Shown: positions 1 through 64,000 of the stretch, piece by piece
Layout: each line of letters opens with the position of its first letter
Position numbering within the stretch: the first letter of the stretch is position 1
Assembly: GCA_018396415.1 (NCBI GenBank)
Contig: JAGTRE010000002.1
Coordinates: 96,824 to 160,823, forward strand
Origin: Candidatus Bathyarchaeota archaeon
GTDB taxonomy: Archaea > Thermoproteota > Bathyarchaeia > RBG-16-48-13 > JAGTRE01
Length of the DNA stretch: 64,000 bases
Direction of reading: 5' to 3'
Notes under the pieces: generated by a model
What the model was told of the DNA's origin: nothing
What the model saw: the letters and a program-made list of their open reading frames with translations, nothing else
Database searches by the model: none
Made by a program: the position numbers and the translations under genes

Positions 1-447
1 GTATTAATCTTATTATCTTCCTAGTGGCTATTCTATCCATTTTTTCCCCTTTTTATTTTTGAAGAGATTTGGAAAAACAAATAGAACATTCAATTCACTT
101 TTGCATCCTAGGCCACTAAAAACCCCAGTCTGATGAGGACTACAAAGGATAGCGTTAAATGCAATTAACTGAAGTATTGATGCGGTGAGGAAATGATCTT
201 TATCACCTTGGCTAGCGCTTAGTTACTTTTTGGTAACAAAGTTTATATGGGACCTAGCTTATTGAGGAGTAAAAAATAGTTCGAATTATTTGTGAGGAAG
301 TGAAATCTCAATGCTACTTCGACCGGATCCAGAGAATAGATTATTACCTGAAGACCGCCCTCTGCCTGAGAGGCAATGGTAGGAATTATTATGAATTATT
401 CAAAAACGGTTGAAATCTAGCTTTCAGTTGGCTTTGCTCAAAATAGG

Positions 448-509
448 TATTTGCCCGAGTTTTTGGACTTTGACTATATAATGTTATTTGCCCAGTTTTT
501 TGAATCTGA
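448..509. repeat. Two imperfect direct repeats (TATTTGCCCGAGTTTTTGGACTTTGA / TTATTTGCCCAGTTTTTTGAATCTGA) about 37 bp apart, about 130-190 bp upstream of the actin-like gene
   Basis: Read directly from sequence: 24-26 nt units sharing ATTTGCCC-AGTTTTT-GA-TTGA, with a TATATAAT element between them. Confidence 0.4.
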
Positions 510-635
510 ACGACATTTTCTTGGAAAATATGCAAACAGTTAGGTCAAAAACAGCCAAGTAATTTCTAGAAAATTGCTGTAAGTTAGTAGAATACGGAAA
601 TGAGAGAGCAAGTTCACCTAATTTAGCGCGAGGAA

Positions 636-1580
636 ATGATTATGCCAATAATGGGTCTGGATGTTGGAACAGCATATTGTAAGGCGTACGGTGATACTGG
701 ACGAGTGGTTTTCCCAAGCATGGTTCTGATGCGTCGTAAGACTGTTTGGAATTGTATTAAGCGAAGGCCTTTGACACTAGTGGGCGAAGCAGCTGAAAGA
801 GCCTTAGCTGAAAAAGGAAGATTATTACGTCCGGTTCGTGAAGGCAGAGTTGTTCATGAGGATACTTACCAGACTGTAGTGCTTGAGGCCCTTTATCGAT
901 TGGGGTTACCACCCGAGCAGACGCGAGCTGTTGTCGGGACTTTATGCCGCCCAACCGAAGAGGAAATGGGAAAGCTGGAAAAAATGTTGAAGGAAAAGGT
1001 TAAGCTAGGTGATGTGCAGGTATACCCCGCATCACTAGGCGCCCTCTTAACAATGGGCTTCGATTCTGGAGTTGTCGTAGATATCGGAGAGGGAACAACA
1101 GGCTACTTGGCAGTTGAAGATCGAGAGGTCGTAGACTTTGCCACCACAGCGATTGCAGCAGATAGCGTTCTTGACGCCCTACATGACCTAGTGCTCACAG
1201 AATTAGAGGCAGATTTAAAAAAAGAAGAAATTAGGATGCTAATAACCGGGTCGAAAAAAACTATCAGCAGATACACCGCTACACTCGGAGTTAAAACAGT
1301 AACCAGCGAGAAAATCAAAGAAATGGCTCAACGAGAGGCTATATTCTTCGCAGAGGAACTCGCTGAATGGATGAGGACATACCTAGCAAGCGCCCCTACA
1401 GCCGCGTTGGAAAATCCAATCCTTACCGGAGGCGGATCACTGATCTATCGTGAAGCATTAACCAGTCTAATACCTGAAGTCAGCTTCAAAGTGCCCGAGG
1501 ACGTCATTTACGCAAACGCCGAAGGACTATTTAAACTCGCGAAGGAAACTTTCGCCGCCCCGACCTCTCTACCACAATAG
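636..1580 (+). CDS. Actin-like ATPase of the ParM/StbA/Ta0583 family (archaeal actin homologue)
   Basis: N-terminal phosphate-1 motif GLDVGTAYCK (DxGxxxxK); phosphate-2 DIGEGTTGY; adenosine motif ILTGGGS; 314 aa; strong similarity in layout to Thermoplasma Ta0583/ParM N-terminus (MxxxGLDVGxxxxK). Confidence 0.6.
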   Translation: MIMPIMGLDVGTAYCKAYGDTGRVVFPSMVLMRRKTVWNCIKRRPLTLVGEAAERALAEKGRLLRPVREGRVVHEDTYQTVVLEALYRLGLPPEQTRAVVGTLCRPTEEEMGKLEKMLKEKVKLGDVQVYPASLGALLTMGFDSGVVVDIGEGTTGYLAVEDREVVDFATTAIAADSVLDALHDLVLTELEADLKKEEIRMLITGSKKTISRYTATLGVKTVTSEKIKEMAQREAIFFAEELAEWMRTYLASAPTAALENPILTGGGSLIYREALTSLIPEVSFKVPEDVIYANAEGLFKLAKETFAAPTSLPQ

Positions 1581-1739
1581 TCGCAACTAAATTTCATCCA
1601 GAACACCCTAACTACCTTAAATTGCGTCCGTAATCTTACATCTACTTTTTCAGTTGAAATCTTAATCATTAGTTACGTCGAATGCTTGACAAAGATAGAA
1701 GCCATCCGACAACTATGTACCAATGATAAAAATTAAGAA

Positions 1740-2015
1740 TTAACAGAGACGCCTCACCGCGTTTTTTATACTTCTCAAAAATTCGCGAAGCACAGGCGTG
1801 TCGTAAAGCGAAACATGTCCGCCAAGGCCGACATCTTCGTGAATTGAAATTTGTGTTTCCGTCTTAGATAGGGGCTTTAAGTAAACATGGATTTGACTTG
1901 CAATGTAGCCAAGACGATAGGATGTCCTGCTATTGCGCCGTGTGAACTGGTAAAAGCCCAGCTGTTTAAGGGCGGCTACAATTGAGTCATAGGATGCATG
2001 TAATACCTGTTTCAT
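1740..2015 (-). CDS. Hypothetical small protein (91 aa) downstream of the actin-like gene, convergent with it
   Basis: ORF only; no recognisable motif. Position after the actin-like gene is where a ParR-like adaptor would sit, but it is on the opposite strand. Confidence 0.2.
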   Translation of the reverse strand: MKQVLHASYDSIVAALKQLGFYQFTRRNSRTSYRLGYIASQIHVYLKPLSKTETQISIHEDVGLGGHVSLYDTPVLREFLRSIKNAVRRLC

Positions 2016-2409
2016 TCAAAAACCTCCCGAGATGTTTCGGCGTAAATGTGGGTTATATAAATTAGTTTTGAAGGGAAAAGTAGGAGAAAAATGGCGTAGA
2101 AATTCTTAACGATGTTATTTCGCGAATAAAACCTGAAGATAACATAAATTACACCATGAAATTCATAGTTAGCTAGAATTATTGCTTATTAAATGATAGG
2201 AAATCGTAACAGGATTTTTAACTTATTAAAGCATTACACAAAAATTCAGATATGTTAAAAATGCTACAAGTCACCCTTCCAAGTTCATCGAGTTGTAGCT
2301 GTAAAGTGGTGGAGCCCCGAAAGAAGCGAGAACCGGTCTGCCTCACCTACCAACATGAACTAACTAATCCATTCGGGTCTGGAAGAGGTAGATGTGCAAA
2401 GTATTGGAC

Positions 2410-3198
2410 TTATAATTTATACCCGCATTTCGGGCAGTAATTTGCCCCTTCTTGCAGTTTTTCACCACAAATTGGACAATAAATAAACTCCGGGGGCTTT
2501 GGAACCAGAGGACGTGGGGTCAGCGGCATTGTTGGTGCAGAGAGTTCAGGGGCTCCGTCACAATAGATCAATGCAGCGGATCTTGAAACAAAAACATAGA
2601 AAACCGGAGTTATCACGATTGAGATTAGCCATCCAACTCCTGGAATTCTACTAATAGCATGAACAACCATCATAACTATAAAGACAATCGCTAACCAAGC
2701 CATGTATTTGCCCCACCCAATCTTTTTAATGATAGACAAAATTTCCCTGAAGGCAAATGCCTTGCCAAAATTGTTATGCTTGATCATGTGTACGATTCCC
2801 ATGGCTAGAATTATGCTCAAGAGAAATGCTAAGACTATACCTATGAAAATTGCAATAATTCCAGTTATAGTTAAAAATCTCAGTTGCAAGCCATGAATCA
2901 TAGTACGTACTATTAACTCCCAAGTCCCGAATAGAATAATTATTATTGGAATAATCATGTAAATGAGTGAAACTACGACAATTTTAAGCCCGTTAACCCA
3001 CATTTCACCATAATGCTCTAATTGTGGAGGATCTTTAGAACTTGGAGTGCTGTGAACAACTCTCCACATATACCCTTCAACAATGAAATTTACAATGGGT
3101 ATGAAATTAAGCACAATCAGTATCAACAGTCTACCTAGATAGGTAAACATCTTTTTAGCATATCCAGCCGAATCACTAAAATTTTCGTCTAAATTCAT
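2410..3198 (-). CDS. Polytopic membrane protein with C-terminal Pro-rich linker and CxxC...CxxC zinc ribbon
   Basis: Five to six hydrophobic helices; C-terminus PKPPEFIYCPICGEKLQEGANYCPKCGYKL. Confidence 0.5.
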   Translation of the reverse strand: MNLDENFSDSAGYAKKMFTYLGRLLILIVLNFIPIVNFIVEGYMWRVVHSTPSSKDPPQLEHYGEMWVNGLKIVVVSLIYMIIPIIIILFGTWELIVRTMIHGLQLRFLTITGIIAIFIGIVLAFLLSIILAMGIVHMIKHNNFGKAFAFREILSIIKKIGWGKYMAWLAIVFIVMMVVHAISRIPGVGWLISIVITPVFYVFVSRSAALIYCDGAPELSAPTMPLTPRPLVPKPPEFIYCPICGEKLQEGANYCPKCGYKL

Positions 3199-3350
3199 AG
3201 TTTAAAAGTCCTCGCGGGGTATTTGCAGTTCATAATATTTAACGCTTCTCGAAAAGTCAAAAGCAATCATGAACATTCTGAAAAAATAACGTCACCGATT
3301 CTAGTTCTAATTTATCCTTTTTTGGTCAATAGAGGTGCCCGATACAAATC

Positions 3351-4016
3351 TTACATTTGTAAAGATAGCAACCTATCGGTAGCGGTTATAGCCATAGCCC
3401 AAAGGGCATCTGGGAGCATATGGTGTTCTGCTGTCGCATCAAAGAGGATGGACGCGTTTGGAGGAAATTCCTCGTTACCAACCCAAAGTATATAGGTTAG
3501 CGGAATTCGTGGAAGCACCTTCAGCTCAAAAGCTGCATCCCCGTAAGGGACCTTCCTTCCTCCAAGTGAAAGCCCAGCCTTCAAAAAAGCTTCAGGGTTA
3601 TGGCCGAATTTTTGCTTAATCGGTTCAACTGGCATGGCATGGGGCCCAACGAAAAATACATCCCCACTCTTGAATTGAGTAGGCTTAACCAGTATGCCAC
3701 TAGGTTCGATTTCCTTAGCATTTACAAGATATGCAACAGTCATGATGCGGAAAGGAAGTTTAATTTTCGGAGGGTTTGTTTCTGCACAATAGGCTTTTTC
3801 AATTAATCGCTTACTTGGCCAAATTAAGTAGTCTTCATTAAGAATTTTTAAGGTGTAACAGTTAGTTTCAGCGTTATAATTTGCCAGACTTCTTTTGCAA
3901 ACATCTGTTGGATCAAGGTGCGCTAAATCGTTCCAAATAGCCTCTTCCCCGGCGCCAAGTGTTTGGAGGAGTGGAGCTAGACGGTCAAGCAAGGAGAAAC
4001 TCCTGTTAATTTTCAT
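3351..4016 (-). CDS. DUF3786-like protein (family often found next to corrinoid/cobamide genes)
   Basis: 221 aa; N-terminal WNDLAHLDPTDVCKRSLANY...YLIWPS pattern recalled from DUF3786; sits next to the cobamide salvage genes. Family assignment is from memory. Confidence 0.35.
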   Translation of the reverse strand: MKINRSFSLLDRLAPLLQTLGAGEEAIWNDLAHLDPTDVCKRSLANYNAETNCYTLKILNEDYLIWPSKRLIEKAYCAETNPPKIKLPFRIMTVAYLVNAKEIEPSGILVKPTQFKSGDVFFVGPHAMPVEPIKQKFGHNPEAFLKAGLSLGGRKVPYGDAAFELKVLPRIPLTYILWVGNEEFPPNASILFDATAEHHMLPDALWAMAITATDRLLSLQM

Positions 4017-4099
4017 GCGTATTCACCGATGGTCGTCAAGTTTTCTTAAATCTATTGGATTCAAAGTAAATTTCAACCTTATTGTTGGCTATGGAATTT

Positions 4100-4630
4100 C
4101 TACTTAATCCAAAATTTTCCTCTCATTCCAACGTAGCCCAGCGCCGCAATGATGCCGTTCAAAGTTGCCGCTAGTAAAAGAAATGGCGCGACAAGCGTGA
4201 GAGCTGCAACCCAGCCAAATAGTGGAGCCGCAAGAGGAAAAAGTGCTGTGTTAATTGCTATGCCAACAAGCGTCGCTGGAATAAATCCCCATTTACTGTT
4301 AACCCTATTAACAACCCCCATAGCTCCACCAGCTACAGCCATTCCTAAAGCGATAGGAATGTGAAGCCATCCTAGCGGAAAGCCATTGATTAATGAGGTA
4401 ATTAGGTGCCCAATTCCACATATGAGAGCCCCGTCATATGACCCGAAGTACAGCGCCGCAAAGAAACCTGGTGCAGAGTCAAACGCAATAGTCTGAATTG
4501 GACTCGGCGGATGAATAAATGAGCCGATAACACATAAAGTAGAAAATATTGAAAGCCGCGCAATACGTTGGGATTTAGATCTTTTAAAAATGCCGATAAC
4601 CCGAGGCTCCCGTCCCATGCTTGCCAGCAC
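4100..4630 (-). CDS. Small integral membrane protein, possibly an ECF-type vitamin/corrinoid uptake S component
   Basis: 176 aa, five hydrophobic segments, immediately downstream of cobY/cobS in the same orientation; no catalytic motif. Confidence 0.35.
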   Translation of the reverse strand: MLASMGREPRVIGIFKRSKSQRIARLSIFSTLCVIGSFIHPPSPIQTIAFDSAPGFFAALYFGSYDGALICGIGHLITSLINGFPLGWLHIPIALGMAVAGGAMGVVNRVNSKWGFIPATLVGIAINTALFPLAAPLFGWVAALTLVAPFLLLAATLNGIIAALGYVGMRGKFWIK

Positions 4631-5263
4631 CTACTTACAAGTAATGACCCGACCCTGTTTCATTTGAGTGAGCAAACGCTCAGCGATCTCCAAATCATGG
4701 ATTGTATTAACATTTACAGCAAGCTCTTCCTTTTCAATTACGAGTATTTCTTGTTCCAACTCAGCCTCGTCAATTTTTTTCCCATCGATTACATTTATGC
4801 CAGAGGGAATAAGCACGTTCTTTCCTGCAAAGGCATGATTAATTTTAAAACCAAGCTTTCTGGAAATTTTCCTAGGAACCATTACGGCTAAGGCCGGCTT
4901 ACCGCAGTGCTCGTACGCCATAATAACGTTATTGATGATTTCACTTGTAACAAATGGGAGATCAGCTGAGATTACTAACACTGTTCCTAGTCCAAGCTTT
5001 TTAATTGCATATCGCGTGTCTGATACGTAATCTTCTCCAGGTGTTTCTAAGACCTCAACTGACAATTCTTTAACCATGCTTTTGGTGCGGGGTGTATGCT
5101 TACTCACTGCAACTATTATCCGATCTATTTTCTTAGCATCCTTTACCGCTTGTAAGACGTATCCAATGATTGGCTTGTTCCCAAGGTTGACCAGTGGCTT
5201 TTCGGTTTTGAGTTTCATTCGCGTACCCTTGCCGCCAGCCATTACTAAAGCAGTTATACCCAT
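4631..5263 (-). CDS. cobY: Adenosylcobinamide-phosphate guanylyltransferase (archaeal CobY-type NTP transferase)
   Basis: N-terminal LVMAGGKGTRM nucleotidyltransferase motif, about 200 aa, overlapping and co-oriented with cobS. Confidence 0.6.
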   Translation of the reverse strand: MGITALVMAGGKGTRMKLKTEKPLVNLGNKPIIGYVLQAVKDAKKIDRIIVAVSKHTPRTKSMVKELSVEVLETPGEDYVSDTRYAIKKLGLGTVLVISADLPFVTSEIINNVIMAYEHCGKPALAVMVPRKISRKLGFKINHAFAGKNVLIPSGINVIDGKKIDEAELEQEILVIEKEELAVNVNTIHDLEIAERLLTQMKQGRVITCK

Positions 5264-6072
5264 TGGATCATCACCAAAATGATAATTAGAGAAAACATTC
5301 GGGTAAGCTCATTTGAAGCTCCTAAAACATCTCCGGTTATACCTTTAAAGTGTCTACTCGAAATCAATACAATTAATAAGGCGGCCAAAATGCTAGCTAG
5401 AGCCGCGACAAGTCCAGTTAATCCCAATAGAAGTGCCGCTATCCCGAACGATATAATTAAGGCAATAATTAGGCGCAGGTTGCCCCGTGGATCGTGCATG
5501 GCGTTAACGAAATATGTATTTAATCCCTTTTGAGCAGATTTTCCAGCCCAAGCCTCAACAACCATTGAAAATTTAGCTAACATCTCGGATACGATTAAAG
5601 CTTGGAGGATAGTTTTGATAGTTAATTCGCCGATACATAAAGCGGTTGTTAACAAGACGGTTAAACCTAGAGTTAACCCACCAGCGCCAGTGTGTTGGTC
5701 GCGCATAACCTGGATTTTTGCTTCCGAAGTACCACGAAACATGACCCCATCTCCAAAATCTAGCAATCCATCTGTATGGTTGACACCTGTTATCAAAAGT
5801 AGAAAACCAAGAGTTAGCATACCCACTACCAAGCTTGGCAAAACATGAAAAAGAAACCAGGCGAATATGCCTGCCAGAAAACCTATGAAAACCCCAACTA
5901 ATGGAAAAAGGTGCATATGATTTGCAGCTTCAGCAATTCCATCTTCACTCATCCCCACTGGAATCGTTGTAAGAAATCCGATTACATTTTTTATTCCCTT
6001 TAACTTGCTCAACCAGTCATCTCTCGCTTTGCCTTGTAGCTTGGGTATACATTTTTGATGAGCAACCCGCAA
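5254..6072 (-). CDS. cobS: Cobalamin (5'-phosphate) synthase CobS
   Basis: Polytopic membrane protein with the CobS signature HTDGLLDFGDG (HxDGxxDxxDG), about 250 aa core; real start may be internal. Confidence 0.7.
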   Translation of the reverse strand: MRVAHQKCIPKLQGKARDDWLSKLKGIKNVIGFLTTIPVGMSEDGIAEAANHMHLFPLVGVFIGFLAGIFAWFLFHVLPSLVVGMLTLGFLLLITGVNHTDGLLDFGDGVMFRGTSEAKIQVMRDQHTGAGGLTLGLTVLLTTALCIGELTIKTILQALIVSEMLAKFSMVVEAWAGKSAQKGLNTYFVNAMHDPRGNLRLIIALIISFGIAALLLGLTGLVAALASILAALLIVLISSRHFKGITGDVLGASNELTRMFSLIIILVMIQWV

Positions 6073-6487
6073 TTAAACCGCCGATGGCATCGTTCACGAT
6101 TGGTCCCAATTTCTTTAGAATTCCAGGTTTGGTTTGGTCAAAACGAATAAACTCGAAAATTCCTCTCGCCCCAGCAATATAGTTGGCAATACATATGCCT
6201 AAAAGTTCGTCAGCCACTAGACCCGGACGCCCAGCGAACCTATCCTTTGATAAACCAGGAACTAAACCAGCTTTTGCATCTTCTTCTAGGCGAAAACATG
6301 CGATTACCAGGCAGGAGATATTAACATCCGATAAAGCATCATTAAACTCTCCCACTAAGTAGTTAATCGCTTTCTCCTTGGTTTCCACCCCGGGATGCGG
6401 GACAAATAGTTCCAATGCGGTATCAATCATAGCTTGTAGCGTTATTCCTTGTTTTTCAAGGTATTCAAGTAATTGAGGTTTAAACAT
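6017..6487 (-). CDS. cobZ: PgpA-family phosphatase-like protein, candidate alpha-ribazole phosphatase CobZ
   Basis: 156 aa, co-oriented and overlapping the cobS start. Archaeal CobZ is a PgpA-family protein (established knowledge); assignment here rests on size and context only. Confidence 0.35.
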   Translation of the reverse strand: MFKPQLLEYLEKQGITLQAMIDTALELFVPHPGVETKEKAINYLVGEFNDALSDVNISCLVIACFRLEEDAKAGLVPGLSKDRFAGRPGLVADELLGICIANYIAGARGIFEFIRFDQTKPGILKKLGPIVNDAIGGLIAGCSSKMYTQATRQSER

Positions 6488-6720
6488 ACTGGGTCTCCTT
6501 TGAGTGAGTTAATCCCCATTAAGGTTATTTATGGTTGGATTATCCATCCAATAAAACTATTGGTAAGATAATGTCTAATAAAACAGGTTTTCGACGATAG
6601 CGCGTTTTTATTTACACCATTCTAATTAAGGATTATTAAGTTAATACACGCAATGATAATACCGAATCACTCTCTATGCCTATAATTAATCTCTTCACCA
6701 CTTCCAGCCTGGCCTTGCCT

Positions 6721-7395
6721 ATGAAGGTAGCAGTTTTCTGGAGCGGGGGGAAAGATTCTGCCTTAGCCTACTATAGAGCGATAACTGAAGGACATGATAT
6801 CGCATTTATTGTTACCTTTATCTTCAGCGATTGGCCTTTTATTTGTCACCCGATGCCGATAATTCAGCTTCAATCGGAGGCTTTAGGAAACGCGCACCTT
6901 ATAGTTAAGGTTGAGGAGCCATATCGAGAAAATTATAGAACGGTTCTCTCTCGTTTAAAGAAGGATGCGGGAATCGAAGGTATAGTGACTGGTGATATCT
7001 GGATTGAAGACCATAAGCGTTGGAATGAAAGTGTTTGCGAAGGATTGGGGGTTAAAGTGATTATGCCATTATGGGGTTTAGATCGCCATCAAATTCTAAA
7101 CGAGGTGATTTTAAGCGGATTTAAATGCGCAATCACTTGCGTGAAGGAACCTTGGTTTGACGAGGGTTGGTTAGGTCGCGAGTTAGACCTTAATTGTATA
7201 AGGGATCTAAAAGTCCTGAACACGCGGCACGGGATAGATCCTTGCGGAGAAAACGGGGAGTATCACACCATGGTTGTCGATGGCCCGGTCTTCAACAGGA
7301 AAATTACGATTTCAAGTTTTAGTAAAGAAAAAAGGGATAAGGTATTATTTATGAAGATTAATCAATGCTCATTAACGCGCAAGGATAACTTGTAA
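6721..7395 (+). CDS. PP-loop ATP pyrophosphatase of the MJ0570/Dph6 (diphthine-ammonia ligase) family
   Basis: VAVFWSGGKDS PP-loop (SGGxDS) at the N-terminus. ORF track starts at 6676, but the motif places the likely start at the Met of MKVAVFWSGGKDS (6721). Confidence 0.6.
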   Translation: MKVAVFWSGGKDSALAYYRAITEGHDIAFIVTFIFSDWPFICHPMPIIQLQSEALGNAHLIVKVEEPYRENYRTVLSRLKKDAGIEGIVTGDIWIEDHKRWNESVCEGLGVKVIMPLWGLDRHQILNEVILSGFKCAITCVKEPWFDEGWLGRELDLNCIRDLKVLNTRHGIDPCGENGEYHTMVVDGPVFNRKITISSFSKEKRDKVLFMKINQCSLTRKDNL

Positions 7396-7832
7396 ATTTT
7401 TTAGTTTGAGCGAAAGATTAGTTGATAATTCCGTGTTAAATCCATTGATTTCTCCAGGGGTTGTATGAACATTCATTTCGGCAGTAATTACTACGCTTGT
7501 ATATACACCCCCGACATTCAGGCGGGATGATTATTCGGGGTGGTTGTTTTAGGGTTTGTTGAGACGTCTAAGATTTCTCCCCTATTTTGGTGTGTTTTAG
7601 ATAAGTTAAGTTTTTTATGGGTTTGTAACAATAGGCTTGGTAAAAGTTTGGTTTAAAATGCGATGTTTAACATATTTTTGTACCGTTAATTTGCTTATTA
7701 CTACAAATTTCTTGCATAGGGGTCTCGAAGAACCATGTTCTAAGGTTTTATCCTTGCTGAGTTCTTTATAAGGCGAGTTCTTAACAAAATGATTCAACTG
7801 AAAAATGTCCTGACCATTACGAGCCTTACCGA

Positions 7833-8270
7833 TTAAATATCGAAAAGAACTTTCACAACCACATAGCCAGGTTGTTTAATTATTTCCATTTGATGATAGG
7901 TAACGGCTTTTATTCCGGTTTTAGAGGGATGTCTCTCAGGATTATATGGTTCACCCCAGATTATCGCGGTCAAGCGGTAACCCCGCGGTACTTGTTCAAT
8001 CGACTTTACTTTAAATTTCGAGTATAATGAATTCTCGGTTTCGAATTTTATAAGGAGCCTTTCTAACCAGTTGTAAAGAAGGGCATATTCATCTTCTCCG
8101 AGAACTTCAATTTGTTCCTGATTTTTAGGCAAAATTGCTTCAGTATCAGTCATCACATTGAACATGGCTACGGCGGCGTTCTCAAATGCTTCTTCGAGAG
8201 TTCTTCCATAAGCAGCAATATAAGCATCACTAACGTGTTCCAGGAATTCGAAGAGCTTCCTCTGCGCCAC
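7833..8270 (-). CDS. Archease (RtcB tRNA ligase cofactor)
   Basis: 145 aa; FEFLEHVSDAYIAAYG...TGIKAVTYHQMEI matches the archease N- and C-terminal conserved blocks. Confidence 0.8.
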   Translation of the reverse strand: MAQRKLFEFLEHVSDAYIAAYGRTLEEAFENAAVAMFNVMTDTEAILPKNQEQIEVLGEDEYALLYNWLERLLIKFETENSLYSKFKVKSIEQVPRGYRLTAIIWGEPYNPERHPSKTGIKAVTYHQMEIIKQPGYVVVKVLFDI

Positions 8271-8364
8271 AATCCACCACCAAAATTATCTAACTACTGT
8301 CAAACTTCCTATAAGAGGCACGCAATAAGGTAATAAGGCTCATGGATTCAGTTAAAAATGTAAT

Positions 8365-8487
8365 GCCGGGGTGGCGGAGTCCTCCAAGGGAGGACGGAAT
8401 GGACGAACGCGCCGGCCTTGAGAAACTAGCCAAGAAAGCCGGTGACCCTTTTGGGTCTCAAGGGTTCAAATCCCTTCCCCGGCGCCA
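8365..8487 (+). tRNA. tRNA-Ser (anticodon TGA) with an extra hairpin insertion in the D-loop and an about 14-nt intron in the anticodon loop
   Basis: Acceptor GCCGGGG/CCCCGGC, discriminator G, encoded CCA; T-arm AAGGG-TTCAAAT-CCCTT; long variable arm GACCC-TTTT-GGGTC (class II). Anticodon stem CCGGC/GCCGG flanks CTTGA...AA with 14 extra nt. D-region contains hairpin GTCCTCC-AAG-GGAGGAC about 20 nt beyond a normal D-loop. 123 nt total. Confidence 0.55.
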
Positions 8488-8712
8488 ATCATCGATGGGC
8501 TCTAACACCCTTAAAGAAGGATCTGGGGGCTGGGTAACCTCTTAATGAGCTTGATCCCCTGACCAGATTTCTTTTCCATGCAACCGGCTGATTCTTACAA
8601 CGCAATTTATATCTTATACACTCGTAGCGTGTTCTGAGATCTAAATCGGCTTAGCCTTCTCTTGTGAAGAAATATCTATCTACAAAGCTAAATTAACTCA
8701 TATTAAGTTAAC

Positions 8713-9540
8713 TTGTTAAGCAACGGTGAGAAGACTATGACCTTTGAAAAACCTGTTTGTTTTTTAAAAAATAATCAAAAGCTATTTGGAATACTCCATC
8801 TGCCGAAACAGAGGGGAAAGTTTCCTGCAATAGTGTTTTGCCACGGTTTTATGGGCCATAAACTTGGTGCAAGACACGGCGGAAGGCTATTTGTTAAAGC
8901 TGGAAGGACATTAGCGCAGGAAGGATTCGCAGTTTTAAGGTTTGATTTTAGAGGCTCAGGTGACAGCGACGGTGAGTTCGAAGATATGACCACCTCCGGG
9001 GAAATTAATGACTTAAAAGCAGCGTTGAAATTTCTTGAAACACTCAATCAGATCGACAAGAAGAGGATTGGTGTTGTAGGGCTGAGTTTAGGTGGGACTG
9101 TGGCTATTTGTACAGCTGCAGAAGACCGTCGTATTGGGGCTGTTGCTTCTTGGAGTGGGGTTGCATTTCTTGAAGATGTTTTCCGTGTAAAAATTATTGG
9201 TGAAGAAAATTATCATAGGCTGATGAAAAATGGTTTTTACGACATCATTAGAGACGGGCAGCCAGTAGGATATAGGGTTAGTAAAGAATTTTTCATCGAT
9301 CTCAAGAATCATAATCCAATAGAAGCTGTCGCTAAGATATCGCCCCGACCGGTCTTGATTGTTCATGGAACAAAGGATGTGGTTGTCCCCCCTGAAAATG
9401 CTGAAGCCCTCTATAGGAGCGCGGGAAATCCAAAAGAGCTTAGATGGATTGAAGGCGCAGACCACGTATTTATGGAACGGGACAAAACCGCTGAGGTAAT
9501 AGCTGTGACTACAAAATGGTTTAAAGAAGTTTTCTTTTGA
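8713..9540 (+). CDS. Alpha/beta hydrolase (dienelactone hydrolase / S9-like)
   Basis: HGFMGH oxyanion region, GLSLGG nucleophile elbow, C-terminal GADHVF; 275 aa. Confidence 0.6.
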   Translation: MLSNGEKTMTFEKPVCFLKNNQKLFGILHLPKQRGKFPAIVFCHGFMGHKLGARHGGRLFVKAGRTLAQEGFAVLRFDFRGSGDSDGEFEDMTTSGEINDLKAALKFLETLNQIDKKRIGVVGLSLGGTVAICTAAEDRRIGAVASWSGVAFLEDVFRVKIIGEENYHRLMKNGFYDIIRDGQPVGYRVSKEFFIDLKNHNPIEAVAKISPRPVLIVHGTKDVVVPPENAEALYRSAGNPKELRWIEGADHVFMERDKTAEVIAVTTKWFKEVFF

Positions 9541-9619
9541 CGATTCCGAGAAGCTTCGTATAGGTAACCTATTTTTATATTCAGAAATCTATGTAGTTAC
9601 ATCTCCGCTGGGAAATCCT

Positions 9620-10855
9620 ATGAGTGAACGAACCCCTTGGAAAACTGAAAAATGGTGGGTTAGTCACTTCAATTATCTCGATGAAATTCGGAGAGAGTTT
9701 ACCCCTCCTGAGAAAGTGATTGTTCACGACATTACACTTAGAGATGGGGAACAGCAGCCTGCGCTTGTTTTTCGCAAGGAAGAGAAACTTAGAATCGCAC
9801 GGAAACTTGACGAAACCGGGATCCATCGAATTGAGGCGGGAATGCCTACGGTATCGGCTGAGGATAAGGAGGCTGTCAAAGCGATAGCTCATGATGGATT
9901 AAGTGCGAAAGTCTTCAGTTTTGCACGATGTATGAAAAAAGATGTCGATGAAGCATTGGCCTGCGATGTCGATGGTGTAGTTATGGAAGTTCCTGCTAGT
10001 GAGCATATTATTCCCAACGCTTATGGTTGGCCTATAGAAAAGGCGATTGAATTGTCAGTTGAGTCAACGACGTATGCTGGAGAACATGGGTTGTATGTCA
10101 CCTTCTTTACGATCGATCAAACGAGGGCAGATCTTGCATGGTGTCTCAAACTTTTGGAGAGGGTTGCTACTGAGGGACACATGGATTCTCTTGCCGTAGT
10201 AGACACATTCGGCGTTTGCGGTCCTCAAGCAATAGCATACTTAGTTAAGAAAATTAAGGAAAGCATAAAAAAACCTGTAGAGATACACTGCCACAACGAT
10301 TTTGGATTGGGGACAGCGAACACTATTAGCGCTGTGTTGGCTGGCGCCGAAGTTATTCATACAACAGTAAATGCAATTGGTGAGCGAAGTGGCAATGCAG
10401 CGATAGAGGAAGTTGCATTGGCATTGCTTACTATGTATGGGATTGATCTCGGCATCAAGTACGATAAACTTTTGGAGTTATCCGAATTAGTTCAGCAGCT
10501 GTCTGGAGTCGCTATGCCTCCAAATAAACCTGTTGTCGGGGCAAATGCGTTTAAAATCGAGTCAGGTATTATTGCAGCTTGGTGGGCGAGAGTCAGTGAT
10601 CTGGGAATACCACTTGAAATACTTCCTTTCAGATGGGATCTCATTGGTCAAAGAAAGCCGCAATTGCTCCTAGGGAAAAAGAGTGGAAAAGACTCTGTGA
10701 CATTTAAGGCTAGGGAATTAGGATTATCTATCCCAGATGAATTAGTTGATAAGATTCTGCTCGAAATAAAAACTGCAGCCATAGCGAAGAAGGCGCCGCT
10801 GGCGGATGAAGAGTTTAGGACAATAGTAGACCGAATTAAAACAACTAAAGAATAA
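9620..10855 (+). CDS. 2-isopropylmalate / homocitrate / citramalate synthase family enzyme (DRE-TIM metallolyase), no regulatory domain
   Basis: DITLRDGEQ motif, HCHNDFGLGTAN metal-binding block; 411 aa. Confidence 0.7.
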   Translation: MSERTPWKTEKWWVSHFNYLDEIRREFTPPEKVIVHDITLRDGEQQPALVFRKEEKLRIARKLDETGIHRIEAGMPTVSAEDKEAVKAIAHDGLSAKVFSFARCMKKDVDEALACDVDGVVMEVPASEHIIPNAYGWPIEKAIELSVESTTYAGEHGLYVTFFTIDQTRADLAWCLKLLERVATEGHMDSLAVVDTFGVCGPQAIAYLVKKIKESIKKPVEIHCHNDFGLGTANTISAVLAGAEVIHTTVNAIGERSGNAAIEEVALALLTMYGIDLGIKYDKLLELSELVQQLSGVAMPPNKPVVGANAFKIESGIIAAWWARVSDLGIPLEILPFRWDLIGQRKPQLLLGKKSGKDSVTFKARELGLSIPDELVDKILLEIKTAAIAKKAPLADEEFRTIVDRIKTTKE

Positions 10856-10874
10856 TGCTGTCTAAAAATTCTAT

Positions 10875-11222
10875 TTATTGAAGGGAAATTTCTATAAATA
10901 CTTCATCTGGCACTTTAATCCGCATGATTCGGCGCATAACTCTCTCCTCTGCTGAAATATCGATAAGTCGCTTGTGAATGCGGAGTTGATATTTGTCCCA
11001 TGTGTGAGTCCCTTCTCCACAGGGAGACTTGCGAACCGGAACCATTAAGCGTTTAGTAGGCAACGGAATTGGACCGGCCATTTTAACGCCAGTCCGCTCA
11101 GCGATACTCTTAAGCTCATTACATATTTCATCGAGTTTTTTTGGATCCGTACTGGTGAGGCGAATTCGGGCTTTGTTAACCATTGGTATTTTCCACGCTT
11201 TGAAGTATGTGTAGGGTTGCAT
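10875..11222 (-). CDS. rps10: 30S ribosomal protein S10 (uS10)
   Basis: [40 protein letters not shown] is the canonical uS10 core; true start probably the internal Met at about 11183. Confidence 0.85.
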
Positions 11223-11377
11223 ATGGATTATTTATGGGTTTTGGCAAGGCTTATGCTATAATTTCGCCTAAAATATTTAGGAATTTATCTCTAGGTAGGT
11301 TGAAGTTACGAAAAAATAGATGCGAGGCTTAGGGCTAGAAGTTTATAAGAAGCCAGCAAAAAAGTAAAAGGAAGCAC

Positions 11378-12709
11378 TTAAGCCTTTTGAGTGATTTCCT
11401 TGACTACCCCTGCAGCGATTGTTGTTCCCATGTCGCGAATTGCAAACCTGCCCATCGGTGGTATTTCAGAGTAACATTCGATTGCAACTGGTCGTAATGG
11501 TTGAAAACGAACCAAGGCTCCATCCCCAGTCTTAAGAAATGCCGGCTTCTCCTCGAGTACTTGCCCAGTTCTTGCGTCGAGTTTCTTGATTAATTCAGCA
11601 AACTTACAGGCAACCGTGGCAGTATGAGCATGAAGGACCGGTGTGTAACCAGCTGCGATGGCAGTTGGATGATAAATGACAATGATTTGTCCAATAAATT
11701 CTTTAGCAACCGTTGGAGGCTTATCGACTGGACCGCCAACATCTCCCCGATGAATGTCGGTCTTAGATATCCCTTTAACGCTGAATCCGATGTTGTCTCC
11801 TGGGACAGCTTGTGGGATCCGAACGTGATGAGTTTCGATCGACCGCACTTCCCCTTTGACATTGGCAGGCATGAAAACTATGGTATCCCCCTCTCTGAGA
11901 ATGCCAGTTTCGACTCGCCCCACTGGAACCGTTCCTACCCCTGTAATTGTGTAGACATCCTGAATTGGAAGTCTTAACGGTTTGTCGATTGGTTTGGGTG
12001 GAACGGTTAACACGTCGAATGATTCTATTAGCGTCGCCCCTTTGTACCACGGCATGTTTGTGCTTGGCTTCACCAAGTTGTCTCCAGTCCAACCAGAAAT
12101 CGGAACAAATGGGATTTTAGAAACATTATAACCGACAGTCTTGAGGAGGGATTCGACACCACTTTTAACTTCTTCAAATCTGTCTTTGCTCCACTTTACT
12201 GTGGGGTCATCCATTTTGGTTATACCGACAACTAGTTGGTCGACGCCTAGGGTTTTCGCGAGAAAAACGTGCTCCCGCGTCTGTCCGCCCGGTCCAATCC
12301 CTGCCTCATAGTCGCCTTTCTTCGCTGAAACTATTAAAAGAGCAGCATCAGCTTGGCTAGTTCCAGTAATCATGTTCTTAACGAAGTCCCGGTGGCCAGG
12401 TGCATCAATGATGGTAAAGAAGTACTTCTCAGTTTCGAATTTCCAAAAAGATAGATCAATTGTCATTCCGCGTTCTCGTTCTTCCTTTAACTTATCTAGA
12501 ACCCAAGCGAATTTGACTTCATCTAGCCTCATGCCGTACTTTTGGGCTTCAGTTGCATGCTCTTGAATGGCGCGTTCATCGATGTAGCCTGACAACAACA
12601 GCAGATGTCCTACACAGGTTGATTTACCGTGATCGACATGTCCGATTACCACTAGGTTTAGGTGGGGTTTCTCCGAAACACCGCCCTTTGCAGGCCCAAA
12701 TGATGACAA
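11378..12709 (-). CDS. tuf: Translation elongation factor 1-alpha (aEF-1a/EF-Tu)
   Basis: GHVDHGKST G1 motif, DAPGHRDF, NKMD; 443 aa. Confidence 0.95.
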   Translation of the reverse strand: MSSFGPAKGGVSEKPHLNLVVIGHVDHGKSTCVGHLLLLSGYIDERAIQEHATEAQKYGMRLDEVKFAWVLDKLKEERERGMTIDLSFWKFETEKYFFTIIDAPGHRDFVKNMITGTSQADAALLIVSAKKGDYEAGIGPGGQTREHVFLAKTLGVDQLVVGITKMDDPTVKWSKDRFEEVKSGVESLLKTVGYNVSKIPFVPISGWTGDNLVKPSTNMPWYKGATLIESFDVLTVPPKPIDKPLRLPIQDVYTITGVGTVPVGRVETGILREGDTIVFMPANVKGEVRSIETHHVRIPQAVPGDNIGFSVKGISKTDIHRGDVGGPVDKPPTVAKEFIGQIIVIYHPTAIAAGYTPVLHAHTATVACKFAELIKKLDARTGQVLEEKPAFLKTGDGALVRFQPLRPVAIECYSEIPPMGRFAIRDMGTTIAAGVVKEITQKA

Positions 12710-12945
12710 TTTCGTTTTTAACCTCCTTTTTGACTACATCAAATTGTGGTGGAAAGACCGTAGGGTTTATCGAATCACTCGGTTATTTTAAGCTTTTTCT
12801 TATTTACTAGGACTTTATAAGTAAGACTGGAATTGATTGGTTTGAAAGTAAACGATGCTGTTTGCACGCATTGCTAAGTCTTTAATGTATATACTTGAAG
12901 GCGAGCTTTATAGAGGATAATCATCTTAGTGCAGGTCGTTCTTCC

Positions 12946-14091
12946 TCAACCTTTTGCAGCCTGATTTATCACCTGATTCAAATCGTATATTTTTATCGGC
13001 AACCTTCGCCGCTTCGCTGCAAGTGTCAAAATCCTATAGCAGAACGGGCAGGTTGATGTGATTACATTCGCTCCGGCGTCGACCGCTTCTTTTAGTCGAT
13101 CTTCACCTATAACTAAGGAAGGAATAGGGAATGCTATCCCAGCCACACCCGCGCCTCCACCGCAACACTCCGCAGTCTTCCGATTACGACCCATCTCCAC
13201 AAATTTTAATCCTGGAATGTTTTCAAGAACTTTTCTTGGTTCTTCATAAACATTCTCTTGCCGACCTAAGTGGCATGGATCATGGTATGTTACTGTAGCT
13301 TCGAATCGCCCTGGAAATTTGAGTTTTCCCTGATCAATGAGTTCAGCGAAAACTTGGGCAGTATGTAGCACCCGAAGTCCTTCCTTTCTCAGATGTTGGT
13401 TAAAGACATGATAGCAGGCCGCACAGCTAACAATCAGTTCTTGAGTCCCAGCTTTGGTAAAGCTTTCAGCCGCTTTTTCAACAAAGTTATCATATACATC
13501 TTTATATCCTGACCATAATGCGAAACCTGAGCAGCAATATTCTTTTTCACCCAGCACATTGAATTTTATACCTGCCCTTTGAAGCGCTTCGGCTGACGCT
13601 TGGGCAATTGGTTGCTCGATATACGCGGCTGTGCAACCGGGATAGTAAACAGTTGAGCTATTTGGATAAATGGTTACAGTCTGTGGAATCCATTTAGACC
13701 GTTCTACCAGGGGCTTTCCATAGGGGTTACCTGTTTTATTGAGGTTTTGAATGGCTGTGGTGAGGCTTTCAGGAATTGCCACTTTTCCTGAGGAAACTAT
13801 TCCAATTCTCGCGGCGTTTAATGCTTCAACAATATTGAGCCCGGCAGGGCAGACTACTTCGCAATGACTACAGAAGAAGCATTGAAAGATACGTTTCATC
13901 GCTGTCTCAGTTAGTTTCAGTTGATCTTTAAACAGGGATAAGGTGATTCTAAGTCGACCTCGCGCTGTCGCCGACTCCATCCTATAATAATCGTAAGTCG
14001 GGCAGCCCTGGAGACAATAGCCGCAACGTACGCAGTTCATGAACTCCTTCTCTATTCTCTCGATTGGTTTCTTAAGGGCAGCTTCCGCCAT
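12946..14091 (-). CDS. Fe-S oxidoreductase with 4Fe-4S ferredoxin and CCG domains (GlcF / heterodisulfide-reductase-like subunit)
   Basis: CVRCGYCLQGCP and CSHCEVVCP clusters plus C-terminal Cys-rich CCG repeats; directly downstream of the FAD oxidase. Confidence 0.7.
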   Translation of the reverse strand: MAEAALKKPIERIEKEFMNCVRCGYCLQGCPTYDYYRMESATARGRLRITLSLFKDQLKLTETAMKRIFQCFFCSHCEVVCPAGLNIVEALNAARIGIVSSGKVAIPESLTTAIQNLNKTGNPYGKPLVERSKWIPQTVTIYPNSSTVYYPGCTAAYIEQPIAQASAEALQRAGIKFNVLGEKEYCCSGFALWSGYKDVYDNFVEKAAESFTKAGTQELIVSCAACYHVFNQHLRKEGLRVLHTAQVFAELIDQGKLKFPGRFEATVTYHDPCHLGRQENVYEEPRKVLENIPGLKFVEMGRNRKTAECCGGGAGVAGIAFPIPSLVIGEDRLKEAVDAGANVITSTCPFCYRILTLAAKRRRLPIKIYDLNQVINQAAKG

Positions 14092-14093
14092 TT

Positions 14094-15467
14094 TTATAAC
14101 CCCATTTTTCCAGGATTGAGAATATTATTTGGATCGAGAGCTTGCTTTATCTTCCTGATAACGTCAACGCCCTCTTTGCCATATTCCCATTCAACATAAT
14201 CTGCTTTCGATAGGCCAATGCCGTGTTCGCCTGTAAGAGTCCCGCCAAGTTCGAGGGCAGCCCTAAAAATCTCAGGGATCGCCTCACGGGCTCGGGCGAA
14301 CTCTTCTTTATTCCGTTCATCAACCATTAAGACTGGATGCAAGTTTCCCTCTCCAGCATGACCGTAAGTAATAATCGTAATGTTATGTTTCTTGGCGATT
14401 TCATCGAGGCGACCTATGTATTCCGGAAGCTTAGAAACTGGCACCGATGGGTCTTCCGTGATGGCGGTCGGTTTTAATCTGCTGATTGTGCCAAACGCGG
14501 CCTTCCTCGCAGCCCAAAGTCGGTCAGCTTCTTCCTTAGTTTTAGACCTTTCAAGTTTAACCGCTTCTTTCTTTAGAATTTCCTCAACTATGGCTAGGTT
14601 TTGGTTAACCTCCTCTTCGGTGCCATCACATTCTACAAAAACCATTGCCGCCACATCGGGTAGTGGAAGCTTTGTGAAATCTCGTATCATTTTAACTATA
14701 TTTCCGTCGAGATACTCAACCGCAGAAACTGGGACTCCCCGTCTAATAACCTCGGAAATCGCCCTTCCAGCGGCTTTAATGTCTGCGTAGGAACCCATGG
14801 CCACAGAATAAAATTTTGGAGGAATATAGACCTTCAATGTGGCCTTTGTAATAATTCCTAAAGTCCCCTCAGAACCGATAAAAAGCCTTGTTAAAAGAAG
14901 CCCTACAGAAACACATTTGAGACATTTTGAACCGGTCTTTATAATTTCCCCCGTGGGTAAAACTACCTCGAGGCCAAGAGTATGATTACCGATTGTTCCA
15001 TACTTAGGAGAGTGCATGCCCGAGGCGTTTGTCGAGATCATTCCACCGATCGTTGCGGATGGACTGCTACCCGGGTCAACTGGGAAGTAATATCCTTTCT
15101 TTTGCAGGAATACGTTAAGCTCCCTTAAAGTTAATCCAGCCTCTACAGTAACTATGCGATTTGCCTCATCGAATTCAATAATTTTATTCATGAAGTCAAA
15201 AGCGAGCACTATTCCCCCTTTGATTGGTATTGGACCACCCGCAAGGTCTGTCCCAGCTCCCCGAGGAGTTACTGGAATTTTCTTTTCATTAGCTAGCTTC
15301 ATGACCTTAGAAACTTCTTCCGCTGACCGCGGAAAAACTACAGCCTCCGGCATATGCCAGCGCTCAGTTGCATCATAGGAATAACATACGAGATCAGCCT
15401 CATCTGTAAGAACGTTATCCGCTCCAACAATTTCACGCAATGCTGCTACAACGTTTGAAGATAACAA
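14094..15467 (-). CDS. FAD-linked oxidase (GlcD / D-lactate dehydrogenase family)
   Basis: PCMH-type FAD-binding N-terminus (PRGAGTDLAGG) and C-terminal HAGEGNLH / GEHGIG motifs; 457 aa. Confidence 0.8.
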   Translation of the reverse strand: MLSSNVVAALREIVGADNVLTDEADLVCYSYDATERWHMPEAVVFPRSAEEVSKVMKLANEKKIPVTPRGAGTDLAGGPIPIKGGIVLAFDFMNKIIEFDEANRIVTVEAGLTLRELNVFLQKKGYYFPVDPGSSPSATIGGMISTNASGMHSPKYGTIGNHTLGLEVVLPTGEIIKTGSKCLKCVSVGLLLTRLFIGSEGTLGIITKATLKVYIPPKFYSVAMGSYADIKAAGRAISEVIRRGVPVSAVEYLDGNIVKMIRDFTKLPLPDVAAMVFVECDGTEEEVNQNLAIVEEILKKEAVKLERSKTKEEADRLWAARKAAFGTISRLKPTAITEDPSVPVSKLPEYIGRLDEIAKKHNITIITYGHAGEGNLHPVLMVDERNKEEFARAREAIPEIFRAALELGGTLTGEHGIGLSKADYVEWEYGKEGVDVIRKIKQALDPNNILNPGKMGL

Positions 15468-15562
15468 AGTTTTTCTCCTCTTCGTGTATCCCTAAGGTCG
15501 ACCATAATTCCCTAACTTGTGGTCGGTAGAACAATGTGTAAAACAAAATAAGTTTTAAAAGC

Positions 15563-16168
15563 TTACCGTGAGGAAAGCGCAATTCGTTCCATTTCATCCC
15601 TTTTTGATACAGCGTAACTCCGACTATCCCGACTTGCGGCTAGAATAATTTCCTCAGCTAAGCATTCATCAAAAGTTTTAGGACTGCCAAAAGCCGCCTT
15701 CTTTGCTCCCTCTACAAGAAAACGTAAGGCTAAATCAATTCGCCTTTGCGGGGAAACATCAACAGCCACGTGATAAATTATTCCACCGTAACTAATTCGA
15801 GTGGTATCCTCACATGGTGCCGAGTTTTCAAGCGCTCGAATCAGTACTTCTATCGGGTTTTTCCCTGTTTTTAAACTAATGATCTCAAAAGCATTTTTAA
15901 CCGTCCTAATCGCTCTAGCTTTTTTACCTCCACTCCTGCCTGGTCGCATAAGGTGTGTAACTAACCGCTCAACTATATTGACTTCAGACTTTCTAAATTG
16001 AACGTGTTCATGGCGACCTCCACTATGAGGGATATACATTGGCTTCAAGGAGATATATCGCTGGAGACCAGGGTCTTGGACCTCAATTCCACTAAGGCTC
16101 CATTTTCCGAAGAGTTTAACCTCTTCCCTCTCCTTCTTCTCGCCTTTCCCACTCACAGACTGCTTCAC
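15563..16168 (-). CDS. rps7: 30S ribosomal protein S7 (uS7)
   Basis: KLFGKW..., 201 aa archaeal uS7 layout. Confidence 0.9.
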   Translation of the reverse strand: MKQSVSGKGEKKEREEVKLFGKWSLSGIEVQDPGLQRYISLKPMYIPHSGGRHEHVQFRKSEVNIVERLVTHLMRPGRSGGKKARAIRTVKNAFEIISLKTGKNPIEVLIRALENSAPCEDTTRISYGGIIYHVAVDVSPQRRIDLALRFLVEGAKKAAFGSPKTFDECLAEEIILAASRDSRSYAVSKRDEMERIALSSR

Positions 16169-16206
16169 CTGCTACCTCAAAGAGTTAGAGTGTTCGTGTC
16201 AAGTTA

Positions 16207-16220
16207 ATGATATAAATATT
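16207..16220 (-). promoter_or_regulatory. Candidate TATA box (AAATATTTATATCA on the minus strand) about 45 nt upstream of the rps7 start
   Basis: AT-rich TTTATAT element in the 59-nt gap between porG and rps7. Confidence 0.25.
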
Positions 16221-16227
16221 TGGGAAA

Positions 16228-16794
16228 TTATTCGAACTGAACCTCCTCATACGCCCGTTTAATGGCATTTACGTTTCGCTGTCCGGCTTCACCTGAAAAC
16301 CGCATTAAAGCAGCCGAGGTTAACGCCTTTAAGCCAACTTGACCTGAAACTCTGGCGAAAGCGCCAAGCATCGCGGTATTAGCAATTGCCACACCAAGCT
16401 CCTCCAAGGCGATTTTCGTAGCATTAAGAGAGGCTACCCTAACCCCTTTTCGGAATCTGCTTGACAATTCCCTTGGAGATAGATGACTATTTACAATGAC
16501 AACTCCGTCTTTCTTCAGCCCCTTTGAGACATCCATTAGGTCCATTACCGAGGCATGTATAACAACTGAGTAGTCAGGTTCATATATCTCGCTTCTGATT
16601 TGTATCGGTTCGTTGCTAATTCTTCCGAAGGCTCTTACTGGAGCTCCCCGCCGCTCTACTCCGAAGATCGGTATGGCTTGCCCATATTTGCCTTCACGAG
16701 AAACGGCTTCAGCTAAGACCTCTGCAGCGGTGACTACCCCCATGCCGCCCCTGCCGTAAAAGATGACTTCAATTAGGCTGGTTGTGCTTCCCAT
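16228..16794 (-). CDS. porG: 2-oxoacid:ferredoxin oxidoreductase gamma subunit
   Basis: 188 aa; GRGGMGVVTAAEVLAEA...FGVERRGAPV typical of POR gamma. Confidence 0.8.
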   Translation of the reverse strand: MGSTTSLIEVIFYGRGGMGVVTAAEVLAEAVSREGKYGQAIPIFGVERRGAPVRAFGRISNEPIQIRSEIYEPDYSVVIHASVMDLMDVSKGLKKDGVVIVNSHLSPRELSSRFRKGVRVASLNATKIALEELGVAIANTAMLGAFARVSGQVGLKALTSAALMRFSGEAGQRNVNAIKRAYEEVQFE

Positions 16795-17696
16795 AACTTA
16801 TCCACCTCCCTCTGAATCTCCTCGATATCTGCAGGTGTCAAGTGTCGGAAACGCCCCTGTAGCTTCAAGTATTCAGCTACTGGTTTCCGCTTAGGAACCT
16901 TCAAAGTGAGGCGGTATTGCCCATCTTCAATCTCGAATAGTCGCCACATACCAGTTAGCACTGCCAAACGGGCGATTTCTATCGTCTTGTCTGGTGGAAA
17001 ACGCCAGCCTACTGGACATGGGGAATGCACATGTATATAGGATGGCCCACCAAGCTCGGTGGCTCGTTTGATTTTGCCTATGAAGTCCCCTGGAAATGCT
17101 ATGGACGCTGTTGCTACGTAACGTGGATTATGTGCAGCCACAATTCGAGGCATATCCTTCTTGCTTTCGCGTTTGAAGTGTTTAAGACTGCCTACCGGAG
17201 TTGTCGTGGTCCACGCACCATATGGGGTTGTTCCACTGCGCTGTATACCTGTATTCATGTAAGCTTCATTGTCATAGCATATGTAAATTATATCATGCCT
17301 ACGCTCAAACGCCCCAGATAAGGCTTGGATACCTATGTCGGCCGTCCCGCCATCCCCGGCGAAGCCCACGACATTGACGCCTTTCTTACGCCCCTTTAAA
17401 TCTAGTGCTGCCTCTATACCTGCAATAAAGGCACCTGTAGCATCGAATGAGCATAGAATTGTGGGAACAGATAACCCAGCGAGAGGAAGAGGACCTCCAG
17501 CAACGACTGGCACGCAACCGGCTGGAATTGCTAGCACGGTGTTTTTCCCAAGCCCCTTCAAAGCTTGGCGAAGGGATATACACATTCCACAACCTGGGCA
17601 ACCGTTATGACCTTTCGAAACTAGCTCTACCCGCGAAATTTCTTTTAACGGAACAACTTTTGAAGGCATCATTCTCCCCCCACAAGATTCACCCAT
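16773..17696 (-). CDS. porB: 2-oxoacid:ferredoxin oxidoreductase beta subunit (TPP-binding)
   Basis: CPGCG near N-terminus, GDGG TPP motif; 307 aa; overlaps neighbours as in an operon. Confidence 0.85.
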   Translation of the reverse strand: MGESCGGRMMPSKVVPLKEISRVELVSKGHNGCPGCGMCISLRQALKGLGKNTVLAIPAGCVPVVAGGPLPLAGLSVPTILCSFDATGAFIAGIEAALDLKGRKKGVNVVGFAGDGGTADIGIQALSGAFERRHDIIYICYDNEAYMNTGIQRSGTTPYGAWTTTTPVGSLKHFKRESKKDMPRIVAAHNPRYVATASIAFPGDFIGKIKRATELGGPSYIHVHSPCPVGWRFPPDKTIEIARLAVLTGMWRLFEIEDGQYRLTLKVPKRKPVAEYLKLQGRFRHLTPADIEEIQREVDKLWEAQPA

Positions 17697-18856
17697 TCTA
17701 CTTCACGCTCAACCCTACCAGTTTCACTAACTTTCAACGCCTTATTCAAGATGTATTTGATGCTTTCAACGCCCACATCCTTCCCCCCTAGCCCAGCAAT
17801 GAAACCCAAGACTTTAGGACGATTAGGAATACTATATAGCGCGGATTGCGCCTCAATGCAGGATGCACCTCCTGAGCCGAATACACAGTTTCTGTCAATC
17901 ACCGCCAGCACCTTTAATTGTGAGCCGAGCTTCCGGATCTCTTCTATTGGAAATGGTCTAAAAGCCCTAAGCTTAATTAAACCAACTTTGTGACCAGCCT
18001 TCCTCATCTCGCGAACCGCAACGCGAGCGGTTCCAGCTATTGTACCCATAGCCATTATAGCTACCTCCGCGTCTTCCATGAAGTAAGAATCGACTAAACC
18101 GCCCCAATCGCGGTTAAATTTCTTTGCAAAATCACGATTCGCCTCTCTAATTACCTCCCTAGCGTTCCTCATAGCGACTTCCAACTGGTATTGGTACTCC
18201 ATGTACCAAGCTGGCGTGACAATCACGTTTTCAGTAAGTGGCCGATCAAAGTCGATTACAAAGTGTTCTGGACGGTATGGTGGTAGGTACTCGTCTACAG
18301 CATCTTGCGGCGGGACATCTACACGTTCTCTGGTATGGGTGAGAATGAAGCCGTCTAGGCAAACCATAGCAGGGAGTAAAACCCGCTTGTCCTCTGCAAC
18401 TTTATAAGCCTGAATAATGGTGTCGAGGACCTCTTGGTTATTTTCGCAGTAAAATTCTATCCAGCCTGTGTCCCGTTGCGCGATTGAATCCTGATGGTTC
18501 GCATAGAGGTTCCATGGAGGAGCAAGAGCCCTGTTGCCCACCGCCATTACAACAGGGGTTCGGGCTCCTACAGCCCAATGTAACATCTCATGCATAAGCG
18601 CTAATCCCTGTGAAGACGTCGCCGTGAATGTGCGAGCACCAGCAAGGGATGCACCTATGCAGGCAGACATAGCGGAGTGCTCAGATTCAACGTTTATCAG
18701 TTTAGCCTTTAGTTCACCATCAGCTATGTATTGGGCTAAATATTCAACGATGAACGTCGATGGCGTAATCGGGTAGGCTGCAATAACCTCTGCACGCGAC
18801 AGTTTAGCTCCTAAGGCAGCTGCTTCGTTGCCAGATCTTGTCAGCTGCTCCATCAT
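17669..18856 (-). CDS. porA: 2-oxoacid:ferredoxin oxidoreductase alpha subunit
   Basis: 395 aa; N-terminal GNEAAALGA...AYPITPST block of POR alpha. Confidence 0.85.
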   Translation of the reverse strand: MMEQLTRSGNEAAALGAKLSRAEVIAAYPITPSTFIVEYLAQYIADGELKAKLINVESEHSAMSACIGASLAGARTFTATSSQGLALMHEMLHWAVGARTPVVMAVGNRALAPPWNLYANHQDSIAQRDTGWIEFYCENNQEVLDTIIQAYKVAEDKRVLLPAMVCLDGFILTHTRERVDVPPQDAVDEYLPPYRPEHFVIDFDRPLTENVIVTPAWYMEYQYQLEVAMRNAREVIREANRDFAKKFNRDWGGLVDSYFMEDAEVAIMAMGTIAGTARVAVREMRKAGHKVGLIKLRAFRPFPIEEIRKLGSQLKVLAVIDRNCVFGSGGASCIEAQSALYSIPNRPKVLGFIAGLGGKDVGVESIKYILNKALKVSETGRVEREVEWVNLVGGE

Positions 18857-19140
18857 TGGCTTTCAACCTCCTCAACCATCTTAATTGCACCGACCGGACA
18901 CTCGTTAGCGCAAATACCACAACCTTTACAATAGTCGTAATCGATCCCGATGTTTTCCTCATCGAAGGCAATAGCCACGTCTGGGCAGTATATCCAACAT
19001 AGTAGACATTTTGTGCATTTACTCCTATCCAAAACCGGTTTAGAAACCCGCCAGGTGCCTGTTTTATTGAGGTAACAAGTTCCACCAGGCACTACAGCAC
19101 CGATCGGCAGATCTTTCCAACTTTTATACTGCTGAGCCAT
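18853..19140 (-). CDS. porD: 2-oxoacid:ferredoxin oxidoreductase delta subunit (2x[4Fe-4S] ferredoxin)
   Basis: 95 aa with two CxxCxxCxxxCP motifs. Confidence 0.8.
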   Translation of the reverse strand: MAQQYKSWKDLPIGAVVPGGTCYLNKTGTWRVSKPVLDRSKCTKCLLCWIYCPDVAIAFDEENIGIDYDYCKGCGICANECPVGAIKMVEEVESQ

Positions 19141-19241
19141 GATTTCCCCCTCTATATAGGCGCGATTACTATGACAGATATACGATATAAATTTGATATT
19201 TTAATTAATGAAAATAAGAGCTGTAAATAGCCTGGTTGCCG

Positions 19242-19664
19242 CTAGTTCTGCCCTAGCGGTTTGAACTTATAATATACGAATTCATTAGGAGTTTGCTCGA
19301 ACACTGCTTCCACACGCATCCCAATTTTCACGTCTTCAGGCTTAACGCCTATTAACTGAGAAAGCAATTTTGATCCTTCGTCAAGTTTGACTACAACGAG
19401 TATATACGGTGCCAAGTGTGAAAAGCTTTCAGGGGCGACATATATCACTGTAAACGTCTCAACAATTCCTTTCCCACTTAGCTGAACGCGTTCCATATCA
19501 CTTATGTAACACTTCGGGCAGTCCGCCCTCGGAGGGCAGTGTATAACCTTACATTTATTGCAACGAGTGCCCACCAGTTTCTTGTTCTTTAGCTCTTCAA
19601 AAAACCAGGCTACCTTAGTCTGAAATGGCGCTACCACACTCATAAGGTCATCTCCTATAAACAT
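19242..19664 (-). CDS. DUF35 OB-fold / zinc-ribbon protein (thiolase partner subunit)
   Basis: CNKCKVIHCPPRADCPKC rubredoxin-like ribbon followed by OB-fold region; overlaps the thiolase stop, the usual archaeal thiolase-DUF35 arrangement. Confidence 0.75.
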   Translation of the reverse strand: MFIGDDLMSVVAPFQTKVAWFFEELKNKKLVGTRCNKCKVIHCPPRADCPKCYISDMERVQLSGKGIVETFTVIYVAPESFSHLAPYILVVVKLDEGSKLLSQLIGVKPEDVKIGMRVEAVFEQTPNEFVYYKFKPLGQN

Positions 19665-20805
19665 GCACGTACACGAAGTGCCCAGTTCCGCCTACATTAT
19701 GGCTCACAGCAACTTCAGCACCTGCCACCTGTCGCAAGCCCGCCTCTCCGCGAAGCTGCTTTGTTATTTCCACAGCCTGCGAAATACCCGTAGCCCCAAG
19801 CGGATGCCCCTTCGCTAACAAGCCCCCATCAACGTTAATGGGAATCTTACCGCCTATTTCACTTTGACCTTCTTCAATGAACCTACCACCCTTACCCTTT
19901 TCGCAGAAACCCAGATCCTCGTAAGCCATGATCTCAGCTATAGTGAAACAATCATGTACTTCAGCCAAGTCGACGTCTCCTACTTCAATTTTCGCCATCT
20001 TATATGCCTGCCTTGCAGCTATAACAGTGCTTCTTATGCTGGTAAAATCAGGCCGATCAAATACAGCCATTGAATCACTAGCACATCCTAAACCAACTAT
20101 GTAAACTGGTGTATCAGTAATCCGCTTTGCCTTTTCCTCCGAAGCTAAGAGTACAGCCGCTGCACCGTCTGATATTGGACAACAGTCATACAACTTCAGT
20201 GGATATGCAATTGGCTTTGACTTTAACACCTCTTCAACTGAAATCTCCTTTGGGAAATGTGCATAGGGATTCTTAGTTGCATTACGATGATTCTTAACGG
20301 ATACGAGGGCCAGTTGACTTTCTGTTGTCCCATACTCACGCATGTGAGCGACGGCATACATTGCATAGAAGCCGGGGAAAGTGGTTCCAAAGGGCTTAAA
20401 TTCCCATTGAACATCACCGCCCATCCCCATTATCTCAACCGCTCGAGCAGTTGGAACTTCAGTCATTTTCTCCACACCGCAAACTAAAACGAGATCATGC
20501 AAACCGGACGCTATTGCCATCCAACCAGTACGAAGGGCAGCCCCTCCTGTCGCGCATGCCGCCTCAACTCTAATGTTAGGCTTAGGATTCATTCCTACAT
20601 AGTCAGCTACAGGAGCTGCAGGAAGTAGTTGACCAGCAAATTCATCGCTTGCAATGCCGACAATTGAGGCCTCAACCTCATTCAAAGACACGTTAGCATC
20701 TTCAATCGCGCCTTTCACAGCTTCAAACGCTAGTTCTCTTAAAGAAGCATCTGAGCACTTCCCAAACCTTGTGTGACCAACACCGACAATTGCAACCCTT
20801 CGCAT
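19648..20805 (-). CDS. Thiolase (acetyl-CoA C-acetyltransferase, archaeal SCP-x-like type)
   Basis: VAIVGVGHTRFG N-terminus, active-site Cys region, C-terminal GGTG; 385 aa. Confidence 0.85.
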   Translation of the reverse strand: MRRVAIVGVGHTRFGKCSDASLRELAFEAVKGAIEDANVSLNEVEASIVGIASDEFAGQLLPAAPVADYVGMNPKPNIRVEAACATGGAALRTGWMAIASGLHDLVLVCGVEKMTEVPTARAVEIMGMGGDVQWEFKPFGTTFPGFYAMYAVAHMREYGTTESQLALVSVKNHRNATKNPYAHFPKEISVEEVLKSKPIAYPLKLYDCCPISDGAAAVLLASEEKAKRITDTPVYIVGLGCASDSMAVFDRPDFTSIRSTVIAARQAYKMAKIEVGDVDLAEVHDCFTIAEIMAYEDLGFCEKGKGGRFIEEGQSEIGGKIPINVDGGLLAKGHPLGATGISQAVEITKQLRGEAGLRQVAGAEVAVSHNVGGTGHFVYVHVYRR

Positions 20806-20894
20806 ATTAATTCCAACTTTTTAGCGTTTTAATAGAGAAAAGCCAATTAGATATATATGCCCTTCCCGCTCAACAAAAATTAGGATGTGGTAAA

Positions 20895-21755
20895 TTGATG
20901 ATCGTCAAAAATACTAGCGTGATAGGCGCAGGGACAATGGGACATGGAATCGCATTAGTTCTGGCACAAGCAGGCTTCAAAGTTACTTTAAGAGACATCA
21001 CCAATGAACTAGTTCAAACCGGACTAGAAAGGATTAGAAAAAACCTACAGAAGAGTGTAGAAAAGAAAATTATGACCCATACGCAGGCGAACGAGATAAT
21101 CTCCAGACTGAGGGGAACCACAGACTTAACCGAGGCGGTCAAGGATGCAGACTTCGTGATAGAAGCGGTAATTGAAAACATGGACCTGAAAAAGCAGGTC
21201 TTTAGGGAAGTCGATAAGGCCTGCCCTAAACACGCGATAATATCCTCAAACACCTCCTCACTCAGTATAACCGAAATTGCATCAGCCACAGAAAGGCCTG
21301 ATAAGGTAATTGGGACGCATTTTTTCAACCCGCCATGGATGATGAAACTGGTGGAAGTAGTACGAGGTGCAAAAACTTCAGAAGAAACTATTGATATCAC
21401 TAAAGAGCTGGTCACAAAGTTAGGCAAGACGCCGATAGTTGTAAACGATTCACCAGGCTTCGTCGCCAACAGAATTGGCATGCCAATGATCAACGAAGCG
21501 ATTTATACATTAATGGAAGGAGTGGCAAGCGCAGAAGACATAGATACAGCATTAAAACTCGGATATAACCATCCCATGGGACCATTAGAGTTAGCTGACC
21601 TAATTGGGCTAGATACCTTGCTTTCCGCAATGGAAACATTATACAGAGATTTCGGTGATCCCAAGTATAGGCCATGTCCACTCCTTAGGAAAATGGTGAG
21701 AGCAGGTCTACTAGGAAGAAAATCTGGGAAGGGGTTTTACAATTATACTAAATGA
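20895..21755 (+). CDS. 3-hydroxyacyl-CoA (3-hydroxybutyryl-CoA) dehydrogenase
   Basis: Rossmann [12 protein letters not shown], 286 aa, HBD family layout. Confidence 0.85.
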
Positions 21756-21774
21756 ATTGTTCGGGGCGTAAAAT

Positions 21775-22557
21775 ATGGAATTCAAAAACATCATTTTAGA
21801 AAAATCTGAGGGAATAGCAACACTGCGAATTAACCGACCAAAAGACTTGAACATTCTAACCATAGAAACACTCCTTGAAATTAAAGCTGCAGTCGAACAT
21901 CTTCGAAACGACTCCGGTCTAAGGGCACTAATCATCACAGGAAGTGGTGATCGGGTATTCTCTGCCGGCGCGGACATTAAAGAAATGAGTAAAATGAATG
22001 CAATAGAGGCGAGAGAGTATTCAGTGTTAGGCCATGAAATTTTTGCAAGTATAGCAAATTTAGAGGTGCCAGTCATCGCTGCCATTAATGGTCACGCAAT
22101 AGGAGGCGCATGTGAATTAGCATTGGCCTGTGACATTAGAGTAGCTTCTGAAAGCGCCAAAATTGGAATGCCTGAAACAGGAATAGGAATCACTCCAGGA
22201 TGGGGAGGAATGCAACGACTATCAAGATTAGTCGGGTTAGGCAAGGCAAAGGAGCTTGTATTTACCGGAGAGTTGATAGAGGCTAAGGAGGCTGAAAGAA
22301 TAGGTCTAGTTAACAAGGTTGTCCCACCCGATAAAGTGGAAGATGCGGCCAGAGAAATAGCAACCAAGATAGCATGCAAAGCTCCAATTGCAATTAAACT
22401 GGCTAAGGATGCGATCAATAGAGGCGCTGAGATGGATTTAGAGAAGGCTTTGGACTACGATTCCGAGGTGTTCGGAATATCTTGCTCAACTGAAGATCAA
22501 AAAGAAGGAATGAAGGCATTCTTGGAGAAAAGAAAGCCGGAGTTTAAAGGTAAATGA
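21775..22557 (+). CDS. Enoyl-CoA hydratase (crotonase)
   Basis: Crotonase fold motifs FSAGADIKEM, INGHAIGGACELALACD; 260 aa. Confidence 0.85.
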   Translation: MEFKNIILEKSEGIATLRINRPKDLNILTIETLLEIKAAVEHLRNDSGLRALIITGSGDRVFSAGADIKEMSKMNAIEAREYSVLGHEIFASIANLEVPVIAAINGHAIGGACELALACDIRVASESAKIGMPETGIGITPGWGGMQRLSRLVGLGKAKELVFTGELIEAKEAERIGLVNKVVPPDKVEDAAREIATKIACKAPIAIKLAKDAINRGAEMDLEKALDYDSEVFGISCSTEDQKEGMKAFLEKRKPEFKGK

Positions 22558-22574
22558 AAATGAGGTGGTGAAAT

Positions 22575-23198
22575 TTGAAAATAATAGGTATAAGTGGTAG
22601 TGCCTCAAAATCACCCTATAGAACAACGGAATTCCTCGTAAAGAAAGCCTTGGAAAGTGCTAGCGAGTGTGGTGCTGAAACTGAGTTTATCCGCCTATCT
22701 GATCTAAATATTCAACCTTGCGACGGCTGTAATATATGCTTAAAACAGAAAATATGCACCATAAAGGATGACATGCAAATGTTGTATGAAAAACTAATCA
22801 AATGCGATGGAATAATATTAGGCTCACCCTCTTATTTCGGCACGGTCAGCGGCCTAGTCAAGAATTTTATGGATCGTACACGCCCTCTGCGCGGTGGACT
22901 TGAATTGTCACTTGCAAATAAGGTCGGAGGCGCTATAGCAGTAGCAGGCTGGAGACATGGAGGACAAGAATTCGTTGCAGACACTATAATTAGGTTCTTC
23001 CTTACACATGGAATGATTGTAGTGGGAAACCTAACTGACACGGGTTACCTACAAAATACAGCTTACGGGGGTCTTGGAACATTGCAAGGAAAGCGGGCTA
23101 AGGAGTGGGACAAAATAACTGAAGATGAAGTTGGAATTAATAGTGCAATAGCTCTAGGGAAAAAAATAGTGGAAGTATTGAGGCTGATGCATAAGTAA
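22575..23198 (+). CDS. Iron-sulfur flavoprotein-like NADPH-dependent FMN reductase
   Basis: Flavodoxin-like N-terminus KIIGISGS and compact CDGCNICLKQKIC (Cx2Cx2Cx5C) Isf-type cluster motif; 207 aa. Confidence 0.55.
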   Translation: MKIIGISGSASKSPYRTTEFLVKKALESASECGAETEFIRLSDLNIQPCDGCNICLKQKICTIKDDMQMLYEKLIKCDGIILGSPSYFGTVSGLVKNFMDRTRPLRGGLELSLANKVGGAIAVAGWRHGGQEFVADTIIRFFLTHGMIVVGNLTDTGYLQNTAYGGLGTLQGKRAKEWDKITEDEVGINSAIALGKKIVEVLRLMHK

Positions 23199-23217
23199 TG
23201 TAATAATAGTTATTCGG

Positions 23218-24693
23218 CTACCTGTTTTCAGGTATTCCTGCGAGAATTTTTGCTAATTTCTTTTTGGCTTCTATGTTAGCTTGACGAGCGATCATAATTT
23301 TCTGCGCTTGAGGAGAACCTGCGCCGTGCATATCCTCTAGCAACCCTGTACCCATAGTCATATTTTCTATTAATCTAACGATACGCATCCTGTGTTCTGT
23401 GGGCACATCGGCCTTTCCTTTCAGATATTTCTCTACATATTTTCCCACGTCAGGACTTCGAAGATCGCGTTCTGAAGGCATTGTTCCAATTATACCACCA
23501 GTCAAATCTATTGCCAACCTAGCCATTTCAAATGGGAATCGAGTTACATTGAGTTTGGTAATGTTAGCGAGAAGTGGGTTAATGAAATAGGTCCCTGAGG
23601 GGAGCTTATACCCCTCGTAAGAGCAGGCTAAACTACCAGCATACAATGTTTCATTCAAGTGAATCATTTCAATTATTTTATCCCTTACGTGAAATGCATT
23701 TTCTACTCCATTATACTCGGCTATTGTCGCGGCAGCACCAATTAAAACGTCTCCAAGACCTACCTTGCACCCCCCATAGTTCTGCCTATGGTAACCCGCA
23801 AACCTTTCAACCAATTGCCCCGAGTATTCGTATTCCCCGCACATGAAAACCCTCTCCCATGGTACAAAAACTTCATCGAAGATGATTAAAGCTTCATGTC
23901 CAGCCACACCATAAGTGGCATTACCAACGTCCATCGTTAAGTCTTCGAGCTTTCGCGTATCATTTATCTGCCTTCCAATTATGTGGGTTATGCCTTCTGC
24001 ATCAGTGGGAATGGCAAATGAAACTGCGTAATCTTTGTCCTCCGAAGTCATCGACAATGTGGGCATAACAATGATCTCATGAGAGTTTATGGCGCCGGTT
24101 TGATGGGCTTTTGCACCCTTAACAACGATTCCATCCTCCCTTCGTTCAACAACATGCACAAATAGATCGGGATCAGCCTGCTGACTTGGCCTTAACCCCC
24201 TATTTCCTTTAACGTCAGTCATCCCCCCAACGCAGACCAAATCATTTTCTTGAACATACTTGAGAAAGGCATTAAAACGAGCATAATACTCAGTCCCGAG
24301 TTTCTGATCCATCTCATAGGTTACGCTTGAAAGCGCAAGCAAAGCATCTAAGCCAACGCACCGTTGGAAGCAACACCCTGTCTTCTGTCCTAGCAAACGT
24401 AGCATCTTCACCTTCTTAACCAGGTCTTCAGCACTCTGCGCAATATGGGTAAACCTGTTGATCTTCTTCCCTGTTAGATGCGATGTAGCTGTCATCAAAT
24501 CTGTGTATTCCGGATCGTGTGCTAAATCGTAGGTTAACTTAACAGCGTTTTGTGAGGGTTTAATAAATGGAAAGTCAACTGGGTTTTTGATTTTCTCTCC
24601 AAACATGTAAACATTCAAGTGAAGCTTCCTAAGGCTATCGATGTATTCTGACCCGGTTTTCAATTCACCTAACCTCCAAATCCAATTAACCAA
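23218..24693 (-). CDS. 4-hydroxybutyryl-CoA dehydratase / vinylacetyl-CoA isomerase-like enzyme (HpaB-family fold)
   Basis: 491 aa (AbfD is about 490); TGCCFQRCVG Cys pair matching the AbfD [4Fe-4S] CxxxC ligands; adjacent to crotonase, HBD and thiolase. Confidence 0.6.
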   Translation of the reverse strand: MVNWIWRLGELKTGSEYIDSLRKLHLNVYMFGEKIKNPVDFPFIKPSQNAVKLTYDLAHDPEYTDLMTATSHLTGKKINRFTHIAQSAEDLVKKVKMLRLLGQKTGCCFQRCVGLDALLALSSVTYEMDQKLGTEYYARFNAFLKYVQENDLVCVGGMTDVKGNRGLRPSQQADPDLFVHVVERREDGIVVKGAKAHQTGAINSHEIIVMPTLSMTSEDKDYAVSFAIPTDAEGITHIIGRQINDTRKLEDLTMDVGNATYGVAGHEALIIFDEVFVPWERVFMCGEYEYSGQLVERFAGYHRQNYGGCKVGLGDVLIGAAATIAEYNGVENAFHVRDKIIEMIHLNETLYAGSLACSYEGYKLPSGTYFINPLLANITKLNVTRFPFEMARLAIDLTGGIIGTMPSERDLRSPDVGKYVEKYLKGKADVPTEHRMRIVRLIENMTMGTGLLEDMHGAGSPQAQKIMIARQANIEAKKKLAKILAGIPENR

Positions 24694-24820
24694 CGGTAAT
24701 TAAACTTGAGTACTAAAATGATATGCAATTTAAAATTATTGTAACTGTGCAAAAGATAAAAGGTAAAGGAAGAGCCAGATATAGTTCTACCAAATTTTCA
24801 CTATTAAGGGGAGAGCACGG

Positions 24821-25882
24821 TTGAGTTTTGAAAGTGTAAAATTTGGAATTTGCCCAAATCTCTATCCACTAGAATTAATCTATGAGGTGGCAGAATTCGC
24901 TGAGAAAATCGGATTAGATTCGGTAATGATGGGTGATCACCTAGTTGCCATAGGAATTAAAAGGCGAGAAGCACTAGAAGCATGGACTACATTAGCAGCA
25001 ATAGCGTCTAGAACGCACCGTATAAAATTGGGAACATGCGTTACGGATCCCCATAGACGCCACCCTGCAGTATTAGCTCAAACTGTAGCCACATTAGATA
25101 TAATTTCTAGTGGACGTGTCATCTTTGCGATTGGCCCAGGGGAAGCTATGAATTTGGATCCATATGGGATCCCATGGAATAAACCAGTCTCAAGAATGCG
25201 CGAAACAATCGAGATACTTAAAAAACTTTGGGTTGAGCAGTCAGTCAATTACACTGGAGAATTCTTTAAGCTTCAGGAAGCAACCCTTGAACCAAAACCT
25301 ATTCAAAAGCCTCATCCGCCAATTTGGATTGCCGGAATATCACCTAGAACGATGAAATTGACGGCTGAAATTGCAGATGGCTGGTTTCCGCTGCTCATAA
25401 CACCCGAACAATATAGAGCAGGATTAAACAACATTCGCCAGTTGGCAGAGCAAGTTGGAAGAAAGAGCGAAGACCTAGAACCAGCACTTTTTCTTTACAC
25501 GGTCGTGGCTGAAGACCGTGAAAAAGCACGCCAACTTATTGAGGTTCCCGCAAAAATGTTGCTAACCTTATTTCCCAAGAATCTGGCGAAGTTGGGCTAC
25601 AGTGCTCCGAAAGAGCTTAATGCCTCTAGTTTTATCGTTAAACCTGAAACAGTTAAAACGGTATTAGAAAAATCAACTACAATCCCATCTGAAGCTATTA
25701 AACAATTTTTCGTTTTCGGATTGCCTGATGATTGCATAGCAGGACTTGAAAAATACATAAAAGCGGGAGTCAGGTATTTTGCCTTGGCGCTACTGACGCC
25801 CCCACCGTTAACCATGGCGACGTTCAAGCTCTACGTAGAAAAGGTATTGCCATATTTTAGGGAGGACATACAGAGTAAATAG
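24821..25882 (+). CDS. Luciferase-like monooxygenase family, F420-dependent oxidoreductase type
   Basis: KFGI start, TIM-barrel LLM motifs; 353 aa. Confidence 0.7.
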   Translation: MSFESVKFGICPNLYPLELIYEVAEFAEKIGLDSVMMGDHLVAIGIKRREALEAWTTLAAIASRTHRIKLGTCVTDPHRRHPAVLAQTVATLDIISSGRVIFAIGPGEAMNLDPYGIPWNKPVSRMRETIEILKKLWVEQSVNYTGEFFKLQEATLEPKPIQKPHPPIWIAGISPRTMKLTAEIADGWFPLLITPEQYRAGLNNIRQLAEQVGRKSEDLEPALFLYTVVAEDREKARQLIEVPAKMLLTLFPKNLAKLGYSAPKELNASSFIVKPETVKTVLEKSTTIPSEAIKQFFVFGLPDDCIAGLEKYIKAGVRYFALALLTPPPLTMATFKLYVEKVLPYFREDIQSK

Positions 25883-25894
25883 AGTAAAACAAAA

Positions 25895-26338
25895 TCACCG
25901 AACCGGTTTTTCTTTCTTCCCAAGTATGAGAGAACGAAGAGCCACCCCGTTAACTGCGATTACCTGGTAGCGAACCCCGGGCAAGTCTCCGAATGCTCTT
26001 CCCCTAGGTCCTCCGATTCCAGTTATTAATACCTCGTCATGTTCATCAACAAAATTAAGAGCACCGTCACCAGGCAGAAAAGCAGTAACTTGTTTACCAT
26101 TCTTGATTAATTGTACCCTTACACATTTGCGCACAGCCGAGTTTGGCTGTCGACTTTCCACACCGACCTTTTCAAGAACTATCCCACGAGCCATTGGGGC
26201 GCCTTCAAGAGGATCTGCCTTGACATCCAACCCAAGCATTCGCCGCTTGAAATAGCGATATTTCCAGCGAAAGTGCTTTCGCTTCTTAATTAATTTTCTA
26301 GCCGCAAATTCCCCTTTTGGCGACTTTGTTCCAGTCAT
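25895..26338 (-). CDS. rps12: 30S ribosomal protein S12 (uS12)
   Basis: [28 protein letters not shown] is the canonical uS12 core; 147 aa. Confidence 0.9.
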
Positions 26339-26653
26339 TATGACACCTAATCAAACCGGTGTATGTAGGTTAGAAGTGGTTTATTTATGGTTTTTGTTAA
26401 CGAAGTCTCCACTCTAAGTACTTATTTGGCTAACAGTAGCAATCTAAAAGAAAAATCTACAAACATTTTGTATCGTTTGTATTTTTAAAGAAAAACGCAA
26501 GATATCGCGCCGAAAGATTACTGTGCATAATGCTAAATGAGAGAGCTTGCACGCCATTGGTTGCGTCAGTTCGATAGTAAAGCATCAAACCGACCTTGTA
26601 GGCTCATTGGATAAAACCATTTTTATTGAAAATTACCCATTGTTATAGATGGT

Positions 26654-27304
26654 ATGGCACTAAAATTATTGAGAAGAAAAGATGTTCGGCTCGCAGCGTG
26701 TTCTCTAGGTTTAATACTCTTAGCCGCTGGAGTGCTCATACCGCTTCAAACGCCAGTGACAGAGTCAAATACGATTATTGAGTACTCGTTTGTGCTTCGT
26801 GGCAGATGGTGGAAAGCATTTCCAGTTGATATTAATGTTGCCGGAAAGACGACTTATAAATTAACTGTAACATTTTCCTCGGATAATATAATTACAGCAG
26901 CAATTATAACCGATTCAACAATGTACACTATAACACATGATGTCCGCGCCTCAATCGTGTGTGAAGCATGGCTACCAAGTTCTAAAGGTGGTTCCTTTGA
27001 TTATGCCCCTAAACAATCTGGACGATACTGGATTTTCTTTGGCAATGTCCAACCCAGACAGGAATTGACTATTTCGCCGCCACGATTTGGACCCGGCTGG
27101 ATTGACCAAGTGAGTCAGATCATGTTCACCGTAAATGAAACATACACAATTTTGAGAAACATGATTAACTGGCCTCTGATGTGCGTCGGGATCCTAAGCC
27201 TATTGGTAAGTCTTGTAGGCTTTTTATCAAAGAGGAAAGTGGTTGAGCCCATAAAACCCCTCTATATTTGTGGTGAAAATCCAATGCTTACAAAAGCTCG
27301 TTGA
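26654..27304 (+). CDS. Hypothetical secreted/membrane-anchored protein (N-terminal and C-terminal hydrophobic segments)
   Basis: ORF with signal-anchor-like N-terminus and C-terminal helix; inserted between nusA and rps12. Confidence 0.35.
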   Translation: MALKLLRRKDVRLAACSLGLILLAAGVLIPLQTPVTESNTIIEYSFVLRGRWWKAFPVDINVAGKTTYKLTVTFSSDNIITAAIITDSTMYTITHDVRASIVCEAWLPSSKGGSFDYAPKQSGRYWIFFGNVQPRQELTISPPRFGPGWIDQVSQIMFTVNETYTILRNMINWPLMCVGILSLLVSLVGFLSKRKVVEPIKPLYICGENPMLTKAR

Positions 27305-27547
27305 TAGTCTGATGACTATACAAATATAAAGGCAACCAAAACAGGGGTTACTCATAGGATAACGCTTCGCCGCTTAAAAATTAATTGCGTTAGATATGGA
27401 TAAAGGGCATTACTACAAGCATTCAGACGTAAAAGCGCATTTCACCTGGTTTCCGGCACTACTAAAAACTCGTTGCCTCAAATTACTGTACAAAACATTT
27501 CCTCGTGAACATGATCTGTCTCCCTAGATTTTCTAGGGTAAATAAGC

Positions 27548-27997
27548 TTACGTTATCACAACGTTGTCAATTTGGAAATATCGTTTAACAAGGAATCTGG
27601 TTCGCTCAGCAGTTTTTCCGTTTTTGCCGATGGCTACTCCTTTGTCTCTTGGTTCGACTATAACAACGGCGATCCGACGCCCATCTGGCCGATCAAGAAT
27701 TTGAATTTCCTTAACACGTGCAGGGGCCAAGCTGTTCTTAATGAATTCCGATGGAACATCAGCGTATTCAACGACTTCAATGTCACGCCCGGTCATTCGG
27801 CGGAGAAATTTAATATTTGCCCCACCTTTTCCAATGGCGAATCCGATGTCCCCGGGTTTTACGGTAAAGATCACGCGGTTCGACTTCTCGTCAATAATAC
27901 AATCCTTGGCAGTAGCTCCAGTGACACTTTCGAAAAGCGAGATGTATCGAATTTCGTCGCCAGTTAGCCTAATCTTGGACATCGCTTTCCTCCACAA
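27548..27997 (-). CDS. nusA: Archaeal NusA-like transcription factor (tandem KH domains)
   Basis: GFAIGKGGANIKFL and GVAIGKNGKTAE KH GxxG motifs; about 143 aa; true start likely the second Met (MSKIRL). Confidence 0.8.
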   Translation of the reverse strand: MWRKAMSKIRLTGDEIRYISLFESVTGATAKDCIIDEKSNRVIFTVKPGDIGFAIGKGGANIKFLRRMTGRDIEVVEYADVPSEFIKNSLAPARVKEIQILDRPDGRRIAVVIVEPRDKGVAIGKNGKTAERTRFLVKRYFQIDNVVIT

Positions 27998-28310
27998 GTT
28001 TTAAAATTTCAGAGTCACCCGGCTCGCGAATAGCCATTGCAGCAACCGTGAATACTTTACCGCAGGCTTCACCTAGATCAATGGAATTACCTTGGTAGAT
28101 GTAAACCGGAGTTTTAGATAGGCGAGCATAATACTCTATGTCCCCACGGATGGAAGGGGGACAGTTGGAAGCTAAAATAACGAGTTTCGCTTTTCCTATT
28201 CGCACCGCATCTATCGTCCGTTTTGAGCCAAGTATGACTTTTCCTGTTTGCACAGCTGTAATGATAGCTTTGTTTACGTCAATCACGTGATTGACCCCGT
28301 TAATTGGCAT
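27969..28310 (-). CDS. rpl30e: 50S ribosomal protein L30e
   Basis: GKVILGSKRTIDAVRIGKAKLVILASNCPP...VYIYQGNSIDLGEACGK matches L30e; 113 aa. Confidence 0.85.
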   Translation of the reverse strand: MPINGVNHVIDVNKAIITAVQTGKVILGSKRTIDAVRIGKAKLVILASNCPPSIRGDIEYYARLSKTPVYIYQGNSIDLGEACGKVFTVAAMAIREPGDSEILKLVEESDVQD

Positions 28311-28370
28311 TTAAAGGTTGGTAAACTATCCTTTAAGATTATTTGACGTTAGCTTAAATGTGAAATTAAA

Positions 28371-31300
28371 TTAAGAGCTAACTGGAGGTTTTGATAATTT
28401 TTCCTCGGTTTTTCCTTCGATTTTTTGAGGGGGAGACATATAAATGTCTATTGCCCCTGTTCCAACCGGCACCATTTGCCCGACTATAATGTTCTCGGCA
28501 ACACCTTTCAGCGGATCCGTCGCCCCTTCAGCAGCGGCTTGAATGAGATTTGGAACAGTAATTTCAAAGGCAGCCTTAGCCAGAACACTTGCCTTTTCAC
28601 CGCTCACTCCGTGTCGACCAATTTGCCGAACCTCTCCGGTACAAGTCATTGCATCGGCAACAAGCATCACATGCCGAATATCTACGTCAAGCCCTTGTTC
28701 TTCTAAAACGCTTAAAGCTTCTTTAATAATGGCATTGCGAGCGGCTTCGATTCCGAGAGTTTCAGCAATTTCGTGAATATGGTTAGTAGTTGTTCGAGTT
28801 GGGTCTACGCCTGGAACTTTGAGGACCCGCTGAAGGTTTGACCCGTCTGTATGGATTACCCACTCGCCATGTTCTTCGGTAACAAGCACCCTATGGATTC
28901 CCGGTATTCCTTTAACGTGAATTGCTGAGATTTTGTCACTAAGTTTACGAATATCGATGGCTACTATCTCTTTTGGTGTAATTGTGATTGTATCGCGTTC
29001 AATTTGAACATCACAATTTGGAATATGAAGAATGGCTCGAAGATCGTTAACAGCAACGCCGCGATCCCTCATCATAGCTCGATCCAGCATGACAACAACA
29101 GCCCCTAACTTCGGGTCAATATATATGGATTGGGCAAGGTCTTCCAAAGTAGTGAAGATAATTTGCTGGGCTACCTCCGTGGCTTTCTCCCGGCTTACCC
29201 TATGTTTTTTGTCTAGGTAGATATTCATAATCGGAGTTGAAGGAGTTCGTCGCGCATCGACAATTTCGATGAGACGTGGAAGACCAAGAGTGACATCCCT
29301 CTCTTTAACTCCAGCGTAGTGAAATGTCCTTAAGGTCATTTGTGTACCAGGCTCTCCAATTGATTGCGCTGCAATAATTCCAACAGCTTCGCCGGGTTCA
29401 ACGAGGGCGCGCTTATAATTCTCTACAGCCAACGAAAGAACGGTATCAACCGCTTCCCTATTTAACTTCGCACTGAGTATAGTTTTGCGTAACTCTTTCA
29501 CTAATAATGGAGTTAATTGATCAGCAATTTCGTTTAATCGCTTTTCTACGTATTCTGCAGATGCAGCTCTTCCACCTTCCATGGAAATTCGTATTCGCTC
29601 AACGAGACGGTCAACGTTTACCGCCTTTCCATGATCACTCTTCGCTGGATCGACACCGTCTTCTCCGTAGCGGAATTGGATAATATCACCCCTTGAGTCC
29701 CTGACGGTCCCATCATACTCAACACGTAGATACTCTAAGGCATTAATTAATCGTCTTTGCATGTATCCGCTTTGTTGAGTGCGTACTGCGGTATCAACGA
29801 GTCCTTCACGCCCGCCCATAGCATGGAAAAAGAATTCAATAGGATTCAGCCCATCTCGGTAAGATGAAACTACGAAACCCCTCGCCCCCGGGCTGGGATC
29901 CCCAACAGGGAAATGCGATAACGCTCTATCACGATATCCTCGAATAATTCTTTTTCCACGTACAGATTGTTGCCCAACGCAGGCAGTCATTTGGCTGATA
30001 TTCAAGGTTGACCCTCGAGCTCCGGTCCGAGTCATTATAATTCCCTGATTGTCCATTCCGAAAAAGGAGTCAGCAGCTTCCCCTGCCTTATCCCGAGCAT
30101 TTGCCAACTCATTCATGATATAAATTTCTAGCGACTCTTCAATGGTTTGACCTGGAAGACGTGGAAGAGTTCCTTTTCGATAAGCTTCAATTAATCCCTG
30201 AACACGCTCTTGCGTAGCTTGAATAACACGGTTTATTTTATGCTGCGTTTCTTTGGAAAGGTCGAGTTCATCAAGGCTATACGTGAAGCCACGCATCGAC
30301 ATGAACGCGTTTACAAGTTTGCAGATTGACCTGAGAAACGATTGACCTGCACTGGTCCCATAATCCTTGACAATTCGATGGTATAGGCTTTCAGATCTCT
30401 CTGCCCCAATAGAATTTTTGTCAATTACTCCACATTCGAGTATTCCATCTCTGATAACGACATACGCATCATATGGACACTTCTCTTTTAGACAGTTAGC
30501 ACATTGTCGGCAGGTATTCGCTTTGAGGACATAATTGAAACCCTTTGGCAGGAAAAGACTGAAAACCTGTTTTCCAGTCCAACGTGGCGAGGGTTTCTTT
30601 ATAAATGGCTTGGGCAGTTGACCCTCGTAGCCCGCGGCTGTAACAAGCCTAGAAACCTCATCCTTCGTGAGGAGAGTCGTATTGTTAGTAAGTAAATATG
30701 CAGCGGTGATAAAATCTCTGATCGCTCCGATGATTGGTCCCCCATATCTTGGAGAGAGGATTTGATCTTGAACTTGCATCAAGAGGCGGGCTTCAGCCTG
30801 TGCTTCCTCGCTTTGGGGAATATGAAGGTTCATCTCATCCCCATCAAAATCTGCGTTATAAGGCGGGCAGACACAGAGATGAAGTCTAAAAGTCTTGTAG
30901 GGAAGAACTTTAACATAGTGAGCCATGATTGACATTCGATGCAAAGATGGCTGTCGATTAAAAATCGCAATATCTCCATCCCGAAGATGCCGTTCAACGA
31001 TAAAGCCTGGTTGAAGAGATTCTGCGACTTTTTCCCTTTCTGCAACAAATTCAAGACGAATTCGCTTCCCATCTGGTCGAACTACATATAAAGCTCCCGG
31101 ATAGTTTTGAGGGCCGGCGATAACTAGTTGCTTCATCTGGTCTAAATTCCATTGAGTAACTTTCTCGGGCACTGTCAAACGCATTGCAACGTCAATTGGG
31201 ACGCCGACCTCGTTTATATCGAGGTTCGGGTCAGGAGAAATCACTGTTCTAGCGGAGAAATCAACTCTCTTCCCTGATAAATTACTCCGAAATCTACCTT

Positions 31301-32234
31301 CCTTTCCCTTAAGGCGCTGAGAAAGAGTCTTTAACGCCCTACCGGACCGGTGCCTGGCTGGAGGAATTCCAGATGCTTCATTGTCAAAGTATGTCGTTAC
31401 ATGATATTGAAGCAACTCAGATAGGTCTTGAATGATTAGAGTTGGTGCACCGGCATCAATATTCTCCTTTAACCGTTGATTAATTCGAATTATGTCAACA
31501 AGTTTATGAGTTAAATCGTCTTCAGACCGAATTCCCGATTCGAGAGTAATTGATGGTCTTACATATACAGGTGGAACAGGAAGAACTTGAAGGATCATCC
31601 ATTCAGGACGAGCGACCGTTGGATCAAATCCAACTAAGCGTAGATCATCGTCGATAATTCGCTCAAGCCGCTCTCGAATCATACTAGGAGTTAGCCTACG
31701 AGCCCCGCCATCCTCTAAAACCTCATAAAAAGTAGTAGGTTTGCTGAATTCCACTACATATTGCCCAGCACCGCAATGCGGACATTCTGAACACTTCTTT
31801 GCTTCACGAATAACTTGCTCGTATAAAACCTCTGGAACAGAGCCTAATTGGGCCTTAATCTCTTCAATCCGTAAGCGAAATTCATTAATTTTTGCATCGG
31901 TTAGGAGAATTCGACCACAATTTCGACATGTTGCAGTAAGAAGCGCATAAATAAGTTTGGCAAAGCCAACATGAACAACTGGCACAGCCAATTCGATATG
32001 ACCGAAATGCCCGGGGCAGCGGGCGGCAGTATTTCCACAGGTTTTGCATCGTTGCCTCGGCTCCAATGTTCCAAGGCGCCCATCCATCAATCCAGAGGTA
32101 ATTGGAGCCCCATCTTCATCATAGGTGTCCGCAGTCTGAACCTCTACCACAGAAAGTTTTCGGATATCGTTTGGTGAAAAAATTCCAAACTTAATAGCAT
32201 CTATGACTTTGTAAAGCTCAGCCTCCATCGCCAT
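28371..32234 (-). CDS. rpoA: DNA-directed RNA polymerase subunit A as a single 1287-aa polypeptide (A' and A'' portions contiguous, no intervening stop)
   Basis: N-terminus carries A' zinc-binding region ([20 protein letters not shown]); [10 protein letters not shown] active site; residues about 880 onward are a typical A'' ([29 protein letters not shown] trigger-loop region) ending with the A'' C-terminus. Confidence 0.9.
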   Translation of the reverse strand: [1287 protein letters not shown]

Positions 32235-32235
32235 T

Positions 32236-35200
32236 TTACGCCCGCTCCTTCAACTTCAGTTTTGGAAAAATACACAGGCTCATCAACTCCTGTAAGAGAA
32301 GCTTAAATGCATACGACATTGTCACCGCAGAAATCTCTGCCACGTCGCCGCAGATTTTGCAGAGATACTTACGCTGCTTCAAATCATAATATGCAACAGA
32401 GCCGCATCGCTCGCAGACATAAATCACGCATTTATCCGACTCCTCAAGAAGTCTATCCTTTAGAAGCATTGCCGCCCCATGACCAATAAGACAATCCCGC
32501 TCCATTTCGCCAAACCGTAGCCCACCACCTCGAGCCCTACCCTCAGTTGGTTGTCGAGTTAACATCTGGACTTGCCCTCTGGCCCGAGCATGCATTTTAT
32601 CCGAGACCATGTGGTGGAGCTTCTGGTAGTAAACGATCCCGATGAAAATATCAGCGGAAAACTTCTCGCCAGTCGTTCCATTATACATTACTTCCCGCCC
32701 ACTGTGTTGGAACCCCATTTCCAAAAGTGCCTTACGAATTGCTTCCTGCTTTTCGTTAGCAAAGGGAGTCCCGTCAACGAAGACCCCTTTCAAGGCAGCG
32801 AGCTTGCCAGCGATCGACTCGATAAATTGCCCTATAGTCATCCGCGATGGGATGGCATGTGGGTTAATGATTATATCTGGCACGATCCCATCTTCGGTAA
32901 AGGGCATATCCTCCTGTGGAATGAGCATCCCAATAACTCCTTTCTGCCCATGGCGAGAAGCAAACTTATCTCCAAGCTCTGGCACCCGAAGGTCGCGGAC
33001 CCTAACTTTTACAAGCTTACTCCCTTGAACGGATTCCGTGACAAAAACTGCGTCAACAATGCCAACTTCTGCCGGCCTCATACTAATCGATGTGTCTCTC
33101 CGCGTCAGACCCTTTACTTCAAATTCCTTGTACTCTTCTAGGAATCTAGGCGGACTTGTTCGCCCAATTAGAACGTCCCCCCCGCTTACTTCTGCTTCTA
33201 CGCCAACTATTCCATCCTCTTCAAGCAGGCGGTAGTACTGCTCGCCACGATAACCACGAGTTCCAGGCTCAGAAATCTCAAATTTATCTTTAAGTCCGCC
33301 GAGGTATTGGCGGCATTCTGCTTCATAAACGCGGTAGAATGTTGACCGCTCAAGCCCTCGATCAATTGAAGACTTATTGAAGATTAGGGCATCCTCCATG
33401 TTATATCCCTCGAACGACAGAACTGCAACGACACAATTCTGACCAGAAGGCCGCTTGTCGTAACCAATGACGCTCATTGGATCAGTTCGAACTAACGGGA
33501 CCTGAGGATAGTGAAGAAGATGAGCGCGTGAGTCGACTCGATTAAAATAATTAGTGGCGTATACGCCCAGAGCTTGCTTTGCCATCGCCGCCTCATAGGA
33601 GTTTCGGGGAGATTGATTATGTTCAGCGTAGGGAATCAGTGATGCGCAGATTCCAAGAATTGTGCATGGCGCGATTTCCAAGTGAGTTGTATCTTTATTA
33701 ATTTGAGCAACTGACAAAGCAACATACGCATTTTCCTCTTCCTCTGCGTCGAGGTATTCAACAATACCTTGCTTGACTAGATCTTCCCATTTAAGCTCTC
33801 CAGACCGAATTCTTAACACATGCTCTGGTTTCAACTTGGGTTCGCCGTTTTCCACTATAATAAGTGGGCGGCGAACTCGACCAGCATCGCAATTCACATA
33901 GATTTCGTGAGATAGCCGATTTTGCAAACCACTAACAAAATGTGCAATATTAATTTCCGAACTTAATTCGCCTCTCCGGCGCATTTCGCGAACTTCTCTA
34001 ATCAAACGATATGGATCGGTGCAATAGCCAATTAAACGCCCATCTACAAACAGCTTCGCTCCCGACCCTCGCAAATCGGTGTCCGCTTCGTGCACCGGTG
34101 TGACACCAAGTCGATAGAGAATGCGTTCAACTTCCTCGGGATTGATATAAACTGAGCTACAGGCCATTAAAGCAAGGTTTTTAACCAAACCACAATTTGA
34201 ACCCTCGGGTGTCTCGTTTGGACAGAGGCGCCCCCAATGAGTAGGATGCAGATCTCTCGCCTCAAAGTTTGGTTGGCTTCGGCTTAACGGTGATTGTAGA
34301 CGTCTTAGGTGGCTCAGGGTGGAGGTAAAGTTTGTTCGATCCAAAATTTGAGTGATCCCGACTTTTCCCCTCCCCCAGTTTCCAGTGGCAAGCGCATGCT
34401 GAATCCGCTCAGTAATTATGCCGGGACGAATAGCTGCAGAAATTACCCCCGTCCCATGACGCCGAATACTCATTCGCTCAAGTTGATACTTTACATCTCG
34501 ACAGAGGTTTCTAAACGCAATCCGAAACAGATCAGCAAGTAACGGTCCAGCAAGTTTAAGCCGCTTGTTCGCGTAGTGATCCTTATCGTCGGGCTTACGA
34601 CGCCCCAACTTTAGTTCAATAACTCGCGCCGCCATTTCTCCAAGGTAAAGTGCTTTTTCACGACGCTTATCCGACGTACGCCCGATATGCGGCATGAAGT
34701 TTTTGTCTAGTATTGCTTCAGCTTTCCGAATTCGATACTCTTCAATTTGCCCGTGAGCAACCCTATTTCCAATGAAGAGAATTGCATCTTGAACTGTTAT
34801 TATACCAACCGCTTTCTCAAATGAGGGGTCCAATCGCTCCTGAATTTCCTTATCAAGAGACACGGCATCAGCGATCATCTTATCGGATTCTAACCCGAGG
34901 GCACGCATCAAAATAGCAAACGGAATTTCCGTTGGAATCCCAGGCATTGATACATATAATGCTTCATCGGATTTCATTCGAAGTTCAATTCTCGCTCGGA
35001 ACCCAACTGTTGTGGAAAAAACCTTCGCCCGATAGATCGGAGTGCTTCCACTATCATCGATGTCAACTAATATCCGGTTTGGTGCCAAATCCTCTAATGC
35101 AACAATCACCCGCTCAGAACCATTAACTATAAAGTAACCACCTGGGTCATTTGGATCCTCTCCAACCTCAATCAACTCTTCTGGAGACCTATTTGACAGG

Positions 35201-35604
35201 GGACAAAACTCCGACTTCAACATTATTGGCAAATCGCCTATGTAAACCTGCTCGGTTGACCCCTCTTTCCCATCCCTAACCTCTGAAACTTCCAAGAACA
35301 TTGGCGCAGCATACGAAAGATTTCTAAGCCTTGCCTCCATCGGATAAATTGGATGATCTGAACCGTCAACCTCAACAACCCTCGGCCTTCCAACCTCAAC
35401 CTTTCCAAGCTTAATTTTAAACATGAAATCAGGAATCTCGATTGGAATCTCTCCAACTTCATTCACGATTTCTTGAAGACCCCGTTCCACAAATTCATTA
35501 TAAGAGTCGAGATGTTGCCGAACCAGCCCTTTCTCACGGAAAAAGGCCTCCATTAGGGGCCACAAATCATAATCAGATAAGGCCATAGTATTATTGACCT
35601 CCAT
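32236..35604 (-). CDS. rpoB: DNA-directed RNA polymerase subunit B (unsplit)
   Basis: 1122 aa single ORF with all Rpb2 conserved blocks (GEMERD, C-terminal Zn ribbon CxxCG...CxxC). Confidence 0.95.
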   Translation of the reverse strand: MEVNNTMALSDYDLWPLMEAFFREKGLVRQHLDSYNEFVERGLQEIVNEVGEIPIEIPDFMFKIKLGKVEVGRPRVVEVDGSDHPIYPMEARLRNLSYAAPMFLEVSEVRDGKEGSTEQVYIGDLPIMLKSEFCPLSNRSPEELIEVGEDPNDPGGYFIVNGSERVIVALEDLAPNRILVDIDDSGSTPIYRAKVFSTTVGFRARIELRMKSDEALYVSMPGIPTEIPFAILMRALGLESDKMIADAVSLDKEIQERLDPSFEKAVGIITVQDAILFIGNRVAHGQIEEYRIRKAEAILDKNFMPHIGRTSDKRREKALYLGEMAARVIELKLGRRKPDDKDHYANKRLKLAGPLLADLFRIAFRNLCRDVKYQLERMSIRRHGTGVISAAIRPGIITERIQHALATGNWGRGKVGITQILDRTNFTSTLSHLRRLQSPLSRSQPNFEARDLHPTHWGRLCPNETPEGSNCGLVKNLALMACSSVYINPEEVERILYRLGVTPVHEADTDLRGSGAKLFVDGRLIGYCTDPYRLIREVREMRRRGELSSEINIAHFVSGLQNRLSHEIYVNCDAGRVRRPLIIVENGEPKLKPEHVLRIRSGELKWEDLVKQGIVEYLDAEEEENAYVALSVAQINKDTTHLEIAPCTILGICASLIPYAEHNQSPRNSYEAAMAKQALGVYATNYFNRVDSRAHLLHYPQVPLVRTDPMSVIGYDKRPSGQNCVVAVLSFEGYNMEDALIFNKSSIDRGLERSTFYRVYEAECRQYLGGLKDKFEISEPGTRGYRGEQYYRLLEEDGIVGVEAEVSGGDVLIGRTSPPRFLEEYKEFEVKGLTRRDTSISMRPAEVGIVDAVFVTESVQGSKLVKVRVRDLRVPELGDKFASRHGQKGVIGMLIPQEDMPFTEDGIVPDIIINPHAIPSRMTIGQFIESIAGKLAALKGVFVDGTPFANEKQEAIRKALLEMGFQHSGREVMYNGTTGEKFSADIFIGIVYYQKLHHMVSDKMHARARGQVQMLTRQPTEGRARGGGLRFGEMERDCLIGHGAAMLLKDRLLEESDKCVIYVCERCGSVAYYDLKQRKYLCKICGDVAEISAVTMSYAFKLLLQELMSLCIFPKLKLKERA

Positions 35605-35609
35605 GAGGG

Positions 35610-35864
35610 TTATCCCTCAATTACATATCGATAGGCAATTGCCTCGCCAGCCGTAGGACTTTTTCTAATAATTTTCACAATGTCTCCCGGCTTCGCTCCA
35701 ATCGCCTTTGCAGCCGGATCAGATTCCAAAATATAGGGCAATTGATTTGGTGCAATTCTGTACAGCTTTAGCAGCTCTTCAACTTCTCTCTTATTTAGCA
35801 AAATGTGTTTCGGCACCAGCTCATGTTCAAATAAGTCGAGTTTGCTTTCTTTTTCCTCAGTCAA
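35610..35864 (-). CDS. rpoH: DNA-directed RNA polymerase subunit H (Rpb5 homologue)
   Basis: 84 aa, HELVPKHILL...GDIVKIIRKSPTAGEAIAYRYV matches RpoH. Confidence 0.85.
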   Translation of the reverse strand: MTEEKESKLDLFEHELVPKHILLNKREVEELLKLYRIAPNQLPYILESDPAAKAIGAKPGDIVKIIRKSPTAGEAIAYRYVIEG

Positions 35865-36090
35865 TTGAGGGTTTCCCCCAGGCCGACGGGCAAAAAATCA
35901 TCTGACCCGAAATCCGGGCCTCAAGGGGTTTAATGGAGCCCCACCCGTTGAAACTACAACTGGATACCAGAAGGCTGCTAATAAACTTTATCGTAAAACT
36001 CTTTTTAACGAGTTGCAAGCACCTCAATTCATGGAAAAGATAACCGAATAGGCAAATGTAACAAATTGTTTCTTAAAACTAGCTGAAATC

Positions 36091-36235
36091 TGGCGGGCCC
36101 GGCGGGAATTGAACCCGCGACCCATCCCCAGGGAGAGGTGAATCATCATCCCTTCCGGGTGTCCTCCGAGCTCGGATAAAAGCCTCACCGAGAGATTTTC
36201 TCCCCGGTGCTCTATCCTAGCTGAGCTACGGGCCC
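36091..36235 (-). tRNA. Intron-containing tRNA (about 70-nt intervening sequence); anticodon not resolved
   Basis: Minus-strand RNA: GGGCCCG-TA-GCTC-AGCTAGGATA-GAGC ... GCGGG-TTCAATT-CCCGC-CGGGCCC-G-CCA. Acceptor, D-arm and T-arm are canonical and CCA is encoded. The anticodon region is interrupted by about 70 nt containing hairpins; exon junctions could not be fixed by eye. Confidence 0.6.
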
Positions 36236-36270
36236 GGAGCCGAAGCATCAAACGCGTCTAAACCAGTCTT

Positions 36271-36462
36271 TAACCCTGGTGGGGGGTATGGCGCCCCTCG
36301 GCAAGGGTGAGATTTCCTCTGACCCTTTTGGCCGGGATTTGAATTCCCGAGCTAACGCTTGTTGCTAGCGTTAAGCTTCCCGGGTCGTGCGGGCGAGTCG
36401 GCATCCAAGGAATTACCCCCCGGATCCAGCCGCACATACTAGACCGGACTATACTACCAGGG
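36271..36462 (-). ncRNA. tRNA-like locus (about 190 nt) that would require 2-3 introns: tRNA 5' acceptor+D-arm, split T-arm, distant 3' acceptor strand
   Basis: Minus-strand RNA begins GCCCTGG-TA-GTAT-AGTCCGGTCTAGT (Asp/Glu/Gly-type D-arm). Contains TGCGG...CCGCA (possible anticodon stem) and CCGGG...[35 nt]...TTCAAAT-CCCGG (T-arm only if an intron sits at 53/54). It ends ...CCAGGGT, complementary to the 5' acceptor with a G1-U72 wobble. Long-range G6TA/TAC6 pairing also present. Confidence 0.25.
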
Positions 36463-36581
36463 CAATGACTCCTAAAAGCCCTATCAATCGTTTTTATTTA
36501 AAACTTTCTTAAACTAATTTGACGCGCCCCTTATAGGACTGAATATAATAAATTTAGGAGACATGTTTCGGATCTTAGCGA

Positions 36582-37343
36582 TTATATTCTTTCGAGCTTT
36601 GGCTTTACTTGTAGCACGATTTCAGTAGGGCAATCTGAAGGAATGTCGATTGTCTTCTTCCACTCTTCCCCAACGGCAATTAACGCGAATATCCCTGCCA
36701 CTTCAGCCTTTGACTTAGTAACAAGGTTTATGAGAGCCCGCTGAGTTTCACCACTTCGAATTATATCATCAACAATTAGGACACTGTCTCCTTTTTTAAT
36801 CGTCCCCTTTGGAATGTACAACGCCATCATTATCGCAGAATTACTGGGAATGTAGGTTTCCTCAGTAAAGTCATGAACCCCAACTTCTTTAGTTTTCTTA
36901 GCGATTACTAAGTCGACGCCCAGCGCTGCTGAGACAGTTGTAGCCAAGGGAATCCCATCGACAGCCGCGGTCATAACCTTTGTAATCCTATGACCAGCAA
37001 ACTTGGAGAGAGCATGCTGTGCTGCTTGATTTAATAATGAGAGGTCGCAAATGATTGAGGTATTATCAAAATATCCAAACTCGTCAAATCTGATTCGTCC
37101 TCGCAGTTCCTCCTCCAAGCTGATCATCTTCTCTAAGGCACTCCAGATATTTTTAGCCCGCTTCGTCGTCGGCAAGACATGTCCCTTTACATATCGACTT
37201 AGAACCGTAACTGGAAGACTAGTTCGCTGTGCCAACTCTCGATACGTGTAATGTTTCTTTGCTGTCCGTAGGAGTTCAATTGTCATCAACCTGAACTTCA
37301 AGTCATGTAAGTGGGTTTCAGTACTCATGCTCATACTCTCCAT
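36582..37343 (-). CDS. HTH-domain + type I phosphoribosyltransferase-domain protein (PurR/GfcR-like putative regulator)
   Basis: N-terminal winged-helix region (YTYRELAQRTSLPVTVLSRYVKG) and PRTase PRPP-binding loop VLIVDDIIRSGET; 253 aa. Confidence 0.6.
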   Translation of the reverse strand: MESMSMSTETHLHDLKFRLMTIELLRTAKKHYTYRELAQRTSLPVTVLSRYVKGHVLPTTKRAKNIWSALEKMISLEEELRGRIRFDEFGYFDNTSIICDLSLLNQAAQHALSKFAGHRITKVMTAAVDGIPLATTVSAALGVDLVIAKKTKEVGVHDFTEETYIPSNSAIMMALYIPKGTIKKGDSVLIVDDIIRSGETQRALINLVTKSKAEVAGIFALIAVGEEWKKTIDIPSDCPTEIVLQVKPKLERI

Positions 37344-37470
37344 CCAATTAACAGATTACTGTAAATTTACTAATTAGGCATTCTCATTTTCTTCAAGATT
37401 ATTTATGCATTCTGATTGAGTACAGGCGAAAACTCCATTAAGCGGATTCTTCTCTTGAGACTTTTCAGAT

Positions 37471-37563
37471 GGGCCCGTGGCCTAGTTGGATAAGGCGTCG
37501 GCCTTCGGACATTTCGATTTGGAAGAGAGCCGGAGATCGAGGGTTCAAATCCCTCCGGGCCCG
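37471..37563 (+). tRNA. tRNA-Arg (anticodon TCG) with a 19-nt intron at the canonical 37/38 position
   Basis: GGGCCCG-TG-GCC-TAGTTGGATAA-GGC-G-TCGGC-CTTCGG[ACATTTCGATTTGGAAGAG]A-GCCGG-AGATC-GAGGG-TTCAAAT-CCCTC-CGGGCCC-G; CCA not encoded. Confidence 0.75.
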
Positions 37564-37947
37564 CTATAGTTAGAGACGCAAATATTAAGCGATGGTACAA
37601 AACCTTGCCCTAACAGCCCCGTTAGGGTTGAGGTATTTTCTTTCTACCTCATTCACGTAATCGATGAAGTTGTAACCTCTCTTTTCTCTATACTTTAAAT
37701 TTAGTTTGGGGTAGTTTTTAGAATTTATCTCAGGAATATAAAACGCTCTAGAGCTGGGGCTAAGGCATTGTTCGTTCTTTCCATTCTATTCCAAACGGTC
37801 ATCTAAAACCTCTAATCTCCGCGCCCATTCTTTGAGAAACGCGCTTGCTTGGGATATTCCTTTATTCAAATGCCTGCGACGCGTTAATTCATAAGAATTT
37901 ATCCGGGCAAAATTTATATCGTGGGCTTTTTGTCTTCTCCATTGGTT

Positions 37948-38147
37948 CCCGCGGTAGCTCAGCTTGGTAGAGCTTCCGAGTCCGCCTCCCCTAAAGGACG
38001 GACGGAGATGCTGTAGACGTGTGCCACGAGCACGCGTCATTTAGCCTACTAAGCAGACACCGGAGTGTCGCCGGAGAATAGTGGAAAATTCCCCTATTCG
38101 GCGAATTCAAAGCCGAGAAACCTCGGTGAAATTCCGGCCCGCGGGAC
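37948..38147 (+). ncRNA. Second tRNA-like locus (about 200 nt): canonical 5' acceptor+D-arm and a matching 3' acceptor strand with encoded CCA, separated by about 150 nt
   Basis: CCCGCGG-TA-GCTC-AGCTTGGTA-GAGC at 37948 onward; ...CCGCGGG-A-CCA at 38138-38147. Interior has a stem-loop CGGC-GAATTCAAA-GCCG resembling the T-arm-like element of locus 36271-36462, and CGGAG repeats. Could be a multi-intron tRNA or another ncRNA. Confidence 0.25.
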
Positions 38148-38233
38148 CAAACTCCTTTAACATTAGTTGGTTGGATTTTTTAGAGCTAAAATTACTTAGT
38201 TGATACGAAATAACGAAGATTTTAGGCTCAAAG

Positions 38234-38240
38234 TTATAAA
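38234..38240 (+). promoter_or_regulatory. TATA box (TTATAAA) about 40 nt upstream of the histone start codon
   Basis: AAGTTATAAAGG followed by an A-rich stretch and ATG at 38278. Confidence 0.35.
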
Positions 38241-38277
38241 GGAGGAAATTAATGACATATAAGCAGGGATTATTCGT

Positions 38278-38499
38278 ATGCCATCTCCTGAAGATCTTTC
38301 AGTAGCAGCTGTACATCGCATAATTAAAAAATCGGGAGCTGAAAGAGTAGGGGATGACGCTGCTAGAGAGTTAGGTAACGCACTCGAGGAAATTGGTATT
38401 CGAATTGCTAGAGAAGCCCTTGATTACGCTGTTCATGCCGGTCGAAAAACGGTAAAGGCAGAAGACATTAAGATCGCTGCTAAAAAGATCGTTAGATAA
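38278..38499 (+). CDS. Archaeal histone (HMf-like histone-fold protein)
   Basis: 73 aa; [30 protein letters not shown]...[20 protein letters not shown] matches archaeal histone A/B throughout. Confidence 0.9.
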
Positions 38500-38640
38500 A
38501 CCGCCCTCACAATACATTTTCTTTCCAGAAAACTTAGAAAAACAGACGAAAACTATGGTATGCCCATGAGAGTCGCTGTCAAATCAGAGACATATACAAC
38601 AAATAGAGTATTTATAAAATGGCTCCATGGCCTCGATCTC

Positions 38641-39693
38641 TTATATGTTAAGGTCCCCTGACCACGCAGACACTTTTTCTTCAATTTCATCCGGCCTAAG
38701 CAAGCCGTTTTCGGTGATTATTAGCTTAATGAGATCCGGAGGAGTGATGTCAAACGCTGGATTTAATGCTGGCACTCCACGATATGCGATACGCCTCCCC
38801 AAGAAGTGTGTGACCTCAAGCGGGCTACGCTCTTCAATTGTTATATCTGATAACTTCGTCTTCAAATCAAATGTAGAAAGGGGAGCTGCAACATAGAAAG
38901 GAACATGGTAATAGTTTGCAGTTATAGCAATCGACAAAGTACCAATCTTGTTGATAACATGACCAGTTTTTAAAATTCGATCTGCGCCAACGAGGACTTT
39001 ATTCACCATTCGCTTTTCCATTATGTAGCCGACCATCCCGTCTGTGATTAACGTAACTGGGATGCGCTCCCTTGCTAATTCGAATGTTGTAAGCCTAGCC
39101 CCTTGAAGCATCGGCCTTGTTTCGGTTACAATCACCTTAATTTTCTTGCCAGTTTGGAAGGCTGCCCTAATAACGCCCAGCGCGGTTCCATATCCCACGG
39201 TGCCAAATGCACCGGGATTGCAATGTGTGAGAATAACATCGCCGTCCTCTAAGAGAATCGCCCCATTTTGCCCAATAGCTTTATTTACCATGAGATCCGT
39301 ATCGGCGAGTTTCTGAGCCTCTTCGATAACTGCCCTTTTTACATCATTTACCGATCCTTCACACTGTCGGGCTATCTCTATAATCCGACTGATCGCCCAA
39401 AATAAATTAACCCCAGTTGGTCTAGTTGATTTAAGGATATTTGCAGCTTTGGTAAGCTCGTTAAAAAGGCGCCTTCGCGTCTTTGCTGATGAATGCCACG
39501 CGGTTAAAGCCAGACCATAGGCAGCGGCAACTCCAATTAGTGGGGCACCACGAACTTGCATCTTCTTAATTGCAGTAGCCACATCTTTGGCAGAACGTAA
39601 TCGAAGGTAAATTAAACGGTTTGGAAGTTTCGATTGGTCAATCGTGACGACGACGCCATCTTTCCACCAGATTGTCCTCATACTTTTCCCCAT
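38641..39693 (-). CDS. eIF-2B alpha/beta/delta-family protein (methylthioribose-1-phosphate isomerase MtnA / ribose-1,5-bisphosphate isomerase family)
   Basis: TIWWKDGVVVTIDQSKLP...VRGAPLIGVAAAYGLAL N-terminal signature; 350 aa. Confidence 0.75.
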   Translation of the reverse strand: MGKSMRTIWWKDGVVVTIDQSKLPNRLIYLRLRSAKDVATAIKKMQVRGAPLIGVAAAYGLALTAWHSSAKTRRRLFNELTKAANILKSTRPTGVNLFWAISRIIEIARQCEGSVNDVKRAVIEEAQKLADTDLMVNKAIGQNGAILLEDGDVILTHCNPGAFGTVGYGTALGVIRAAFQTGKKIKVIVTETRPMLQGARLTTFELARERIPVTLITDGMVGYIMEKRMVNKVLVGADRILKTGHVINKIGTLSIAITANYYHVPFYVAAPLSTFDLKTKLSDITIEERSPLEVTHFLGRRIAYRGVPALNPAFDITPPDLIKLIITENGLLRPDEIEEKVSAWSGDLNI

Positions 39694-40184
39694 ACTTTCT
39701 CACCTACTTTTGCTACAATTTTTTGCAAAAGCTCAGCAAGCGTTCTAGATGTTTTTTCTAGCTCTGGAGTAAGTCCAGTTCCGAAGCTTGTGTCCTTCGG
39801 CTGGATAGCTAAAAGAATGACTTTGGCATTCGTCGTTTGTTTAACGTATTCAGCGAATATATTCAAGGGAAGAGTGTGAGTAGAGATTGCAAGCCCTTTG
39901 ATTTTATCAGGGGGGACTAAACGCGCTCTCCCAGGCGGAAGCTGGAGCAATGCAGCATCAATCATGATCACGTGCGTTGGGTGAAATTGTTGCACATCTC
40001 GGGTGAAACTTTCAGGAACAGTTTCACAATTAATTAACCTAACGGTTCGTGGTACTCTTCCCTTTAACTGATTAACTATGGCCACGCCAATTGAGTCATC
40101 TCGGCGAATAGGGCTTCCAATCCCAAGAATTACGAGGCGCTTCGCTCCTCTCAGCCATGACGCAAGTTCTCCTGCGATAGGCAA
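39678..40184 (-). CDS. Hydrogenase maturation protease-like (HycI/HybD/FrhD family)
   Basis: LVILGIGSPIRRDDSIGV matches the GxGNxxxxDDGxG family motif; 168 aa; overlaps the downstream eIF-2B-family gene. Confidence 0.6.
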   Translation of the reverse strand: MPIAGELASWLRGAKRLVILGIGSPIRRDDSIGVAIVNQLKGRVPRTVRLINCETVPESFTRDVQQFHPTHVIMIDAALLQLPPGRARLVPPDKIKGLAISTHTLPLNIFAEYVKQTTNAKVILLAIQPKDTSFGTGLTPELEKTSRTLAELLQKIVAKVGEKVWGKV

Positions 40185-40242
40185 ACTCGATTCTCCTCAA
40201 AACCTAACCTTTATTGGAGAAACGTTATAATACTTGTAGACG

Positions 40243-40779
40243 GTGTTAACGTTGGCTCTACAAATCGAGGCGATTTATGTTGAAGGAAAACTAATCGTTT
40301 CCTCATCGGAAGCAGTTTCATCTCTAGAGCAAAGAGGCTATGGCACAAAGGAAGAAAAAACGGGTTTAATTCTTTCACCCACTGAAGCCCTCTACTTACT
40401 TGGTGACAAGAAACTCCGTGTAGTTGACAAAGATAGTGGCATTGAACAAGATTTTCCAACGCTCCTTGGAAAAATACGTACAATTGATCCTGAAATTTGG
40501 ATAAGATATCTGATTTACAGAGATCTTAGAGATCGAGGTTACGTTGTCCGCGAAGGCTTTGGTCTCGGAGTTGACTTCCGAGTATACGAACGGGGGCAAT
40601 ACGGGGAAGAAGCAGCCAAATACATTGTATTTGGGATTTCAGAAGGGACTCCAATTCCTGTTGGGAAAATTGTTGAACTCCTAAGATACGTCCAAAGTTT
40701 GAAACGTGAACTCGTACTCGCAGTTATCGACCGACGGGGAGAGATTGTGTATTACTCTGTCTCACAATTGACATTCTAG
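40243..40779 (+). CDS. endA: tRNA-splicing endonuclease EndA (short, about 178-aa form)
   Basis: Catalytic-domain block RDLRDRGYVVREGFGLGVDFRVYERG with conserved Tyr/His/Lys context. Confidence 0.85.
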   Translation: MLTLALQIEAIYVEGKLIVSSSEAVSSLEQRGYGTKEEKTGLILSPTEALYLLGDKKLRVVDKDSGIEQDFPTLLGKIRTIDPEIWIRYLIYRDLRDRGYVVREGFGLGVDFRVYERGQYGEEAAKYIVFGISEGTPIPVGKIVELLRYVQSLKRELVLAVIDRRGEIVYYSVSQLTF

Positions 40780-40806
40780 TAACAATTTGGATCCAAAAAA
40801 GGATAA

Positions 40807-42117
40807 TTATTTGCCGCAACTTAACATTTGTATCAACTCATCAACAGAAATCTCTCTTTCTTCTCGAGTTTCCATCACTTTCAATCTAAACTTCCCTTTT
40901 TGAATTTCTTCTGGACCAATGATAAGCACATATGGAATTCCTTTAGAATCAGCGTATTCGAGTTGCTTTGTCAGCCGCCTTCCCATAAGGTCGACCTCAG
41001 TTGAAATCCCAGCTTCCCTAGTTCGTCTGGCAATTGCCAAGGCATCCTTATGTAAACTTTCATCAACCGTGGAGATGAATAACTTCACCAAGGTCTTTGG
41101 CTGATTAAACATTCCCTCGTCTTCCATTATCTCAACAATCCGCTCAATACCAATTGATATTCCGGTCGCAGGCGAAGGCGCGCCACCATAAAGTGCGATC
41201 AAATTATCGTATCGCCCGCCCCCAGCAACGCTCCCTACATTTTTCTTGGCTTGAACATTAATTTCATATATGGGTCCAGTGTAGTAATCTAAACCCCGCA
41301 CTAAGCTAAAATCAACGATAAATTTACCTGCAATTGCATAGTCGGTAGCTTTTTCAAGTATTTCGTCAAGCTCACTCAATCCCTCTTCTGCAATTTTAAT
41401 TCCGCCCAAAAGTTTTCTTGCCTTTTCAGGGATTTCGTTAACACCCTTCAGTGAGACGTATTCCAGTAGCATTTCACTAGACTCCTCAGATATGCCACGC
41501 TTTAAAAGTTCCTTTTTAACTCCATCTAATCCTATTTTATCTAGTTTATCAAACGCACGAAATACACCAAATGCCTTGGACTCCGGGATGCCAGCTAATC
41601 GGACAAACCCGTCTAGAACTTTCCGATTGCTAAGCCTAAGCGTGAAATTCGTAAAACCTAAAGCCTTTAGGCAGTCTGCTGCCACAGCAAGTACCTCGAC
41701 ATCAGCGTCCATCTTACTACTGCCAACCACATCCGCGTCCGCTTGCCAAAACTCGCGAAAACGCCCGCTTTGAGGTTCCTCATAGCGCCAAACCCGCGAG
41801 ATACAATATCGCTTGAATGGTTTGGGAATTGCCGGATTGCTGGCCACTAACCGTGCCAGGGGAACCGTCAAATCAAATCTCAAGCCAAGCAACCGGCCAC
41901 CACGATCTTCGAATTTATAGATTTGTTCTCGGATTTCTTCACCGCACTTTGCAGTTAAAACATCCCACTGCTCAAAAGCTGGGGTTTCAATTTCGTCAAA
42001 ACCATAGTTCTCAAAAACCTTACGAATTTTCTCCATAACAAACCGACGCTTAATCATTTCTTTCGGCATAAAGTCTCGAGTTCCGCGAGGGCGTCCAATC
42101 TTTTTTCCTTTAAACAT
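40807..42117 (-). CDS. hisS: Histidyl-tRNA synthetase
   Basis: Class II motifs, HisRS N-terminus RGTRDFMP, C-terminal anticodon-binding domain; 436 aa. Confidence 0.9.
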   Translation of the reverse strand: MFKGKKIGRPRGTRDFMPKEMIKRRFVMEKIRKVFENYGFDEIETPAFEQWDVLTAKCGEEIREQIYKFEDRGGRLLGLRFDLTVPLARLVASNPAIPKPFKRYCISRVWRYEEPQSGRFREFWQADADVVGSSKMDADVEVLAVAADCLKALGFTNFTLRLSNRKVLDGFVRLAGIPESKAFGVFRAFDKLDKIGLDGVKKELLKRGISEESSEMLLEYVSLKGVNEIPEKARKLLGGIKIAEEGLSELDEILEKATDYAIAGKFIVDFSLVRGLDYYTGPIYEINVQAKKNVGSVAGGGRYDNLIALYGGAPSPATGISIGIERIVEIMEDEGMFNQPKTLVKLFISTVDESLHKDALAIARRTREAGISTEVDLMGRRLTKQLEYADSKGIPYVLIIGPEEIQKGKFRLKVMETREEREISVDELIQMLSCGK

Positions 42118-42189
42118 ATTGCACCAGCTTCTAGAAATCGCTTGAAATAAATGGGAAATTAAAGCTTAAAGATGTTTAGTTAGGTGAGG

Positions 42190-42299
42190 TGGCGGGCCTG
42201 ACGGGATTTGAACCCGCGACCTACAGCTTTCCCCAGAGGCTATAGGAGGCTCGGCTGATCTGGTCATCTGCCGCGCTGTCCAAACTGCGCCACAGGCCC
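42190..42299 (-). tRNA. Intron-containing tRNA (about 32-34 nt extra); anticodon not resolved, intron probably non-canonical
   Basis: Minus-strand RNA GGGCCTG-TG-GCGC-AGTTTGGACA-GCGC-G-...-AGGTC-GCGGG-TTCAAAT-CCCGT-CAGGCCC-G-CCA. Intervening region contains hairpin GGCAGAT-GACCAG-ATCAGCC; no U33-containing loop is found at a canonical position. Confidence 0.55.
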
Positions 42300-42630
42300 C
42301 AGTTTAATCGATAACTTAGATATTCCTTAAACTTTCTGTTTGACAAACTTATAGTTGAATAAACTTGGCACGTCTATAGGCTCATTAGCCCGTTTTAGCC
42401 GACCTTTCGAACTTAGACTCTGTAATTGCCTCCTCCTGCCAACGCGAACGCCACATTTTCAAATTCAGCTGTTCACATACCCTTCCGCCATGAGCTCCCA
42501 GAATCGTATCATTCATTAACAGATATTGTCATAAATGCACTGAGCAATAGTAAACCTTCGATAAGGCATTGGATATTAAGGTCCATTAAGTAAAGACTTA
42601 AGTTTAACAAAAAAATTCGATAAACTAAGG

Positions 42631-42764
42631 CGGGGGTACCCGAGCCAGGTCTATGTCGCGGTCCAGAAGCCGGACGGCTTGAGGGGGCGGTAGCTAGACA
42701 CTGCCCAAACTTAAGATCCGCTGGCGAAGGCCTTCGTGGGTTCGAATCCCACCCCCCGCACCAC
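42631..42764 (+). tRNA. tRNA-Leu (anticodon TAA) with a 47-nt intron inside the 5' strand of the anticodon stem (near position 30/31, non-canonical)
   Basis: GCGGGGG...CCCCCGC-A-CCA acceptor; T-arm GTGGG-TTCGAAT-CCCAC; long variable arm. Exon 1 ends ...GTCGCGG (42662); exon 2 resumes A-CTTAAGA-TCCGC (42710 onward), giving stem GCGGA/TCCGC and loop CTTAAGA. Intron TCCAGAAGCC...TGCCCAA spans 42663-42709. Confidence 0.8.
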
Positions 42765-42941
42765 CGAAAATCAAAGTAGATTCGAAAACAGACCGTGCCA
42801 AATTGAACATAAAAATTGAGGAGTCAACTAGCTATAAAGGCATGCGACAAAGTGAAGGGATATAACCGCTGTTCTTCCCAACATGTTTTTGTCGGTATGT
42901 GAAAATTAATCGGAAAACGACAAACGAAATTCTTTACCGAC

Positions 42942-44390
42942 TTAAACCTTCACAACTTCAAGATTTGCGGCAAACTCTTTACTGGGCTCCTCTAATTCAC
43001 GGATACAGCCAGGATCTGGTGCCAGATAGTCTTTGTAGTATCCATAAGCCCTAGCTCTACAACCCCCGCATATATACATATACTGGCAATGTCCACATCG
43101 TCCCTTTAGATTTTCACGCCTCCGTAAATCCGCTAGAACAGGCGAGTTAAGCCAGATTTCTTTAAAGCTCTGGGTTTTAAGGTCGCCAACAGCAATTGGC
43201 ATAAAAACGCATGGCGTGACCAAACCGTTTGGCTCAATTGCACAATAAATCCTCCCCGCACCGCATCCACCTAGGAAGTCAGCTAGATATTTGGTTTTAC
43301 CGGATAAGTTGTACGCAGCAAAGTGAGTGGGTGCTGTCAAATCTTTATTTTCCTCCAAGGCCTTTTGCATACATACTCTTGCATACTGTGGTGCAGTACA
43401 AAACGTTTGGATTTCACCCTTGGTCAATTCGTTATATAAATATTCGAGGAGATGTTCCCGTTCAACAGGGGATATATCAAGACTTACTATCTCAGACCCG
43501 CGGCCAGCGGGAATAAAGTTGAAGACTACCACTCGTTTAACTTTGAGCCTTTTACCCAACTCTACAATATCGGGGATGCTATGAATATTATGCTTGGTCA
43601 CGGTTACAGCGATACATGTATAAATGTCCTTTTCAATTAAGTTACGAATACCCTCAACTGCTCTTTCGAAACAGCCAGGAACCCCACGAAAGGCATCGTG
43701 GACCTCTGGAGTTGCACCGTCAAGACTCACCTCTACATAACCTATATCGGCTTCTCTTAATTTCGTAGCCATCGCCTTTGTTACCATAGTCCCATTGGTA
43801 GCTACAGAAACGTAGATCCCTTTCTTGGCTGCATACCCGGCAACGTCTAAAAAGTCTGAACGGAGAAACGGTTCACCCCCCGAGAAAGCTAGGGAAACGA
43901 CGTTTTCCTGATCAAGTTCATCTACGATTTCTTTTCTCTTCTCCGTTGGAAGCTCGTCATATGAAAGTTCCCCCGCATTTTGGTAACAATGCTTGCACCT
44001 TAGGTTACATGCGTTTGTGTAATTCCATACAACGAGAAAGGGAGCTCCAGCGGTCTGAGGCTTATTGATTCCAAAGGTAGCTATCCCAGATAGAACATTG
44101 GCTATTCCCCGTTTGACATAGGGGTCGCGAAGAGCTCTCCTTAACTGTTCACCGGTTATACCGAATGCTTTGCCACCGTTATTGAGAGCCCGATTAACAG
44201 CTATTGAAACAAGTTTTGCAGAGAGACAACGGTGTTTTCCTTTTCCTTCGTTGAAATAATCGTCAAGCGCCACTTCTAAATGCGTTTCTCCACATTTAGG
44301 ACATATTTTACTTGCTGATTTTATTACTGCTCTGATTATAGGATTATTTACAACGGATAGAAACGTATATACTTCTTCTGTCATCGGCAT
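42942..44390 (-). CDS. Radical SAM / SPASM-domain enzyme with an about 110-aa N-terminal extension containing a zinc ribbon
   Basis: CNLRCKHC (CxxxCxxC) radical SAM cluster; C-terminal Cys-rich SPASM region (CxxCxxxxxC...CGGC); N-terminal CPKCGETHLEV; 482 aa. Confidence 0.7.
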   Translation of the reverse strand: MPMTEEVYTFLSVVNNPIIRAVIKSASKICPKCGETHLEVALDDYFNEGKGKHRCLSAKLVSIAVNRALNNGGKAFGITGEQLRRALRDPYVKRGIANVLSGIATFGINKPQTAGAPFLVVWNYTNACNLRCKHCYQNAGELSYDELPTEKRKEIVDELDQENVVSLAFSGGEPFLRSDFLDVAGYAAKKGIYVSVATNGTMVTKAMATKLREADIGYVEVSLDGATPEVHDAFRGVPGCFERAVEGIRNLIEKDIYTCIAVTVTKHNIHSIPDIVELGKRLKVKRVVVFNFIPAGRGSEIVSLDISPVEREHLLEYLYNELTKGEIQTFCTAPQYARVCMQKALEENKDLTAPTHFAAYNLSGKTKYLADFLGGCGAGRIYCAIEPNGLVTPCVFMPIAVGDLKTQSFKEIWLNSPVLADLRRRENLKGRCGHCQYMYICGGCRARAYGYYKDYLAPDPGCIRELEEPSKEFAANLEVVKV

Positions 44391-44695
44391 CGCCAGACCG
44401 ACTTATCAAGAAACTTGTTATTCGAAAACCACCTATTGAATACTCTTTAGAAAATTTATAGTTAACCATCATCAGACAATCACACATTAAAAAGTTGCCT
44501 TACCATTCCATTTTCGATTCATTTAGAAACTTAACATAAGCTTAATATAGGAAGCATACCACACGCTTTACAGAGTTAGACTAAGATGATAAGTGCCAAA
44601 CCAAGATACACAGTAAATAAGACCCTTTTTTTAAGTAGGCAACGCTCATATGATGACGACTTTTTTCTCATTCAAGAAAAATAGGAGGATAGTAT

Positions 44696-44983
44696 TTGCC
44701 GAGAAGGCTTCCAAAAAAGACAGTTGAACGGGGTGAGCGTAGTTTCAGAACCTTCAGAAGACCAGTATTTGACTTTGATCCTAGAAGACAGGTAAGGCTA
44801 GCCCCGGTTAAAGAAGGAGAAGAACATAACGTGACAATTGAGGCAATAGGACGAAAAGGTGATGGGATAGCAAAGATTCAAGGCTTCACCATTTTTGTAC
44901 CGGGGACAAAAACCGGTGACAGTGTCAAAGTTCGCATCACCAGCGTGAGGGGAAGCTCTGCTTTAGCTACTGTGTTACATTAA
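44696..44983 (+). CDS. TRAM-domain protein (standalone OB-fold RNA-binding protein) with Arg-rich N-terminal extension
   Basis: EAIGRKGDGIAKIQGFTIFVPGTKTGDSVKVRITSV matches archaeal standalone TRAM proteins. Confidence 0.7.
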   Translation: MPRRLPKKTVERGERSFRTFRRPVFDFDPRRQVRLAPVKEGEEHNVTIEAIGRKGDGIAKIQGFTIFVPGTKTGDSVKVRITSVRGSSALATVLH

Positions 44984-45063
44984 GCTAAGAGGTGCAACTC
45001 TCGTATAGATTGAACACAAGATTCGGCAAATTAATGTTATCAAGAAAAGTGGAGGTAAAATAA

Positions 45064-45291
45064 ATGGGTTATAGAGAAAGATCGTTCAGGGATAGAGGTT
45101 TCGCACCGAAGCCCGTGGAATTAGGTAAAGAATATGAAGTAGATATAAAGGAAACCAGTCGCAGAGGAGAAGGAATCGCAAGAATACGTGGATTTGTTAT
45201 TTTTGTACCAGATACTAAACCGGGAGATCACGTGAGGGTTAAGGTAACTAGAGTAAGCAGTCGTTTTGCGGCAGCGGAAGTAGTTAAGTAG
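45064..45291 (+). CDS. TRAM-domain protein (paralogue of the preceding gene)
   Basis: KETSRRGEGIARIRGFVIFVPDTKPGDHVRVKVTRV; 75 aa. Confidence 0.75.
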   Translation: MGYRERSFRDRGFAPKPVELGKEYEVDIKETSRRGEGIARIRGFVIFVPDTKPGDHVRVKVTRVSSRFAAAEVVK

Positions 45292-45339
45292 CACAGCAAA
45301 AGCATTCGCAAGAAAAAGTTTCCGTACCTATTGAATGGA

Positions 45340-45482
45340 GGCCGCGGTCGGGATTTGAACCCGAGCGACCGTCCCATTCCTTTAATCAATTAATGGAATG
45401 GGTGTCCGGCTCCATTGACCAGGATAGAGGCTACGCATTAATCCTTCAGGCCGGTAGGCTAACCAGACTACCTCACCGCGGC
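45340..45482 (-). tRNA. tRNA with two introns (about 32 nt in the anticodon loop, about 36 nt hairpin in the variable region); anticodon reads GAA (Phe-like) but discriminator is C
   Basis: Minus-strand RNA GCCGCGG-TG-AGGT-AGTCTGGTTAG-CCTA-CCGGC-CTGAAG[32 nt]A-GCCGG-[CCCATTCC-ATTAATTGATTAAA-GGAATGGG hairpin]-TCGGG-TTCAAAT-CCCGA-CCGCGGC-C; 143 nt. Confidence 0.5.
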
Positions 45483-45584
45483 CAACTTTTGCCATCCTTA
45501 CAACCATCACTTTTTCATTAAGTTTTCTTTAAAGGTTGTTGGACAACTAACCTTAGGGAATTTGGAAGATTGAAGTATGAGCCC

Positions 45585-48500
45585 TTAATTAGAATTTGCT
45601 GCTTTTTTAAAACATCGTTTACATCGGATAACCGGGAAAAGTAGTTTACGAGTGCGAATGAGGCAGTCAGAGCAAGCTTTTGCACCGCAATGTGGACAAA
45701 CACTTATGTGTTGACGACATACAATTTTACCACAAACCTCACATCGCTGCGAACAAGCAGCACATAAAATTTGACCGCACACTGCACATGTATACTTTCC
45801 TTCCTTGATACAATAGGTCGTACCACACGTCGGGCAGCTCCAAGAATCTGGTTTACAAACCTTAAGTCCACAGATATTACATACAACAAGGCATTTCTCA
45901 CAATTCATTTTTCCACAGATTGGGCATTGCACAAGAAGCGACGGGCATACCTCCCTTTTGCACGTAACACAGGGGGTTAAGTGCCTTTGAAAATCCTCCC
46001 GACAAAAAACCTTTCCACACCCTACGCAAACAATCTTGTCTTCATCGCAAATTGGGATAAGACAGGTTTCACAAAAGGCTGATGGCAAAGTTTCAAGCAG
46101 TTTATGACAGGTTTTACAATATCCAAAATCTCCACTTCCGGTAAGCCCATTCCAAGTGATGGTGAAGGATTTTCGGAAATCGCCTCGTGAGACTTCCAGC
46201 TTAGCAGAAAACATCGGAATCCAAATTAGTTCAAAAATTGTGACATCAACTTCTCCGCGTTTAGGTTGAATTTCTCGGGCTTCAATTTCAACTGATTCTA
46301 AGGTTTTAATTTCGGCGTTTAACGCGGTTAATTTCATATCCCTTTGGCGAATAATTCCTTTAATCTTAGCCTCGAGGGATAGAATCTCTTGTTGTAATTT
46401 TCGAATATCGACATGCATGGTTTGGCGGCGAAGTTTTCTTGCCTCAATTTGATCGCGTAATCGAGTTACCCCGCGACCCTCACGTTTCACCTTTTTAATC
46501 CGATCGTTTAATTCTTGAATCTCACGATCAAGAGTTTGAATAAATCGAGTTTTAGCGGTGAGTTCCTCTTGCCGTCGCTCCAAATTACGACGAATAGATG
46601 CAACAGTCCTTTCAAACGCTTCTTCGATTTTCATAGCTCGCTTTCGCTGGATCTCGGCAATTGTTCTACGAATTTCCTCTCGAAAGTTATTGAAAGCTTC
46701 TCCAGGCGTGGAGAAGCGATCTAATAACGGATGATAGTAAACAGGTCTCACGGTCTTTTTCATAGTATATAATTCAAACTGTTTTTTCACAGCTTCAACT
46801 TTCAACCGATCTTTTAGACGAAAGTTAATTGGTGCAAACCTAGCTTTTTCAACCGGTTGCGTATCAAAAGGTTTACGAGAAACATCGGCAACTGTCACGC
46901 CATAGGCACTTTCACTGTCCCAGTCAAATGAGTTCTCACATGCGAGGAGGAGACGCCGGATTTGTTCAGAATATTTTACCTTGGGGGAAGCCCGATTTAT
47001 TCTGACTATGGCTTCGCAGTATAGGGCAGGACAGTAGGTTAGCGTAGACTCGGATAAATCAAAATTAAGTTTGGGCGTTCGATTTCGAAGTTCTTGAATA
47101 ATCCAATCCGTTCCTTTTTGAAGAGTAATATAAAATTGGGGTAAAGCCTCGGGTAAAACCGGAATAGGGGTGGTAGCATACGCAACTGAAGGCTGTGCTA
47201 GCGCCGATATCTCGGGCAGTTTAGTTGTTGGTTTAACGATTAAATCTTTGAGGCGCTCACGCTGAAGGGTGGTAATTTCCCTTACTTCATCCTTTGTTAA
47301 TGGCCCCCTATGATACACCATTAGGTGGCGAGTTGCAAAAATAATTGGGCTTGTTTGTTTTGCACTATGCAAGACAAAGAGTCTGGCCCGAAGCGAAGTA
47401 ATAATCCGGTCAAGAGCCTTCTGATCAAGCGCAACGCCTTGCTCGGAGAAAACGGTTGAGAGCCCTTCTAGAACTCGCATTCGATCCCGACTTGTTTGGA
47501 GTTTTCCAATGATCCAAATTCCACAATTGGATAACGCTTTATAATCAACATCCACTGGATTCTGGGTAGCAAGAATATTTCCTAGTCCAAATGCGCGTCC
47601 CTGCTTAAGAAGTAAAGTTAGCGGTCGCTTCGTGGGTGGTGTATATGGATGGGGAGGCAGATAACCGTAAATTTCGTCGAAGTAGAAGAGATATTTTACT
47701 GTTGGTGAGCCGGGCTGAGTGATCATCCAACCGAATAATTGCCATAAAAGTAAAGTAACGAAAAAGTGCCGCTCCCGCTCATCAAGATGAGCTACGTAAA
47801 AAATGGAGACTCGTGGCTTTTTCTCCCCTACACCAAAGAAGAAGCCAATGTCAAGTGGCATCCCCTTAACCCAACTTTCAAAGGAGGGTGAGGCGATAAT
47901 CTTGTTTAAGTCTACGGCTAATCTCTGCCGCTCCTCTGGGGTAACAAACGTATCAACCTCGATTACTCCCAACTGAGTGAAGGGGGGATTTCGAACAAAA
48001 CCGATTAACATCGGGATATCTAAGCCTTGACTATTCCGCCACGCGTGCTCAATTACATTTGAAATCAATATATGTTCCTTGCTCTTTACTGGATCCGACT
48101 CATGACCAATCATATCTAACAGAGCTGAAGCGACGTCGCGGATTCTCTCCCGCAGTATTTCCGCATCTCGGTCCCAAGACAAGCCAGCTGGCACTTGAAG
48201 CGTCTGAAGAATTGAAACTGGGATGCCCGCATCGCTTCCCGGTGTAAAAACAAGAATGTCTGCAACTTCCTTTAATTTACGGACTTTCTCCTGGGTTATC
48301 CCCCATTTAGCAAGTCCCTCACGCCATGATTCAGCGACCTCTTTGGCATATTCTTGAACACTCTTTCCGTGTCGCCGTGCCTCATCTAAACTGACCCATC
48401 GTTCGAAATCCTCTGATCGCAACTCCGGAAAAGCTAACATCAAGTTAGTTAAGTCGCCCTTCGGATCAACAAGAATAGCTGGAATCCCTTGAAGAATTGC

Positions 48501-48698
48501 CTCTTCAAGAAGCACAAGGCAAGCGCCTGTTTTCCCTGAGCCGGTCATTCCGAGAACCATGGCATGAGTGACCAAGTCGGCCCTGTCAATATAAACTGGT
48601 TCTTTGGAGACTTCCAATGTTTTTTCATCTACTTGGCGCCCAACATAGAAAAGATCTTCTCGAATACTTTCCTGAGGAGGTGTCGGAGATGAGGACAT
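45585..48698 (-). CDS. Large multidomain protein: N-terminal HerA/FtsK-superfamily (DUF87/AAA_10-like) P-loop ATPase, central coiled coil, C-terminal array of about 8-10 tandem CxxCGxxxC zinc ribbons
   Basis: Walker A LGMTGSGKTGA near residue 45 followed by DPKGDL; long heptad-rich segment (IRRTIAEIQRKRAMKIEEAFERTVASIRRNLERRQEEL...); C-terminal 180 aa with repeated C-x2-C-G-x3-C units (CVGCGKVFC, CPICGKMNC, CNICGLKVC, CPTCGTTYC, CAVCGQILC, CEVCGKIVC, CPHCGAKAC). Confidence 0.6.
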   Translation of the reverse strand: MSSSPTPPQESIREDLFYVGRQVDEKTLEVSKEPVYIDRADLVTHAMVLGMTGSGKTGACLVLLEEAILQGIPAILVDPKGDLTNLMLAFPELRSEDFERWVSLDEARRHGKSVQEYAKEVAESWREGLAKWGITQEKVRKLKEVADILVFTPGSDAGIPVSILQTLQVPAGLSWDRDAEILRERIRDVASALLDMIGHESDPVKSKEHILISNVIEHAWRNSQGLDIPMLIGFVRNPPFTQLGVIEVDTFVTPEERQRLAVDLNKIIASPSFESWVKGMPLDIGFFFGVGEKKPRVSIFYVAHLDERERHFFVTLLLWQLFGWMITQPGSPTVKYLFYFDEIYGYLPPHPYTPPTKRPLTLLLKQGRAFGLGNILATQNPVDVDYKALSNCGIWIIGKLQTSRDRMRVLEGLSTVFSEQGVALDQKALDRIITSLRARLFVLHSAKQTSPIIFATRHLMVYHRGPLTKDEVREITTLQRERLKDLIVKPTTKLPEISALAQPSVAYATTPIPVLPEALPQFYITLQKGTDWIIQELRNRTPKLNFDLSESTLTYCPALYCEAIVRINRASPKVKYSEQIRRLLLACENSFDWDSESAYGVTVADVSRKPFDTQPVEKARFAPINFRLKDRLKVEAVKKQFELYTMKKTVRPVYYHPLLDRFSTPGEAFNNFREEIRRTIAEIQRKRAMKIEEAFERTVASIRRNLERRQEELTAKTRFIQTLDREIQELNDRIKKVKREGRGVTRLRDQIEARKLRRQTMHVDIRKLQQEILSLEAKIKGIIRQRDMKLTALNAEIKTLESVEIEAREIQPKRGEVDVTIFELIWIPMFSAKLEVSRGDFRKSFTITWNGLTGSGDFGYCKTCHKLLETLPSAFCETCLIPICDEDKIVCVGCGKVFCREDFQRHLTPCVTCKREVCPSLLVQCPICGKMNCEKCLVVCNICGLKVCKPDSWSCPTCGTTYCIKEGKYTCAVCGQILCAACSQRCEVCGKIVCRQHISVCPHCGAKACSDCLIRTRKLLFPVIRCKRCFKKAANSN

Positions 48699-48808
48699 CG
48701 TACATCGATGAACGATAGCTCTAAAAACTCTTAAAAAGTGATCGGGCTAAAACCCAGATAAAATGCATTCTAAGTGTTAAATAACATAAGTAATATTCAA
48801 ACAAGCAG

Positions 48809-49558
48809 GTGGCAACTAGCGTGACTAATGAGACTATTCTTAAAGGACTAAAAATCGCAGTCGCTGAAAGACGTGAACATGATGCCTGGCTCGACTTTTC
48901 CCTTCGTGAAATCCGCGAAGGCAGAGTTTATTATTACAAAGTTCAAGACCCGGTCACCGGTGAATGGCTGTTTAAGATATGTGTTGATCCAGATGGAAAG
49001 GTGATTGTTAAAGCTGCAAAATGTCCTCCCGGTCGAGTATACGCACAATTAGAAGGCGACTCAATGGTTTTCCAAAAATCTCTAAAAGAAGGTTATTTTT
49101 ATGACGTTATCAGCCTTGCCTATGTTGACGAGGCCGGCCGAGTTCGACGAAAAATAATTTCAGCCACGGATAATATACCGCAAACCATCCGAGAAATATC
49201 TGAAATCGAAACCTACGAAAAAGCTACTGGAAAACCCCCAACTTTTGGCCGCGGACTTGTATCCCTTGTACGACGAGACGATTACAAGGTTATGATTACA
49301 TTATTTATTCTTCAAAAAGCATGGCCCCTAGCTTCCTTCACGCCTGAAACAGCTTTAAAATACGCCCGCCACGCCCCAGATGTCCTTGCGGTCATACGAA
49401 GGCTTGAAAAAGCCCGAGAAGAGGAAGTTTACAGGGTCCTCGAAGCGGAATACGGTATGACAAAAGATGAAAGCATTGTCATTCTTGACACTCTAAAAGA
49501 ATCGGGGAAAATAATCGCCCCAGAGCCCGGATATATTAAAGTAAAGCCTAAACTCTAA
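48809..49558 (+). CDS. Hypothetical protein (249 aa), divergently transcribed from the ATPase/zinc-ribbon gene
   Basis: ORF with no recognised motif; possible C-terminal winged-helix-like region. Confidence 0.35.
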   Translation: MATSVTNETILKGLKIAVAERREHDAWLDFSLREIREGRVYYYKVQDPVTGEWLFKICVDPDGKVIVKAAKCPPGRVYAQLEGDSMVFQKSLKEGYFYDVISLAYVDEAGRVRRKIISATDNIPQTIREISEIETYEKATGKPPTFGRGLVSLVRRDDYKVMITLFILQKAWPLASFTPETALKYARHAPDVLAVIRRLEKAREEEVYRVLEAEYGMTKDESIVILDTLKESGKIIAPEPGYIKVKPKL

Positions 49559-49665
49559 TTACGGCGAACAGTGTTTATTCGTTTCCCATTTTTGTCTAAG
49601 TATTTTTGTGTAAGTAAAAATGGCAACCAGAAAGCGGTTTATGCTTACTTACATAGATTGAAGGA

Positions 49666-50070
49666 TTATGAGGACTTAGGCTCATTAAGCCCTATACAAT
49701 TTTCTCCCTTACCTGGACAGCCAATGATGCAATAGAATTCACATGGCTCATCGCCTACCGCTTTGAATCCATGTTCCTCATTAGCTGCAAAGTAGAGCAC
49801 ATCTTCAGGCTTAGCCTCTACAGATTTTCCTTCAGCGGTTGCAACTAGCCTACCCTTTACAATTGCTATTTCTTGCTCCCAAGGATGTTTATGAGGTGCT
49901 AAGTAGCCTCCAGGTTCGATTACGAAGTAACGTAATGCAAAGTGATGCATGTATTCTTCTCCTCCAGTTCTTTTCTCTGAAATCCATCTTATTGTCACGC
50001 CCTTGGCATTTGAACCGTAAGCCTCTTTCACATCGTATCCCTTGATCTCTTTGATGTTCTTAACAATCAT
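49666..50070 (-). CDS. Cupin-domain protein
   Basis: HKHPWEQEIAIVKG...ANEEHGFKAV cupin motifs; 134 aa. Confidence 0.7.
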   Translation of the reverse strand: MIVKNIKEIKGYDVKEAYGSNAKGVTIRWISEKRTGGEEYMHHFALRYFVIEPGGYLAPHKHPWEQEIAIVKGRLVATAEGKSVEAKPEDVLYFAANEEHGFKAVGDEPCEFYCIIGCPGKGENCIGLNEPKSS

Positions 50071-50451
50071 ACAATCAACTCTCTTTGGTTAAATATGAAA
50101 GGTAGTAATCCTAGGGAGTATTAATCTTATCGATATTTATACTGTTATGACGGCTTTTACATTTATCGAAAATGTAACAGTGGGGATATATGCTCCTCTT
50201 CTTCATGCGCAAGAGCCTTGGAAGCCCGTAAATCTTACAAATAACCTACGACCGCTACTTAAACTTCTTTTGAAAAGTTCATCAAGTTGAATATTCGATA
50301 AGCCAGTTACATCTCTGATAATTACTCCCTAGCAATAGCATTTGCTACTCCGAGAGCTAGTGTCCTGAAGAAAACCATCTTCATCGAATTTTAAAATCAT
50401 AAACATTTATACTATATTTATTCCTCCAAATGACGAATAAAATCACAAAGG

Positions 50452-50545
50452 TGGTGGACCGGGCGGGATTCGAACCCGCGACCCCTTGGTCTTTTGAGAA
50501 AGCCCATGCAAACCAAGTGCTCATACCGAGCTGAGCTACCGGCCC
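50452..50545 (-). tRNA. tRNA-Ala (anticodon TGC) with a 16-nt intron at/near 37/38; G3-U70 present
   Basis: Minus-strand RNA GGGCCGG-TA-GCTC-AGCTCGGTAT-GAGC-A-CTTGG-TTTGCA[TGGGCTTTCTCAAAAG]A-CCAAG-GGGTC-GCGGG-TTCGAAT-CCCGC-CCGGTCC-A-CCA. Confidence 0.85.
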
Positions 50546-50651
50546 AGTATGAATAGCCAAATGAATATGTTGATTTTAAGAGTTTCCATGAAAAGATTTG
50601 ACTTCAACTAAGCGTTGGAGATGTTAATCTTGATCTAATCGGTGGTATGCC

Positions 50652-51374
50652 ATGATTAAAGCTGTTCTCTTTGATTTTTGGGATACCTTGGTTCCATCTG
50701 CCGATGAGTTTGCCTATGTAAGAGAGCAGGCGAAAACGCTTTCCAAACAACTTGCCAAATTTGGTTATCCGGTAAAGCTGGGTGTAATGATACGCGCCTT
50801 CTTAGAGAATCATCAAGCATGCGAGGAGGAACGCGACCGTACAGAGATTGAAGTACCAGTTAACATTGAAGTAGCTCGACTTATCGAGTTGTTGGGTTTC
50901 CCAGTTTCCCCTGAACTAATAAGAAAACTAACTGACGCATTCCAACGAGTTTTTATTAAATACATTCCCTCACCGAGGCCTGATGCTATACAAGCTCTTC
51001 GAATTTTAAAATCAAGTGGATTTAAACTCGGTATAGTTTCTAACACTTCGTGTGGGAAATGTCTTCGTTATCATTTAGAAAAACACTTATTGATGCAATG
51101 TTTAAATGCCGCGGTATTTTCGGATGAGGTTGGATACCGAAAACCAAACCAGAAGATATTCAGAGATGCTCTCACCCAATTAGGAGTTACGGCTGAGGAA
51201 GCAATTCACGTAGGCGACAATCTCTATGCAGATATTCAGGGCGCCAAACAATTAGGTATGAAAACCATTTTATATTCTGAAAAAATATTAGCTAAAGCCC
51301 AACCGAAACCGGACATTGTAATCACCACCTTCAAGCAATTACCTGAATACGTGTATAAGTTGTCCGTTGGTTAA
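50652..51374 (+). CDS. HAD-superfamily hydrolase
   Basis: N-terminal LFDFWDTL (DxD motif I), C-terminal GDNLYADIQGAKQLG motif IV; 240 aa. Confidence 0.7.
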   Translation: MIKAVLFDFWDTLVPSADEFAYVREQAKTLSKQLAKFGYPVKLGVMIRAFLENHQACEEERDRTEIEVPVNIEVARLIELLGFPVSPELIRKLTDAFQRVFIKYIPSPRPDAIQALRILKSSGFKLGIVSNTSCGKCLRYHLEKHLLMQCLNAAVFSDEVGYRKPNQKIFRDALTQLGVTAEEAIHVGDNLYADIQGAKQLGMKTILYSEKILAKAQPKPDIVITTFKQLPEYVYKLSVG

Positions 51375-51398
51375 TCTCAAGCCGAAATTAACGGAGGT

Positions 51399-52370
51399 TT
51401 ACTCAGGCATCACCAAGTCGGCGATATCCATTCCACACTCGTAAATTCGTTTTAGGCAAGAAACGATAGTGGAGGCATAAGCGAGAAGGTCTGACGGTAA
51501 CTTAGTAAGAGCATCTTCAACTTCTGTTAGAATAGTTTTGATCTTTTCTGATAGATTGACAATACTCATAGCTAATTGAAAGTCGCGAGCGAAAACAGAC
51601 TTCATAGCCTTCTCATGAGCTTCGTAAGCTAATTCACTCAACTTAATAATCTGCTTTAATAGAGATTCCGGTAACCGTATCTTAGAAGACTTACAAACAT
51701 GCCATGCAATTTCCGCCGCGTAATCGCTGATTCCCTCTACAAGGGATGCTACTAAACGAAGATCGAGGCAATCGATTGGAGAAATTTTTAGCTGCTCACT
51801 TAATGGTGGGTGTTGAATAACTGTTCTTAGTTGTCTGACAAGAAGAAAATATAACCGATTAACTTCCTCATCCCGCTCGAACACGCCCCGTGCCAATCGT
51901 TCATCGCCCTCTAGGAGGGCGGTTATGGCTTCCTTGTGCATTCCGGATGCAATTAAATATTCCCGCCGAAGAACCTTTTCTGGGGTAAGTGCAGAGGGTT
52001 CGAGCAGGCATTGCATAACGATCCGACGGGCATCTTCTTCAATAACTTCGAGACCTACTAGTCTACGGCAAGTTGTTTTCACTATCTCACGGTCTTCAGG
52101 TCTAATTCGACCCTCAGCCTCAACTCTAATTATGTCATACCCGAGAAGATATTTGGCAGTAATTTCACGTTCTAATCCAAGTGATACAGGTACCGTTGTC
52201 TCGGTTAGCTGTCCCTGTTGATGTTTGGGATCTATTACTAAGCAACCATCACCTCGTTCCACTAATGTGACAAAAGAACCACGGGTGAGAGAGCTTCTCT
52301 TAGCCCATTCTTTAGGTAGAGAAACTAGGAGAGTTCCTCCTCCAGTTTCCTGAATTTTGCGAAGTTCCAT
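51399..52370 (-). CDS. PhoU-family phosphate-uptake regulator-like protein with N-terminal AbrB/SpoVT-type swapped-hairpin domain
   Basis: LRKIQETGGGTLLVSLPKEWAK N-terminus then two PhoU-like helical repeats; 323 aa. Confidence 0.7.
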   Translation of the reverse strand: MELRKIQETGGGTLLVSLPKEWAKRSSLTRGSFVTLVERGDGCLVIDPKHQQGQLTETTVPVSLGLEREITAKYLLGYDIIRVEAEGRIRPEDREIVKTTCRRLVGLEVIEEDARRIVMQCLLEPSALTPEKVLRREYLIASGMHKEAITALLEGDERLARGVFERDEEVNRLYFLLVRQLRTVIQHPPLSEQLKISPIDCLDLRLVASLVEGISDYAAEIAWHVCKSSKIRLPESLLKQIIKLSELAYEAHEKAMKSVFARDFQLAMSIVNLSEKIKTILTEVEDALTKLPSDLLAYASTIVSCLKRIYECGMDIADLVMPE

Positions 52371-52474
52371 TCTTCATCATCTATATAGAAGTTCAAATAA
52401 TTTAAAGATAAGAATAATTGTTTGAGTATTTAATCTGATAACTTTTAATGTATAAACAGACCTGAACTTAAAAG

Positions 52475-53410
52475 CTAAGTTAGCAACCTCGCTCCTTGAA
52501 AATCTATCTCAGAGATTACAATTTTTTCCTCAGGAAGATGCCGTTTAAAAGCTTCATATACTGCTTTCACGGTTTCTTGTCCAGTTATTGCATGAGCCGA
52601 TTCGCCAAGCATATTTTGAGTGGCACCGATAGCCCCTGCGCTTTCTGCGTCTTCAATTAGTCGCCTGACACGCCTAGACATCAATCCCAAATCATATGCA
52701 AACTGTTTACATGCTTTAATGAAAGTTGTTAGGTTGGGATTTGATTGTATTTTCTTTAATGTTCTGCGACCTAGTTTATTAACTAAAGTCCTCTCCTTAG
52801 GTGAAAAAAGTACATAACGTTTATTTATTGGTCCAAAACTCCCGGCAATAACTTTTAAATTCGGCTGGATGGGAATGCGATCAACTAGACCTATTCCAGC
52901 GGCACCACTTCTAACCACTAAGACTAACCCACCAACAAGCAATCCCTCTACTGTACCGAGCCCTGTGTGACATATAACATCTGCCACATGGGCCATTCTA
53001 CCAATTTGACCGTATGTTAAGTTTAATCCAAGTTCACGAGAAAGTGCCAGTCCGGTCGAAAGTGCGCCTGCCGCGCTTGTTCCAAACCCTGCCCCGATAG
53101 GCACCTCAATGAAATGCTTAACTGTCACATGATAGGTGCCTTTAACTTGATCGAGTAGCATGTTTACCATAGCTTTAGTTGTTTTTGCCCGAGGCGCAAA
53201 TTTTCCATTTATGTAGATTTCGACTTTACGTTTCTTTGATTTCCGGGCTATCACTTCAGTTGTGGTTCCTTTCGAGAGGGCGAAACCCCCGCCTCGAGCA
53301 CCTATCCTTTCTGGATCCCTAATCGGGGTACCATTTTCTTCATGGTCGCATATCTCAAAGAAGCTGGAAATTCCACTTGGTGAAAACGCTCGAGTCAAGC
53401 ATGCTACCAT
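52475..53410 (-). CDS. GHMP-family kinase (archaeal pantoate kinase / shikimate kinase-like)
   Basis: GHMP ATP motif PIGAGFGTSAAGA; 311 aa. Confidence 0.55.
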   Translation of the reverse strand: MVACLTRAFSPSGISSFFEICDHEENGTPIRDPERIGARGGGFALSKGTTTEVIARKSKKRKVEIYINGKFAPRAKTTKAMVNMLLDQVKGTYHVTVKHFIEVPIGAGFGTSAAGALSTGLALSRELGLNLTYGQIGRMAHVADVICHTGLGTVEGLLVGGLVLVVRSGAAGIGLVDRIPIQPNLKVIAGSFGPINKRYVLFSPKERTLVNKLGRRTLKKIQSNPNLTTFIKACKQFAYDLGLMSRRVRRLIEDAESAGAIGATQNMLGESAHAITGQETVKAVYEAFKRHLPEEKIVISEIDFQGARLLT

Positions 53411-53413
53411 CTA

Positions 53414-54217
53414 TTACTTTACTTTAGGTCTAAAGCTTGGAAAAGCCAGAAAACATGCCTTTAGAATTGGCGGCCCCGCAAAAATTAGGAATGGAATTTC
53501 GGTGCAGAAGGTCCAAGTAAACCAGATGACGCTTGCATATAATGGTAGTTGAAAGCCTCCTGAAGGTAGTAAGAAGAATTGGCTAAATAGCCAAACCCCC
53601 ACACCGATGATTGCACTACCGACACCAAGTCCTACTAGAGATCCTATCCCATAACTAAGCCAATCAGGCCAAGCGAGACCAATAGCTAAGGCAACTCCAA
53701 TGCTTGCTAAACAAGTCGCCGTAAATAGCACGAATGCAATAAAATCCAAACTCCCAGTCCAAAATAACCATGTTGAAAAAATGACAATCAAACAACCTAT
53801 TAGACAACCTAAGGCTACAGTAAGAAAACCAATTTTCTTTCTGGCAATGTAGCCTACTAAATAGAAGCCAATGAAGTTTGATGGAATCCCAACAGTTATG
53901 CTTAACAGGGCATTGCCGTGAATTAACATATCGCTAATAAAGATGCCGATAGCGGCTCCAGCTCCGCCGACAAATGGTCCAAATAATGTAGCAAATACTG
54001 CTGGGATTATCACAGCGGGCCAGAATCTAACAACCCCGATAACAGGAGTGAAGATTCCCAAGTAAGTTAAGTAACCGAAGGCAGCATATAGTGCAGCGTT
54101 TAGACTTATAGTGATCGCTTCTAGTGGCTTCATGGCATTAATGAATTGTGGTATTCGTAAAAATAAATTGAATCTATATATTTTATAAAATCTATAAAGA
54201 ACTATATTTTGATTCAA
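53414..54217 (-). CDS. Polytopic membrane protein resembling an ECF-transporter substrate-specific (S) component
   Basis: Six to seven hydrophobic helices, about 240 aa from a likely internal start; immediately downstream of the GHMP kinase. Confidence 0.35.
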   Translation of the reverse strand: MNQNIVLYRFYKIYRFNLFLRIPQFINAMKPLEAITISLNAALYAAFGYLTYLGIFTPVIGVVRFWPAVIIPAVFATLFGPFVGGAGAAIGIFISDMLIHGNALLSITVGIPSNFIGFYLVGYIARKKIGFLTVALGCLIGCLIVIFSTWLFWTGSLDFIAFVLFTATCLASIGVALAIGLAWPDWLSYGIGSLVGLGVGSAIIGVGVWLFSQFFLLPSGGFQLPLYASVIWFTWTFCTEIPFLIFAGPPILKACFLAFPSFRPKVK

Positions 54218-54399
54218 ACTTGAAAGTCCACTTTTCTTAGAATCTTCACTTGACTGATTATGAAAATCCGTCAGGTTTCGCTAAACTTTACGCTGAAGAC
54301 CTACACTGTTTTTTCAACCATGAAAAAGATTAACAATGATTTAAGGAGTATACCCATAGTCTAAAATCGAAGTTCCGATCGCAGGGCGTTTTAACAAAA

Positions 54400-55275
54400 A
54401 TGAGAGTACACAAACGAGCTAAACATATTATAGAGGTTGCTAAGGCGTGCGTAGTTATTGAAGATGGTATCATAAAGAAGATTGGCAAGCCGCGTACAAA
54501 ATATTGCCCTTTATACGAGGACCTTTACCACGCCAAACGTATCACAAAGCAGCTTATTAAATCCATACTTGAGTATAAAATAGAGAACCTTGGAATGTAT
54601 ACTGAACATAGGAAGTTAGATCACGATGATATTGTACCATTTGGAACTTCGGAAATCGTAAAGACAGCTATGAAAAAGGGTCTTTTAGATTCCGCTGTAT
54701 TAGTTTGTGAGGGTGCTGGCACAGTTATAACTAATGACCCAAACTTGGTTCAAGGGATCGGTGCTCGCCTTACTGGCATTCTTTATACCACACCTATACT
54801 GGGCATAATTGAAAAATTGAAAAGCAGAGGGGCTGTTGTTTTAGATCCCGCTAAAGCCACAATAGATCAAATCAAAGGCGTAACTAAGGCTGCTGAACTT
54901 GGATTCAAAAAAGTTGCTGTAATGCTTGCTGGACATGACGCTCGGAAAGCAGCTGAACTTCGGAGGCTGGAAAAAAAGTTAGGAATTGAGGTTTGGATAT
55001 TCGTTCTTCATACTACTGGAATTAAAGTAAGAGAGGCTAAACGCCTCGTAAAATCTGCGGACGTGGTTTGGGGATGTGCATCAAAGGTGGTTCGCGAAGT
55101 TATTGGTCCTAAGGCATTAGTTCAAATTGGAACCGCAATACCTGTGTTTGCCGTTTCAGAGAGAGGAAAAATGGCTATTTTGGCAAGAGCCGAGATGATC
55201 AAAGAGCCTTTAGCCTTGTTGAGGGTCAAACCACCAGTGTTAGCCGCTGAAAGACAACCTAAACCCTTAACTTAA
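54400..55275 (+). CDS. Conserved hypothetical protein (291 aa), upstream of the nifB-like remnant
   Basis: ORF only; Gly-rich VLVCEGAGTVITNDP segment; no confident family. Confidence 0.35.
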   Translation: MRVHKRAKHIIEVAKACVVIEDGIIKKIGKPRTKYCPLYEDLYHAKRITKQLIKSILEYKIENLGMYTEHRKLDHDDIVPFGTSEIVKTAMKKGLLDSAVLVCEGAGTVITNDPNLVQGIGARLTGILYTTPILGIIEKLKSRGAVVLDPAKATIDQIKGVTKAAELGFKKVAVMLAGHDARKAAELRRLEKKLGIEVWIFVLHTTGIKVREAKRLVKSADVVWGCASKVVREVIGPKALVQIGTAIPVFAVSERGKMAILARAEMIKEPLALLRVKPPVLAAERQPKPLT

Positions 55276-55290
55276 AATAGGAGGGCTTCC

Positions 55291-56069
55291 TTGCGGAGCT
55301 TCAATTATTTTTCTGATGAATATAATCATGTAACAAAAGTGCATCCTTGCTTTAGCCACGCATGTCATGCTAAGTACGCCCGAATACATATTCCCGTTGC
55401 ACCAAGGTGTAATATCCAATGTAACTATTGTGAAAGAGGCCTAAATACCTACGTACAGAAGCCTGGATTCGCCTCTAAAATTCTAACTCCCTTTGATGCG
55501 CTTAAAGCCGTTGAAAGAGCAGTAGAAGATAAAGACAAATACGAGTTGTCAGTAGTGGGAGTTGCGGGTCCAGGAGATGCGCTAGCCAACGAAGAAACGA
55601 TTGCGGAGTTAAAGCTATTACGGTTACGGTAAATGCGGTAGACCCGATTATCGCGTCACGGATCTACGAGTACATAATTTTTAATGGTGAAAAACGAGCT
55701 GGAATCGATGCTGCTCAAATTCTTATTTCAAATCAGCTTAAAGGGATAGAATTGTCATCAAAGTTTGGACTTTGTGTGAAAGTTAACACGGTTCTGATAC
55801 CGGATGTGAATAATAGGCATGTGGTAAAAGTTGCTGAAACAGTTGCCATGCATGGGGCTTTTATCATGAATGTTATCCCGCTGATACCTGGATATAAGTT
55901 TAGGCAACTAAAACCCCCTACTCATGAGGAGATAAAAAATACTCGTAAATTATGTAGTAAATACATAATCCAATTTAACGATTGTAAACTTTGTAGAGCT
56001 GATGCTTACGGAATACCTGGTTTAGAGACAAAATTTAGTAAAGACCAACTGAAGTGTTGCAGCATATAA
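55291..56069 (+). pseudogene. nifB-like radical SAM gene disrupted by an internal deletion of about 100 nt plus frameshift
   Basis: Frame 1 (55291-55632) encodes the NifB N-terminus (HPCFSHACHAKYARIHIPVAPRCNIQCNYC...GPGDALAN) and stops at 55632. Frame 0 is open from 55533 and from 55617 encodes ITVTVNAVDP...GLCVKVNTVLIPDVNN...IPLIPG (NifB middle and C-terminal blocks) to 56069. The PDLKLCLSTNG segment expected between them is absent. Confidence 0.5.
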
Positions 56070-56071
56070 AA

Positions 56072-56407
56072 CTAAGAACCCTTCTTTAAGACTTTTGGCC
56101 ATCGAATCATTGTCCATTTATTTTTCTTTGCAAAGTATCGGATTACGTCGTTGAAGGCACGACTATGGCTTTCCAAGTAAAACACATGAGCACAAGCTTC
56201 TTCCAAGGTCATATCATTTCCAAAGGACTTTATCCAAAGATTTGCGCGAAGCAACATACTTTTATACGCTTTAGAATGCTCTTCGCAAAACTCCTTTCCT
56301 GGAGCGCATTGGCGAGTACAAATTGGACATTTCATTGCTGATACAGCCATTTTTAACCTTAACAATTCAATTGACATTAAGAACCTGAAGACATTTACGG
56401 TTTTCAA
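56072..56407 (-). CDS. Hypothetical small protein with CPICTRQC...C...H zinc-finger-like motif
   Basis: 111 aa ORF; Cys/His pattern only. Confidence 0.3.
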   Translation of the reverse strand: MKTVNVFRFLMSIELLRLKMAVSAMKCPICTRQCAPGKEFCEEHSKAYKSMLLRANLWIKSFGNDMTLEEACAHVFYLESHSRAFNDVIRYFAKKNKWTMIRWPKVLKKGS

Positions 56408-56744
56408 GACGGGTATACGAATATTCCCGATGTCATAATTTGCATATCACTATACATTGGGTGCCCGCGAAGTGATTTAGGGCTTATAAGAAACAAAAAG
56501 TTTGACAACAATTCCATTCTGCTAAAGATGTGGCAATTACCTGAAAACCTAGATTTCCTAATAGGAAAAATATAACTGAACAGCTGATGCACTTAGACGG
56601 TCTAGGGCATTAATTAAAAGCCAGACGAAAAGGACTTGTTACTTAGGCAAACTCAATATCAATAAGTACTTCTCAGTTATGCCAAAAAGGTTAGGAAAAT
56701 GCTTAATAGGTTCAATTTTTGCTTTAAAACTCGGATATCGTATT

Positions 56745-56886
56745 AGCGGGGTGGGGTAGCAAGAGAGGACAATGAAGTCCCTCTTGCCGAACCAGGTTTA
56801 ATGAGTACTTGTAGTGAACAAGCCTCGAATTCCCCGCAGGGCTCATAACCCTGAGATCGGTGGTTCAAATCCACCCCCCGCTACCA
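56745..56886 (+). tRNA. Initiator tRNA-Met (anticodon CAT) with about 62 nt of intervening sequence inside the D-loop (non-canonical)
   Basis: A1-U72 (AGCGGGG.../...CCCCGCT-A-CCA); anticodon arm CAGGG-CTCATAA-CCCTG with three G-C pairs (initiator hallmark); T-arm GGTGG-TTCAAAT-CCACC. D-stem GGGG/CCCC encloses TAGC + about 62 extra nt with hairpins AAGAGAGGA/TCCCTCTT and CTTG-TAGTGAA-CAAG. Confidence 0.7.
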
Positions 56887-57001
56887 TCCTTCGCATACTG
56901 TTCTAAAGAAAATTTCAGCTAATCTTCAATAGGTGAAGAAGATTAAAGCTGACAACGCCATTGGTCATGATAGGCTAGCGGCCGCCTAAAAGTAGAAACC
57001 G

Positions 57002-57604
57002 CTAAACAAAGCCAAGTTTTTCTGCAACTAGTTTTGGCGTGGATTTAGATGTAACTGAATCTTTTTGGATGTCGAGCTTTTCAAGTGCCGTGCATATTTT
57101 TTTAGCTACGGCATCACAACCCCCGCCACGTATCTCAACTTCTAACAGATAACCGATCCCACTTACATGCTCCAGTGCTACGGTGAAGGGAAAAGGCTTG
57201 GAAATCTTATACAAGACACAATTAGATTTGATTATGCTAAACCAATATTCAAAATTCCAGTCTTTTAGTAGCTGTTCCGCAATTCTTTTTCGTCCTCGAA
57301 AAAGTTCAATCTTGCCCTGGGGGTAAGCAGTTCGTTTGAATTTGATGCCCATTAAATCTATAGTTCGGGTTTTTGTGAAAAGAATCTGCGAGTATGTAGT
57401 TGGATATTTCCATTCTCTGATTCTCATAATTTTCCGCGCAGGATCCCAGTCTTGCGCGGATGCCCCGACTGGCTTATAGCAGTGGTCATGGAAAAGATAT
57501 TCAAGTGTTTTTTCAGCCTTGAGGGATGCCAATTTATCAAGGAACTGTTTAACGTTTAAAACTGGAACTCTAATTTCTGATTCATATTTTTCTTTATTTG
57601 ACAT
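57002..57604 (-). CDS. CYTH-like domain protein (triphosphate tunnel metalloenzyme / class IV adenylyl-cyclase-like)
   Basis: N-terminal ESEIRVPV (ExExK-like) and later LEVEIRGG strands; 200 aa. Confidence 0.4.
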   Translation of the reverse strand: MSNKEKYESEIRVPVLNVKQFLDKLASLKAEKTLEYLFHDHCYKPVGASAQDWDPARKIMRIREWKYPTTYSQILFTKTRTIDLMGIKFKRTAYPQGKIELFRGRKRIAEQLLKDWNFEYWFSIIKSNCVLYKISKPFPFTVALEHVSGIGYLLEVEIRGGGCDAVAKKICTALEKLDIQKDSVTSKSTPKLVAEKLGFV

Positions 57605-57649
57605 CGGGTCTTATCCCACAGCATACCATCACATATATCGAGGTTTCCA

Positions 57650-58717
57650 CTAGTTGAAACATTTCCAATATTTTTTAAGAATTAGTTTGAGATTTGTCAA
57701 GGTTTCTTCCACTTTTCGACGAGTTGAGTTAGGCTCAGAGGGTGGTTCAGTTGGTTCCTTAACATCAATTGATTCAAGACCAATTACGGCAGCGGCAAGT
57801 GCGTACCAACACATCGGTAGAACAGTCGGATTATAACCACTTCCTATCATCAAAACAAGTTTGCCGTTACATACCCTCTCAGAAACCTTGGATATCAACC
57901 TTGCAAGTTGAAAAAACCCTTGGGAGGTTAGTTGTAGGCTTCCAAGAGAGTCTGCAAAATGTGCATCGCTTCCCCCATTTGCTAGAATTATGTCCGGCTT
58001 AAATTCTTCAGCGAGAGGTGTGAAGATTTCATTTACCGCGTATAAGTAGGTTTGGTCAGAAGTACCTGGCGGCAATGGAATATTAACTTTGTATCCCTCA
58101 CCTAGCCCGCTTCCAATCTGGTTGATAAAACCTGTCCCTGGATAAATTGTTCGCGGATCCTGATGTACTGAAATGTAAAGAAAATCGGGATCGGAGTAAA
58201 AAATATTGCTAGTTCCATTTCCAAAGTGAACATCGTAATCCAAGTTTAAGATGCGCCGTACGTGATATTTCTCCCGAAGATAATTGGTCAATATTGCTAT
58301 GTCATTAAATAAACAGAAGCCCCCACCATAGTCTTTGCCTGCATGGTGGTAACCACATCCAAGAGCTATAGCCCGATCCACAACTCCTTTGTAAATTAAT
58401 TCTCCTGCAGTAATTGCTCCACCAATGATTAACATAGCTGCTTCGTAAATTTGCGGAGAAACAGGGGTTTCAATATCGTAAGGCACTTTCTCTTCAGCTA
58501 AGCGGCTGATTAAGTCAACATAGGTTGAACTATGAACTCTGAGTAAGTCTTCTTTGGTAGCGGGTAAAGGTTCCTGAAGAATTACATTAGGTAATTTGAG
58601 TAACGCCTTTTTCTCGAAGAACCGCATCGCATTAATAAAGCGATCCCCTCTAAAAGGGTGTCCTGCACCAAGATCGTATTGGCTATATTTATCATGATAA
58701 ACTATGGCTACCTTCAA
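57650..58717 (-). CDS. Histone deacetylase-superfamily protein (AcuC / acetylpolyamine amidohydrolase-like)
   Basis: HHAGKDYGGGFCLFNDIA and DVHFGNGT blocks of the arginase/deacetylase fold; 355 aa. Confidence 0.8.
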   Translation of the reverse strand: MKVAIVYHDKYSQYDLGAGHPFRGDRFINAMRFFEKKALLKLPNVILQEPLPATKEDLLRVHSSTYVDLISRLAEEKVPYDIETPVSPQIYEAAMLIIGGAITAGELIYKGVVDRAIALGCGYHHAGKDYGGGFCLFNDIAILTNYLREKYHVRRILNLDYDVHFGNGTSNIFYSDPDFLYISVHQDPRTIYPGTGFINQIGSGLGEGYKVNIPLPPGTSDQTYLYAVNEIFTPLAEEFKPDIILANGGSDAHFADSLGSLQLTSQGFFQLARLISKVSERVCNGKLVLMIGSGYNPTVLPMCWYALAAAVIGLESIDVKEPTEPPSEPNSTRRKVEETLTNLKLILKKYWKCFN

Positions 58718-58838
58718 AATCAGTTCACCGATTTGTCAGTTATATGCAGGTTACTCGTAAATCTAGTGTTCAGGAAAACCAATGTTGAAATAACCTTCTA
58801 ATAGAAGGAAAAATTCTCATTTACTTGCCCTTAATTTA

Positions 58839-60023
58839 TTAAGTCGAGTTAAGTTTCTCTACAGCAATTTTAATTTTCTCAAGACCTTTCTTTATATTAG
58901 TTATCGAGGTAGCGTATGATAATCGCAGATAACCTTCTCCAAACTTGCCAAACGCAGTACCATGCAGTGCAGCCACCCCACCATTAGTCAAAAGATACTG
59001 TGCAAATTCTCGAGATCCCATGCCCAATTTCTTTATGTTCGGAAAGACGTAGAAAGCCCCACTCGGTTTTTTACACGATATGCCTCGAATACTATTTAGA
59101 CCCTCAACGATAATTTCTCTTCTTCGCGCGTACTCCTGTAGCATCTCTTTAACGCAGTCCTGAGGCCCTCTTAAGGCTGCAATTCCAGCCATCTGGACGA
59201 AGGCTGCCGCACAGGAGGAGATGTTTAAGTGAAGTCTAGCCATTTGGCTGATTATAGATTTATTTGCTACTGCGTAACCAAGCCGCCAGCCAGTCATAGC
59301 GTAGGTCTTCGAAAACCCATTAATAATAATCGTATGATCCTTCATATCCGCCTCTGAGGCAATGCTGTAGTGCTTCTGCTCGTAGGTTATTTTATCATAA
59401 ATTTCGTCTGACAGTACAAATAAATTATGCTTCTTAACGATTTCTGCAATCTCTTCAATGTCGCGTTTTGTGAGCATTGAGCCGCATGGATTATGTGGAG
59501 AATTTAGTATAATCATTTTAGTCTTTGGTGTAACTAGCTGTTCAACATCTTCCGGAATTAGCCTAAAGTCATTCTCTTCCTTTAATGGTATAGGAACAGG
59601 GATGCCTCCTGCAAAGTTGACTACAGACTCGTAGGAGGGAAAGCTAGGGTTTGGAATCAGTACTTCGTCTCCAGGATTTATCAGCACGTAAATAGCAGTA
59701 AAAATACATGGCTTTCCGCCTGGCATCACTACCACTTCAGAAACTGGATCAACGTCGATTCCAAGTTCGTTTGAAATGTTTTCAGCGATAGCTACTCTCA
59801 ACTCCAATAAGCCAGGTGAGGGTGTGTAGTGAGTATATCCATCCCTTAAGGCTTTCACAGCCGCCTCCTTTATGTGCTCCGGAGTATCAAAATCTGGCTC
59901 TCCAATTTCAAAATGTATAACTTCAACGCCTGTCTTCTCCAATTCCTTGGCGCGCGCCAAAACCTCGAATGCCGACTCTGTCCCAAGCCGATCCATTCTC
60001 TCCGCGATGAAGCTTTTCTTCAT
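58839..60023 (-). CDS. Aspartate/aromatic aminotransferase (PLP fold type I)
   Basis: FEIGEPDFDTP N-terminal block, PLP-lysine region SKTYAMTGWRLGY; 394 aa. Confidence 0.85.
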   Translation of the reverse strand: MKKSFIAERMDRLGTESAFEVLARAKELEKTGVEVIHFEIGEPDFDTPEHIKEAAVKALRDGYTHYTPSPGLLELRVAIAENISNELGIDVDPVSEVVVMPGGKPCIFTAIYVLINPGDEVLIPNPSFPSYESVVNFAGGIPVPIPLKEENDFRLIPEDVEQLVTPKTKMIILNSPHNPCGSMLTKRDIEEIAEIVKKHNLFVLSDEIYDKITYEQKHYSIASEADMKDHTIIINGFSKTYAMTGWRLGYAVANKSIISQMARLHLNISSCAAAFVQMAGIAALRGPQDCVKEMLQEYARRREIIVEGLNSIRGISCKKPSGAFYVFPNIKKLGMGSREFAQYLLTNGGVAALHGTAFGKFGEGYLRLSYATSITNIKKGLEKIKIAVEKLNST

Positions 60024-60298
60024 GAAAAACTCACCTTACCTTAACTGTAATTCTATGAAGCACTTAGTATGCTATGAGGTTATACATCTACTTTTCTAGA
60101 GTTTCTGCTAATACATGCTATATTAATTTGAAGACTGGAAGACAAGTTTTAAACAGTGTAGAGAAGAAACTATGTAGTTAAATTTTTACGAGAACGGTGA
60201 GAATGCCCAATACTGCTGGAAACGAGGGATAAATTCAGGAACTCGTTGTGAGTAACTTACAAGATATATTAAGAAAAAGGATAGACTAGACTATCAAT

Positions 60299-60949
60299 CT
60301 AAAAGCCCAATTCTTCCCCTACAAGGATTACTGTTACGTCAGTCCTAACCGGTTTCTTCTCTATGATTGTTGTGATACGACATGCCCTCTCAGGAACATC
60401 GCATTCAGTGCATGCTCCAGTTATTGCGCATGGAGTTTTCTGCCCCAATCGTTTGGTGTTCATGGGAGTTGCGACATTTTTGATCCGCTGAATTCCTTCA
60501 GCTACATCTCTTACTATCTTGTTTATTCCGGCAATCACTATAACCTTCGGGGGACCAAAGATCATTGAGGCAACTCTGTTACCGGTCTGATCGACATTTA
60601 CAAGTTTCCCGTCCTCAGTCACAGCATTACTACTAGTTATAAAAATATCTGAGTTCAACTCTTGCTTCATTATGGTTGTAACTTCTTCTGAAGATAATCC
60701 CTCCTGCCAGTGATGGAACACCCGGTTCCCTCGCGCGAGCAAAGCGTCTACGAGGCCGATTTCGCGAATGGTTACCGAGCCGCCAATCCCAACTTTAGCC
60801 TCCGAGGGAATCAAGGTTAGCAGTTTTTCAAGCGCATCTTTCCTCGAAGCTACAAAAAACGTTTTAAAACCGTTCCTCTTAAGGGCGGTCAGCGTCCTTG
60901 AGATTTTCTGATCAATATACCATTTCTTTACTTCATGCAATTCTCTCAA
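60299..60949 (-). CDS. LUD-domain protein (LutC/YkgG, DUF162 family)
   Basis: 216 aa with the LUD pattern (GIGGSVT...IFGPPKVIVIAGINKIV...CAITGACTEC). Confidence 0.65.
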   Translation of the reverse strand: MRELHEVKKWYIDQKISRTLTALKRNGFKTFFVASRKDALEKLLTLIPSEAKVGIGGSVTIREIGLVDALLARGNRVFHHWQEGLSSEEVTTIMKQELNSDIFITSSNAVTEDGKLVNVDQTGNRVASMIFGPPKVIVIAGINKIVRDVAEGIQRIKNVATPMNTKRLGQKTPCAITGACTECDVPERACRITTIIEKKPVRTDVTVILVGEELGF

Positions 60950-60982
60950 ACCCCAGAAGCTAATAACCTAAACCATGGTTAC

Positions 60983-61345
60983 TTATGTTTCACGTAATCT
61001 CTTGCAAGCCTTAATTGCCGCAACAATTGCTTGGTAGAGTTGCATATCTGAGGCATCCGTAACGGGGATTTCAGTGCCCTTCTTCACTTCATAAACCCTG
61101 TTATAGTTTGGGTAAGGAGAATAGCACACTTGACTGATTGGGAAGAAACCCCGTTCTACCTCGTATTCGAATGCCTTATCGTAAACTTCGAGACAGAGAA
61201 GATATCCATCAATCCAAAAAAGACGATTTACGCCAAAGGTAACGGCACACCAACTAAGGGCATCTGGCGTACGCCGATCGAGACCGAGAACTCTGACGTC
61301 GGTTGTTGGAGCTATCTTAACTCTTATCTTTGATTGTAGGGGCAT
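60983..61345 (-). CDS. Hypothetical protein (120 aa)
   Basis: ORF only. Confidence 0.35.
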   Translation of the reverse strand: MPLQSKIRVKIAPTTDVRVLGLDRRTPDALSWCAVTFGVNRLFWIDGYLLCLEVYDKAFEYEVERGFFPISQVCYSPYPNYNRVYEVKKGTEIPVTDASDMQLYQAIVAAIKACKRLRET

Positions 61346-61430
61346 GTAACAACTCCCCCATATGAGACAATTGTGAAAATAAAATGAAGCAGGATTTTAT
61401 TTTAAGGCTCCTTCATGGTTTTATTAGATT

Positions 61431-61772
61431 TTAACAATTTGTATTCCCTGCGAGGAGACGCGATAACTCCTCAGCCAACTGTTTAGAGGTTTCTGAACCT
61501 AAATCTAAAGTTATCTGACTCGGAAGCGTTCTCTTTCTTCTAATTCGACAAGCTCCCCGTTTAGTAATTGTGGCGTTAGCTATTTCTGAAACTGGAATAA
61601 TTAGAGGCCGAGCAAAAACCCGTTTCGCCAAAGCGCCAAGGATCCGATGCTGTTTTGCCACTTCCTTTAACTTTTCAGTAACTTCGATAATAAGCCTAGA
61701 TGTTGTCAGGGTAATTATGACACTTTCCTTCTGAATTGCGAGAATTGGTTTCTCATGCTGATACAGATTCAA
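61431..61772 (-). CDS. Hypothetical protein (113 aa)
   Basis: ORF only. Confidence 0.3.
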   Translation of the reverse strand: MNLYQHEKPILAIQKESVIITLTTSRLIIEVTEKLKEVAKQHRILGALAKRVFARPLIIPVSEIANATITKRGACRIRRKRTLPSQITLDLGSETSKQLAEELSRLLAGNTNC

Positions 61773-62382
61773 TGCATCGTTCGCCCTTCGTTTCCATGAC
61801 GTTTAAAAAAATGACTTTAAGAATTTTAAGGCGAACGGGGAGGCGAACAGATAGATTTTATTTGATTATAAAAATAATTAACTGCAGAGGCAGAAATTTG
61901 CTATTGGGGATCTTAAAGTCGACTAACGCCAAAACTTGAATCGTGACCCATAATGACTGCTAAATCGCGAGTAATATCGATGTACTTTTTTCTATTTGCT
62001 ATCCTATTTTTAGTTCCATTTATAATTGCTTTCCAGCTCGTGGTTAGACGCCTCTCTGAAGCATGGCTGCTTATCTGCTCAAGTTTGGCTATTTGCGCCG
62101 GTGTTTACCTTTTCCTGGTCTGGCACAAATTGAAACATAATGAAGGAGAATTAAACTGCTACAGCATCTGAAACGCTCTTATCGGGAAGGATTAGATTGA
62201 AGAGTTAAAATAGGTTTAGAGAATTAGATCTTGGCAAGTCCGTAACATTTTACTCAGCACGAGGATTGATGCACTAGATATTACATGGATGAAAACTTTT
62301 ACTTTGACATAATTTGCGGCAATAAAATGTCTATAGCTGAGGGAAGGGGCATTCTTACATAGCAATTAGGGATGCACGAATC

Positions 62383-63027
62383 ATGAACAAACCATACTTA
62401 AGGATTTTGAAGAAACCAAAACTGATAGCACCGACATTTATAGTGGGTTTACCAGGATTTGGAAACGTCGGAAAAATTGCAGCTGAACTCCTTATCGAAT
62501 TCACCGAGGCAGAAAGATTCGCTGAGCTATATTCACCCTACTTTGCAGATTACGTAATAATCGACCAAACAGGAATTTGCCGCCTTCCACGTTACGAGTT
62601 TTATTCGTGCCAAATTAGTAAACCTAACTTGGTCATTGCAACTGGTGATATGGAACCCTCATTTGATGAAACGTGCTCACATTACGTTCTTTGCGCTATC
62701 ATTTCTGATTTTGTATTGAAGCTTGGCTGTCGAAGGATAATTACCCTTGGAGGCTATCCAGTTTCAACCTCAGAAATTGGTAAAGTTTATGTTGCTGCAA
62801 CATCGGGACGAATTGCGGCTGCCGCGACGAGAAATGCGAGTGTTATTTATAAGGAGGGACAAATTGCAGGTGCTGCTGGCTTGCTTCTTGGATTGGCAAA
62901 ACTTCGGGGAGTCCCAGGACTTTGTATCTTGGGACATACCACGGGAATAATACCAGATAGACAAGCAGCGTTAACTGTTTTTAGATATCTAGTTCGCATA
63001 CTTCGACTGAAACGAATTAAAACTTGA
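62383..63027 (+). CDS. Proteasome assembly chaperone (PAC2) family / COG1938 ATP-grasp-like protein
   Basis: PTFIVGLPGFGNVGKIAAELLIE N-terminal signature; 214 aa. Confidence 0.7.
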   Translation: MNKPYLRILKKPKLIAPTFIVGLPGFGNVGKIAAELLIEFTEAERFAELYSPYFADYVIIDQTGICRLPRYEFYSCQISKPNLVIATGDMEPSFDETCSHYVLCAIISDFVLKLGCRRIITLGGYPVSTSEIGKVYVAATSGRIAAAATRNASVIYKEGQIAGAAGLLLGLAKLRGVPGLCILGHTTGIIPDRQAALTVFRYLVRILRLKRIKT

Positions 63028-63584
63028 CAGGAAGAAGGTGTCTGATGGTCCAAGCAGTCTTACTTTTAACCATTTTTCTTGCGGCGGGAATATCCTTAAA
63101 AATAGCAGATATAACAGGTGAGAGGACTAACGGTGTTTTAAGTTACCTTTTGGCTGGCATATCTGGAGTATTGTTTGGGATACTTATCGCGGAAAGTAAG
63201 ATTTCATCCGCCATTATGTTTGGAATCATAGTTGGGGTAACGGCGTCAGCTAAAGTTGATAAGCCAAATCTAGCCTTTGGATTATTTATAGCAATTATTA
63301 CCGCTATTAAATGTGGATTGGTAATACCAACCATATGGCTGTTTTTGGTTGTGGCAACTTTCGCGTTCGCTGACGAGCTAGGTCATAAACGTTACAGGAA
63401 GCTTAAAGGCCCTTTAAAATGGTTTTTTCAATATCGTTGCGCACTTAAAGTTACTATGGTTTTTCTGGCAATCATTGCGGTTCTTCCGCCAGTATATTGT
63501 GTTGGATTCTTCTTGTTTGATGCTGGATACGAAGCGACTTCTGCGCTCATCCGTCGATTAGGGCCAATGCCAAGGTTCAAATAG
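63024..63584 (+). CDS. Hypothetical integral membrane protein (about 5 helices), overlapping the PAC2-like stop
   Basis: ORF with multiple hydrophobic segments. Confidence 0.4.
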   Translation: MTGRRCLMVQAVLLLTIFLAAGISLKIADITGERTNGVLSYLLAGISGVLFGILIAESKISSAIMFGIIVGVTASAKVDKPNLAFGLFIAIITAIKCGLVIPTIWLFLVVATFAFADELGHKRYRKLKGPLKWFFQYRCALKVTMVFLAIIAVLPPVYCVGFFLFDAGYEATSALIRRLGPMPRFK

Positions 63585-64000
63585 TTTTGTGGGCGGTTCA
63601 CGTTGTTTTAGCTTATGCCGTGATAAAGGCCTTGTTAAATGCCTCTGTGCTCGCGGAGGTGGTACATACAAACCAGTTTTAATTCCCCGCGGTATTTCGA
63701 CGATATTCTTCATGGTGTTTTTTGTTTTAAAGCCACAATACTCGCACCGAAAACCTTTGCCACTGCCTGCGGATTTTAATCGCTTTCCACAAGTAGGACA
63801 ACTTGGATTTACAAGCTTGGTCGTACGGGTGAGAGAAAGGATTTCAATTTTTTCAAGGTTAATAGTTCGTGAGTGGGCAGGAGAAGCGGGACGTACGCCA
63901 CCATAAACCCTAACAACATCCTTAGGAGCTAACTGCCTAATAATTTCCCGAAAACTTCCTGTGGGCTCGTAAGCTGCGCAATCAACTTCCCCTGAACTGT
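63561..64000 (-). CDS. 3' part of a gene running off the window end; C-terminal region with CPTCGKRL...CEYCG zinc ribbon (possibly a TiaS/COG1571-like tRNA-modification protein)
   Basis: Minus-strand frame is open from the window edge to a TAA at 63558-63560 (...VRVYGGVRPASPAHSRTINLEKIEILSLTRTTKLVNPSCPTCGKRLKSAGSGKGFRCEYCGFKTKNT...). The plus-strand ORF 63589-63906 in the track is probably its shadow. Confidence 0.35.

Follow-up and report, generated by a model that had tools for sequence, protein, structure and literature searches.

Among the Thermoproteales, tRNA genes carry short introns bounded by bulge-helix-bulge (BHB) motifs at the canonical and at many non-canonical sites. Several introns may share one gene, neighbouring introns are removed in order, and standard gene finders miss such genes (PMC8450103, PMC4033280). 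Pyrobaculum calidifontis, a member of this order, holds 71 introns in 46 tRNA genes. Crenarchaeal splicing endonucleases (EndA) are (alpha-beta)2 enzymes (A. pernix 3P1Z/3AJV, P. aerophilum 2ZYZ, S. tokodaii 2CV8) built from a subfunctionalised pair, in which a catalytic alpha subunit with an L1 loop is joined by a beta subunit without the catalytic triad. The (alpha-beta)2 EndA of Methanopyrus kandleri (5X89) likewise has a triad-less beta subunit, here a full-length two-domain unit. The L10 loops described are acidic, and Asp167 of M. kandleri beta forms a salt bridge to alpha (PMC5829648). The stretch of 64,000 nt analysed here (the window) resembles the Thermoproteales in all the intron traits named. 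It comes from a hot-spring archaeon of the class Bathyarchaeia and is the same as, or 99% identical to, contig JAWCKP010000001.1 (GCA_038851825.1).

The tRNA genes were searched by removing up to three or four BHB-bounded segments and re-scoring with ARAGORN, followed by curation by hand. Ten genes were found, each of them interrupted, and no uninterrupted tRNA was detected in the window by any tool used. This agrees with a sequence-only reading of the same DNA that had called all its tRNA genes interrupted, and the outermost coordinates (8365-56886) are exactly the same. That reading counted eight genes and missed those for Asp (36289-36463) and Tyr (37948-38149). The anticodons it had left open, together with these two, are now read as Lys(UUU), Arg(CCU), Asp(GUC) and Tyr(GUA). 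Altogether there are 22 introns of 14-42 nt, one to four per gene. Only six are at the canonical position 37/38 and 16 are elsewhere, and eight of the ten genes hold at least two, against the earlier claim of at least four non-canonical or multiple cases. Once the introns are removed, all ten genes give perfect cloverleaves (ARAGORN scores 117-126) with ten different anticodons, for Ser, Lys, Asp, Arg(UCG), Tyr, Arg(CCU), Leu, His, Ala and initiator Met. Identity elements are in place (G-1:C73 in His, G3:U70 in Ala, A1:U72 in initiator Met, long arms in Ser and Leu). The same procedure yielded no tRNA in 60 random genomic segments or 42 shuffled genes (0/102 in total).

Half of the genes escape standard tools. 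ARAGORN in default mode calls only two genes in the window, both wrongly because an intron is taken as an extra loop, and allowing anticodon-loop introns raises the number to seven. Rfam at the gathering threshold gives five tRNA matches, each with a large insertion. Of the nine T-loop motifs (GTTCRAWTC) in the window, eight fall inside the ten genes, and no further G+C-rich non-coding island was found there.

Two genes have a single, canonical intron with a strict BHB. These are tRNA-Arg(UCG) (37471-37564, plus strand; intron 37509-37527, 19 nt; Rfam 59.7 bits with a 22-nt insertion, spliced score 122.8) and tRNA-Ala(UGC) (50452-50545, minus strand, CCA encoded; intron 50491-50506, 16 nt; 56.9 bits with an 18-nt insertion, spliced 119.3). 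CCA is also encoded in tRNA-Ser(UGA) (8365-8487, plus strand, spliced 124.7), which combines a canonical intron (8423-8436, 14 nt) with a D-loop intron at 15/16 (8380-8399, 20 nt). The latter was placed by hand and has a relaxed BHB with a poor central helix (2/4 pairs) and an h' helix of 5 bp. Introns at 30/31 recur in three CCA-encoding genes besides tRNA-Tyr. tRNA-Arg(CCU) (42190-42299, minus strand; Rfam 47.5 bits with a 41-nt insertion, spliced 121.2) has one at 42250-42267 (18 nt) next to one at 37/38 (42229-42242, 14 nt). tRNA-Lys(UUU) (36091-36235, minus strand; 42.7 bits with two insertions, spliced 125.2) has introns at 30/31 (36184-36203, 20 nt), at 37/38 (36161-36176, 16 nt) and in the variable-loop region 43-46 (36124-36154, about 31 nt, boundaries +/- 2 nt). 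tRNA-Leu(UAA) (42630-42763, plus strand) has two introns, none of them canonical: 42691-42708 (18 nt, 30/31) and 42653-42682 in the D-loop. The latter has a strict BHB in its 30-nt register and an alternative register at 42654-42681, the two registers giving spliced scores of 119.0 and 120.9.

Neither Rfam nor ARAGORN sees tRNA-Asp(GUC) or tRNA-Tyr(GUA), both of which encode CCA and have interrupted T-arms. tRNA-Asp (minus strand, spliced 125.7) shows the strict hBHBh' motif at all three introns, situated within the anticodon at 34/35 (36397-36426, 30 nt), at 53/54 (36344-36378, 35 nt) and in the acceptor stem at 68/69 (36297-36328, 32 nt). In tRNA-Tyr (plus strand) four introns have to be removed from 202 nt to give a 77-nt cloverleaf (124.8): 37979-38009 (31 nt, 30/31), 38017-38058 (42 nt, 37/38), 38075-38105 (31 nt, 53/54) and 38112-38132 (21 nt, T-loop 59/60). 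Initiator tRNA-Met(CAU) (56745-56886, plus strand, CCA encoded) has three G-C pairs in the anticodon stem and two D-arm introns, at 16/17 (56761-56790, 30 nt; alternative register 56760-56791) and 22/23 (56802-56832, 31 nt). Rfam matches it partially (29.2 bits) and its best spliced form scores 123.7.

The gene at 45336-45483 (minus strand, spliced 116.7), described earlier as Phe-like, is tRNA-His(GUG). ARAGORN -i, assuming a canonical splice, calls Phe(GAA). The strict BHB at 34/35 (H 4, h 2, h' 5), however, creates GUG by removing an intron inside the anticodon (45415-45446, 32 nt); the second intron is at 45/46 (45367-45403, 37 nt). The acceptor stem of 8 bp with encoded G-1 and C73 supports the His identity.

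Over all 22 introns the strict hBHBh' motif occurs in 13 and a relaxed one in nine, with four boundaries ambiguous by 1-2 nt. In tRNA-Lys, tRNA-Arg(CCU) and twice in tRNA-Tyr, taking out the adjacent intron lets the outer helix h grow from 0-3 to 5 pairs. Introns 2 and 4 of tRNA-Tyr gain their outer helices only when introns 1 and 3 have been excised. Neighbouring introns would thus seem to be spliced in a defined order.

Such an intron load implies a heteromeric endonuclease of broad specificity. The sequence-only reading had expected such an enzyme, represented in the window by a single short unit with its partner elsewhere, and this part stands. It took the unit to be catalytic, however, and the partner to be structural beta, and here the assignment has to be reversed. 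The open reading frame 40243-40779 (plus strand) does contain both EndA domains (Pfam PF01974 and PF02778); the gene is set at 40252-40779 (175 aa), with an alternative GTG start at 40243 (178 aa). Its product is 99% identical to P0001 ("tRNA-intron lyase, Candidatus Bathyarchaeota archaeon") and has no histidine at all. The columns of the Tyr-His-Lys triad read Tyr, Ala and Arg, and the His column is Ala in all Bathyarchaeia homologues examined (80 besides this protein in one count, 84/84 in another). The L1 loop is absent. The L10 assembly loop reads DRRGE, with RRGE conserved in 84/84 sequences; the C-terminal strand needed for self-assembly is conserved too. Moreover, the protein spans positions 7-163 of a 350-position NCBIfam two-unit model, that is its N-terminal structural half, and it matches three NCBIfam "subunit beta" models, weakly and below the cut-off of each. 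Across 59 two-unit enzymes, Tyr and His are each present in 59 catalytic units and Lys in 58, with a degenerate L10, whereas the structural units have His in only 3/60 and a conserved L10. The 74 nearest single-unit relatives of the window protein all lack His and conserve a [DEN]R[RQ]GE loop. The lack of His and L1, the conserved L10 and the alignment with the structural half match a beta-type unit. Hence the product is most likely, judged from its residues, a non-catalytic structural subunit, and the missing partner, encoded elsewhere, would be the catalytic one.

Were the gene the catalytic alpha of a heteromeric EndA, with structural beta missing, its size of 175-178 aa, its two Pfam domains and the conserved Tyr would fit. 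So would TIGR00324 "tRNA-intron lyase" (87.9 bits against a cut-off of 59.6), the identical NCBI name and M. jannaschii alpha4 among the best PDB matches (E = 1.3e-24). The best PDB match is M. kandleri 5X89 (E = 2.6e-28), and crenarchaeal beta chains are matched weakly. Nevertheless a catalytic alpha is very improbable. It is contradicted by the lost His, the Arg in place of Lys, the missing L1 loop, an L10 of the structural pattern (all 59 catalytic units have His and a degenerate L10), and the alignment with the structural half. In addition, a separate alpha family with the full triad exists in Bathyarchaeia. Such L1-type Tyr-His-Lys subunits are encoded in MAGs that carry the label Bathyarchaeota, Bathyarchaeia or Hecatellales (P0426, P0428, P0431, P0434, P0498, P0506, P0447), and some belong to the hot-spring MAG series that also includes the genome the window comes from. 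The L1 motif is carried by 119 of 120 alpha matches. P0506, from Bathyarchaeia, covers positions 178-344 of the two-unit model and matches no beta model.

Slightly less probable still is that the His-less protein is the sole EndA of the lineage, a homotetramer using a different general acid and hence a new catalytic variant. Its L10 loop and C-terminal strand would permit self-assembly. Tyr and Lys are each retained in 62/74 of the nearest single-unit relatives, so the family may keep some residual RNA-binding or catalytic role. No alpha subunit lies in the window, nor within 10 kb of the His-less gene in 84 loci, and among the assemblies that could be named alpha-bearing and beta-bearing ones do not overlap. 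The His column, however, varies freely (P, A, G, V, T, S, K, E and others), unlike a catalytic position, and Tyr and Lys without His is also the pattern of structural units of two-unit enzymes. Canonical alpha subunits are present in MAGs labelled Bathyarchaeia, and Helarchaeota hold both types (His-less P0280; L1-type P0312, P0333 and P0363). In the favoured two-subunit enzyme, alpha is presumably encoded in the window's own genome.

The tRNA genes themselves were compared with those of a relative (L105). All 15 introns of six shared genes are retained, and differences amount to 6/474 in exons (1.3%) and 65/390 in introns (16.7%; Fisher p = 1e-17), so that exons are strongly constrained while introns drift. 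Intron helices change with compensation. tRNA-Lys keeps all three introns and tRNA-Leu is conserved, both with zero exon differences; tRNA-Arg(CCU) is conserved, as is tRNA-Asp, where substitutions in helix h' of intron 1 compensate each other. tRNA-Tyr has identical exons, all four introns and a compensatory change from GAATAG/CTATTC to GAACGG/CCGTTC. It is hardly credible that these loci are pseudogenes in decay, or resemble tRNAs by chance, with functional intact copies elsewhere, even though standard tools overlook half of them, given the ten perfect cloverleaves with their anticodons and identity elements, this divergence pattern, the empty controls and the usual one gene per anticodon in Archaea (PMC4307357).

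Archease, a cofactor of the RNA ligase RtcB, is encoded at 7833-8270 (minus strand, full length, Pfam PF01951, E = 1.1e-44), so both protein genes named in the earlier reading are present. RtcB was not among the 16 window ORFs, taken from those of at least 100 aa, that were searched against Pfam. In the model that we regard as quite probable, the ten genes would be transcribed as precursors with one to four short introns each, which the splicing endonuclease would cut out before RtcB joins the exons with the assistance of archease. The endonuclease would assemble as an (alpha-beta)2 heteromer. The subunit from 40252-40779 would contribute the L10 loop and C-terminal strand holding the complex together, and the catalytic subunit, encoded elsewhere in the genome, would bring Tyr-His-Lys and the L1 (Crenarchaea-specific) loop allowing relaxed motifs.

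This kind of system is already known; new are the lineage, Bathyarchaeia, and the record intron load. The ten genes average 2.2 introns, against a published extreme of 1.54 and a Thermoproteales average of 0.84, and the four introns of tRNA-Tyr exceed the published maximum of three. Thermoproteales introns belong to transposed families (PMC4033280), whereas no sequence similarity was found among the 22 introns of the window. With the crenarchaeal enzymes Bathyarchaeia share the GKPxGIxKPK loop of alpha, but the beta-type protein of the window is full length, with N- and C-terminal domains in 175 aa (P. aerophilum beta 116 aa), keeps Tyr and has RRGE as L10. M. kandleri alpha lacks L1 and has constrained specificity, unlike Bathyarchaeal alpha. 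M. kandleri beta has also lost Tyr and Lys and carries an acidic L10 (DNDYD), whereas the window L10 has two arginines and only its final Glu aligns with Asp167. The N-terminal structural unit of alpha'2-type enzymes (A. fulgidus, Korarchaeota-like fusions) resembles the window protein in that Tyr and Lys are often kept, His is lost and L10 is conserved, and the window protein aligns to the corresponding half of NCBIfam NF006795 and NF006796. The window gene differs from it in being free-standing and unfused, with R-R-G-E instead of D-E-E-G-D in L10.

The window holds ten tRNA genes, each carrying one to four introns, as determined by iterative removal of segments bounded by bulge-helix-bulge (BHB) motifs, ARAGORN and hand curation. 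In total there are 22 introns with single lengths of 14-42 nt, adding up to 568 nt. Four are found in tRNA-Tyr(GUA), three each in tRNA-Lys(UUU) and tRNA-Asp(GUC), two each in tRNA-Ser(UGA), tRNA-Arg(CCU), tRNA-Leu(UAA), tRNA-His(GUG) and initiator tRNA-Met(CAU), and one each in tRNA-Arg(UCG) and tRNA-Ala(UGC). The interruption of every tRNA gene, first claimed in a sequence-only reading for eight of them, is therefore real and was even understated. Intron removal restores a standard cloverleaf in all ten cases (ARAGORN scores 116.7-125.7). The spliced products also show the expected identity features, namely a long variable arm in Ser and Leu, G-1:C73 in His, G3:U70 in Ala and, for the initiator, both A1:U72 and an anticodon stem with three G-C pairs. 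A gene taken for Phe-like in the same reading turned out to be tRNA-His: GAA is obtained only under canonical splicing, and a strict BHB cut at 34/35 yields GUG. The 3' CCA is encoded directly after the discriminator base in 8/10 genes (8484-8487, 36091-36094, 36289-36292, 38146-38149, 42190-42193, 42760-42763, 50452-50455 and 56883-56886), the exceptions being Arg(UCG) and His.

Standard tools recover these genes poorly. ARAGORN with default settings reports only two odd 94-nt 'tRNAs', and seven genes with the wrong isotype in several if anticodon-loop introns are allowed (-i). Rfam yields five tRNA matches, all of them interrupted by an insertion (18-43 nt) and one by a second insertion of 32 nt. 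The Pro, Tyr, Phe and Lys calls obtained with these tools alone were rejected as artefacts of unremoved introns. In our own search BHB-bounded segments were enumerated, up to three of them were removed iteratively and the products were scored with ARAGORN. The geometry required pairing between the nucleotide five positions before the 5' cut and that three positions before the 3' cut, giving a central helix H of 4 bp plus the flanking helices h and h'. Brute-force solutions with at most three introns were poor for tRNA-Tyr and tRNA-Ser and were replaced by hand curation, which added a fourth Tyr intron and, for Ser, an intron in the D-loop with a relaxed motif. Applied in the same way to 60 random genomic segments of 150 nt and to 42 shuffled real genes, the procedure produced no ARAGORN hit (0/102). 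Of nine T-loop motifs in the 64 kb, eight lie inside the tRNA genes; the two genes without a matched motif, Asp and Tyr, have introns within the T-arm. All other G+C-rich islands of the window (overall G+C about 43%) fall within long ORFs, and a permissive Rfam scan of the window gave no additional tRNA signal. Rfam also returned weak, sub-threshold matches to eukaryotic C/D-box snoRNA families at 52443-52503, 22670-22761 and 50036-50119 (22-27 bits, E = 3-6), which may be chance or archaeal C/D sRNAs.

Only six introns occupy the canonical 37/38 site, the other 16 lying elsewhere. They are located at 15/16 or 16/17 (Ser, iMet), in the D-loop at 20-22 (Leu), at 22/23 (iMet), at 30/31 in the anticodon stem (Lys 36184-36203, Tyr 37979-38009, Arg(CCU) 42250-42267 and Leu 42691-42708), at 34/35 (Asp, His), at 43-46 (Lys, His), at 53/54 (Asp, Tyr), at 59/60 (Tyr) and at 68/69 (Asp). 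Site 30/31 is hence used in four unrelated tRNAs, while 34/35, 53/54 and 15-17 are used twice each. A comparison of all 22 introns for sequence families that would indicate transposition revealed only 7-8-nt matches, none of them significant. Because the intron sequences are dissimilar, the recurrence at 30/31 seems to reflect a preference for this insertion site and not recent copying. The third Lys intron (36124-36154) contains AUGAUGA, resembling a C box. A reading as C/D-box guide RNA was rejected as improbable since a D box is missing and the motif has changed in the relative L105, a locus whose EndA homologue is 88% identical.

Splice motifs were assessed with the remaining introns of the respective gene removed. 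A strict hBHBh' motif (H 4/4, h and h' at least 2 pairs each) is present in 13 of the 22 introns. In three short or long introns at the canonical site h' is replaced by a loop, three have a weak outer helix of one pair or none (HBh'-like), and three show an imperfect central helix, the weakest being the tRNA-Ser D-loop intron with 2/4 pairs. For four boundaries the placement is uncertain by 1-2 nt. The outer helix in Lys, in Tyr introns 2 and 4 and in Arg(CCU) comprises 0-3 pairs in the primary transcript but 5 after removal of the neighbouring intron. This is the same ordered-splicing situation as described for Thermoproteales (PMC8450103).

The strongest evidence that these tRNA genes and their introns exceed chance comes from L105. 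All six tRNA genes expected in the fetched region are present there with 15/15 introns kept. Only 6 of 474 exon positions differ, compared to 65 of 390 intron positions (Fisher p = 1e-17, from this one informative relative). Moreover, the changes are compensatory where helices are affected: Tyr intron 3 has GAATAG/CTATTC in the window and GAACGG/CCGTTC in L105, and the h' helix of Asp intron 1 is rebuilt. Judged by sequence, the inserts have the properties of archaeal BHB-type introns, whose excision in vivo, with ligation of the exons, is predicted.

The EndA-family gene of the window (40252-40779) had been read as encoding the short catalytic subunit of the splicing endonuclease. That reading was right in spirit, because it implied a heteromeric enzyme with a partner encoded elsewhere; the role it gave to this gene was wrong, the product lacking the catalytic histidine. 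Both EndA domains (PF02778 and PF01974) are found by Pfam. Among solved structures, the M. kandleri beta-alpha fusion (E = 2.6e-28) and the M. jannaschii alpha4 enzyme (E = 1.3e-24) match best, the latter in a nearly gapless alignment. Our alignment of the protein also comprised M. jannaschii, S. tokodaii alpha, both M. kandleri subunits (alpha and beta) and 84 homologues from Bathyarchaeia. The catalytic Tyr is conserved in the window protein and these homologues. The column of the catalytic His holds Ala in 84/84 homologues, and the window protein is devoid of any histidine. Most homologues retain the catalytic Lys, which is Arg in the window protein and its 88% identical relative (P0002). 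Around this position both read SLKREL (40690-40701 in the window) as opposed to SLKKEL in the other 80 Bathyarchaeia homologues. Sequence profiles predict an EndA fold for the protein, which lacks the catalytic triad. The change from Lys to Arg is a further step in the decay of the active site and is confined to the intron-rich sublineage.

Relative to M. jannaschii, an insert at L1, the Crenarchaea-specific loop of catalytic subunits, is absent in 84/84 homologues, while S. tokodaii alpha has YGKPIGISKPKS there; a 12-residue insert is present in S. tokodaii alpha and in the Bathyarchaeal alpha subunits. The assembly loop L10 and the following strand, RRGE(I/V)VYYS, are invariant or nearly so in all 84 sequences. 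L10 reads DRRGE in the window protein compared to DADGD in M. jannaschii. Its final Glu occupies the alignment column of Asp167 in M. kandleri beta, a residue salt-bridged to Lys287 of alpha (PMC5829648); the L10 loop would bind alpha. Taken together, the Tyr-His-Lys triad of a catalytic subunit is reduced to Tyr, with Ala and Arg replacing His and Lys. Neither the L1 loop, with its conserved Lys in the N-terminal domain, of a broad-specificity (alpha-beta)2 catalytic subunit nor the triad combined with an acidic L10 in one subunit, as in an alpha4 homotetramer, was found. Both marks of a structural subunit, namely no triad and a conserved L10 with C-terminal strand, are present.

An exhaustive search of 1.84 billion representatives returned 904 EndA-family proteins, the best 150 of which were classified by residue. 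Among these the C-terminal, catalytic units of two-unit enzymes (n=59) retain Tyr in 59, His in 59 and Lys in 58 cases, and their L10 is not conserved. Of the N-terminal, structural units (n=60), only 3 keep His, while 32 keep Tyr and 43 keep Lys; their L10 is a conserved DEEGD. His is missing from all 74 single-unit proteins nearest to the window protein, which have Pro, Ala, Gly, Val, Thr or other residues in its place; 62 of them have Tyr, 62 have Lys, and a [DEN]R[RQ]GE L10 is conserved. The residue pattern of the window protein is that of the 60 N-terminal structural units, and with NCBIfam it aligns to positions 7-163 of a 350-position two-unit model. The crenarchaeal 'subunit beta' models NF007085, NF007084 and NF007086 match it with E = 3e-9 to 5e-5, far below their cut-offs, and do not match the Bathyarchaeal alpha at all. 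P0205, a single-unit protein of 185 aa from metagenomes, combines an RRGE L10 with a retained His and Glu in the Lys column and may be an intermediate between the catalytic and structural types.

The public name of the window protein arises because it passes the cut-off of the generic model TIGR00324 'tRNA-intron lyase'. His-less homologues from Bathyarchaeia and Helarchaeota that carry a name at their source (P0001, P0052, P0090, P0280) are listed as 'tRNA-intron lyase' or 'tRNA-intron endonuclease', so that a subunit without catalytic function is probably over-annotated systematically. The naming problem seems to be widespread. Assigning the protein to the structural subunits corrects its functional call and marks out a structurally unstudied, full-length beta family that keeps Tyr and Lys and carries the RRGE loop.

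A second EndA paralogue was detected neither in the window nor in 84 loci of about 20 kb (phmmer --max, six EndA queries), hence none lies within 10 kb of the His-less gene in these loci. A Korarchaeota/Sulfolobus profile for a Bathyarchaeal alpha recovered L1-type alphas of Sulfolobales, Asgard archaea, Methanomethylicia and others, its best 120 hits all belonging to other lineages. Helarchaeota have such L1-type alphas and also a representative of the His-less family. With a second profile, made from BAT-clade-like hits, we recovered L1-type alphas named Candidatus Bathyarchaeota, Bathyarchaeia, Hecatellales or Hecatella. Their sequences contain GYYGKPLGIxKPK, FAVY, GPGIDHAPY and TVRKRF, and their L10 is degenerate; the L1 motif is found in 119/120 alpha hits among the matches listed. 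One of them, P0506, occurs in several MAGs of the hot-spring series (GCA_0388..., JAWC...) that includes GCA_038851825.1 and in a Logan run of the same numerical series, always with a PhoU_div gene directly upstream. In 9/10 lineages looked up (L085-L102; e.g. L093:2323-3567) a gene of about 217-233 aa lies immediately 5' of alpha on the same strand, and in several it is PhoU_div (DUF47-like) by Pfam. This pairing, seen in Bathyarchaeia, a probable Nitrososphaeria contig and others, looks conserved. The WGS prefixes of the alpha-bearing and the His-less-gene-bearing assemblies looked up do not overlap.

P0001 ('tRNA-intron lyase [Candidatus Bathyarchaeota archaeon]'), encoded on the 492-kb contig JAWCKP010000001.1 of GCA_038851825.1, is 99% identical to the window protein. 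Gene order is the same in both: RNA polymerase subunits, phosphoribosyltransferase, histone, IF-2B family, HycI, EndA, HisRS and radical SAM. L105 has an additional methyltransferase gene (7261-8079) between the histone and IF-2B genes. The HisRS gene (40807-42117) adjoins the EndA-family gene, an arrangement kept in the close relatives L003, L004 and L105, and tRNA-His (45336-45483) lies 3 kb away. The best 80 relatives on contigs from one genome per species, almost all titled Bathyarchaeia or Bathyarchaeota, are merely 48-57% identical, and the window therefore represents a separate sublineage. In 80 more distant Bathyarchaeia loci a T-arm-anchored scan found 58 candidate tRNA genes, 26 of which are of uninterrupted length; tRNA-Lys(UUU), for instance, has no intron in one of these loci (L005) compared to three in the window. 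Hence the extreme load belongs to the sublineage and not to the whole class.

We infer the following course of splicing. Precursors with one to four introns would fold into local BHB motifs that are cut by an (alpha-beta)2 endonuclease. Alpha would supply the triad and the L1 lysine, which tolerates relaxed motifs (PMC5829648, PMC6379350), while the subunit encoded in the window would contribute L10 and the C-terminal strand for assembly. Where motifs overlap, removal of one intron would complete the next motif. Finally, RtcB and archease would ligate the exons; archease is present in the window (7833-8270), and no RtcB turned up among those ORFs of the window that were examined.

At least half of these tRNA genes are missed by standard tools and public annotation, so MAG quality scores that count tRNAs and inferences on codon usage are wrong for such lineages. 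Multiple-intron tRNAs and an intron load co-evolving with (alpha-beta)2/L1 endonucleases are established in Thermoproteales and other TACK archaea (PMC4033280, PMC5829648). Our literature search yielded nothing specific on tRNA introns or on EndA composition or type in Bathyarchaeia, which provide a second, independent lineage to test this co-evolution. It is conceivable, although we rate it somewhat below an even chance, that no tRNA gene set described to date is more fragmented than that of this lineage, with essentially all genes interrupted, a genome-wide load above two introns per gene and genes with four introns (published extremes are three per gene and 1.54 per gene), combined with obligatorily ordered multi-step splicing by an (alpha-beta)2 enzyme whose full-length, His-less RRGE beta is of an uncharacterised type common to Bathyarchaeia and Asgard archaea. 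The limit per gene is given in the literature as 'a maximum of three introns' (PMC4033280) or 'up to three' (PMC8450103); Thermoproteales average 0.84 introns per gene, with P. calidifontis as the extreme at 71 introns in 46 genes (PMC8450103). In contrast, the window has 22 introns in ten genes (2.2 per gene), one of which contains four, so that the known limits of tRNA gene disruption are pushed further, and outside Thermoproteales. The kind of system is known, but the lineage is new for it, and the intron load of this ten-gene sample is a record.

Follow-up and report, generated by a model that had tools for sequence, protein, structure and literature searches.

Gene organization of the locus

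The window, a stretch of 64,000 nucleotides from a 492-kb contig of a Bathyarchaeia metagenome-assembled genome (MAG), carries on its minus strand a complete gene for the largest subunit of RNA polymerase, rpoA (rpo1), as a single ATG-to-stop open reading frame of 1287 codons according to both the ORF list and the translation (Table 1). The strand of this reading frame had been left unstated in the initial annotation. Directly upstream lies rpoB, with 1 nt between its stop codon and the start codon of rpoA, and the cluster opens with rpoH, while genes for an L30e-like ribosomal protein and a NusA-like KH-domain protein are found on the downstream side. The rpoA gene is probably transcribed within this conserved rpoH-rpoB-rpoA-L30e-NusA cluster. 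In the public record, the L30e-like product is 104 aa long.

Table 1. Positions of rpoA, its parts and the neighbouring genes in the window
Feature	Position	Strand	Size or residues	Basis or remark
Ribosomal protein S12	25895..26338	-		PF00164, 1.4e-47
Archaeal NusA-like KH-domain protein	27548..27997	-		KH_2 and NusA-like KH_5 matches; KH_NusA_2nd in public record
Gene for an L30e-like ribosomal protein, 3' of rpoA	27969..28310	-		PF01248, 7.6e-24
rpoA (rpo1), complete largest RNA polymerase subunit	28371..32234	-	1287 aa + stop	ORF list, translation, Pfam, NCBIfam
A'' (Rpo1C)-equivalent part	28371..29558	-	893-1287 + stop codon	solved Rpo1C/A'' chains, TIGR02389
A'/A'' junction	29550..29594	-	~881-895	sense codons throughout
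A' (Rpo1N)-equivalent part	29562..32234	-	1-891	solved Rpo1N/A' chains, NF006336, TIGR02390
Catalytic Mg-binding motif (10 residues)	30828..30857	-	460-469	intact
rpoB (rpo2), unsplit	32236..35604	-	1122 aa	Pfam Rpb2 domains 1-7 in one ORF
rpoH (Rpb5 C-terminal domain homologue)	35610..35864	-		PF01191, 2.3e-31; first in rpoH-rpoB-rpoA cluster

The initial annotation had described both large subunits as unsplit, rpoA without division into A' and A'', and had seen in this a eukaryote-like arrangement of two large subunits; all of this was borne out, given that Rpb2 domains 1-7 reside in one rpoB reading frame adjoining the fused rpoA. Eukaryotic or bacterial contamination was rejected on the grounds that the best structure matches are archaeal Rpo1N and Rpo1C chains, that the operon is of the rpoH-rpoB-rpoA-L30e-NusA type and that the contig belongs to a Bathyarchaeia MAG.

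The rpoA product

The single rpoA chain contains Pfam Rpb1 domains 1-5 in order, with the match to domain 5 (PF04998) spanning residues 795-1216. The protein scores above the curated cut-offs of all the NCBIfam equivalogs for A' and A'', A' being recognized by NF006336 (1388 bits versus a cut-off of 819, residues 6-882) and TIGR02390 (1379.1 versus 1042.55 bits, residues 9-878), and A'' by TIGR02389 (469.5 versus 420.65 bits, residues 907-1266). The chance of an open frame of 1287 codons is approximately (61/64)^1287, or roughly 1e-27, if 3 stops are assumed among 64 equally likely codons. The protein is identical to NCBI entry MEM2850438.1 from a Bathyarchaeia MAG (GCA_038851825.1), and one gene of 1287 aa is likewise called in the public record.

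The motif at residues 460-469 includes NADFDGD, the universal active-site aspartate triad motif, and its intactness fits a functional enzyme. Residues 801-830, a block of 30 positions that corresponds to the bridge helix, are 97-100 % conserved among 131 homologues. With both the NADFDGD motif and the bridge-helix block in place, the rpoA product has the sequence features of the largest subunit of a multisubunit RNA polymerase and is predicted to be catalytically competent. The C-terminus consists of a short tail that ends about 10-20 residues past the A'' homology and contains no repeats.

The A'/A'' junction

The position of the junction was mapped with the aid of solved split subunits. Rpo1N/A' chains (880-910 aa) match rpoA residues 7-891 from end to end, Rpo1C/A'' chains (391-397 aa) match from residue 893 or 895 to residue 1268 or 1277, and the two sets of alignments abut within about 2 residues. 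The boundary thus falls at 29550-29594, in agreement with the region around 29560-29640 in which it had been expected, and the reading frame is open throughout, with no stop, frameshift or gap at the canonical split site, as had been claimed. The motif of 31 residues quoted in the initial annotation as the A'' N-terminus is indeed typical of early A'', but it occupies residues 946-976 (29307-29399), some 55-60 residues downstream of the boundary, and hence is not the very N-terminus.

The summed lengths of A' and A'' in solved enzymes are 880+392/395 and 906-910+391-397 aa, and the 1287 aa of rpoA fall between these sums, which indicates that rpoA holds no linker or insert. A linker, an intein and an insertion at the junction were accordingly ruled out by the length of the protein together with the abutting alignments. 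The junction opens a stretch of low conservation (residues 881-940), and Met885, encoded by ATG, sits exactly at it.

Fused and split rpoA among relatives

The initial annotation had left open whether close relatives share the fusion, and they do. The 90 %-identity cluster of rpoA comprises sequences from NCBI, JGI, ENA and Logan, and an open junction of the same sequence was found in 13 of its 14 other members. All of the best 120 database homologues have an uninterrupted junction, a length of 1268-1294 aa and the five Rpb1 domains; where organism names are given, they are mostly Bathyarchaeia or Bathyarchaeota, with one Nitrososphaerota and one Thermoproteota. At the DNA level, the frame is open across the junction in 72 of the 78 related, junction-crossing loci from species-representative genomes, a fused-to-split ratio that does not represent an unbiased frequency, the 80 loci examined being the best-scoring of at least 598. 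Except for a few genomes of Nitrososphaeria, the relatives compared are MAGs or assemblies from environmental samples.

The loci with an open frame cover identities of 54-73 % overall and belong to Bathyarchaeia (64-73 %), Nitrososphaeria (55-59 %) and Aigarchaeota, while at the protein level rpoA of the window is 64-79 % identical to other Bathyarchaeia sequences and 54-59 % identical to those of Nitrososphaeria and Aigarchaeota. Every locus examined from these three lineages is fused, and the junction occupies the same alignment position with no lineage-specific linker; its codons vary by lineage yet stay sense. The remaining six loci, labelled Hadarchaeota, Hodarchaeota and Methanosarcinales, served as split controls and have an in-frame stop aligned to rpoA residues ~885-888. 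Their A'' start lies 0-4 codons from the A' stop and in the same frame, although these loci were picked by same-frame alignment, which may have biased the sampling. As judged from this distribution, the unsplit rpoA is a trait of the lineage rather than an event on a single contig.

The unsplit state is also a matter of published record: tables from 2010-2011 onwards give it for Thaumarchaeota, Aigarchaeota and Korarchaeota, and for Bathyarchaeota it was noted in 2017. An RpoA 'fusion' in Caldiarchaeum (Aigarchaeota), Thaumarchaeota and Korarchaeota was listed by Nunoura et al. 2011 (Table 1 therein; PMC3082918), the fused RpoA of Thaumarchaeota was restated by Zhalnina et al. 2014 (PMC4084955), and Da Cunha et al. 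2017 (PMC5484517) described the 'A-type' and mentioned 'fused Thaumarchaea and Bathyarchaea sequences'. The assertion of the initial annotation that nearly all described archaea have the split form leaves out whole lineages that, according to these three reports, have the unsplit form as a rule, so that the eukaryote-like arrangement of rpoA and rpoB is real but not rare. The rpoA split is not mentioned in an Asgard diversity preprint, in a survey of archaeal gene fusion and fission (PMC11237513) or in a reconstruction of ammonia-oxidizing archaea (PMC7554672).

Comparison with known RNA polymerases

The rpoA of the window resembles the unsplit 'A-type' RpoA of Thaumarchaeota/Nitrososphaeria, Aigarchaeota (Ca. 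Caldiarchaeum), Korarchaeota and Bathyarchaeota in being a single gene for ~1270-1290 aa with an adjoining unsplit rpoB and the same junction position. It differs from them in nothing of kind and constitutes one more Bathyarchaeia sequence, already deposited. The split A' (Rpo1N) and A'' (Rpo1C) of Euryarchaeota and Crenarchaeota (2pmz, 2waq, 4qiw, 8cro) are collinear with it and share its operon context and total length, but they are two genes and two polypeptides, with a stop and restart where rpoA has sense codons (~885-888).

In eukaryotic Rpb1, RPA1 and RPC1, both halves are likewise held in a single polypeptide. Blocks flanking the junction align well between Rpb1 (808-878 and 1029-1124) and rpoA (796-866 and 916-1011), whereas the segment between them extends over about 150 residues in Rpb1 and about 50 in archaeal rpoA. 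In the domain nomenclature of Pol II, this longer segment is part of the 'foot' domain. Neither the expanded segment nor the heptad-repeat CTD of Rpb1 is present in the archaeal protein, whose best PDB matches are archaeal. Bacterial beta' (RpoC) is also a single chain and can be aligned across the junction region, but it is far more distant (TIGR02386, 389.8 versus a cut-off of 963.5) and differs in its lineage-specific insertions and operon context.

Origin of the unsplit rpoA

The locus almost certainly represents an ordinary Bathyarchaeia rpoA, unsplit as is normal for the lineage, in which A' and A'' are joined in one polypeptide with no added linker; because it derives from a Bathyarchaeia MAG, it displays the normal state of that lineage. 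In Bathyarchaeia, the largest subunit would be made as one polypeptide of ~1280 aa, with an estimated mass of roughly 140 kDa, just as it is in Nitrososphaeria/Thaumarchaeota, Aigarchaeota and Korarchaeota, and it probably shares its architecture with A'+A'' and Rpb1. The junction would then form a continuous, poorly conserved segment linking the bridge-helix block to the conserved block that opens the A'' core. The fused and split forms may differ by a single codon, a stop followed by an in-frame start within 0-4 codons taking the place of sense codons. No functional difference between fused and split enzymes is needed to explain rpoA, and no sequence evidence against its reading as an ordinary fusion was found.

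One alternative is that Bathyarchaeia descend from a split ancestor and lost the stop independently of Thaumarchaeota and Korarchaeota. Such a re-fusion would be mechanistically easy, as little as one in-frame stop separating the two states, and one secondary fusion in Archaea, that of Pacearchaeota, is accepted by Da Cunha et al. (PMC5484517). Nevertheless, the fused state with the same junction position and no lineage-specific linker, common to all Bathyarchaeia, Nitrososphaeria and Aigarchaeota loci examined, makes re-fusion unlikely, and a single shared state would be more parsimonious than several independent fusions.

Considerably less probable is a gene that is fused in the DNA but yields two polypeptides, either by internal initiation near Met885 or by proteolytic cleavage in the variable junction. 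The location of an ATG exactly at the junction and the poor conservation of the segment would suit this scheme, but Met885 is not conserved, since other Bathyarchaeia have VAGKG, AKGGV or NMKKG at the junction and P0001 has Ile, so internal restart at this residue is unsupported. Moreover, no obvious Shine-Dalgarno-like purine run was seen by eye upstream of the ATG, and we know of no precedent for a fused rpoA giving rise to two polypeptides.

Finally, an assembly or sequencing artefact, by which a base error would have removed a stop or restored the frame between truly split genes, could in principle mimic a fusion, as the same-frame arrangement of the six split loci illustrates, but it has next to no likelihood and was rejected in view of the open junction in the cluster members from four sources, in the best homologues and in the 72 related loci, the lineage-dependent sense codons and the same state in published genomes (PMC4084955, PMC5484517, PMC3082918).

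Implications for the use of rpoA as a character

Whether rpoA is split or fused has served as a rare genomic character in discussions of the archaeal root and the origin of eukaryotes (PMC5484517), and the idea that lineages with the split gene branched later is cited in PMC4084955. As the states differ only by an in-frame stop and a nearby start, it is conceivable, though doubtful, that they interconverted several times in Archaea and that the Bathyarchaeia fusion is an independent secondary event. If so, rpoA would say less about where the archaeal tree is rooted or which archaeal lineage eukaryotes are tied to. The locus in the window, whose state is known for the lineage and whose sequence is already public, adds nothing new to this debate. 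Because a single in-frame stop can separate split from fused, claims of either state that rest on a single assembly need to be checked against relatives.

Full-length fused proteins are labelled "subunit A'" by NCBI and JGI. This label hides the fusion, and A'' could consequently seem absent in marker-gene surveys.

Gene organization and position of the junction

In this genome, the largest RNA polymerase subunit is encoded by a single ATG-to-stop frame of 1287 codons, and translation of the entire frame revealed no internal stop. The Rpb1 domains 1, 2, 3, 4 and 5 (Pfam) are ordered along the one protein, and the catalytic motif is complete (residues 460-469), which bears out the description of rpoA in the initial annotation as one ORF with A' and A'' unsplit. 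Only 1 nt separates the rpoB stop codon from the rpoA ATG, and the gap between rpoH and rpoB is 5 nt; the three polymerase genes are thus tightly packed (see table). The usual order in archaeal operons puts S7, EF-2, EF-1alpha and S10 after S12; in the window, conservation of the cluster breaks off at S12, the next genes encoding a luciferase-like monooxygenase and an HpaB-like hydroxylase. The otherwise conserved rpoA-L30e-NusA-S12 cluster is also interrupted by an opposite-strand ORF of 216 aa, which has no match in Pfam, NCBIfam or PADLOC and is likewise called in the public record as a gene without a family.

Features of the window (nt, window coordinates)
Feature	Position	Strand	Remarks
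HpaB-like 4-hydroxyphenylacetate 3-hydroxylase	23218-24693	-	after S12
Luciferase-like monooxygenase	24821-25882	+	next gene after S12
S12	25895-26338	-	further downstream of rpoA
216-aa ORF	26654-27304	+	between NusA-like gene and S12
NusA-like KH protein	27548-27997	-	downstream of rpoA
L30e-like gene	27969-28310	-	downstream of rpoA
rpoA	28371-32234	-	A'/A'' boundary at 29550-29594
rpoB	32236-35604	-	directly upstream of rpoA; 1122 aa; Rpb2 domains 1-7 in one ORF
rpoH	35610-35864	-	upstream of rpoB
tRNA match	36094-36235	-	Rfam
tRNA match	37471-37564	+	Rfam; ARAGORN anticodon ambiguous, 4-base
tRNA match	42193-42299	-	Rfam
Radical-SAM/SPASM protein	42942-44390	-	~1.2 kb from 1037-aa protein
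1037-aa protein	45585-48698	-	short N-terminal HerA/FtsK/TraD-type P-loop match only
tRNA match	50452-50545	-	Rfam
tRNA match	56811-56876	+	Rfam; score 29.2 vs gathering 29; model positions 7-64 only

A Protein Data Bank sequence search aligned residues 7-891 essentially end to end with Rpo1N/A' chains of 880-910 aa (Saccharolobus/Sulfolobus, Thermococcus and Pyrococcus), and residues 893/895 to 1268/1277 with Rpo1C/A'' chains of 391-397 aa. A second search, with the 216 residues around the boundary as query, agreed: the A' chains terminate opposite residues 881-891, and the A'' chains begin aligning at about their own 8th-11th residue, opposite residues 893-895. The boundary therefore falls at residues ~881-895, within the interval predicted earlier (29560-29640). 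The 31-residue motif quoted earlier for a typical A'' N-terminus does belong to the A'' part, but occupies residues 946-976, some 55-60 residues in. The NCBI curated equivalog models for both subunits score above their cut-offs on the one protein, those for A' (NF006336, 1388 bits versus 819; TIGR02390, 1379 versus 1042.55) covering residues 6-882 and that for A'' (TIGR02389, 469.5 versus 420.65) covering residues 907-1266. An added linker, intein or insert at the junction is ruled out, because the 1287 aa lie between the A'+A'' sums of solved enzymes (880+392/395 and 906-910+391-397).

Conservation of the fused state

Close relatives share the fusion. The identical protein has been deposited as MEM2850438.1 (contig JAWCKP010000001.1, 492,446 bp; GCA_038851825.1), a record that also calls rpoA as one 1287-aa gene. 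The 90%-identity cluster comprises 15 members from NCBI, JGI/IMG, ENA and Logan assemblies, the full-length ones being 1279-1287 aa; the same uninterrupted junction was found in 13 of the 14 others, the motif search having failed in the remaining member (P0131). The best 120 matches in a database of 5.8 billion proteins are all 1268-1294 aa long with five Rpb1 domains, and those with an organism name are mostly Bathyarchaeia/Bathyarchaeota (one Nitrososphaerota, one Thermoproteota). Among the best 80 of at least 598 loci from species-representative genomes, each of the 80 checked for frame continuity, 78 reach the junction and 72 read through it without interruption. These include Bathyarchaeia (64-73% identity to the window protein), Nitrososphaeria/Thaumarchaeota (55-59%; Nitrososphaera, Nitrosopumilus, Cenarchaeum and Nitrosocaldus among them), an Aigarchaeota MAG, Ca. 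Geocrenenecus, and unclassified Thermoproteota and Nitrososphaerota. An assembly artefact is rejected as the cause of the fusion, given the open junctions in both the cluster and the genome scan.

Fused rpoA genes 65-68% identical to the window protein also occur on contigs DATKOK010000090.1, JBLNCY010000047.1 and QMPS01000169.1 of public MAGs labelled 'Methylomirabilota bacterium', 'Methanocella sp.' and 'Aquificota bacterium', respectively; the contigs in question are probably Bathyarchaeia DNA that was binned wrongly.

The six split loci, which act as internal controls (L034, L041 and L063, labelled Hadarchaeota; L065, Hodarchaeota; L072 and L075, Methanosarcinales) align in the same frame across the junction, yet their stop-to-stop ORFs reach only 880-902 aa. 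In the junction alignment, their stop codon stands opposite window residues ~885-888, with a same-frame Met 0-4 codons later, whereas all sequences from Bathyarchaeia, Nitrososphaeria and Aigarchaeota carry sense codons at this point. Fused and split genes therefore differ here by as little as one codon, and one substitution would fuse split genes, or split a fused gene given an available start. As frequencies, both the 72:6 ratio and the same-frame pattern carry a sampling bias, since the split loci were found through one high-scoring same-frame alignment and genomes with A'' in another frame would rank lower.

Alignment with 130 full-length homologues gave a mean identity to the window residue of 0.74. 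Residues 801-830, the bridge-helix block, and 941-1000 score 0.86-1.00 (save one decade at 0.74), and residues 881-940 drop to 0.44-0.58; the junction thus marks the start of a variable stretch that connects two almost invariant blocks. The equivalent blocks of eukaryotic Rpb1 (808-878 and 1029-1124) lie ~150 residues apart, compared with ~50 in the window protein, the intervening Rpb1 segment being part of the 'foot' domain (Pol II nomenclature).

The gene, with one frame and all defining domains and motifs conserved across a large clade, would yield a single polypeptide of an estimated ~140 kDa, predicted to join Rpo2 and the small subunits in just the way that A'+A'' does. The variable junction would form a continuous connector within the chain, and the fusion need have no functional consequence. 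Production of two polypeptides, by cleavage or from an internal start, is improbable given the lack of conservation of Met885 among other Bathyarchaeia.

Relation to the published record

The fusion, together with the unsplit rpoB, is a real eukaryote-like arrangement, as first proposed, but it is not exceptional. The table of Nunoura et al. 2011 (PMC3082918) gives 'fusion' for the RpoA of Ca. Caldiarchaeum subterraneum, Thaumarchaeota and Korarchaeota and 'split' for that of Crenarchaeota and Euryarchaeota; the authors note that RpoA "is not fragmented as in eukaryotes". A single rpoA was reported in all Thaumarchaeota by Zhalnina et al. 2014 (PMC4084955), who cite a proposal that the split lineages branched later, and Da Cunha et al. 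2017 (PMC5484517) describe an 'A-type', refer to fused sequences from Thaumarchaea and Bathyarchaea, and report a secondary fusion for Pacearchaeota. The arrangement is thus already known, neither rare nor new, and the window rpoA is a member of this class in every feature tested. The literature already debates whether the unsplit state goes back to the ancestor or evolved repeatedly, a question on which a single locus does not bear.

Full-length fused proteins are named "subunit A'" by NCBI and JGI, evidently as a result of the A' model giving the top score; of the names listed for the database matches and the cluster, a single one (Bathyarchaeota B26-1) reads "subunit A'/A''". Under such names the fusion is hidden, and surveys that go by name could take A'' to be missing from these lineages.

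Other features of the window

Four of the five Rfam tRNA matches, at 91-142 nt, greatly exceed the model's 71 positions and suggest tRNA genes with introns, of a kind common in TACK archaea. Only two of the matches were recovered by ARAGORN. Most of the 1037-aa protein is without a family match apart from its N-terminal P-loop and weak PADLOC matches to mad8, HerA and LmuB (best 7.9e-14). The radical-SAM/SPASM protein moderately resembles prokaryotic viperin models (88 bits), perhaps owing to generic radical-SAM similarity.

Follow-up and report, generated by a model that had tools for sequence, protein, structure and literature searches.

Predicted tRNA-Asp and tRNA-Tyr Genes with Three and Four Introns in an Uncultured Bathyarchaeia Archaeon

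Gene Structure

Two tRNA genes interrupted by several bulge-helix-bulge (BHB) introns lie close to each other in the window, as the whole 64-kb stretch of DNA that was analysed is called here; the host is an uncultured Bathyarchaeia archaeon. The first of them (locus A; 36289–36463, minus strand) occupies 175 nt including an encoded CCA and is predicted to encode tRNA-Asp(GUC) with three introns at positions 34/35, 53/54 and 68/69; its mature form of 78 nt was obtained by in silico splicing and ARAGORN. The second (locus B; 37948–38149, plus strand) occupies 202 nt, also including an encoded CCA, and is predicted to encode tRNA-Tyr(GUA) with a mature length of 77 nt and four introns at 30/31, 37/38, 53/54 and 59/60.

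Exon 1 of tRNA-Asp (36427–36463; this and the other features of the gene are on the minus strand) covers positions 1–34, namely the acceptor 5′ strand, the D-arm, the anticodon stem 5′ strand and C32, U33 and G34, and is separated from exon 2 (36379–36396, positions 35–53) by an intron of 30 nt (36397–36426), placed at 34/35 within the anticodon. This intron shows a strict hBHBh′ motif with a central helix of 4 bp, an outer helix of 3 bp and an inner helix of 10 bp. Intron 2 (36344–36378, 35 nt, 53/54) and intron 3 (36297–36328, 32 nt, 68/69, in the acceptor stem) are also strict hBHBh′ introns, both with a central helix of 4 bp and an outer helix of 2 bp; the inner helix has 4 bp, resuming past a 1-nt bulge, in the former and 6 bp in the latter. 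Exon 3 (36329–36343, positions 54–68) contains the T-loop, the T-stem 3′ strand and the CCA of the acceptor 3′ strand, and exon 4, GGGCGCCA (36289–36296), contains positions 69–73 and the terminal CCA. The acceptor 3′ strand is divided by the third intron, with CCA before and GGGC after it, and is followed by G73 and the encoded CCA, ending at 36289. Another reading of this gene, tRNA-Glu(CUC) interrupted at 33/34, was discarded: the BHB register allows 34/35 only, which gives GUC (Asp) and is consistent with G73. A putative TATA-like box, TTTAAATA (36495–36502, minus strand), was read from the sequence 32–39 nt upstream of position 1. The stability of the precursor is barely above that of shuffles (z = −2.17).

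The tRNA-Tyr gene, whose features are all on the plus strand, begins with exon 1 (37948–37978, positions 1–30), followed by intron 1 (37979–38009, 31 nt, 30/31), a hBHBh′ intron with a central helix of 4 bp including one G-U pair, an outer helix of 2 bp and an inner helix of 5 bp. Exon 2 (38010–38016, positions 31–37) is the anticodon-bearing heptanucleotide GCTGTAG. Intron 2 (38017–38058, 42 nt), at the canonical position 37/38, shows a relaxed BHB with a central helix of 4 bp and without an intron-side helix, and its exon-side helix, the anticodon stem, is complete only once intron 1 is gone. Exon 3 (38059–38074, positions 38–53) is followed by intron 3 (38075–38105, 31 nt, 53/54), with a central helix of 4 bp, an inner helix of 6 bp and an exon-side helix interrupted by a U-U. 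Exon 4 (38106–38111) consists of 6 nt, TTCAAA, which are the T-loop positions 54–59; intron 4 (38112–38132, 21 nt, 59/60) has a central helix of 4 bp and an inner helix of 5 bp, and the T-stem, its exon-side helix, exists only without intron 3. Exon 5 (38133–38149) covers positions 60–76 including CCA. A putative TATA-like box TTTATAT (37913–37919, plus strand) is situated 29–35 nt upstream of position 1, and in 91 tRNA-Tyr orthologues the A+T fraction is maximal, 0.84–0.92, at −32 to −29. The tRNA-Tyr precursor is unusually stable (z = −6.76).

BHB motifs, which had been proposed to be looked for at the junctions, are present at all seven introns of the two genes, each with a pair of 3-nt bulges around a 4-bp central helix paired at 4/4 positions. 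An intron-side helix of 4–10 bp was found in 6/7 introns, the exception being the tRNA-Tyr 37/38 intron, where the central helix is accompanied by the anticodon stem. Products spliced in silico are canonical cloverleaves with U8, G18G19, T-loops TTCAAAT and the encoded CCA. After splicing, tRNA-Asp has G73, and tRNA-Tyr has C1-G72 and A73, which we take to be archaeal identity elements.

Other boundaries of the exons were also considered, in which tRNA-Tyr has three introns, with one big intron in the T-arm and no 6-nt exon, or tRNA-Asp ends at CCAGGGT (36271–36277, minus strand) in the tRNA-Asp/tRNA-Lys spacer. An exon of 6 nt is indeed extreme, and CCAGGGT can pair with the 5′ acceptor strand of tRNA-Asp, one of the pairs being G-U. 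However, a single T-arm intron would leave a T-loop TGAAATT, without U54, U55 and C56, while TTCAAA is unchanged in 21/21 four-intron genes, adjoins the neighbouring exons where one of the two introns is missing and is flanked by introns each with its own covarying BHB. As for CCAGGGT, by sequence reading no BHB joins it to the T-arm, its product would have G1-U72 and U73 and no CCA, and it is absent from the tRNA-Asp orthologue in relative L016, whose trailer is TTTTGAACTC; the end GGGCGCCA, in contrast, has a perfect BHB and is common to the orthologues. These boundaries are very unlikely, and the three-intron tRNA-Asp and four-intron tRNA-Tyr are retained.

The initial annotation had recognised that both loci begin with an acceptor strand and a D-arm, and that locus A contains an anticodon stem TGCGG/CCGCA and a T-arm interrupted at 53/54 (CCGGG...TTCAAAT-CCCGG); all of these elements are present. 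Its acceptor 3′ end was right for locus B (CCGCGGG-A-CCA), but for locus A the spacer decoy CCAGGGT was taken, and the 3′ boundary was 18 nt off. The supposed shared stem-loop, CGGG/CGGC-(G)AATTCAAA-, is not a separate element: it combines the 3′ terminus of the 53/54 intron (a strand of the BHB central helix and the bulge AA) with the T-loop that follows. Multiple introns were correctly suggested, and the number of three holds for tRNA-Asp but not for tRNA-Tyr, which has four; three of the junctions guessed for locus B (37/38, 53/54 and 59/60) coincide with those found here, but the fourth lies at 30/31 and not at 22/23.

Detection and Controls

No match to Rfam (4227 families), including SRP RNA and RNase P RNA, homology to which had been raised as evidence against the tRNA reading, was found at either locus at the gathering cut-off or at E ≤ 10. 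ARAGORN made no call at the two loci in the raw window and none on the unspliced genes, but recognised tRNA-Asp(gtc) and tRNA-Tyr(gta) once the introns had been removed. Scanning for G+C islands did not single out structured RNAs in this window of 43% G+C.

An unbiased search, in which BHB candidates were enumerated, their chains were spliced and ARAGORN was run on the products, recovered tRNA-Asp with exactly the proposed introns (score 125.7) and tRNA-Tyr with the 37/38 intron retained (score 114.7). The same procedure applied to 60 and 500 dinucleotide shuffles gave zero tRNA calls.

It was also suggested in the initial annotation that the loci could belong to an unrecognised class of non-coding RNA, of about 200 nt with tRNA-like termini. 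The lack of an Rfam family at E ≤ 10 and the very stable fold of the tRNA-Tyr precursor agree with this idea, which is nevertheless extremely improbable, as each nucleotide inside the two loci is accounted for as a tRNA exon or a BHB intron. Moreover, the mature sequences are the same in orthologues that contain fewer introns or none, and the length of the orthologues varies from 76 to about 225 nt via presence or absence of introns at fixed tRNA positions, which is unlike a conserved long non-coding RNA.

Orthologues and Covariation

Homologous loci, the search for which had been recommended, were found in relatives, namely 96 unique Bathyarchaeia tRNA-Tyr genes from metagenomes and seven tRNA-Asp orthologues. 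The tRNA-Tyr genes contain one (9/96), two (59/96), three (7/96) or four (21/96) introns at fixed sites; their exons are near-invariant, and their introns diverge freely. When spliced, all 96 were called Tyr by ARAGORN (95 with GTA and one with ATA) with scores of 116.6–124.8. Genes with three introns miss one of the introns at 53/54 or 59/60. The 7-nt exon 2 is the same in 28/28 three- and four-intron genes and is joined to the flanking exons in L016, where the 37/38 intron alone is present and the other three junctions are uninterrupted. Apparent five-intron genes (L091, L034, L128 and L028) were rejected, as the spliced aligner had strayed into the adjacent tRNA-Asp or flanking DNA.

Within the 21 four-intron tRNA-Tyr genes, BHB pairing was observed in 96.0% of cells vs 35–40% in slid registers. 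Changes on both sides were found in 14 BHB pairs of these genes, and the covariation score of the tRNA-Tyr BHB helices was matched by 0/500 shuffles. Some irregularities occur: at the 53/54 intron just 3/4 central pairs are formed in 15/24 orthologues, and 3/4 central pairs were read by eye at the 37/38 intron of L014.

Covariation was computed for tRNA-Tyr only, the tRNA-Asp orthologues being seven in number. Every intron site of tRNA-Asp holds an intron of different sequence in one or more other relatives: 34/35 in L133, 53/54 in L091, and 68/69 in L016 and L128, the ends of the introns being similar at this last site. The tRNA-Asp of L014 is intronless and has two mismatches against the predicted spliced product of locus A. 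A scan of genome contigs with the IF-2B-family protein gave two useful relatives, neither with a syntenic tRNA-Tyr or tRNA-Asp.

Since standard tools make no call and the genes extend over 175 and 202 nt, one could regard the loci as decaying tRNA pseudogenes with insertions that only resemble introns. This is highly unlikely. The exons are wholly canonical once spliced and near-invariant over 96 diverged tRNA-Tyr orthologues in which introns are free to diverge, compensatory changes preserve the BHB geometry of the insertions, and no second tRNA-Tyr or tRNA-Asp was found within the 64-kb window. An origin of the structures from chimeric assembly or another artefact of the metagenome-assembled genome (MAG), which is the source of the sequence, can be practically dismissed: the sequence of the tRNA-Tyr locus does not differ between two assemblies at NCBI and two independent ones of Logan read sets, and the four-intron architecture recurs in 20 more distinct sequences which, according to contig names, come from at least nine JGI metagenomes. 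It may be concluded that both loci are, with high probability, functional single-transcript tRNA genes, each with several archaeal-type introns excised at BHB motifs.

Neighbouring Genes

Two more tRNA genes lie nearby, both regarded in the initial annotation as ordinary intron-containing ones. This description suits tRNA-Arg(UCG) (37471–37563, plus strand), with one canonical intron of 19 nt (37509–37527, coordinates determined by hand), but not tRNA-Lys(UUU) (36091–36235, minus strand), which follows tRNA-Asp on the same strand at a distance of 53 nt and has three introns, at 36184–36203 (30/31), 36161–36176 (37/38) and 36124–36154 (43/44, relaxed BHB). The third of these was missed by the strict BHB finder and was placed by spliced alignment to an orthologous mature sequence. 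tRNA-Arg(UCG) is the sole ordinary gene among the four. Throughout the window, 9/9 resolved tRNA genes bear introns, about 20 in total or approximately 2.2 per gene; Rfam detected five of these genes and ARAGORN two, both mistyped.

A gene of the EndA family of tRNA-intron lyases (40243–40779, plus strand), which passes Pfam PF01974/PF02778 and TIGR00324, is located 2.1 kb from tRNA-Tyr and is the only one of its kind in the window. The catalytic histidine is replaced in its product, and likewise in eight orthologues. Because this residue is missing, the protein may be a structural subunit, and a catalytic subunit would then have to be encoded outside the window. A tblastn search with this protein against metagenome loci, which are small parts of genomes, gave orthologues and no paralogue. 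The phosphoribosyltransferase gene of the window has a called start five codons later than that in the 253-aa ORF reading.

Splicing Pathway

What the DNA shows is the structure of the genes with their BHB motifs, together with conservation and covariation; transcription, cleavage, ligation and an order of splicing are inferred from it as follows. Transcription would start from the TATA-like box about 30 nt upstream, and each intron together with flanking exon sequence would form two 3-nt bulges on either side of a 4-bp helix. The splicing endonuclease would cleave both bulges, and a ligase of the RtcB type would seal the exons. For tRNA-Tyr, the order of splicing is probably set by structure. 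The intron-side helices of introns 1 and 3 are complete already in the primary transcript, and introns 2 and 4 would acquire their exon-side helices, the anticodon stem and the T-stem, after introns 1 and 3 leave. Such an ordered removal would prevent the 7-nt and 6-nt exons from escaping as free oligonucleotides.

The tRNA-Tyr 37/38 intron contains a 9-nt block, CTACTAAGC (38046–38054, plus strand), complementary to D-loop/D-stem positions 15–22 (37962–37970) of its own tRNA, and this pairing covaries without exception, with switches from U17:A to C17:G among the tRNA-Tyr genes. No C or D box was seen by eye in the intron. It is possible, although rather doubtful, that the pre-tRNA-Tyr follows a programmed, ordered folding with the canonical intron as its internal chaperone, which clamps the D-loop via the 9-bp duplex, or, alternatively, that the intron works in trans upon tRNA-Tyr after excision. 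Such a clamp would hold exon 1 and keep the D-loop and the T-loop from entering into their tertiary fold too early during the removal of introns 1 and 3 and, later, of introns 2 and 4, with neither the 7-nt nor the 6-nt exon ever set free. If true, either of the two readings would give an archaeal tRNA intron a sequence-specific role beyond being spliced, and the series of orthologues with one to four introns would record stepwise intron gain. The covarying duplex is a testable lead to a function of a tRNA intron.

Significance and Comparison with Known Systems

The tRNA genes described here extend heavy tRNA intron load to Bathyarchaeia, an abundant uncultured lineage. Rfam and ARAGORN leave several tRNA genes of the window undetected, and therefore the tRNA complements of such MAGs are likely under-called, which likely affects conclusions on completeness and codon usage drawn from them. 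The 96 tRNA-Tyr orthologues, whose one to four introns occupy fixed sites, provide a natural series in which gain and loss of archaeal tRNA introns can be studied. Exons of 6–7 nt constrain the endonuclease and the ligase, demanding either ordered splicing or cutting tightly coupled to joining.

Split and tri-split tRNAs are known from Nanoarchaeum equitans and Caldivirga maquilingensis (reviewed in PMC4033280). As in those tRNAs, the information is heavily fragmented, the joints are BHB-like and the endonuclease is the same, but split tRNAs are encoded by separate genes joined in trans, whereas the exons here are collinear in a single locus of 175 or 202 nt. The intron of Haloferax volcanii tRNA-Trp is a box C/D guide targeting positions 34 and 39. 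Like it, the tRNA-Tyr canonical intron contains a conserved segment complementary to an exon of its own tRNA; unlike it, the target is the D-loop at 15–22.

Non-canonical tRNA introns were described in Thaumarchaeota, and introns are searched iteratively by tRNAscan-SE 2.0 (PMC8450103). There, as here, BHB introns occupy many positions and are overlooked by older tools, but only genes with two or three introns are described in that work, vs four in tRNA-Tyr. In the red alga Cyanidioschyzon merolae, the nuclear tRNA-Ile(UAU) is interrupted by three hBHBh′ introns, one in the D-arm, one at 37/38 and one in the T-loop, and it was shown experimentally that the outer introns leave before the 37/38 intron (PMC3728597, PMC9602550). 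This order parallels that proposed for tRNA-Tyr, which is deduced here from the helices able to form; unlike our host, however, C. merolae is a eukaryote, and it has three introns at most.

The closest likeness is with multiple-intron tRNA genes of Thermoproteales (Pyrobaculum, Thermofilum and Caldivirga; Sugahara et al. 2007/2008, reviewed in PMC4033280 and PMC8450103), with which the loci had been compared at the outset, although the host is a relative belonging to Bathyarchaeia and not a member of Thermoproteales. Common to both are several BHB introns per gene at canonical and non-canonical positions, including sites of the 53/54 and 59/60 types, adjacent introns of which one has to be removed for the next BHB to form, and intron content varying among close relatives. 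The differences concern the four introns of tRNA-Tyr vs a maximum of three, the shortest exons, of 6 and 7 nt, the host, and the presence of introns in all nine resolved tRNA genes of the window at about 2.2 per gene. The literature searched contained nothing on four-intron tRNAs, tRNA introns of Bathyarchaeia or pairing of an intron with the D-loop. Three introns per tRNA gene is the maximum given in this literature (PMC4033280, PMC8450103); tRNA-Asp remains within the described range of two or three, and tRNA-Tyr with its 20 distinct four-intron orthologues exceeds it. The mechanism is an already known one, found in a lineage for which no description was met, and the number of introns is a new record, raising the limit of fragmentation of tRNA genes by cis-introns from three to four.

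Structure of the Two Loci

Both tRNA-like loci are, in all likelihood, complete tRNA genes interrupted by several introns with bulge-helix-bulge (BHB) splicing motifs: a three-intron tRNA-Asp(GUC) gene on the minus strand (36463..36289) and a four-intron tRNA-Tyr(GUA) gene on the plus strand (37948-38149). The acceptor strand and D-arm described at both starts in the initial annotation are indeed present. The tRNA-Asp locus begins at 36463 with the normal GCCCTGG-TA-GTAT..., and the tRNA-Tyr locus runs from CCCGCGG-TA-GCTC... at 37948 to CCGCGGG-A-CCA at 38149. The stretches containing them have a G+C content of 55–57% (43.2% in the window). ARAGORN and Rfam called tRNAs nearby, but both loci drew a blank, also when the limit was relaxed to E <= 10; no known ncRNA family was recognised there.

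The BHB model used here consists of two 3-nt bulges on opposite strands with a 4-bp helix between them and a cut after the second bulge nucleotide. It was verified by hand on the canonical intron of tRNA-Arg(UCG) (37471-37563), rightly described earlier as an ordinary intron-containing tRNA, and fitted exactly; ARAGORN reports this gene with an undetermined 4-base anticodon.

The tRNA-Asp introns (minus strand) are located at 34/35, inside the anticodon (36397-36426, 30 nt; central, exon-side and intron-side helices of 4, 3 and 10 bp), at 53/54 (36344-36378, 35 nt; 4, 2 and 4 bp) and at 68/69 (36297-36328, 32 nt; 4, 2 and 6 bp). In-silico splicing gives a 78-nt tRNA-Asp(GUC) with G73 and an encoded CCA. 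Since splicing at three BHB motifs yields a complete tRNA, the true 3' end is GGGCGCCA (36296-36289). The heptamer CCAGGGT (36271-36277, minus strand), formerly taken as the 3' acceptor strand, lies outside the gene in the 53-nt spacer before tRNA-Lys, makes no BHB to the T-arm and is absent in the orthologue of the relative L016. It is complementary to the 5' acceptor strand of tRNA-Asp, either by chance or as a remnant.

The tRNA-Tyr introns (plus strand) occupy sites 30/31 (37979-38009, 31 nt), 37/38 (38017-38058, 42 nt), 53/54 (38075-38105, 31 nt) and 59/60 (38112-38132, 21 nt), leaving exons of 31, 7 (GCTGTAG, bearing the anticodon), 16, 6 (TTCAAA) and 17 nt. The 77-nt product has C1-G72 and A73, which we take to be the archaeal tyrosine identity set. 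BHB motifs occur at the exon-intron junctions of both loci, and the proposed three introns hold for tRNA-Asp, the number in tRNA-Tyr being four. A single large T-arm intron in place of the 53/54 and 59/60 pair is contradicted by the T-loop it would make, TGAAATT, and by three-intron orthologues without one or the other of these introns, which read TTCAAAT contiguously.

In an unbiased search, BHB candidates were enumerated, chained up to four, spliced and submitted to ARAGORN with a canonical intron allowed. Exactly both solutions were recovered, with scores of 125.7 (tRNA-Asp) and 114.7 (tRNA-Tyr), and dinucleotide-preserving shuffles of the loci (60, then 500) gave zero tRNA calls. A junk call of 102.6 in the relative L013 makes scores near 100 untrustworthy; both loci score well above that level.

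Orthologues and Covariation

Homologous loci, which the initial annotation had proposed to seek in related genomes, were found for both genes. Scanning metagenome contigs once with the exon-1 pattern of tRNA-Tyr gave 120 loci, reduced by spliced alignment and BHB refinement to 96 unique genes. Their spliced products were all called tRNA-Tyr (95 GTA, one ATA; scores 116.6–124.8). One intron is present in 9 genes (at 37/38 in all inspected, the aligner placing one gene's intron elsewhere), two in 59 (nearly all 30/31 and 37/38; 37/38 and 59/60 in L118), three in 7 and four in 21, the last at sites identical to those in the window. Neither of the short exons (7 and 6 nt) varies, in contrast to the introns, which vary in sequence and in length (20–46, 42–76, 22–38 and 20–28 nt for introns 1–4).

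When the 21 four-intron genes are aligned with their splice sites as anchors, the proposed BHB helices are paired in 96.0% of cells against 35–40% with the partner slid by 1–3 columns, fourteen pairs are changed on both sides, and the observed covariation score was reached by none of 500 shuffles. Kinship among these genes means that cell counts overstate independent events; the slid-register controls retain this kinship, yet pairing collapses.

Of the 96 genes, 94 have an intron exactly at 37/38, 86 have one at 30/31, 24 at 53/54 and 22 at 59/60, the last two sites being used alone or together. Four-intron genes occur with both acceptor types, CCCGCGG and CGGGCGG. Intron content is nested among the orthologues (L021-L140), which suggests that introns were gained stepwise onto an old canonical 37/38 intron.

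Orthologous tRNAs were also taken from contigs on which the phosphoribosyltransferase or EndA gene is 51–80% identical. The seven unique orthologues of tRNA-Asp among them contain 0, 1, 1, 1, 2, 3 and 3 introns; the intronless one (L014) has two differences from the predicted spliced product. Sites 34/35 (in L133), 53/54 (L091) and 68/69 (L016 and L128) are occupied by introns of different sequence, each with a 4/4 central helix. Proteins from the window have identical counterparts on contig JAWCKP010000001.1 (MAG GCA_038851825.1) and in three further assemblies, in all of which the tRNA-Tyr locus is base-for-base identical. Readings of the loci as pseudogenes, as assembly artefacts or as a new ncRNA class with tRNA-like termini, the alternative raised at the outset, are each contradicted: the exons do not vary, introns are present or absent at fixed positions of the tRNA, and independent assemblies show the loci again.

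The nearest species-level genomes all belong to Candidatus Bathyarchaeia/Bathyarchaeota, the group that also supplies every named homologue of the phosphoribosyltransferase gene between the two loci. The tRNA genes cluster beside a gene neighbourhood (36582-42117) conserved in Bathyarchaeia relatives (L014, L016, L018, L019) and comprising HTH-phosphoribosyltransferase, IF-2B-family, EndA-family and histidyl-tRNA synthetase genes. In the window, tRNA-Tyr is followed after 129 nt by a gene for an archaeal histone (38278-38499).

Pairing of an Intron Block with the D-Loop

A conserved block with the consensus tCAGCCTAyCAaGCgcACA lies within the 37/38 intron of tRNA-Tyr; its CAGCC core is found in 78 of 92 unique introns. 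The block is complementary to positions 15–22 (D-loop/D-stem) of its own tRNA (38046-38054 with 37962-37970 in the window). This 9-bp duplex is paired in 737 of 738 cells (82 unique genes among L014-L140). Position 17 covaries without exception (U:A in 58, C:G in 24), both states being present within several acceptor/intron-number groups, and the remaining intron-strand variation is all wobble-neutral. RNAfold forms the duplex in the window precursor. The duplex would make a pseudoknot with the anticodon stem and the 37/38 BHB, and is thus a tertiary clamp or else an alternative fold. Visual inspection of this intron showed no C/D boxes, and a literature search found no description of such pairing.

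Probable Expression and Splicing

Upstream of tRNA-Tyr, the A+T fraction peaks at 0.84–0.92 at -32 to -29 in 91 orthologues; TTTATAT (37913-37919, plus strand) at this peak and TTTAAATA at -39 to -32 of tRNA-Asp (minus strand) are putative TATA boxes. Because tRNA-Lys starts 53 nt downstream on the same strand, tRNA-Asp and tRNA-Lys may be co-transcribed.

Introns 1 and 3 of tRNA-Tyr have intron-side helices of 5–6 bp already in the unspliced transcript. As long as intron 1 is in place, intron 2 has a single exon-side pair; once intron 1 is out, the anticodon stem provides five or six. Intron 4 likewise has none while intron 3 is in place, and five from the T-stem thereafter. Since introns 2 and 4 gain these helices after 1 and 3 leave, intron 1 would be removed before 2 and intron 3 before 4, an order that would prevent simultaneous two-sided release of the 7-nt and 6-nt exons. 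Experiments have shown an order of this kind in Cyanidioschyzon merolae, for a tRNA-Ile with three introns (PMC3728597), and adjacent introns requiring sequential removal were described with tRNAscan-SE 2.0 (PMC8450103).

The EndA-family gene (40243-40779, plus strand; Pfam PF01974 and PF02778, TIGR00324 above cut-off) encodes a protein that, among those of solved structure, is best matched by the enzymes of M. kandleri and M. jannaschii. The catalytic residues of the M. jannaschii enzyme include His125 and Lys156. The window protein was aligned with eight Bathyarchaeia orthologues (L099, L018, L016, L019, L091, L128, L014, L013) and three solved enzymes. All nine Bathyarchaeia proteins lack the catalytic histidine, with EEAAKY in place of KEHSVY (EHS/EHA in solved enzymes), and keep the tyrosine position; the lysine position is unconserved. 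The protein would therefore be a structural (beta-like) subunit, and the catalytic one is probably encoded elsewhere. An enzyme of the heterotetrameric type, which PMC5829648 links to non-canonical introns, would agree with this.

Other tRNA Genes

The neighbour at 36091-36235 (minus strand), previously considered ordinary, is a tRNA-Lys(UUU) gene with three introns: 36184-36203 (30/31), 36161-36176 (37/38) and 36124-36154 (43/44), the last with a relaxed BHB (3/4 central pairs, 5-bp intron-side helix). Two introns each are found in tRNA-Arg(CCU) (42190-42299, minus), tRNA-Leu(UAA) (42630-42763, plus) and tRNA-His(GUG) with G-1 (45336-45483, minus), the latter two missed by Rfam, and in tRNA-Met(CAU) (56745-56886, plus), where both are in the D-arm and the Rfam match is partial; in our own reading its acceptor appears initiator-like. 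tRNA-Ala(UGC) (50452-50545, minus), mistyped by ARAGORN as Pro, has one non-canonical intron. Among relatives, the 32% G+C Bathyarchaeia MAG L013 has a three-intron tRNA-Leu(CAA) missed by Rfam (7407-7557, minus), and L014 a tRNA-Lys (4997-5136, minus) interrupted after position 9 and within the anticodon stem, at sites differing from those of the window tRNA-Lys.

Comparison with Known Systems

The window contains at least nine tRNA genes, with introns in all nine resolved: about 20, or about 2.2 per gene in this small sample. The record holder in PMC8450103 has 71 introns in 46 genes (about 1.5 per gene).

The mechanism of both loci is known archaeal BHB splicing. Literature searches, extending over part of the journals, found neither four-intron tRNAs nor Bathyarchaeia tRNA introns, and in our opinion a four-intron tRNA gene has quite probably not been described before. 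Among the cases on record, multiple-intron tRNAs in Thermoproteales come closest. The three-intron tRNA-Asp belongs with such already known genes, whereas tRNA-Tyr differs from those of Thermoproteales in its four introns, its 6–7-nt exons and its different lineage.

What the first reader, a model, noticed from the sequence alone, without database searches (positions are those of the whole stretch)
42631..42764. tRNA-Leu(TAA) whose intron splits the 5' strand of the anticodon stem
The reading GCGG | 47-nt insert | A-CTTAAGA-TCCGC reconstitutes a perfect Leu anticodon arm only if the intron lies at about 30/31 rather than 37/38. Such positions are known mainly from Thermoproteales-like and a few other TACK archaea and need a relaxed-specificity splicing endonuclease. 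This is a clean, checkable example in the window.
Basis: seen in the sequence. Interest (0 to 1): 0.6.

Follow-up and report, generated by a model that had tools for sequence, protein, structure and literature searches.

The report
Two-intron archaeal tRNA-Leu(UAA) gene
This is a real leucine tRNA gene of an uncultured hot-spring archaeon, interrupted by two short protein-spliced introns (one in the D-loop, one in the anticodon stem) rather than one long intron; this kind of gene is already well known in related archaea.

Summary
There is a genuine tRNA-Leu(UAA) gene at window 42630-42760, with CCA encoded at 42761-42763.

The proposed single 47-nt intron is wrong. The gene has two introns:
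- Intron 1: 28 nt, 42654-42681, between D-loop positions 21 and 22.
- Intron 2: 18 nt, 42691-42708, between positions 30 and 31.
- A 9-nt micro-exon, AGGGGGCGG, lies between them.

Only the two-intron product closes the D-stem, folds into a class-II cloverleaf and matches 69 intron-less orthologues. All 88 exon bases are identical in syntenic relatives, while both introns and the flanks have diverged.

Both introns have the 4-bp helix and 3-nt bulge geometry cut by the archaeal splicing endonuclease, but in relaxed form. An endonuclease homologue with no histidine, so presumably a non-catalytic subunit, lies 1.9 kb away. That fits a heteromeric, broad-specificity enzyme.

Both intron positions recur in many archaeal lineages and are in the literature. 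A multi-intron tRNA-Leu(UAA) is already reported for Caldiarchaeum subterraneum. This is an ordinary new member of a known kind. Splicing itself is inferred, not observed.

The parts
42588..42629 (+). Conserved A/T-rich upstream block (AAGTAAAGACTTAAGTTTAACAAAAAAATTCGATAAACTAAG); putative archaeal promoter (BRE/TATA region). Its function is inferred.
   Evidence: Identical over 42 nt in L124 and nearly so in L127 and L142, whereas sequence further upstream diverges (about 66% identity over 150 nt). No promoter assay or archaeal promoter model was run.
42630..42653 (+). Exon 1 (24 nt): acceptor 5' strand GCGGGGG, U8 A9, D-stem 5' strand CCC, G13, and the D-loop up to A21.
   Evidence: 24/24 identical in L124 and L127. 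Aligns to the intron-less orthologues L125 and L148.
42654..42681 (+). Intron 1 (28 nt, TGTCGCGGTCCAGAAGCCGGACGGCTTG), between Sprinzl positions 21 and 22 (D-loop/D-stem border). Relaxed HBh'-type motif.
   Evidence: It is the unique best solution of the unbiased deletion search. Central helix 42648-51 GGUC / 42676-79 GGCU has 4/4 pairs. The 5' bulge is UAU. Inner helix is 42655-57 / 42673-75 plus 42659-61 / 42670-72. There is no outer helix. The local MFE reproduces H, the bulge and h'. One compensatory pair, C-G to U-A. Identity to relatives is 22/28 and 23/29. Absent from L125, L148 and L119.
42682..42690 (+). Exon 2 (9-nt micro-exon, AGGGGGCGG): A22, D-stem 3' strand GGG (23-25), G26, and anticodon-stem positions 27-30 (GCGG).
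   Evidence: Invariant in all seven aligned sequences, including the intron-less ones. 9/9 identical in relatives.
42691..42708 (+). Intron 2 (18 nt, TAGCTAGACACTGCCCAA), between positions 30 and 31 in the 5' strand of the anticodon stem.
   Evidence: Can be drawn as hBHBh'. Outer helix is 42682-84 / 42710-12. Central helix 42685-88 GGGC / 42703-06 GCCC has 4/4 pairs. Bulges are GGU (42689-91) and AAA (42707-09). Inner helix is 42692-93 / 42701-02. One compensatory pair, A-U to G-C, and one G-C to G-U change. Identity to relatives is 12/18. Caveat: a conformer with the 5' bulge paired is 4-7 kcal/mol more stable.
42709..42760 (+). Exon 3 (52 nt): A31, anticodon loop CUUAAGA (anticodon UAA at 42712-42714), anticodon-stem 3' strand UCCGC, 14-nt variable arm, T-arm GUGGG-UUCGAAU-CCCAC, acceptor 3' strand CCCCCGC, and discriminator A73.
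   Evidence: Read from the sequence. ARAGORN cloverleaf of the spliced product. Identical in L124 and L127.
42761..42763 (+). Genomically encoded 3' CCA.
   Evidence: Read from the sequence. Also present in L124, L127, L142 and L147.
40243..40779 (+). tRNA-splicing endonuclease (EndA) homologue, 178 aa, with no histidine. Inferred to be the non-catalytic structural subunit of a heteromeric endonuclease.
   Evidence: Pfam tRNA_int_endo 86.6 bits and tRNA_int_endo_N 42.7 bits. TIGR00324 87.8 bits. M. jannaschii catalytic His125 aligns to Ala and Lys156 to Arg. There are no histidines in this protein or in its orthologues in L124 and L142. No second EndA-like ORF in the window.

Best explanation
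Window 42630-42763 (+) encodes a precursor of tRNA-Leu(UAA) made of three exons (24, 9 and 52 nt, plus an encoded CCA) and two short protein-spliced introns.

- **Intron 1** (28 nt, 42654-42681) interrupts the D-arm between positions 21 and 22.
- **Intron 2** (18 nt, 42691-42708) interrupts the 5' strand of the anticodon stem between positions 30 and 31.

In the precursor, each exon-intron boundary pair can form the motif recognised by the archaeal tRNA-splicing endonuclease. This is a 4-bp helix with a 3-nt bulge on each strand, cut two nucleotides 3' of each helix strand.
- For intron 1 the motif is relaxed (HBh'): the central helix, 5' bulge and inner hairpin are present, but there is no outer helix.
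- For intron 2 the full hBHBh' can be drawn, but its inner helix has only 2 bp and the 5' bulge can alternatively pair.

The two motifs sit side by side, sharing only A42682, so they can form together and no obligatory splicing order is needed.

After cleavage and ligation (RtcB-type ligase, inferred from the general pathway), the 85-nt body plus CCA folds into a normal class-II tRNA-Leu.

Shown: the gene, the exon and intron boundaries by comparative evidence, and the potential of the motifs to pair. Inferred: actual cleavage, ligation and expression, and that the enzyme is an (alpha-beta)2-type endonuclease with broad specificity.
For: 1. The unbiased search over all one- and two-segment deletions gives one best solution. 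It has introns after mature nt 24 (28 nt) and nt 33 (18 nt), scoring 66.7 against 34.9 for the best single intron.
2. A profile of 69 intron-less tRNA-Leu(UAA) genes scores the two-intron product at 80.9 bits.
3. The product is called tRNA-Leu(taa) with a CCC/GGG D-stem and G13-A22. It folds by MFE into the class-II cloverleaf; the rival single-intron products do not.
4. In syntenic relatives (neighbouring proteins 79-95% identical), all 88 exon positions are identical. Intron 1 is 79% identical, intron 2 is 67%, and the flanks 47-67%.
5. The intron-less genes L125 and L148, and the one-intron Vulcanisaeta gene L119, align with gaps exactly at the proposed introns.
6. All 19 proposed motif pairs are standard pairs in every sequence, with two compensatory changes. 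Slid controls give 20-50% paired.
7. The same insertion sites recur in other lineages, and together in L115.
8. An EndA homologue lies 1.9 kb away.
9. The splice geometry used matches the description in PMC4090602.
Against: - There is no RNA-level evidence, so splicing and expression are inferred.
- The full-length precursor MFE (-61.5 kcal/mol) is a different fold. The fold constrained to contain both motifs is -47.0 kcal/mol.
- For intron 2, a continuous 7-bp helix that buries the 5' splice site is 4-7 kcal/mol more stable than the bulged conformer, in the window and in L124, L127 and L119.
- Intron 1 has no outer helix (h = 0), so it is not a strict BHB.
- Covariation support is thin: four to five informative sequences, two compensatory pairs, and 21 of 500 shuffles reach the observed value.
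- The catalytic endonuclease subunit was not seen; the nearby homologue lacks the catalytic histidine.
Confidence: 0.9

Rival explanations
1. One reading: a single 47-nt intron (true coordinates 42662-42708) at position 30/31, with 42654-42661 (TGTCGCGG) forming part of the mature D-arm and anticodon stem.
For: The string GCGG + 47 nt + ACTTAAGATCCGC exists.
Against: - The D-stem has only about 2 pairs, and the product folds as a rod without a D-arm.
- The 5' splice site has 2 of 4 central-helix pairs.
- Profile score is 72.2 against 80.9 bits. The minimum edit distance of its 5' half to the intron-less 5' halves is 6, against 3 for the two-intron model. The best single-intron score is 34.9 against 66.7.
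- Its 'exon' segment varies among close relatives without compensation, while its 'intron' contains the invariant block AGGGGGCGG, which is exonic in intron-less orthologues.
Confidence: 0.02
2. Two introns, but with a different register for the D-loop intron. For example, 42653-42682 (30 nt; H5 AGGU / H3 GCUU, h = 2, h' = 4) would give a D-loop lacking A21 and A22. Alternatively, 42653-42680 would give UCUGAGGG.
For: The exhaustive BHB scan ranks the 30-nt register slightly higher on helix counts (h + h' = 6 against 3). Its product still folds as a cloverleaf.
Against: - It scores 71.3 bits (76.2 for the 42653-42680 variant) against 80.9.
- It removes the near-universal A21 and the G13-A22 pair that the intron-less genes have.
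- Under the 42653-42680 register, position 21 of the mature D-loop would differ among close relatives (G, U or A). The preferred register gives an identical mature sequence in all of them.
Confidence: 0.05
3. A decaying or non-functional tRNA gene whose inserts are not removed (a pseudogene).
For: The gene is missed by the default tRNA finders. The precursor MFE does not display the motifs. There are no expression data.
Against: - Exons are 88/88 identical across relatives whose introns and flanks have diverged. This is the signature of purifying selection on the spliced product.
- An upstream block and the encoded CCA are conserved.
- The motif pairs are maintained through compensatory changes.
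- No other tRNA-Leu(UAA) gene is present in the window.
Confidence: 0.03

Closest known systems
Multi-intron tRNA genes of Thermoproteales and other Crenarchaeota (Sugahara et al. 2007 and 2008; reviewed in PMC4090602 and PMC4033280)
   Same: Up to three short BHB-type introns per tRNA at non-canonical positions; 30/31, 20/21 and 22/23 are listed explicitly. Relaxed hBH and HBh' motifs occur. They are associated with (alpha-beta)2 endonucleases. Closely spaced introns are noted by tRNAscan-SE 2 (PMC8450103).
   Different: The window does not come from a named Thermoproteales genome; it matches an uncultured MAG (GCA_038870555.1) that I could not place taxonomically. The D-loop site here falls at 21/22 in my numbering. 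That position is not in the review's explicit list, which ends in 'etc.'.
Multi-intron tRNA-Leu(UAA) of Candidatus Caldiarchaeum subterraneum (Aigarchaeota) (PMC3082918, PMC3293823)
   Same: Same isoacceptor, reported to carry multiple introns at non-canonical positions with BHB motifs, in a genome with a heterotetrameric endonuclease.
   Different: The papers held here do not give the intron positions or sequence, so orthology of the introns could not be checked.
tRNA-Leu(UAA) of the MAG 'Thaumarchaeota archaeon S016_59_esom' (locus L115) and metagenome contigs L124, L127, L142 and L147
   Same: The same two insertion sites (21/22 and 30/31) and the same 9-nt middle exon AGGGGGCGG. L124 and L142 are syntenic with the window.
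   Different: L115's introns differ in sequence and length (22 and 19 nt), and both have an outer helix, giving strict motifs. The window's intron 1 has none.
30/31 intron of Vulcanisaeta sp. AZ3 tRNA-Leu(UAA) (locus L119)
   Same: Same position, same flanking exon sequence (GGGGGCGG | A-CTTAAGATCCGC), same central helix GGGC/GCCC, and same bulges GGU and AAA.
   Different: It has a single 15-nt intron and no D-loop intron.

Membership tests
Archaeal class-II tRNA-Leu(UAA) | 7-bp acceptor stem, 5-bp anticodon stem with a 7-nt loop carrying UAA, 5-bp T-stem with a UUCGAAU loop, and discriminator A73 | tested here: met
   GCGGGGG/CCCCCGC, GCGGA-CUUAAGA-UCCGC, GUGGG-UUCGAAU-CCCAC and A42760. ARAGORN calls the spliced product tRNA-Leu(taa).
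Archaeal class-II tRNA-Leu(UAA) | Closed D-arm (pairs 10-12 with 23-25, G13-A22, G18 G19, A21) as in intron-less orthologues | tested here: met
   Met only by the two-intron product (CCC/GGG, G13-A22). Not met by the single-intron product.
Archaeal class-II tRNA-Leu(UAA) | Long variable arm | tested here: met
   The 14-nt UGGCGAAGGCCUUC forms a GGC/GCC stem in the MFE of the spliced product.
Archaeal class-II tRNA-Leu(UAA) | Overall similarity to bona fide genes of the family | tested here: met
   80.9 bits, E = 1.2e-26, over the full length against a profile of 69 intron-less genes.
Archaeal endonuclease-spliced (BHB) tRNA intron | 4-bp central helix flanked by two 3-nt bulges, with both splice sites 2 nt 3' of the helix strands | tested here: met
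   Both introns have 4/4 central pairs in the register that yields the correct mature tRNA. The geometry is as described in PMC4090602.
Archaeal endonuclease-spliced (BHB) tRNA intron | Strict hBHBh' (outer and inner helices both present and the motif thermodynamically favoured) | tested here: not met
   Intron 1 has no outer helix (h = 0). For intron 2, h = 3 and h' = 2, but the bulged conformer is 4-7 kcal/mol less stable than a continuous helix. Both are therefore relaxed motifs (intron 1 HBh'-like, intron 2 hBH-like).
Archaeal endonuclease-spliced (BHB) tRNA intron | Motif helices maintained in evolution | tested here: met
   100% of 90 cells are paired, with 2 compensatory pairs. Slid controls give 20-50%. 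The support is thin because few sequences are informative.
Archaeal endonuclease-spliced (BHB) tRNA intron | Intron actually excised and exons ligated in vivo | not testable with these tools
   No RNA data are available.
(alpha-beta)2 heterotetrameric EndA with broad specificity | A non-catalytic structural subunit distinct from the catalytic one | tested here: met
   The EndA homologue at 40243-40779 contains no histidine. The residue aligned to catalytic His125 of M. jannaschii is Ala, and Lys156 aligns to Arg. The same holds in two orthologues.
(alpha-beta)2 heterotetrameric EndA with broad specificity | Catalytic alpha subunit carrying the Crenarchaea-specific loop (L1) with a conserved lysine (PMC5829648) | not testable with these tools

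The most novel reading that the evidence does not exclude
The second intron may have arisen by duplication or transposition of the first within the same gene. In the close relatives L124 and L127, the 30/31 intron shares the core CCAGA(A/T)GCCG with the D-loop intron. The same CCAGAA hairpin also occurs in the D-loop introns of Bathyarchaeia and Nitrososphaeria tRNA-Leu(UAA). In this lineage, the conserved ability of the 5' bulge of intron 2 to pair might impose an order or control on splicing. This would extend the 'intron transposition' model, described for Thermoproteales, to another archaeal lineage with a traceable donor-acceptor pair.
Probability: 0.15. Interest if true: 0.4.

Novelty: new member of a known kind. 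Interest (0 to 1): 0.2.

Why it matters
Its main value is for annotation. Default tRNA finders miss this gene altogether (default ARAGORN, and the Rfam tRNA model even at a permissive threshold). ARAGORN with its intron option finds it but returns a wrong single-intron structure. A genome annotated that way would appear to lack, or would mis-annotate, the decoder for UUA codons.

The locus is a clean worked example of two relaxed splice motifs separated by a 9-nt exon, with intron-less, one-intron and two-intron orthologues available for comparison. Together with at least two or three other multi-insert tRNA genes in the same 64 kb and a non-catalytic EndA paralogue next door, it shows that Thermoproteales-style tRNA gene disruption also occurs in this uncultured hot-spring lineage. 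It does not change any concept.

Tried and rejected
- **Default tRNA finders.** Default ARAGORN and Rfam at gathering threshold do not see the gene. Rfam at E <= 10 on the locus gives only spurious T-arm-like hits.
- **Precursor MFE.** The whole-precursor MFE does not show the motifs (z = -2.06), so thermodynamic folding alone cannot decide the structure.
- **Alternative register for intron 1.** Rejected on profile score and on conservation of the mature sequence.
- **'5' bulge can pair' as a general feature of 30/31 introns.** Rejected. It holds in 5 of 12 genes, while L115 and L003 fold as textbook motifs.
- **Organism placement.** No paper mentions the assembly accession, and the titled loci share only 30-44% protein identity with the window.
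- **Literature not held.** Sugahara 2007 and 2008 are not in the library, so I could not check whether 21/22 in Leu(UAA) is tabulated there.
- **First PSSM search.** Forcing a 34-nt 5' half produced artefactual two-intron solutions for the Bathyarchaeia. This was corrected by requiring a 4-bp central helix.

Full report
**1. Observation.**
The region reads GCGGGGGTACCCGAGCCAGGTCTA-TGTCGCGGTCCAGAAGCCGGACGGCTTG-AGGGGGCGG-TAGCTAGACACTGCCCAA-ACTTAAGATCCGCTGGCGAAGGCCTTCGTGGGTTCGAATCCCACCCCCCGCA-CCA, spanning 42630-42763. Default ARAGORN and the Rfam tRNA model at gathering threshold do not report a gene here, although they find five other tRNAs in the window. Even at E <= 10, Rfam gives no tRNA match on this locus.

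**2. Why one 47-nt intron is wrong.**
- The spliced product then has a D-arm with only about two pairs.
- It folds as a rod rather than a cloverleaf.
- The proposed 5' splice site has only 2 of the 4 central-helix pairs that a bulge-helix-bulge motif needs.

A second GCGG lies at 42687-42690, preceded by GGG, which can pair with the CCC of the D-stem.

I collected 120 archaeal tRNA-Leu(UAA) loci with a pattern built only from the 3' exon. Sixty-nine of them are intron-less and have a 33-34-nt 5' half with a paired D-stem, for example GCGGGGGTGCCCGAGCCTGGTCAAAGGGGGCGGA.

An unbiased search over all one- and two-segment deletions of the window's 80-nt 5' part was scored with a matrix from those genes plus stem pairing. 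It gives a single best answer: remove 42654-42681 (28 nt) and 42691-42708 (18 nt). That solution scores 66.7, against 34.9 for the best single deletion.

A profile HMM of the intron-less genes scores the two-intron product at 80.9 bits. Alternative registers for the first intron score 71.3 and 76.2. The two-intron product, GCGGGGGUACCCGAGCCAGGUCUAAGGGGGCGGACUUAAGAUCCGC..., folds by MFE into a class-II cloverleaf with D-arm, anticodon arm, variable arm and T-arm.

**3. Comparative proof of the exon boundaries.**
A metagenome scan found close relatives.
- L124 and L142 are syntenic with the window. Their HisRS, EndA-like, IF-2B-family, HycI and radical-SAM genes are 79-95% identical at the protein level.
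- In L124 and L127, all 88 exon positions (24 + 9 + 55, counting CCA) are identical to the window.
- Intron 1 is 22/28 and 23/29 identical, and intron 2 is 12/18.
- The 150-nt flanks are 47-67% identical, apart from a conserved 42-nt block immediately upstream.
- The intron-less genes L125 and L148, and the one-intron Vulcanisaeta gene L119, align with gaps exactly at the two inserts.

**4. Splice motifs.**
I used the geometry described in PMC4090602: a central 4-bp helix flanked by 3-nt bulges that carry the splice sites.

*Intron 2*
- Outer helix A42682-G84 with C42710-U12.
- Central helix GGGC (42685-88) with GCCC (42703-06).
- Bulges GGU and AAA.
- A 2-bp inner helix.

*Intron 1*
- Central helix GGUC (42648-51) with GGCU (42676-79).
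- 5' bulge UAU.
- A 3 + 3-bp inner hairpin.
- No outer helix, so this is a relaxed HBh'-type motif.

On the alignment of relatives, all 19 pairs are standard pairs in every sequence. There is one compensatory change in each inner helix and one G-C to G-U change. Slid controls give 20-50% paired. Only four or five sequences are informative, and 21 of 500 shuffles reach the observed values.

Caveats:
- The whole-precursor MFE (-61.5 kcal/mol) is a different fold, and forcing both motifs costs 14.5 kcal/mol.
- For intron 2, a continuous 7-bp helix that pairs the 5' bulge is 4-7 kcal/mol more stable than the bulged form, in the window and in L124, L127 and L119.
- This is not a general property of 30/31 introns: L115 and L003 fold as textbook motifs.

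Both introns are therefore best described as relaxed substrates. The two motifs abut, sharing only A42682, and can coexist, so no splicing order is required.

**5. The enzyme.**
A 178-aa EndA homologue lies at 40243-40779, about 1.9 kb upstream.
- It matches Pfam tRNA_int_endo and tRNA_int_endo_N and TIGR00324.
- Its best solved relatives are the M. kandleri and M. jannaschii enzymes.
- It contains no histidine at all, and neither do its orthologues in L124 and L142.
- The catalytic His125 of the M. jannaschii enzyme aligns to Ala, and Lys156 to Arg.

The Tyr-His-Lys triad is conserved in catalytic subunits (PMC5829648). I therefore infer that this is a structural subunit of a heteromeric enzyme. 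[quoted passage not shown] The catalytic subunit and its specificity loop are not in the window, so that part remains inference.

**6. Comparison with what is known.**
- Non-canonical positions, including 30/31, 20/21 and 22/23, and genes with up to three introns, are established for Crenarchaeota and especially Thermoproteales (PMC4090602 and PMC4033280).
- tRNAscan-SE 2 explicitly handles closely spaced multiple introns and has separate intron models for Crenarchaeota/Euryarchaeota and for Thaumarchaeota (PMC8450103).
- Caldiarchaeum subterraneum is reported to have a multi-intron tRNA-Leu(UAA) and a heterotetrameric endonuclease (PMC3082918 and PMC3293823).

In my own survey of tRNA-Leu(UAA) (titles):

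| Position | Found in |
|---|---|
| 30/31 | Vulcanisaeta; other Thermoproteota; a Korarchaeote-like MAG; a Micrarchaeota MAG; a Bathyarchaeota MAG |
| 21/22 | Thermoprotei/Thermoproteales, Nitrososphaeria, Brockarchaeota and Nanohaloarchaeota MAGs |
| 22/23 | About 22 Bathyarchaeia |
| 21/22 and 30/31 together | The 'Thaumarchaeota' MAG L115; the window and its close relatives |

This is therefore a new member of a well-known kind.

**7. Organism.**
The window matches MAG assembly GCA_038870555.1, contig JAWCOX010000006.1. I could not place it taxonomically. The window is 43% G+C while the tRNA exons are about 67% G+C.

**8. Verdict.**
Interest is low (0.2): it is a useful annotation correction and a tidy example, not a surprise.

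Noticed in passing
window 40243-40779 (+): The tRNA-splicing endonuclease homologue next to the tRNA genes has no histidine at all, as in its orthologues in L124 and L142. It therefore cannot have the Tyr-His-Lys triad. By sequence it is closer to alpha/alpha4-type enzymes (M. jannaschii 90 bits) than to crenarchaeal beta subunits (25 bits). It looks like a degenerate, non-catalytic paralogue.
   Followed up: partly
window 56745-56886 (+): An initiator-type tRNA-Met(CAU) gene (AGCGGGGTGGGGTAGC ... CCCCGCTACCA) with at least two inserts in its D-arm. Rfam matched only model positions 7-64 at 56811-56876, just above threshold, and ARAGORN -i mis-called it tRNA-Lys. Exact intron boundaries were not worked out.
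   Followed up: partly
window 36094-36235 (-): A 142-nt tRNA gene with a 43-nt insertion around the anticodon loop and a 32-nt insertion in the variable region. A CTTTTAT loop appears to be flanked by inserts on both sides. The variable-region insert contains ATGATGA, which resembles a C box. It is probably a three-intron tRNA. ARAGORN -i calls it Arg(cct), which looks unreliable.
   Followed up: no
window 42193-42299 (-): Another tRNA gene, 330 nt upstream of tRNA-Leu and divergently oriented. It has 41 nt where the anticodon loop should be, including ACCAGATCAGCC. Its isotype is unresolved.
   Followed up: no
L124:5627-5760 and L127:413-547 (orthologues of window 42630-42763): In these relatives the two introns of the same gene share the core CCAGAAGCCG: 10/10 in L124 (shuffle p about 0.0009) and 9/10 in L127 (p about 0.012). 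In the window itself the similarity is gone. A similar GGCCAGAAAGCC hairpin occurs in the D-loop introns of Bathyarchaeia tRNA-Leu(UAA). This suggests intron duplication or transposition, or a shared hairpin preference.
   Followed up: partly
L123, L128-L130, L132-L140, L144-L146 (metagenome contigs): A different group of tRNA-Leu(UAA) genes has identical exons but a single intron of about 27 nt, one or two positions further 3' (GGGGGCGGA-CACCTCAGG...GGCCGC-ACTTAAGA). Intron position around the anticodon stem evidently shifts between lineages.
   Followed up: no
window 45336-45483 (-): ARAGORN with introns reports a tRNA-Phe(gaa) with a 69-nt intron here. Rfam does not support it, and it was not examined; it may be a false positive.
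   Followed up: no
L022 (genome contigs, RFKI01000085.1): A contig binned as 'Bdellovibrio sp.' carries an exact match to the archaeal tRNA-Leu(UAA) 3'-exon pattern. This is probably a mis-binned archaeal contig.
   Followed up: no
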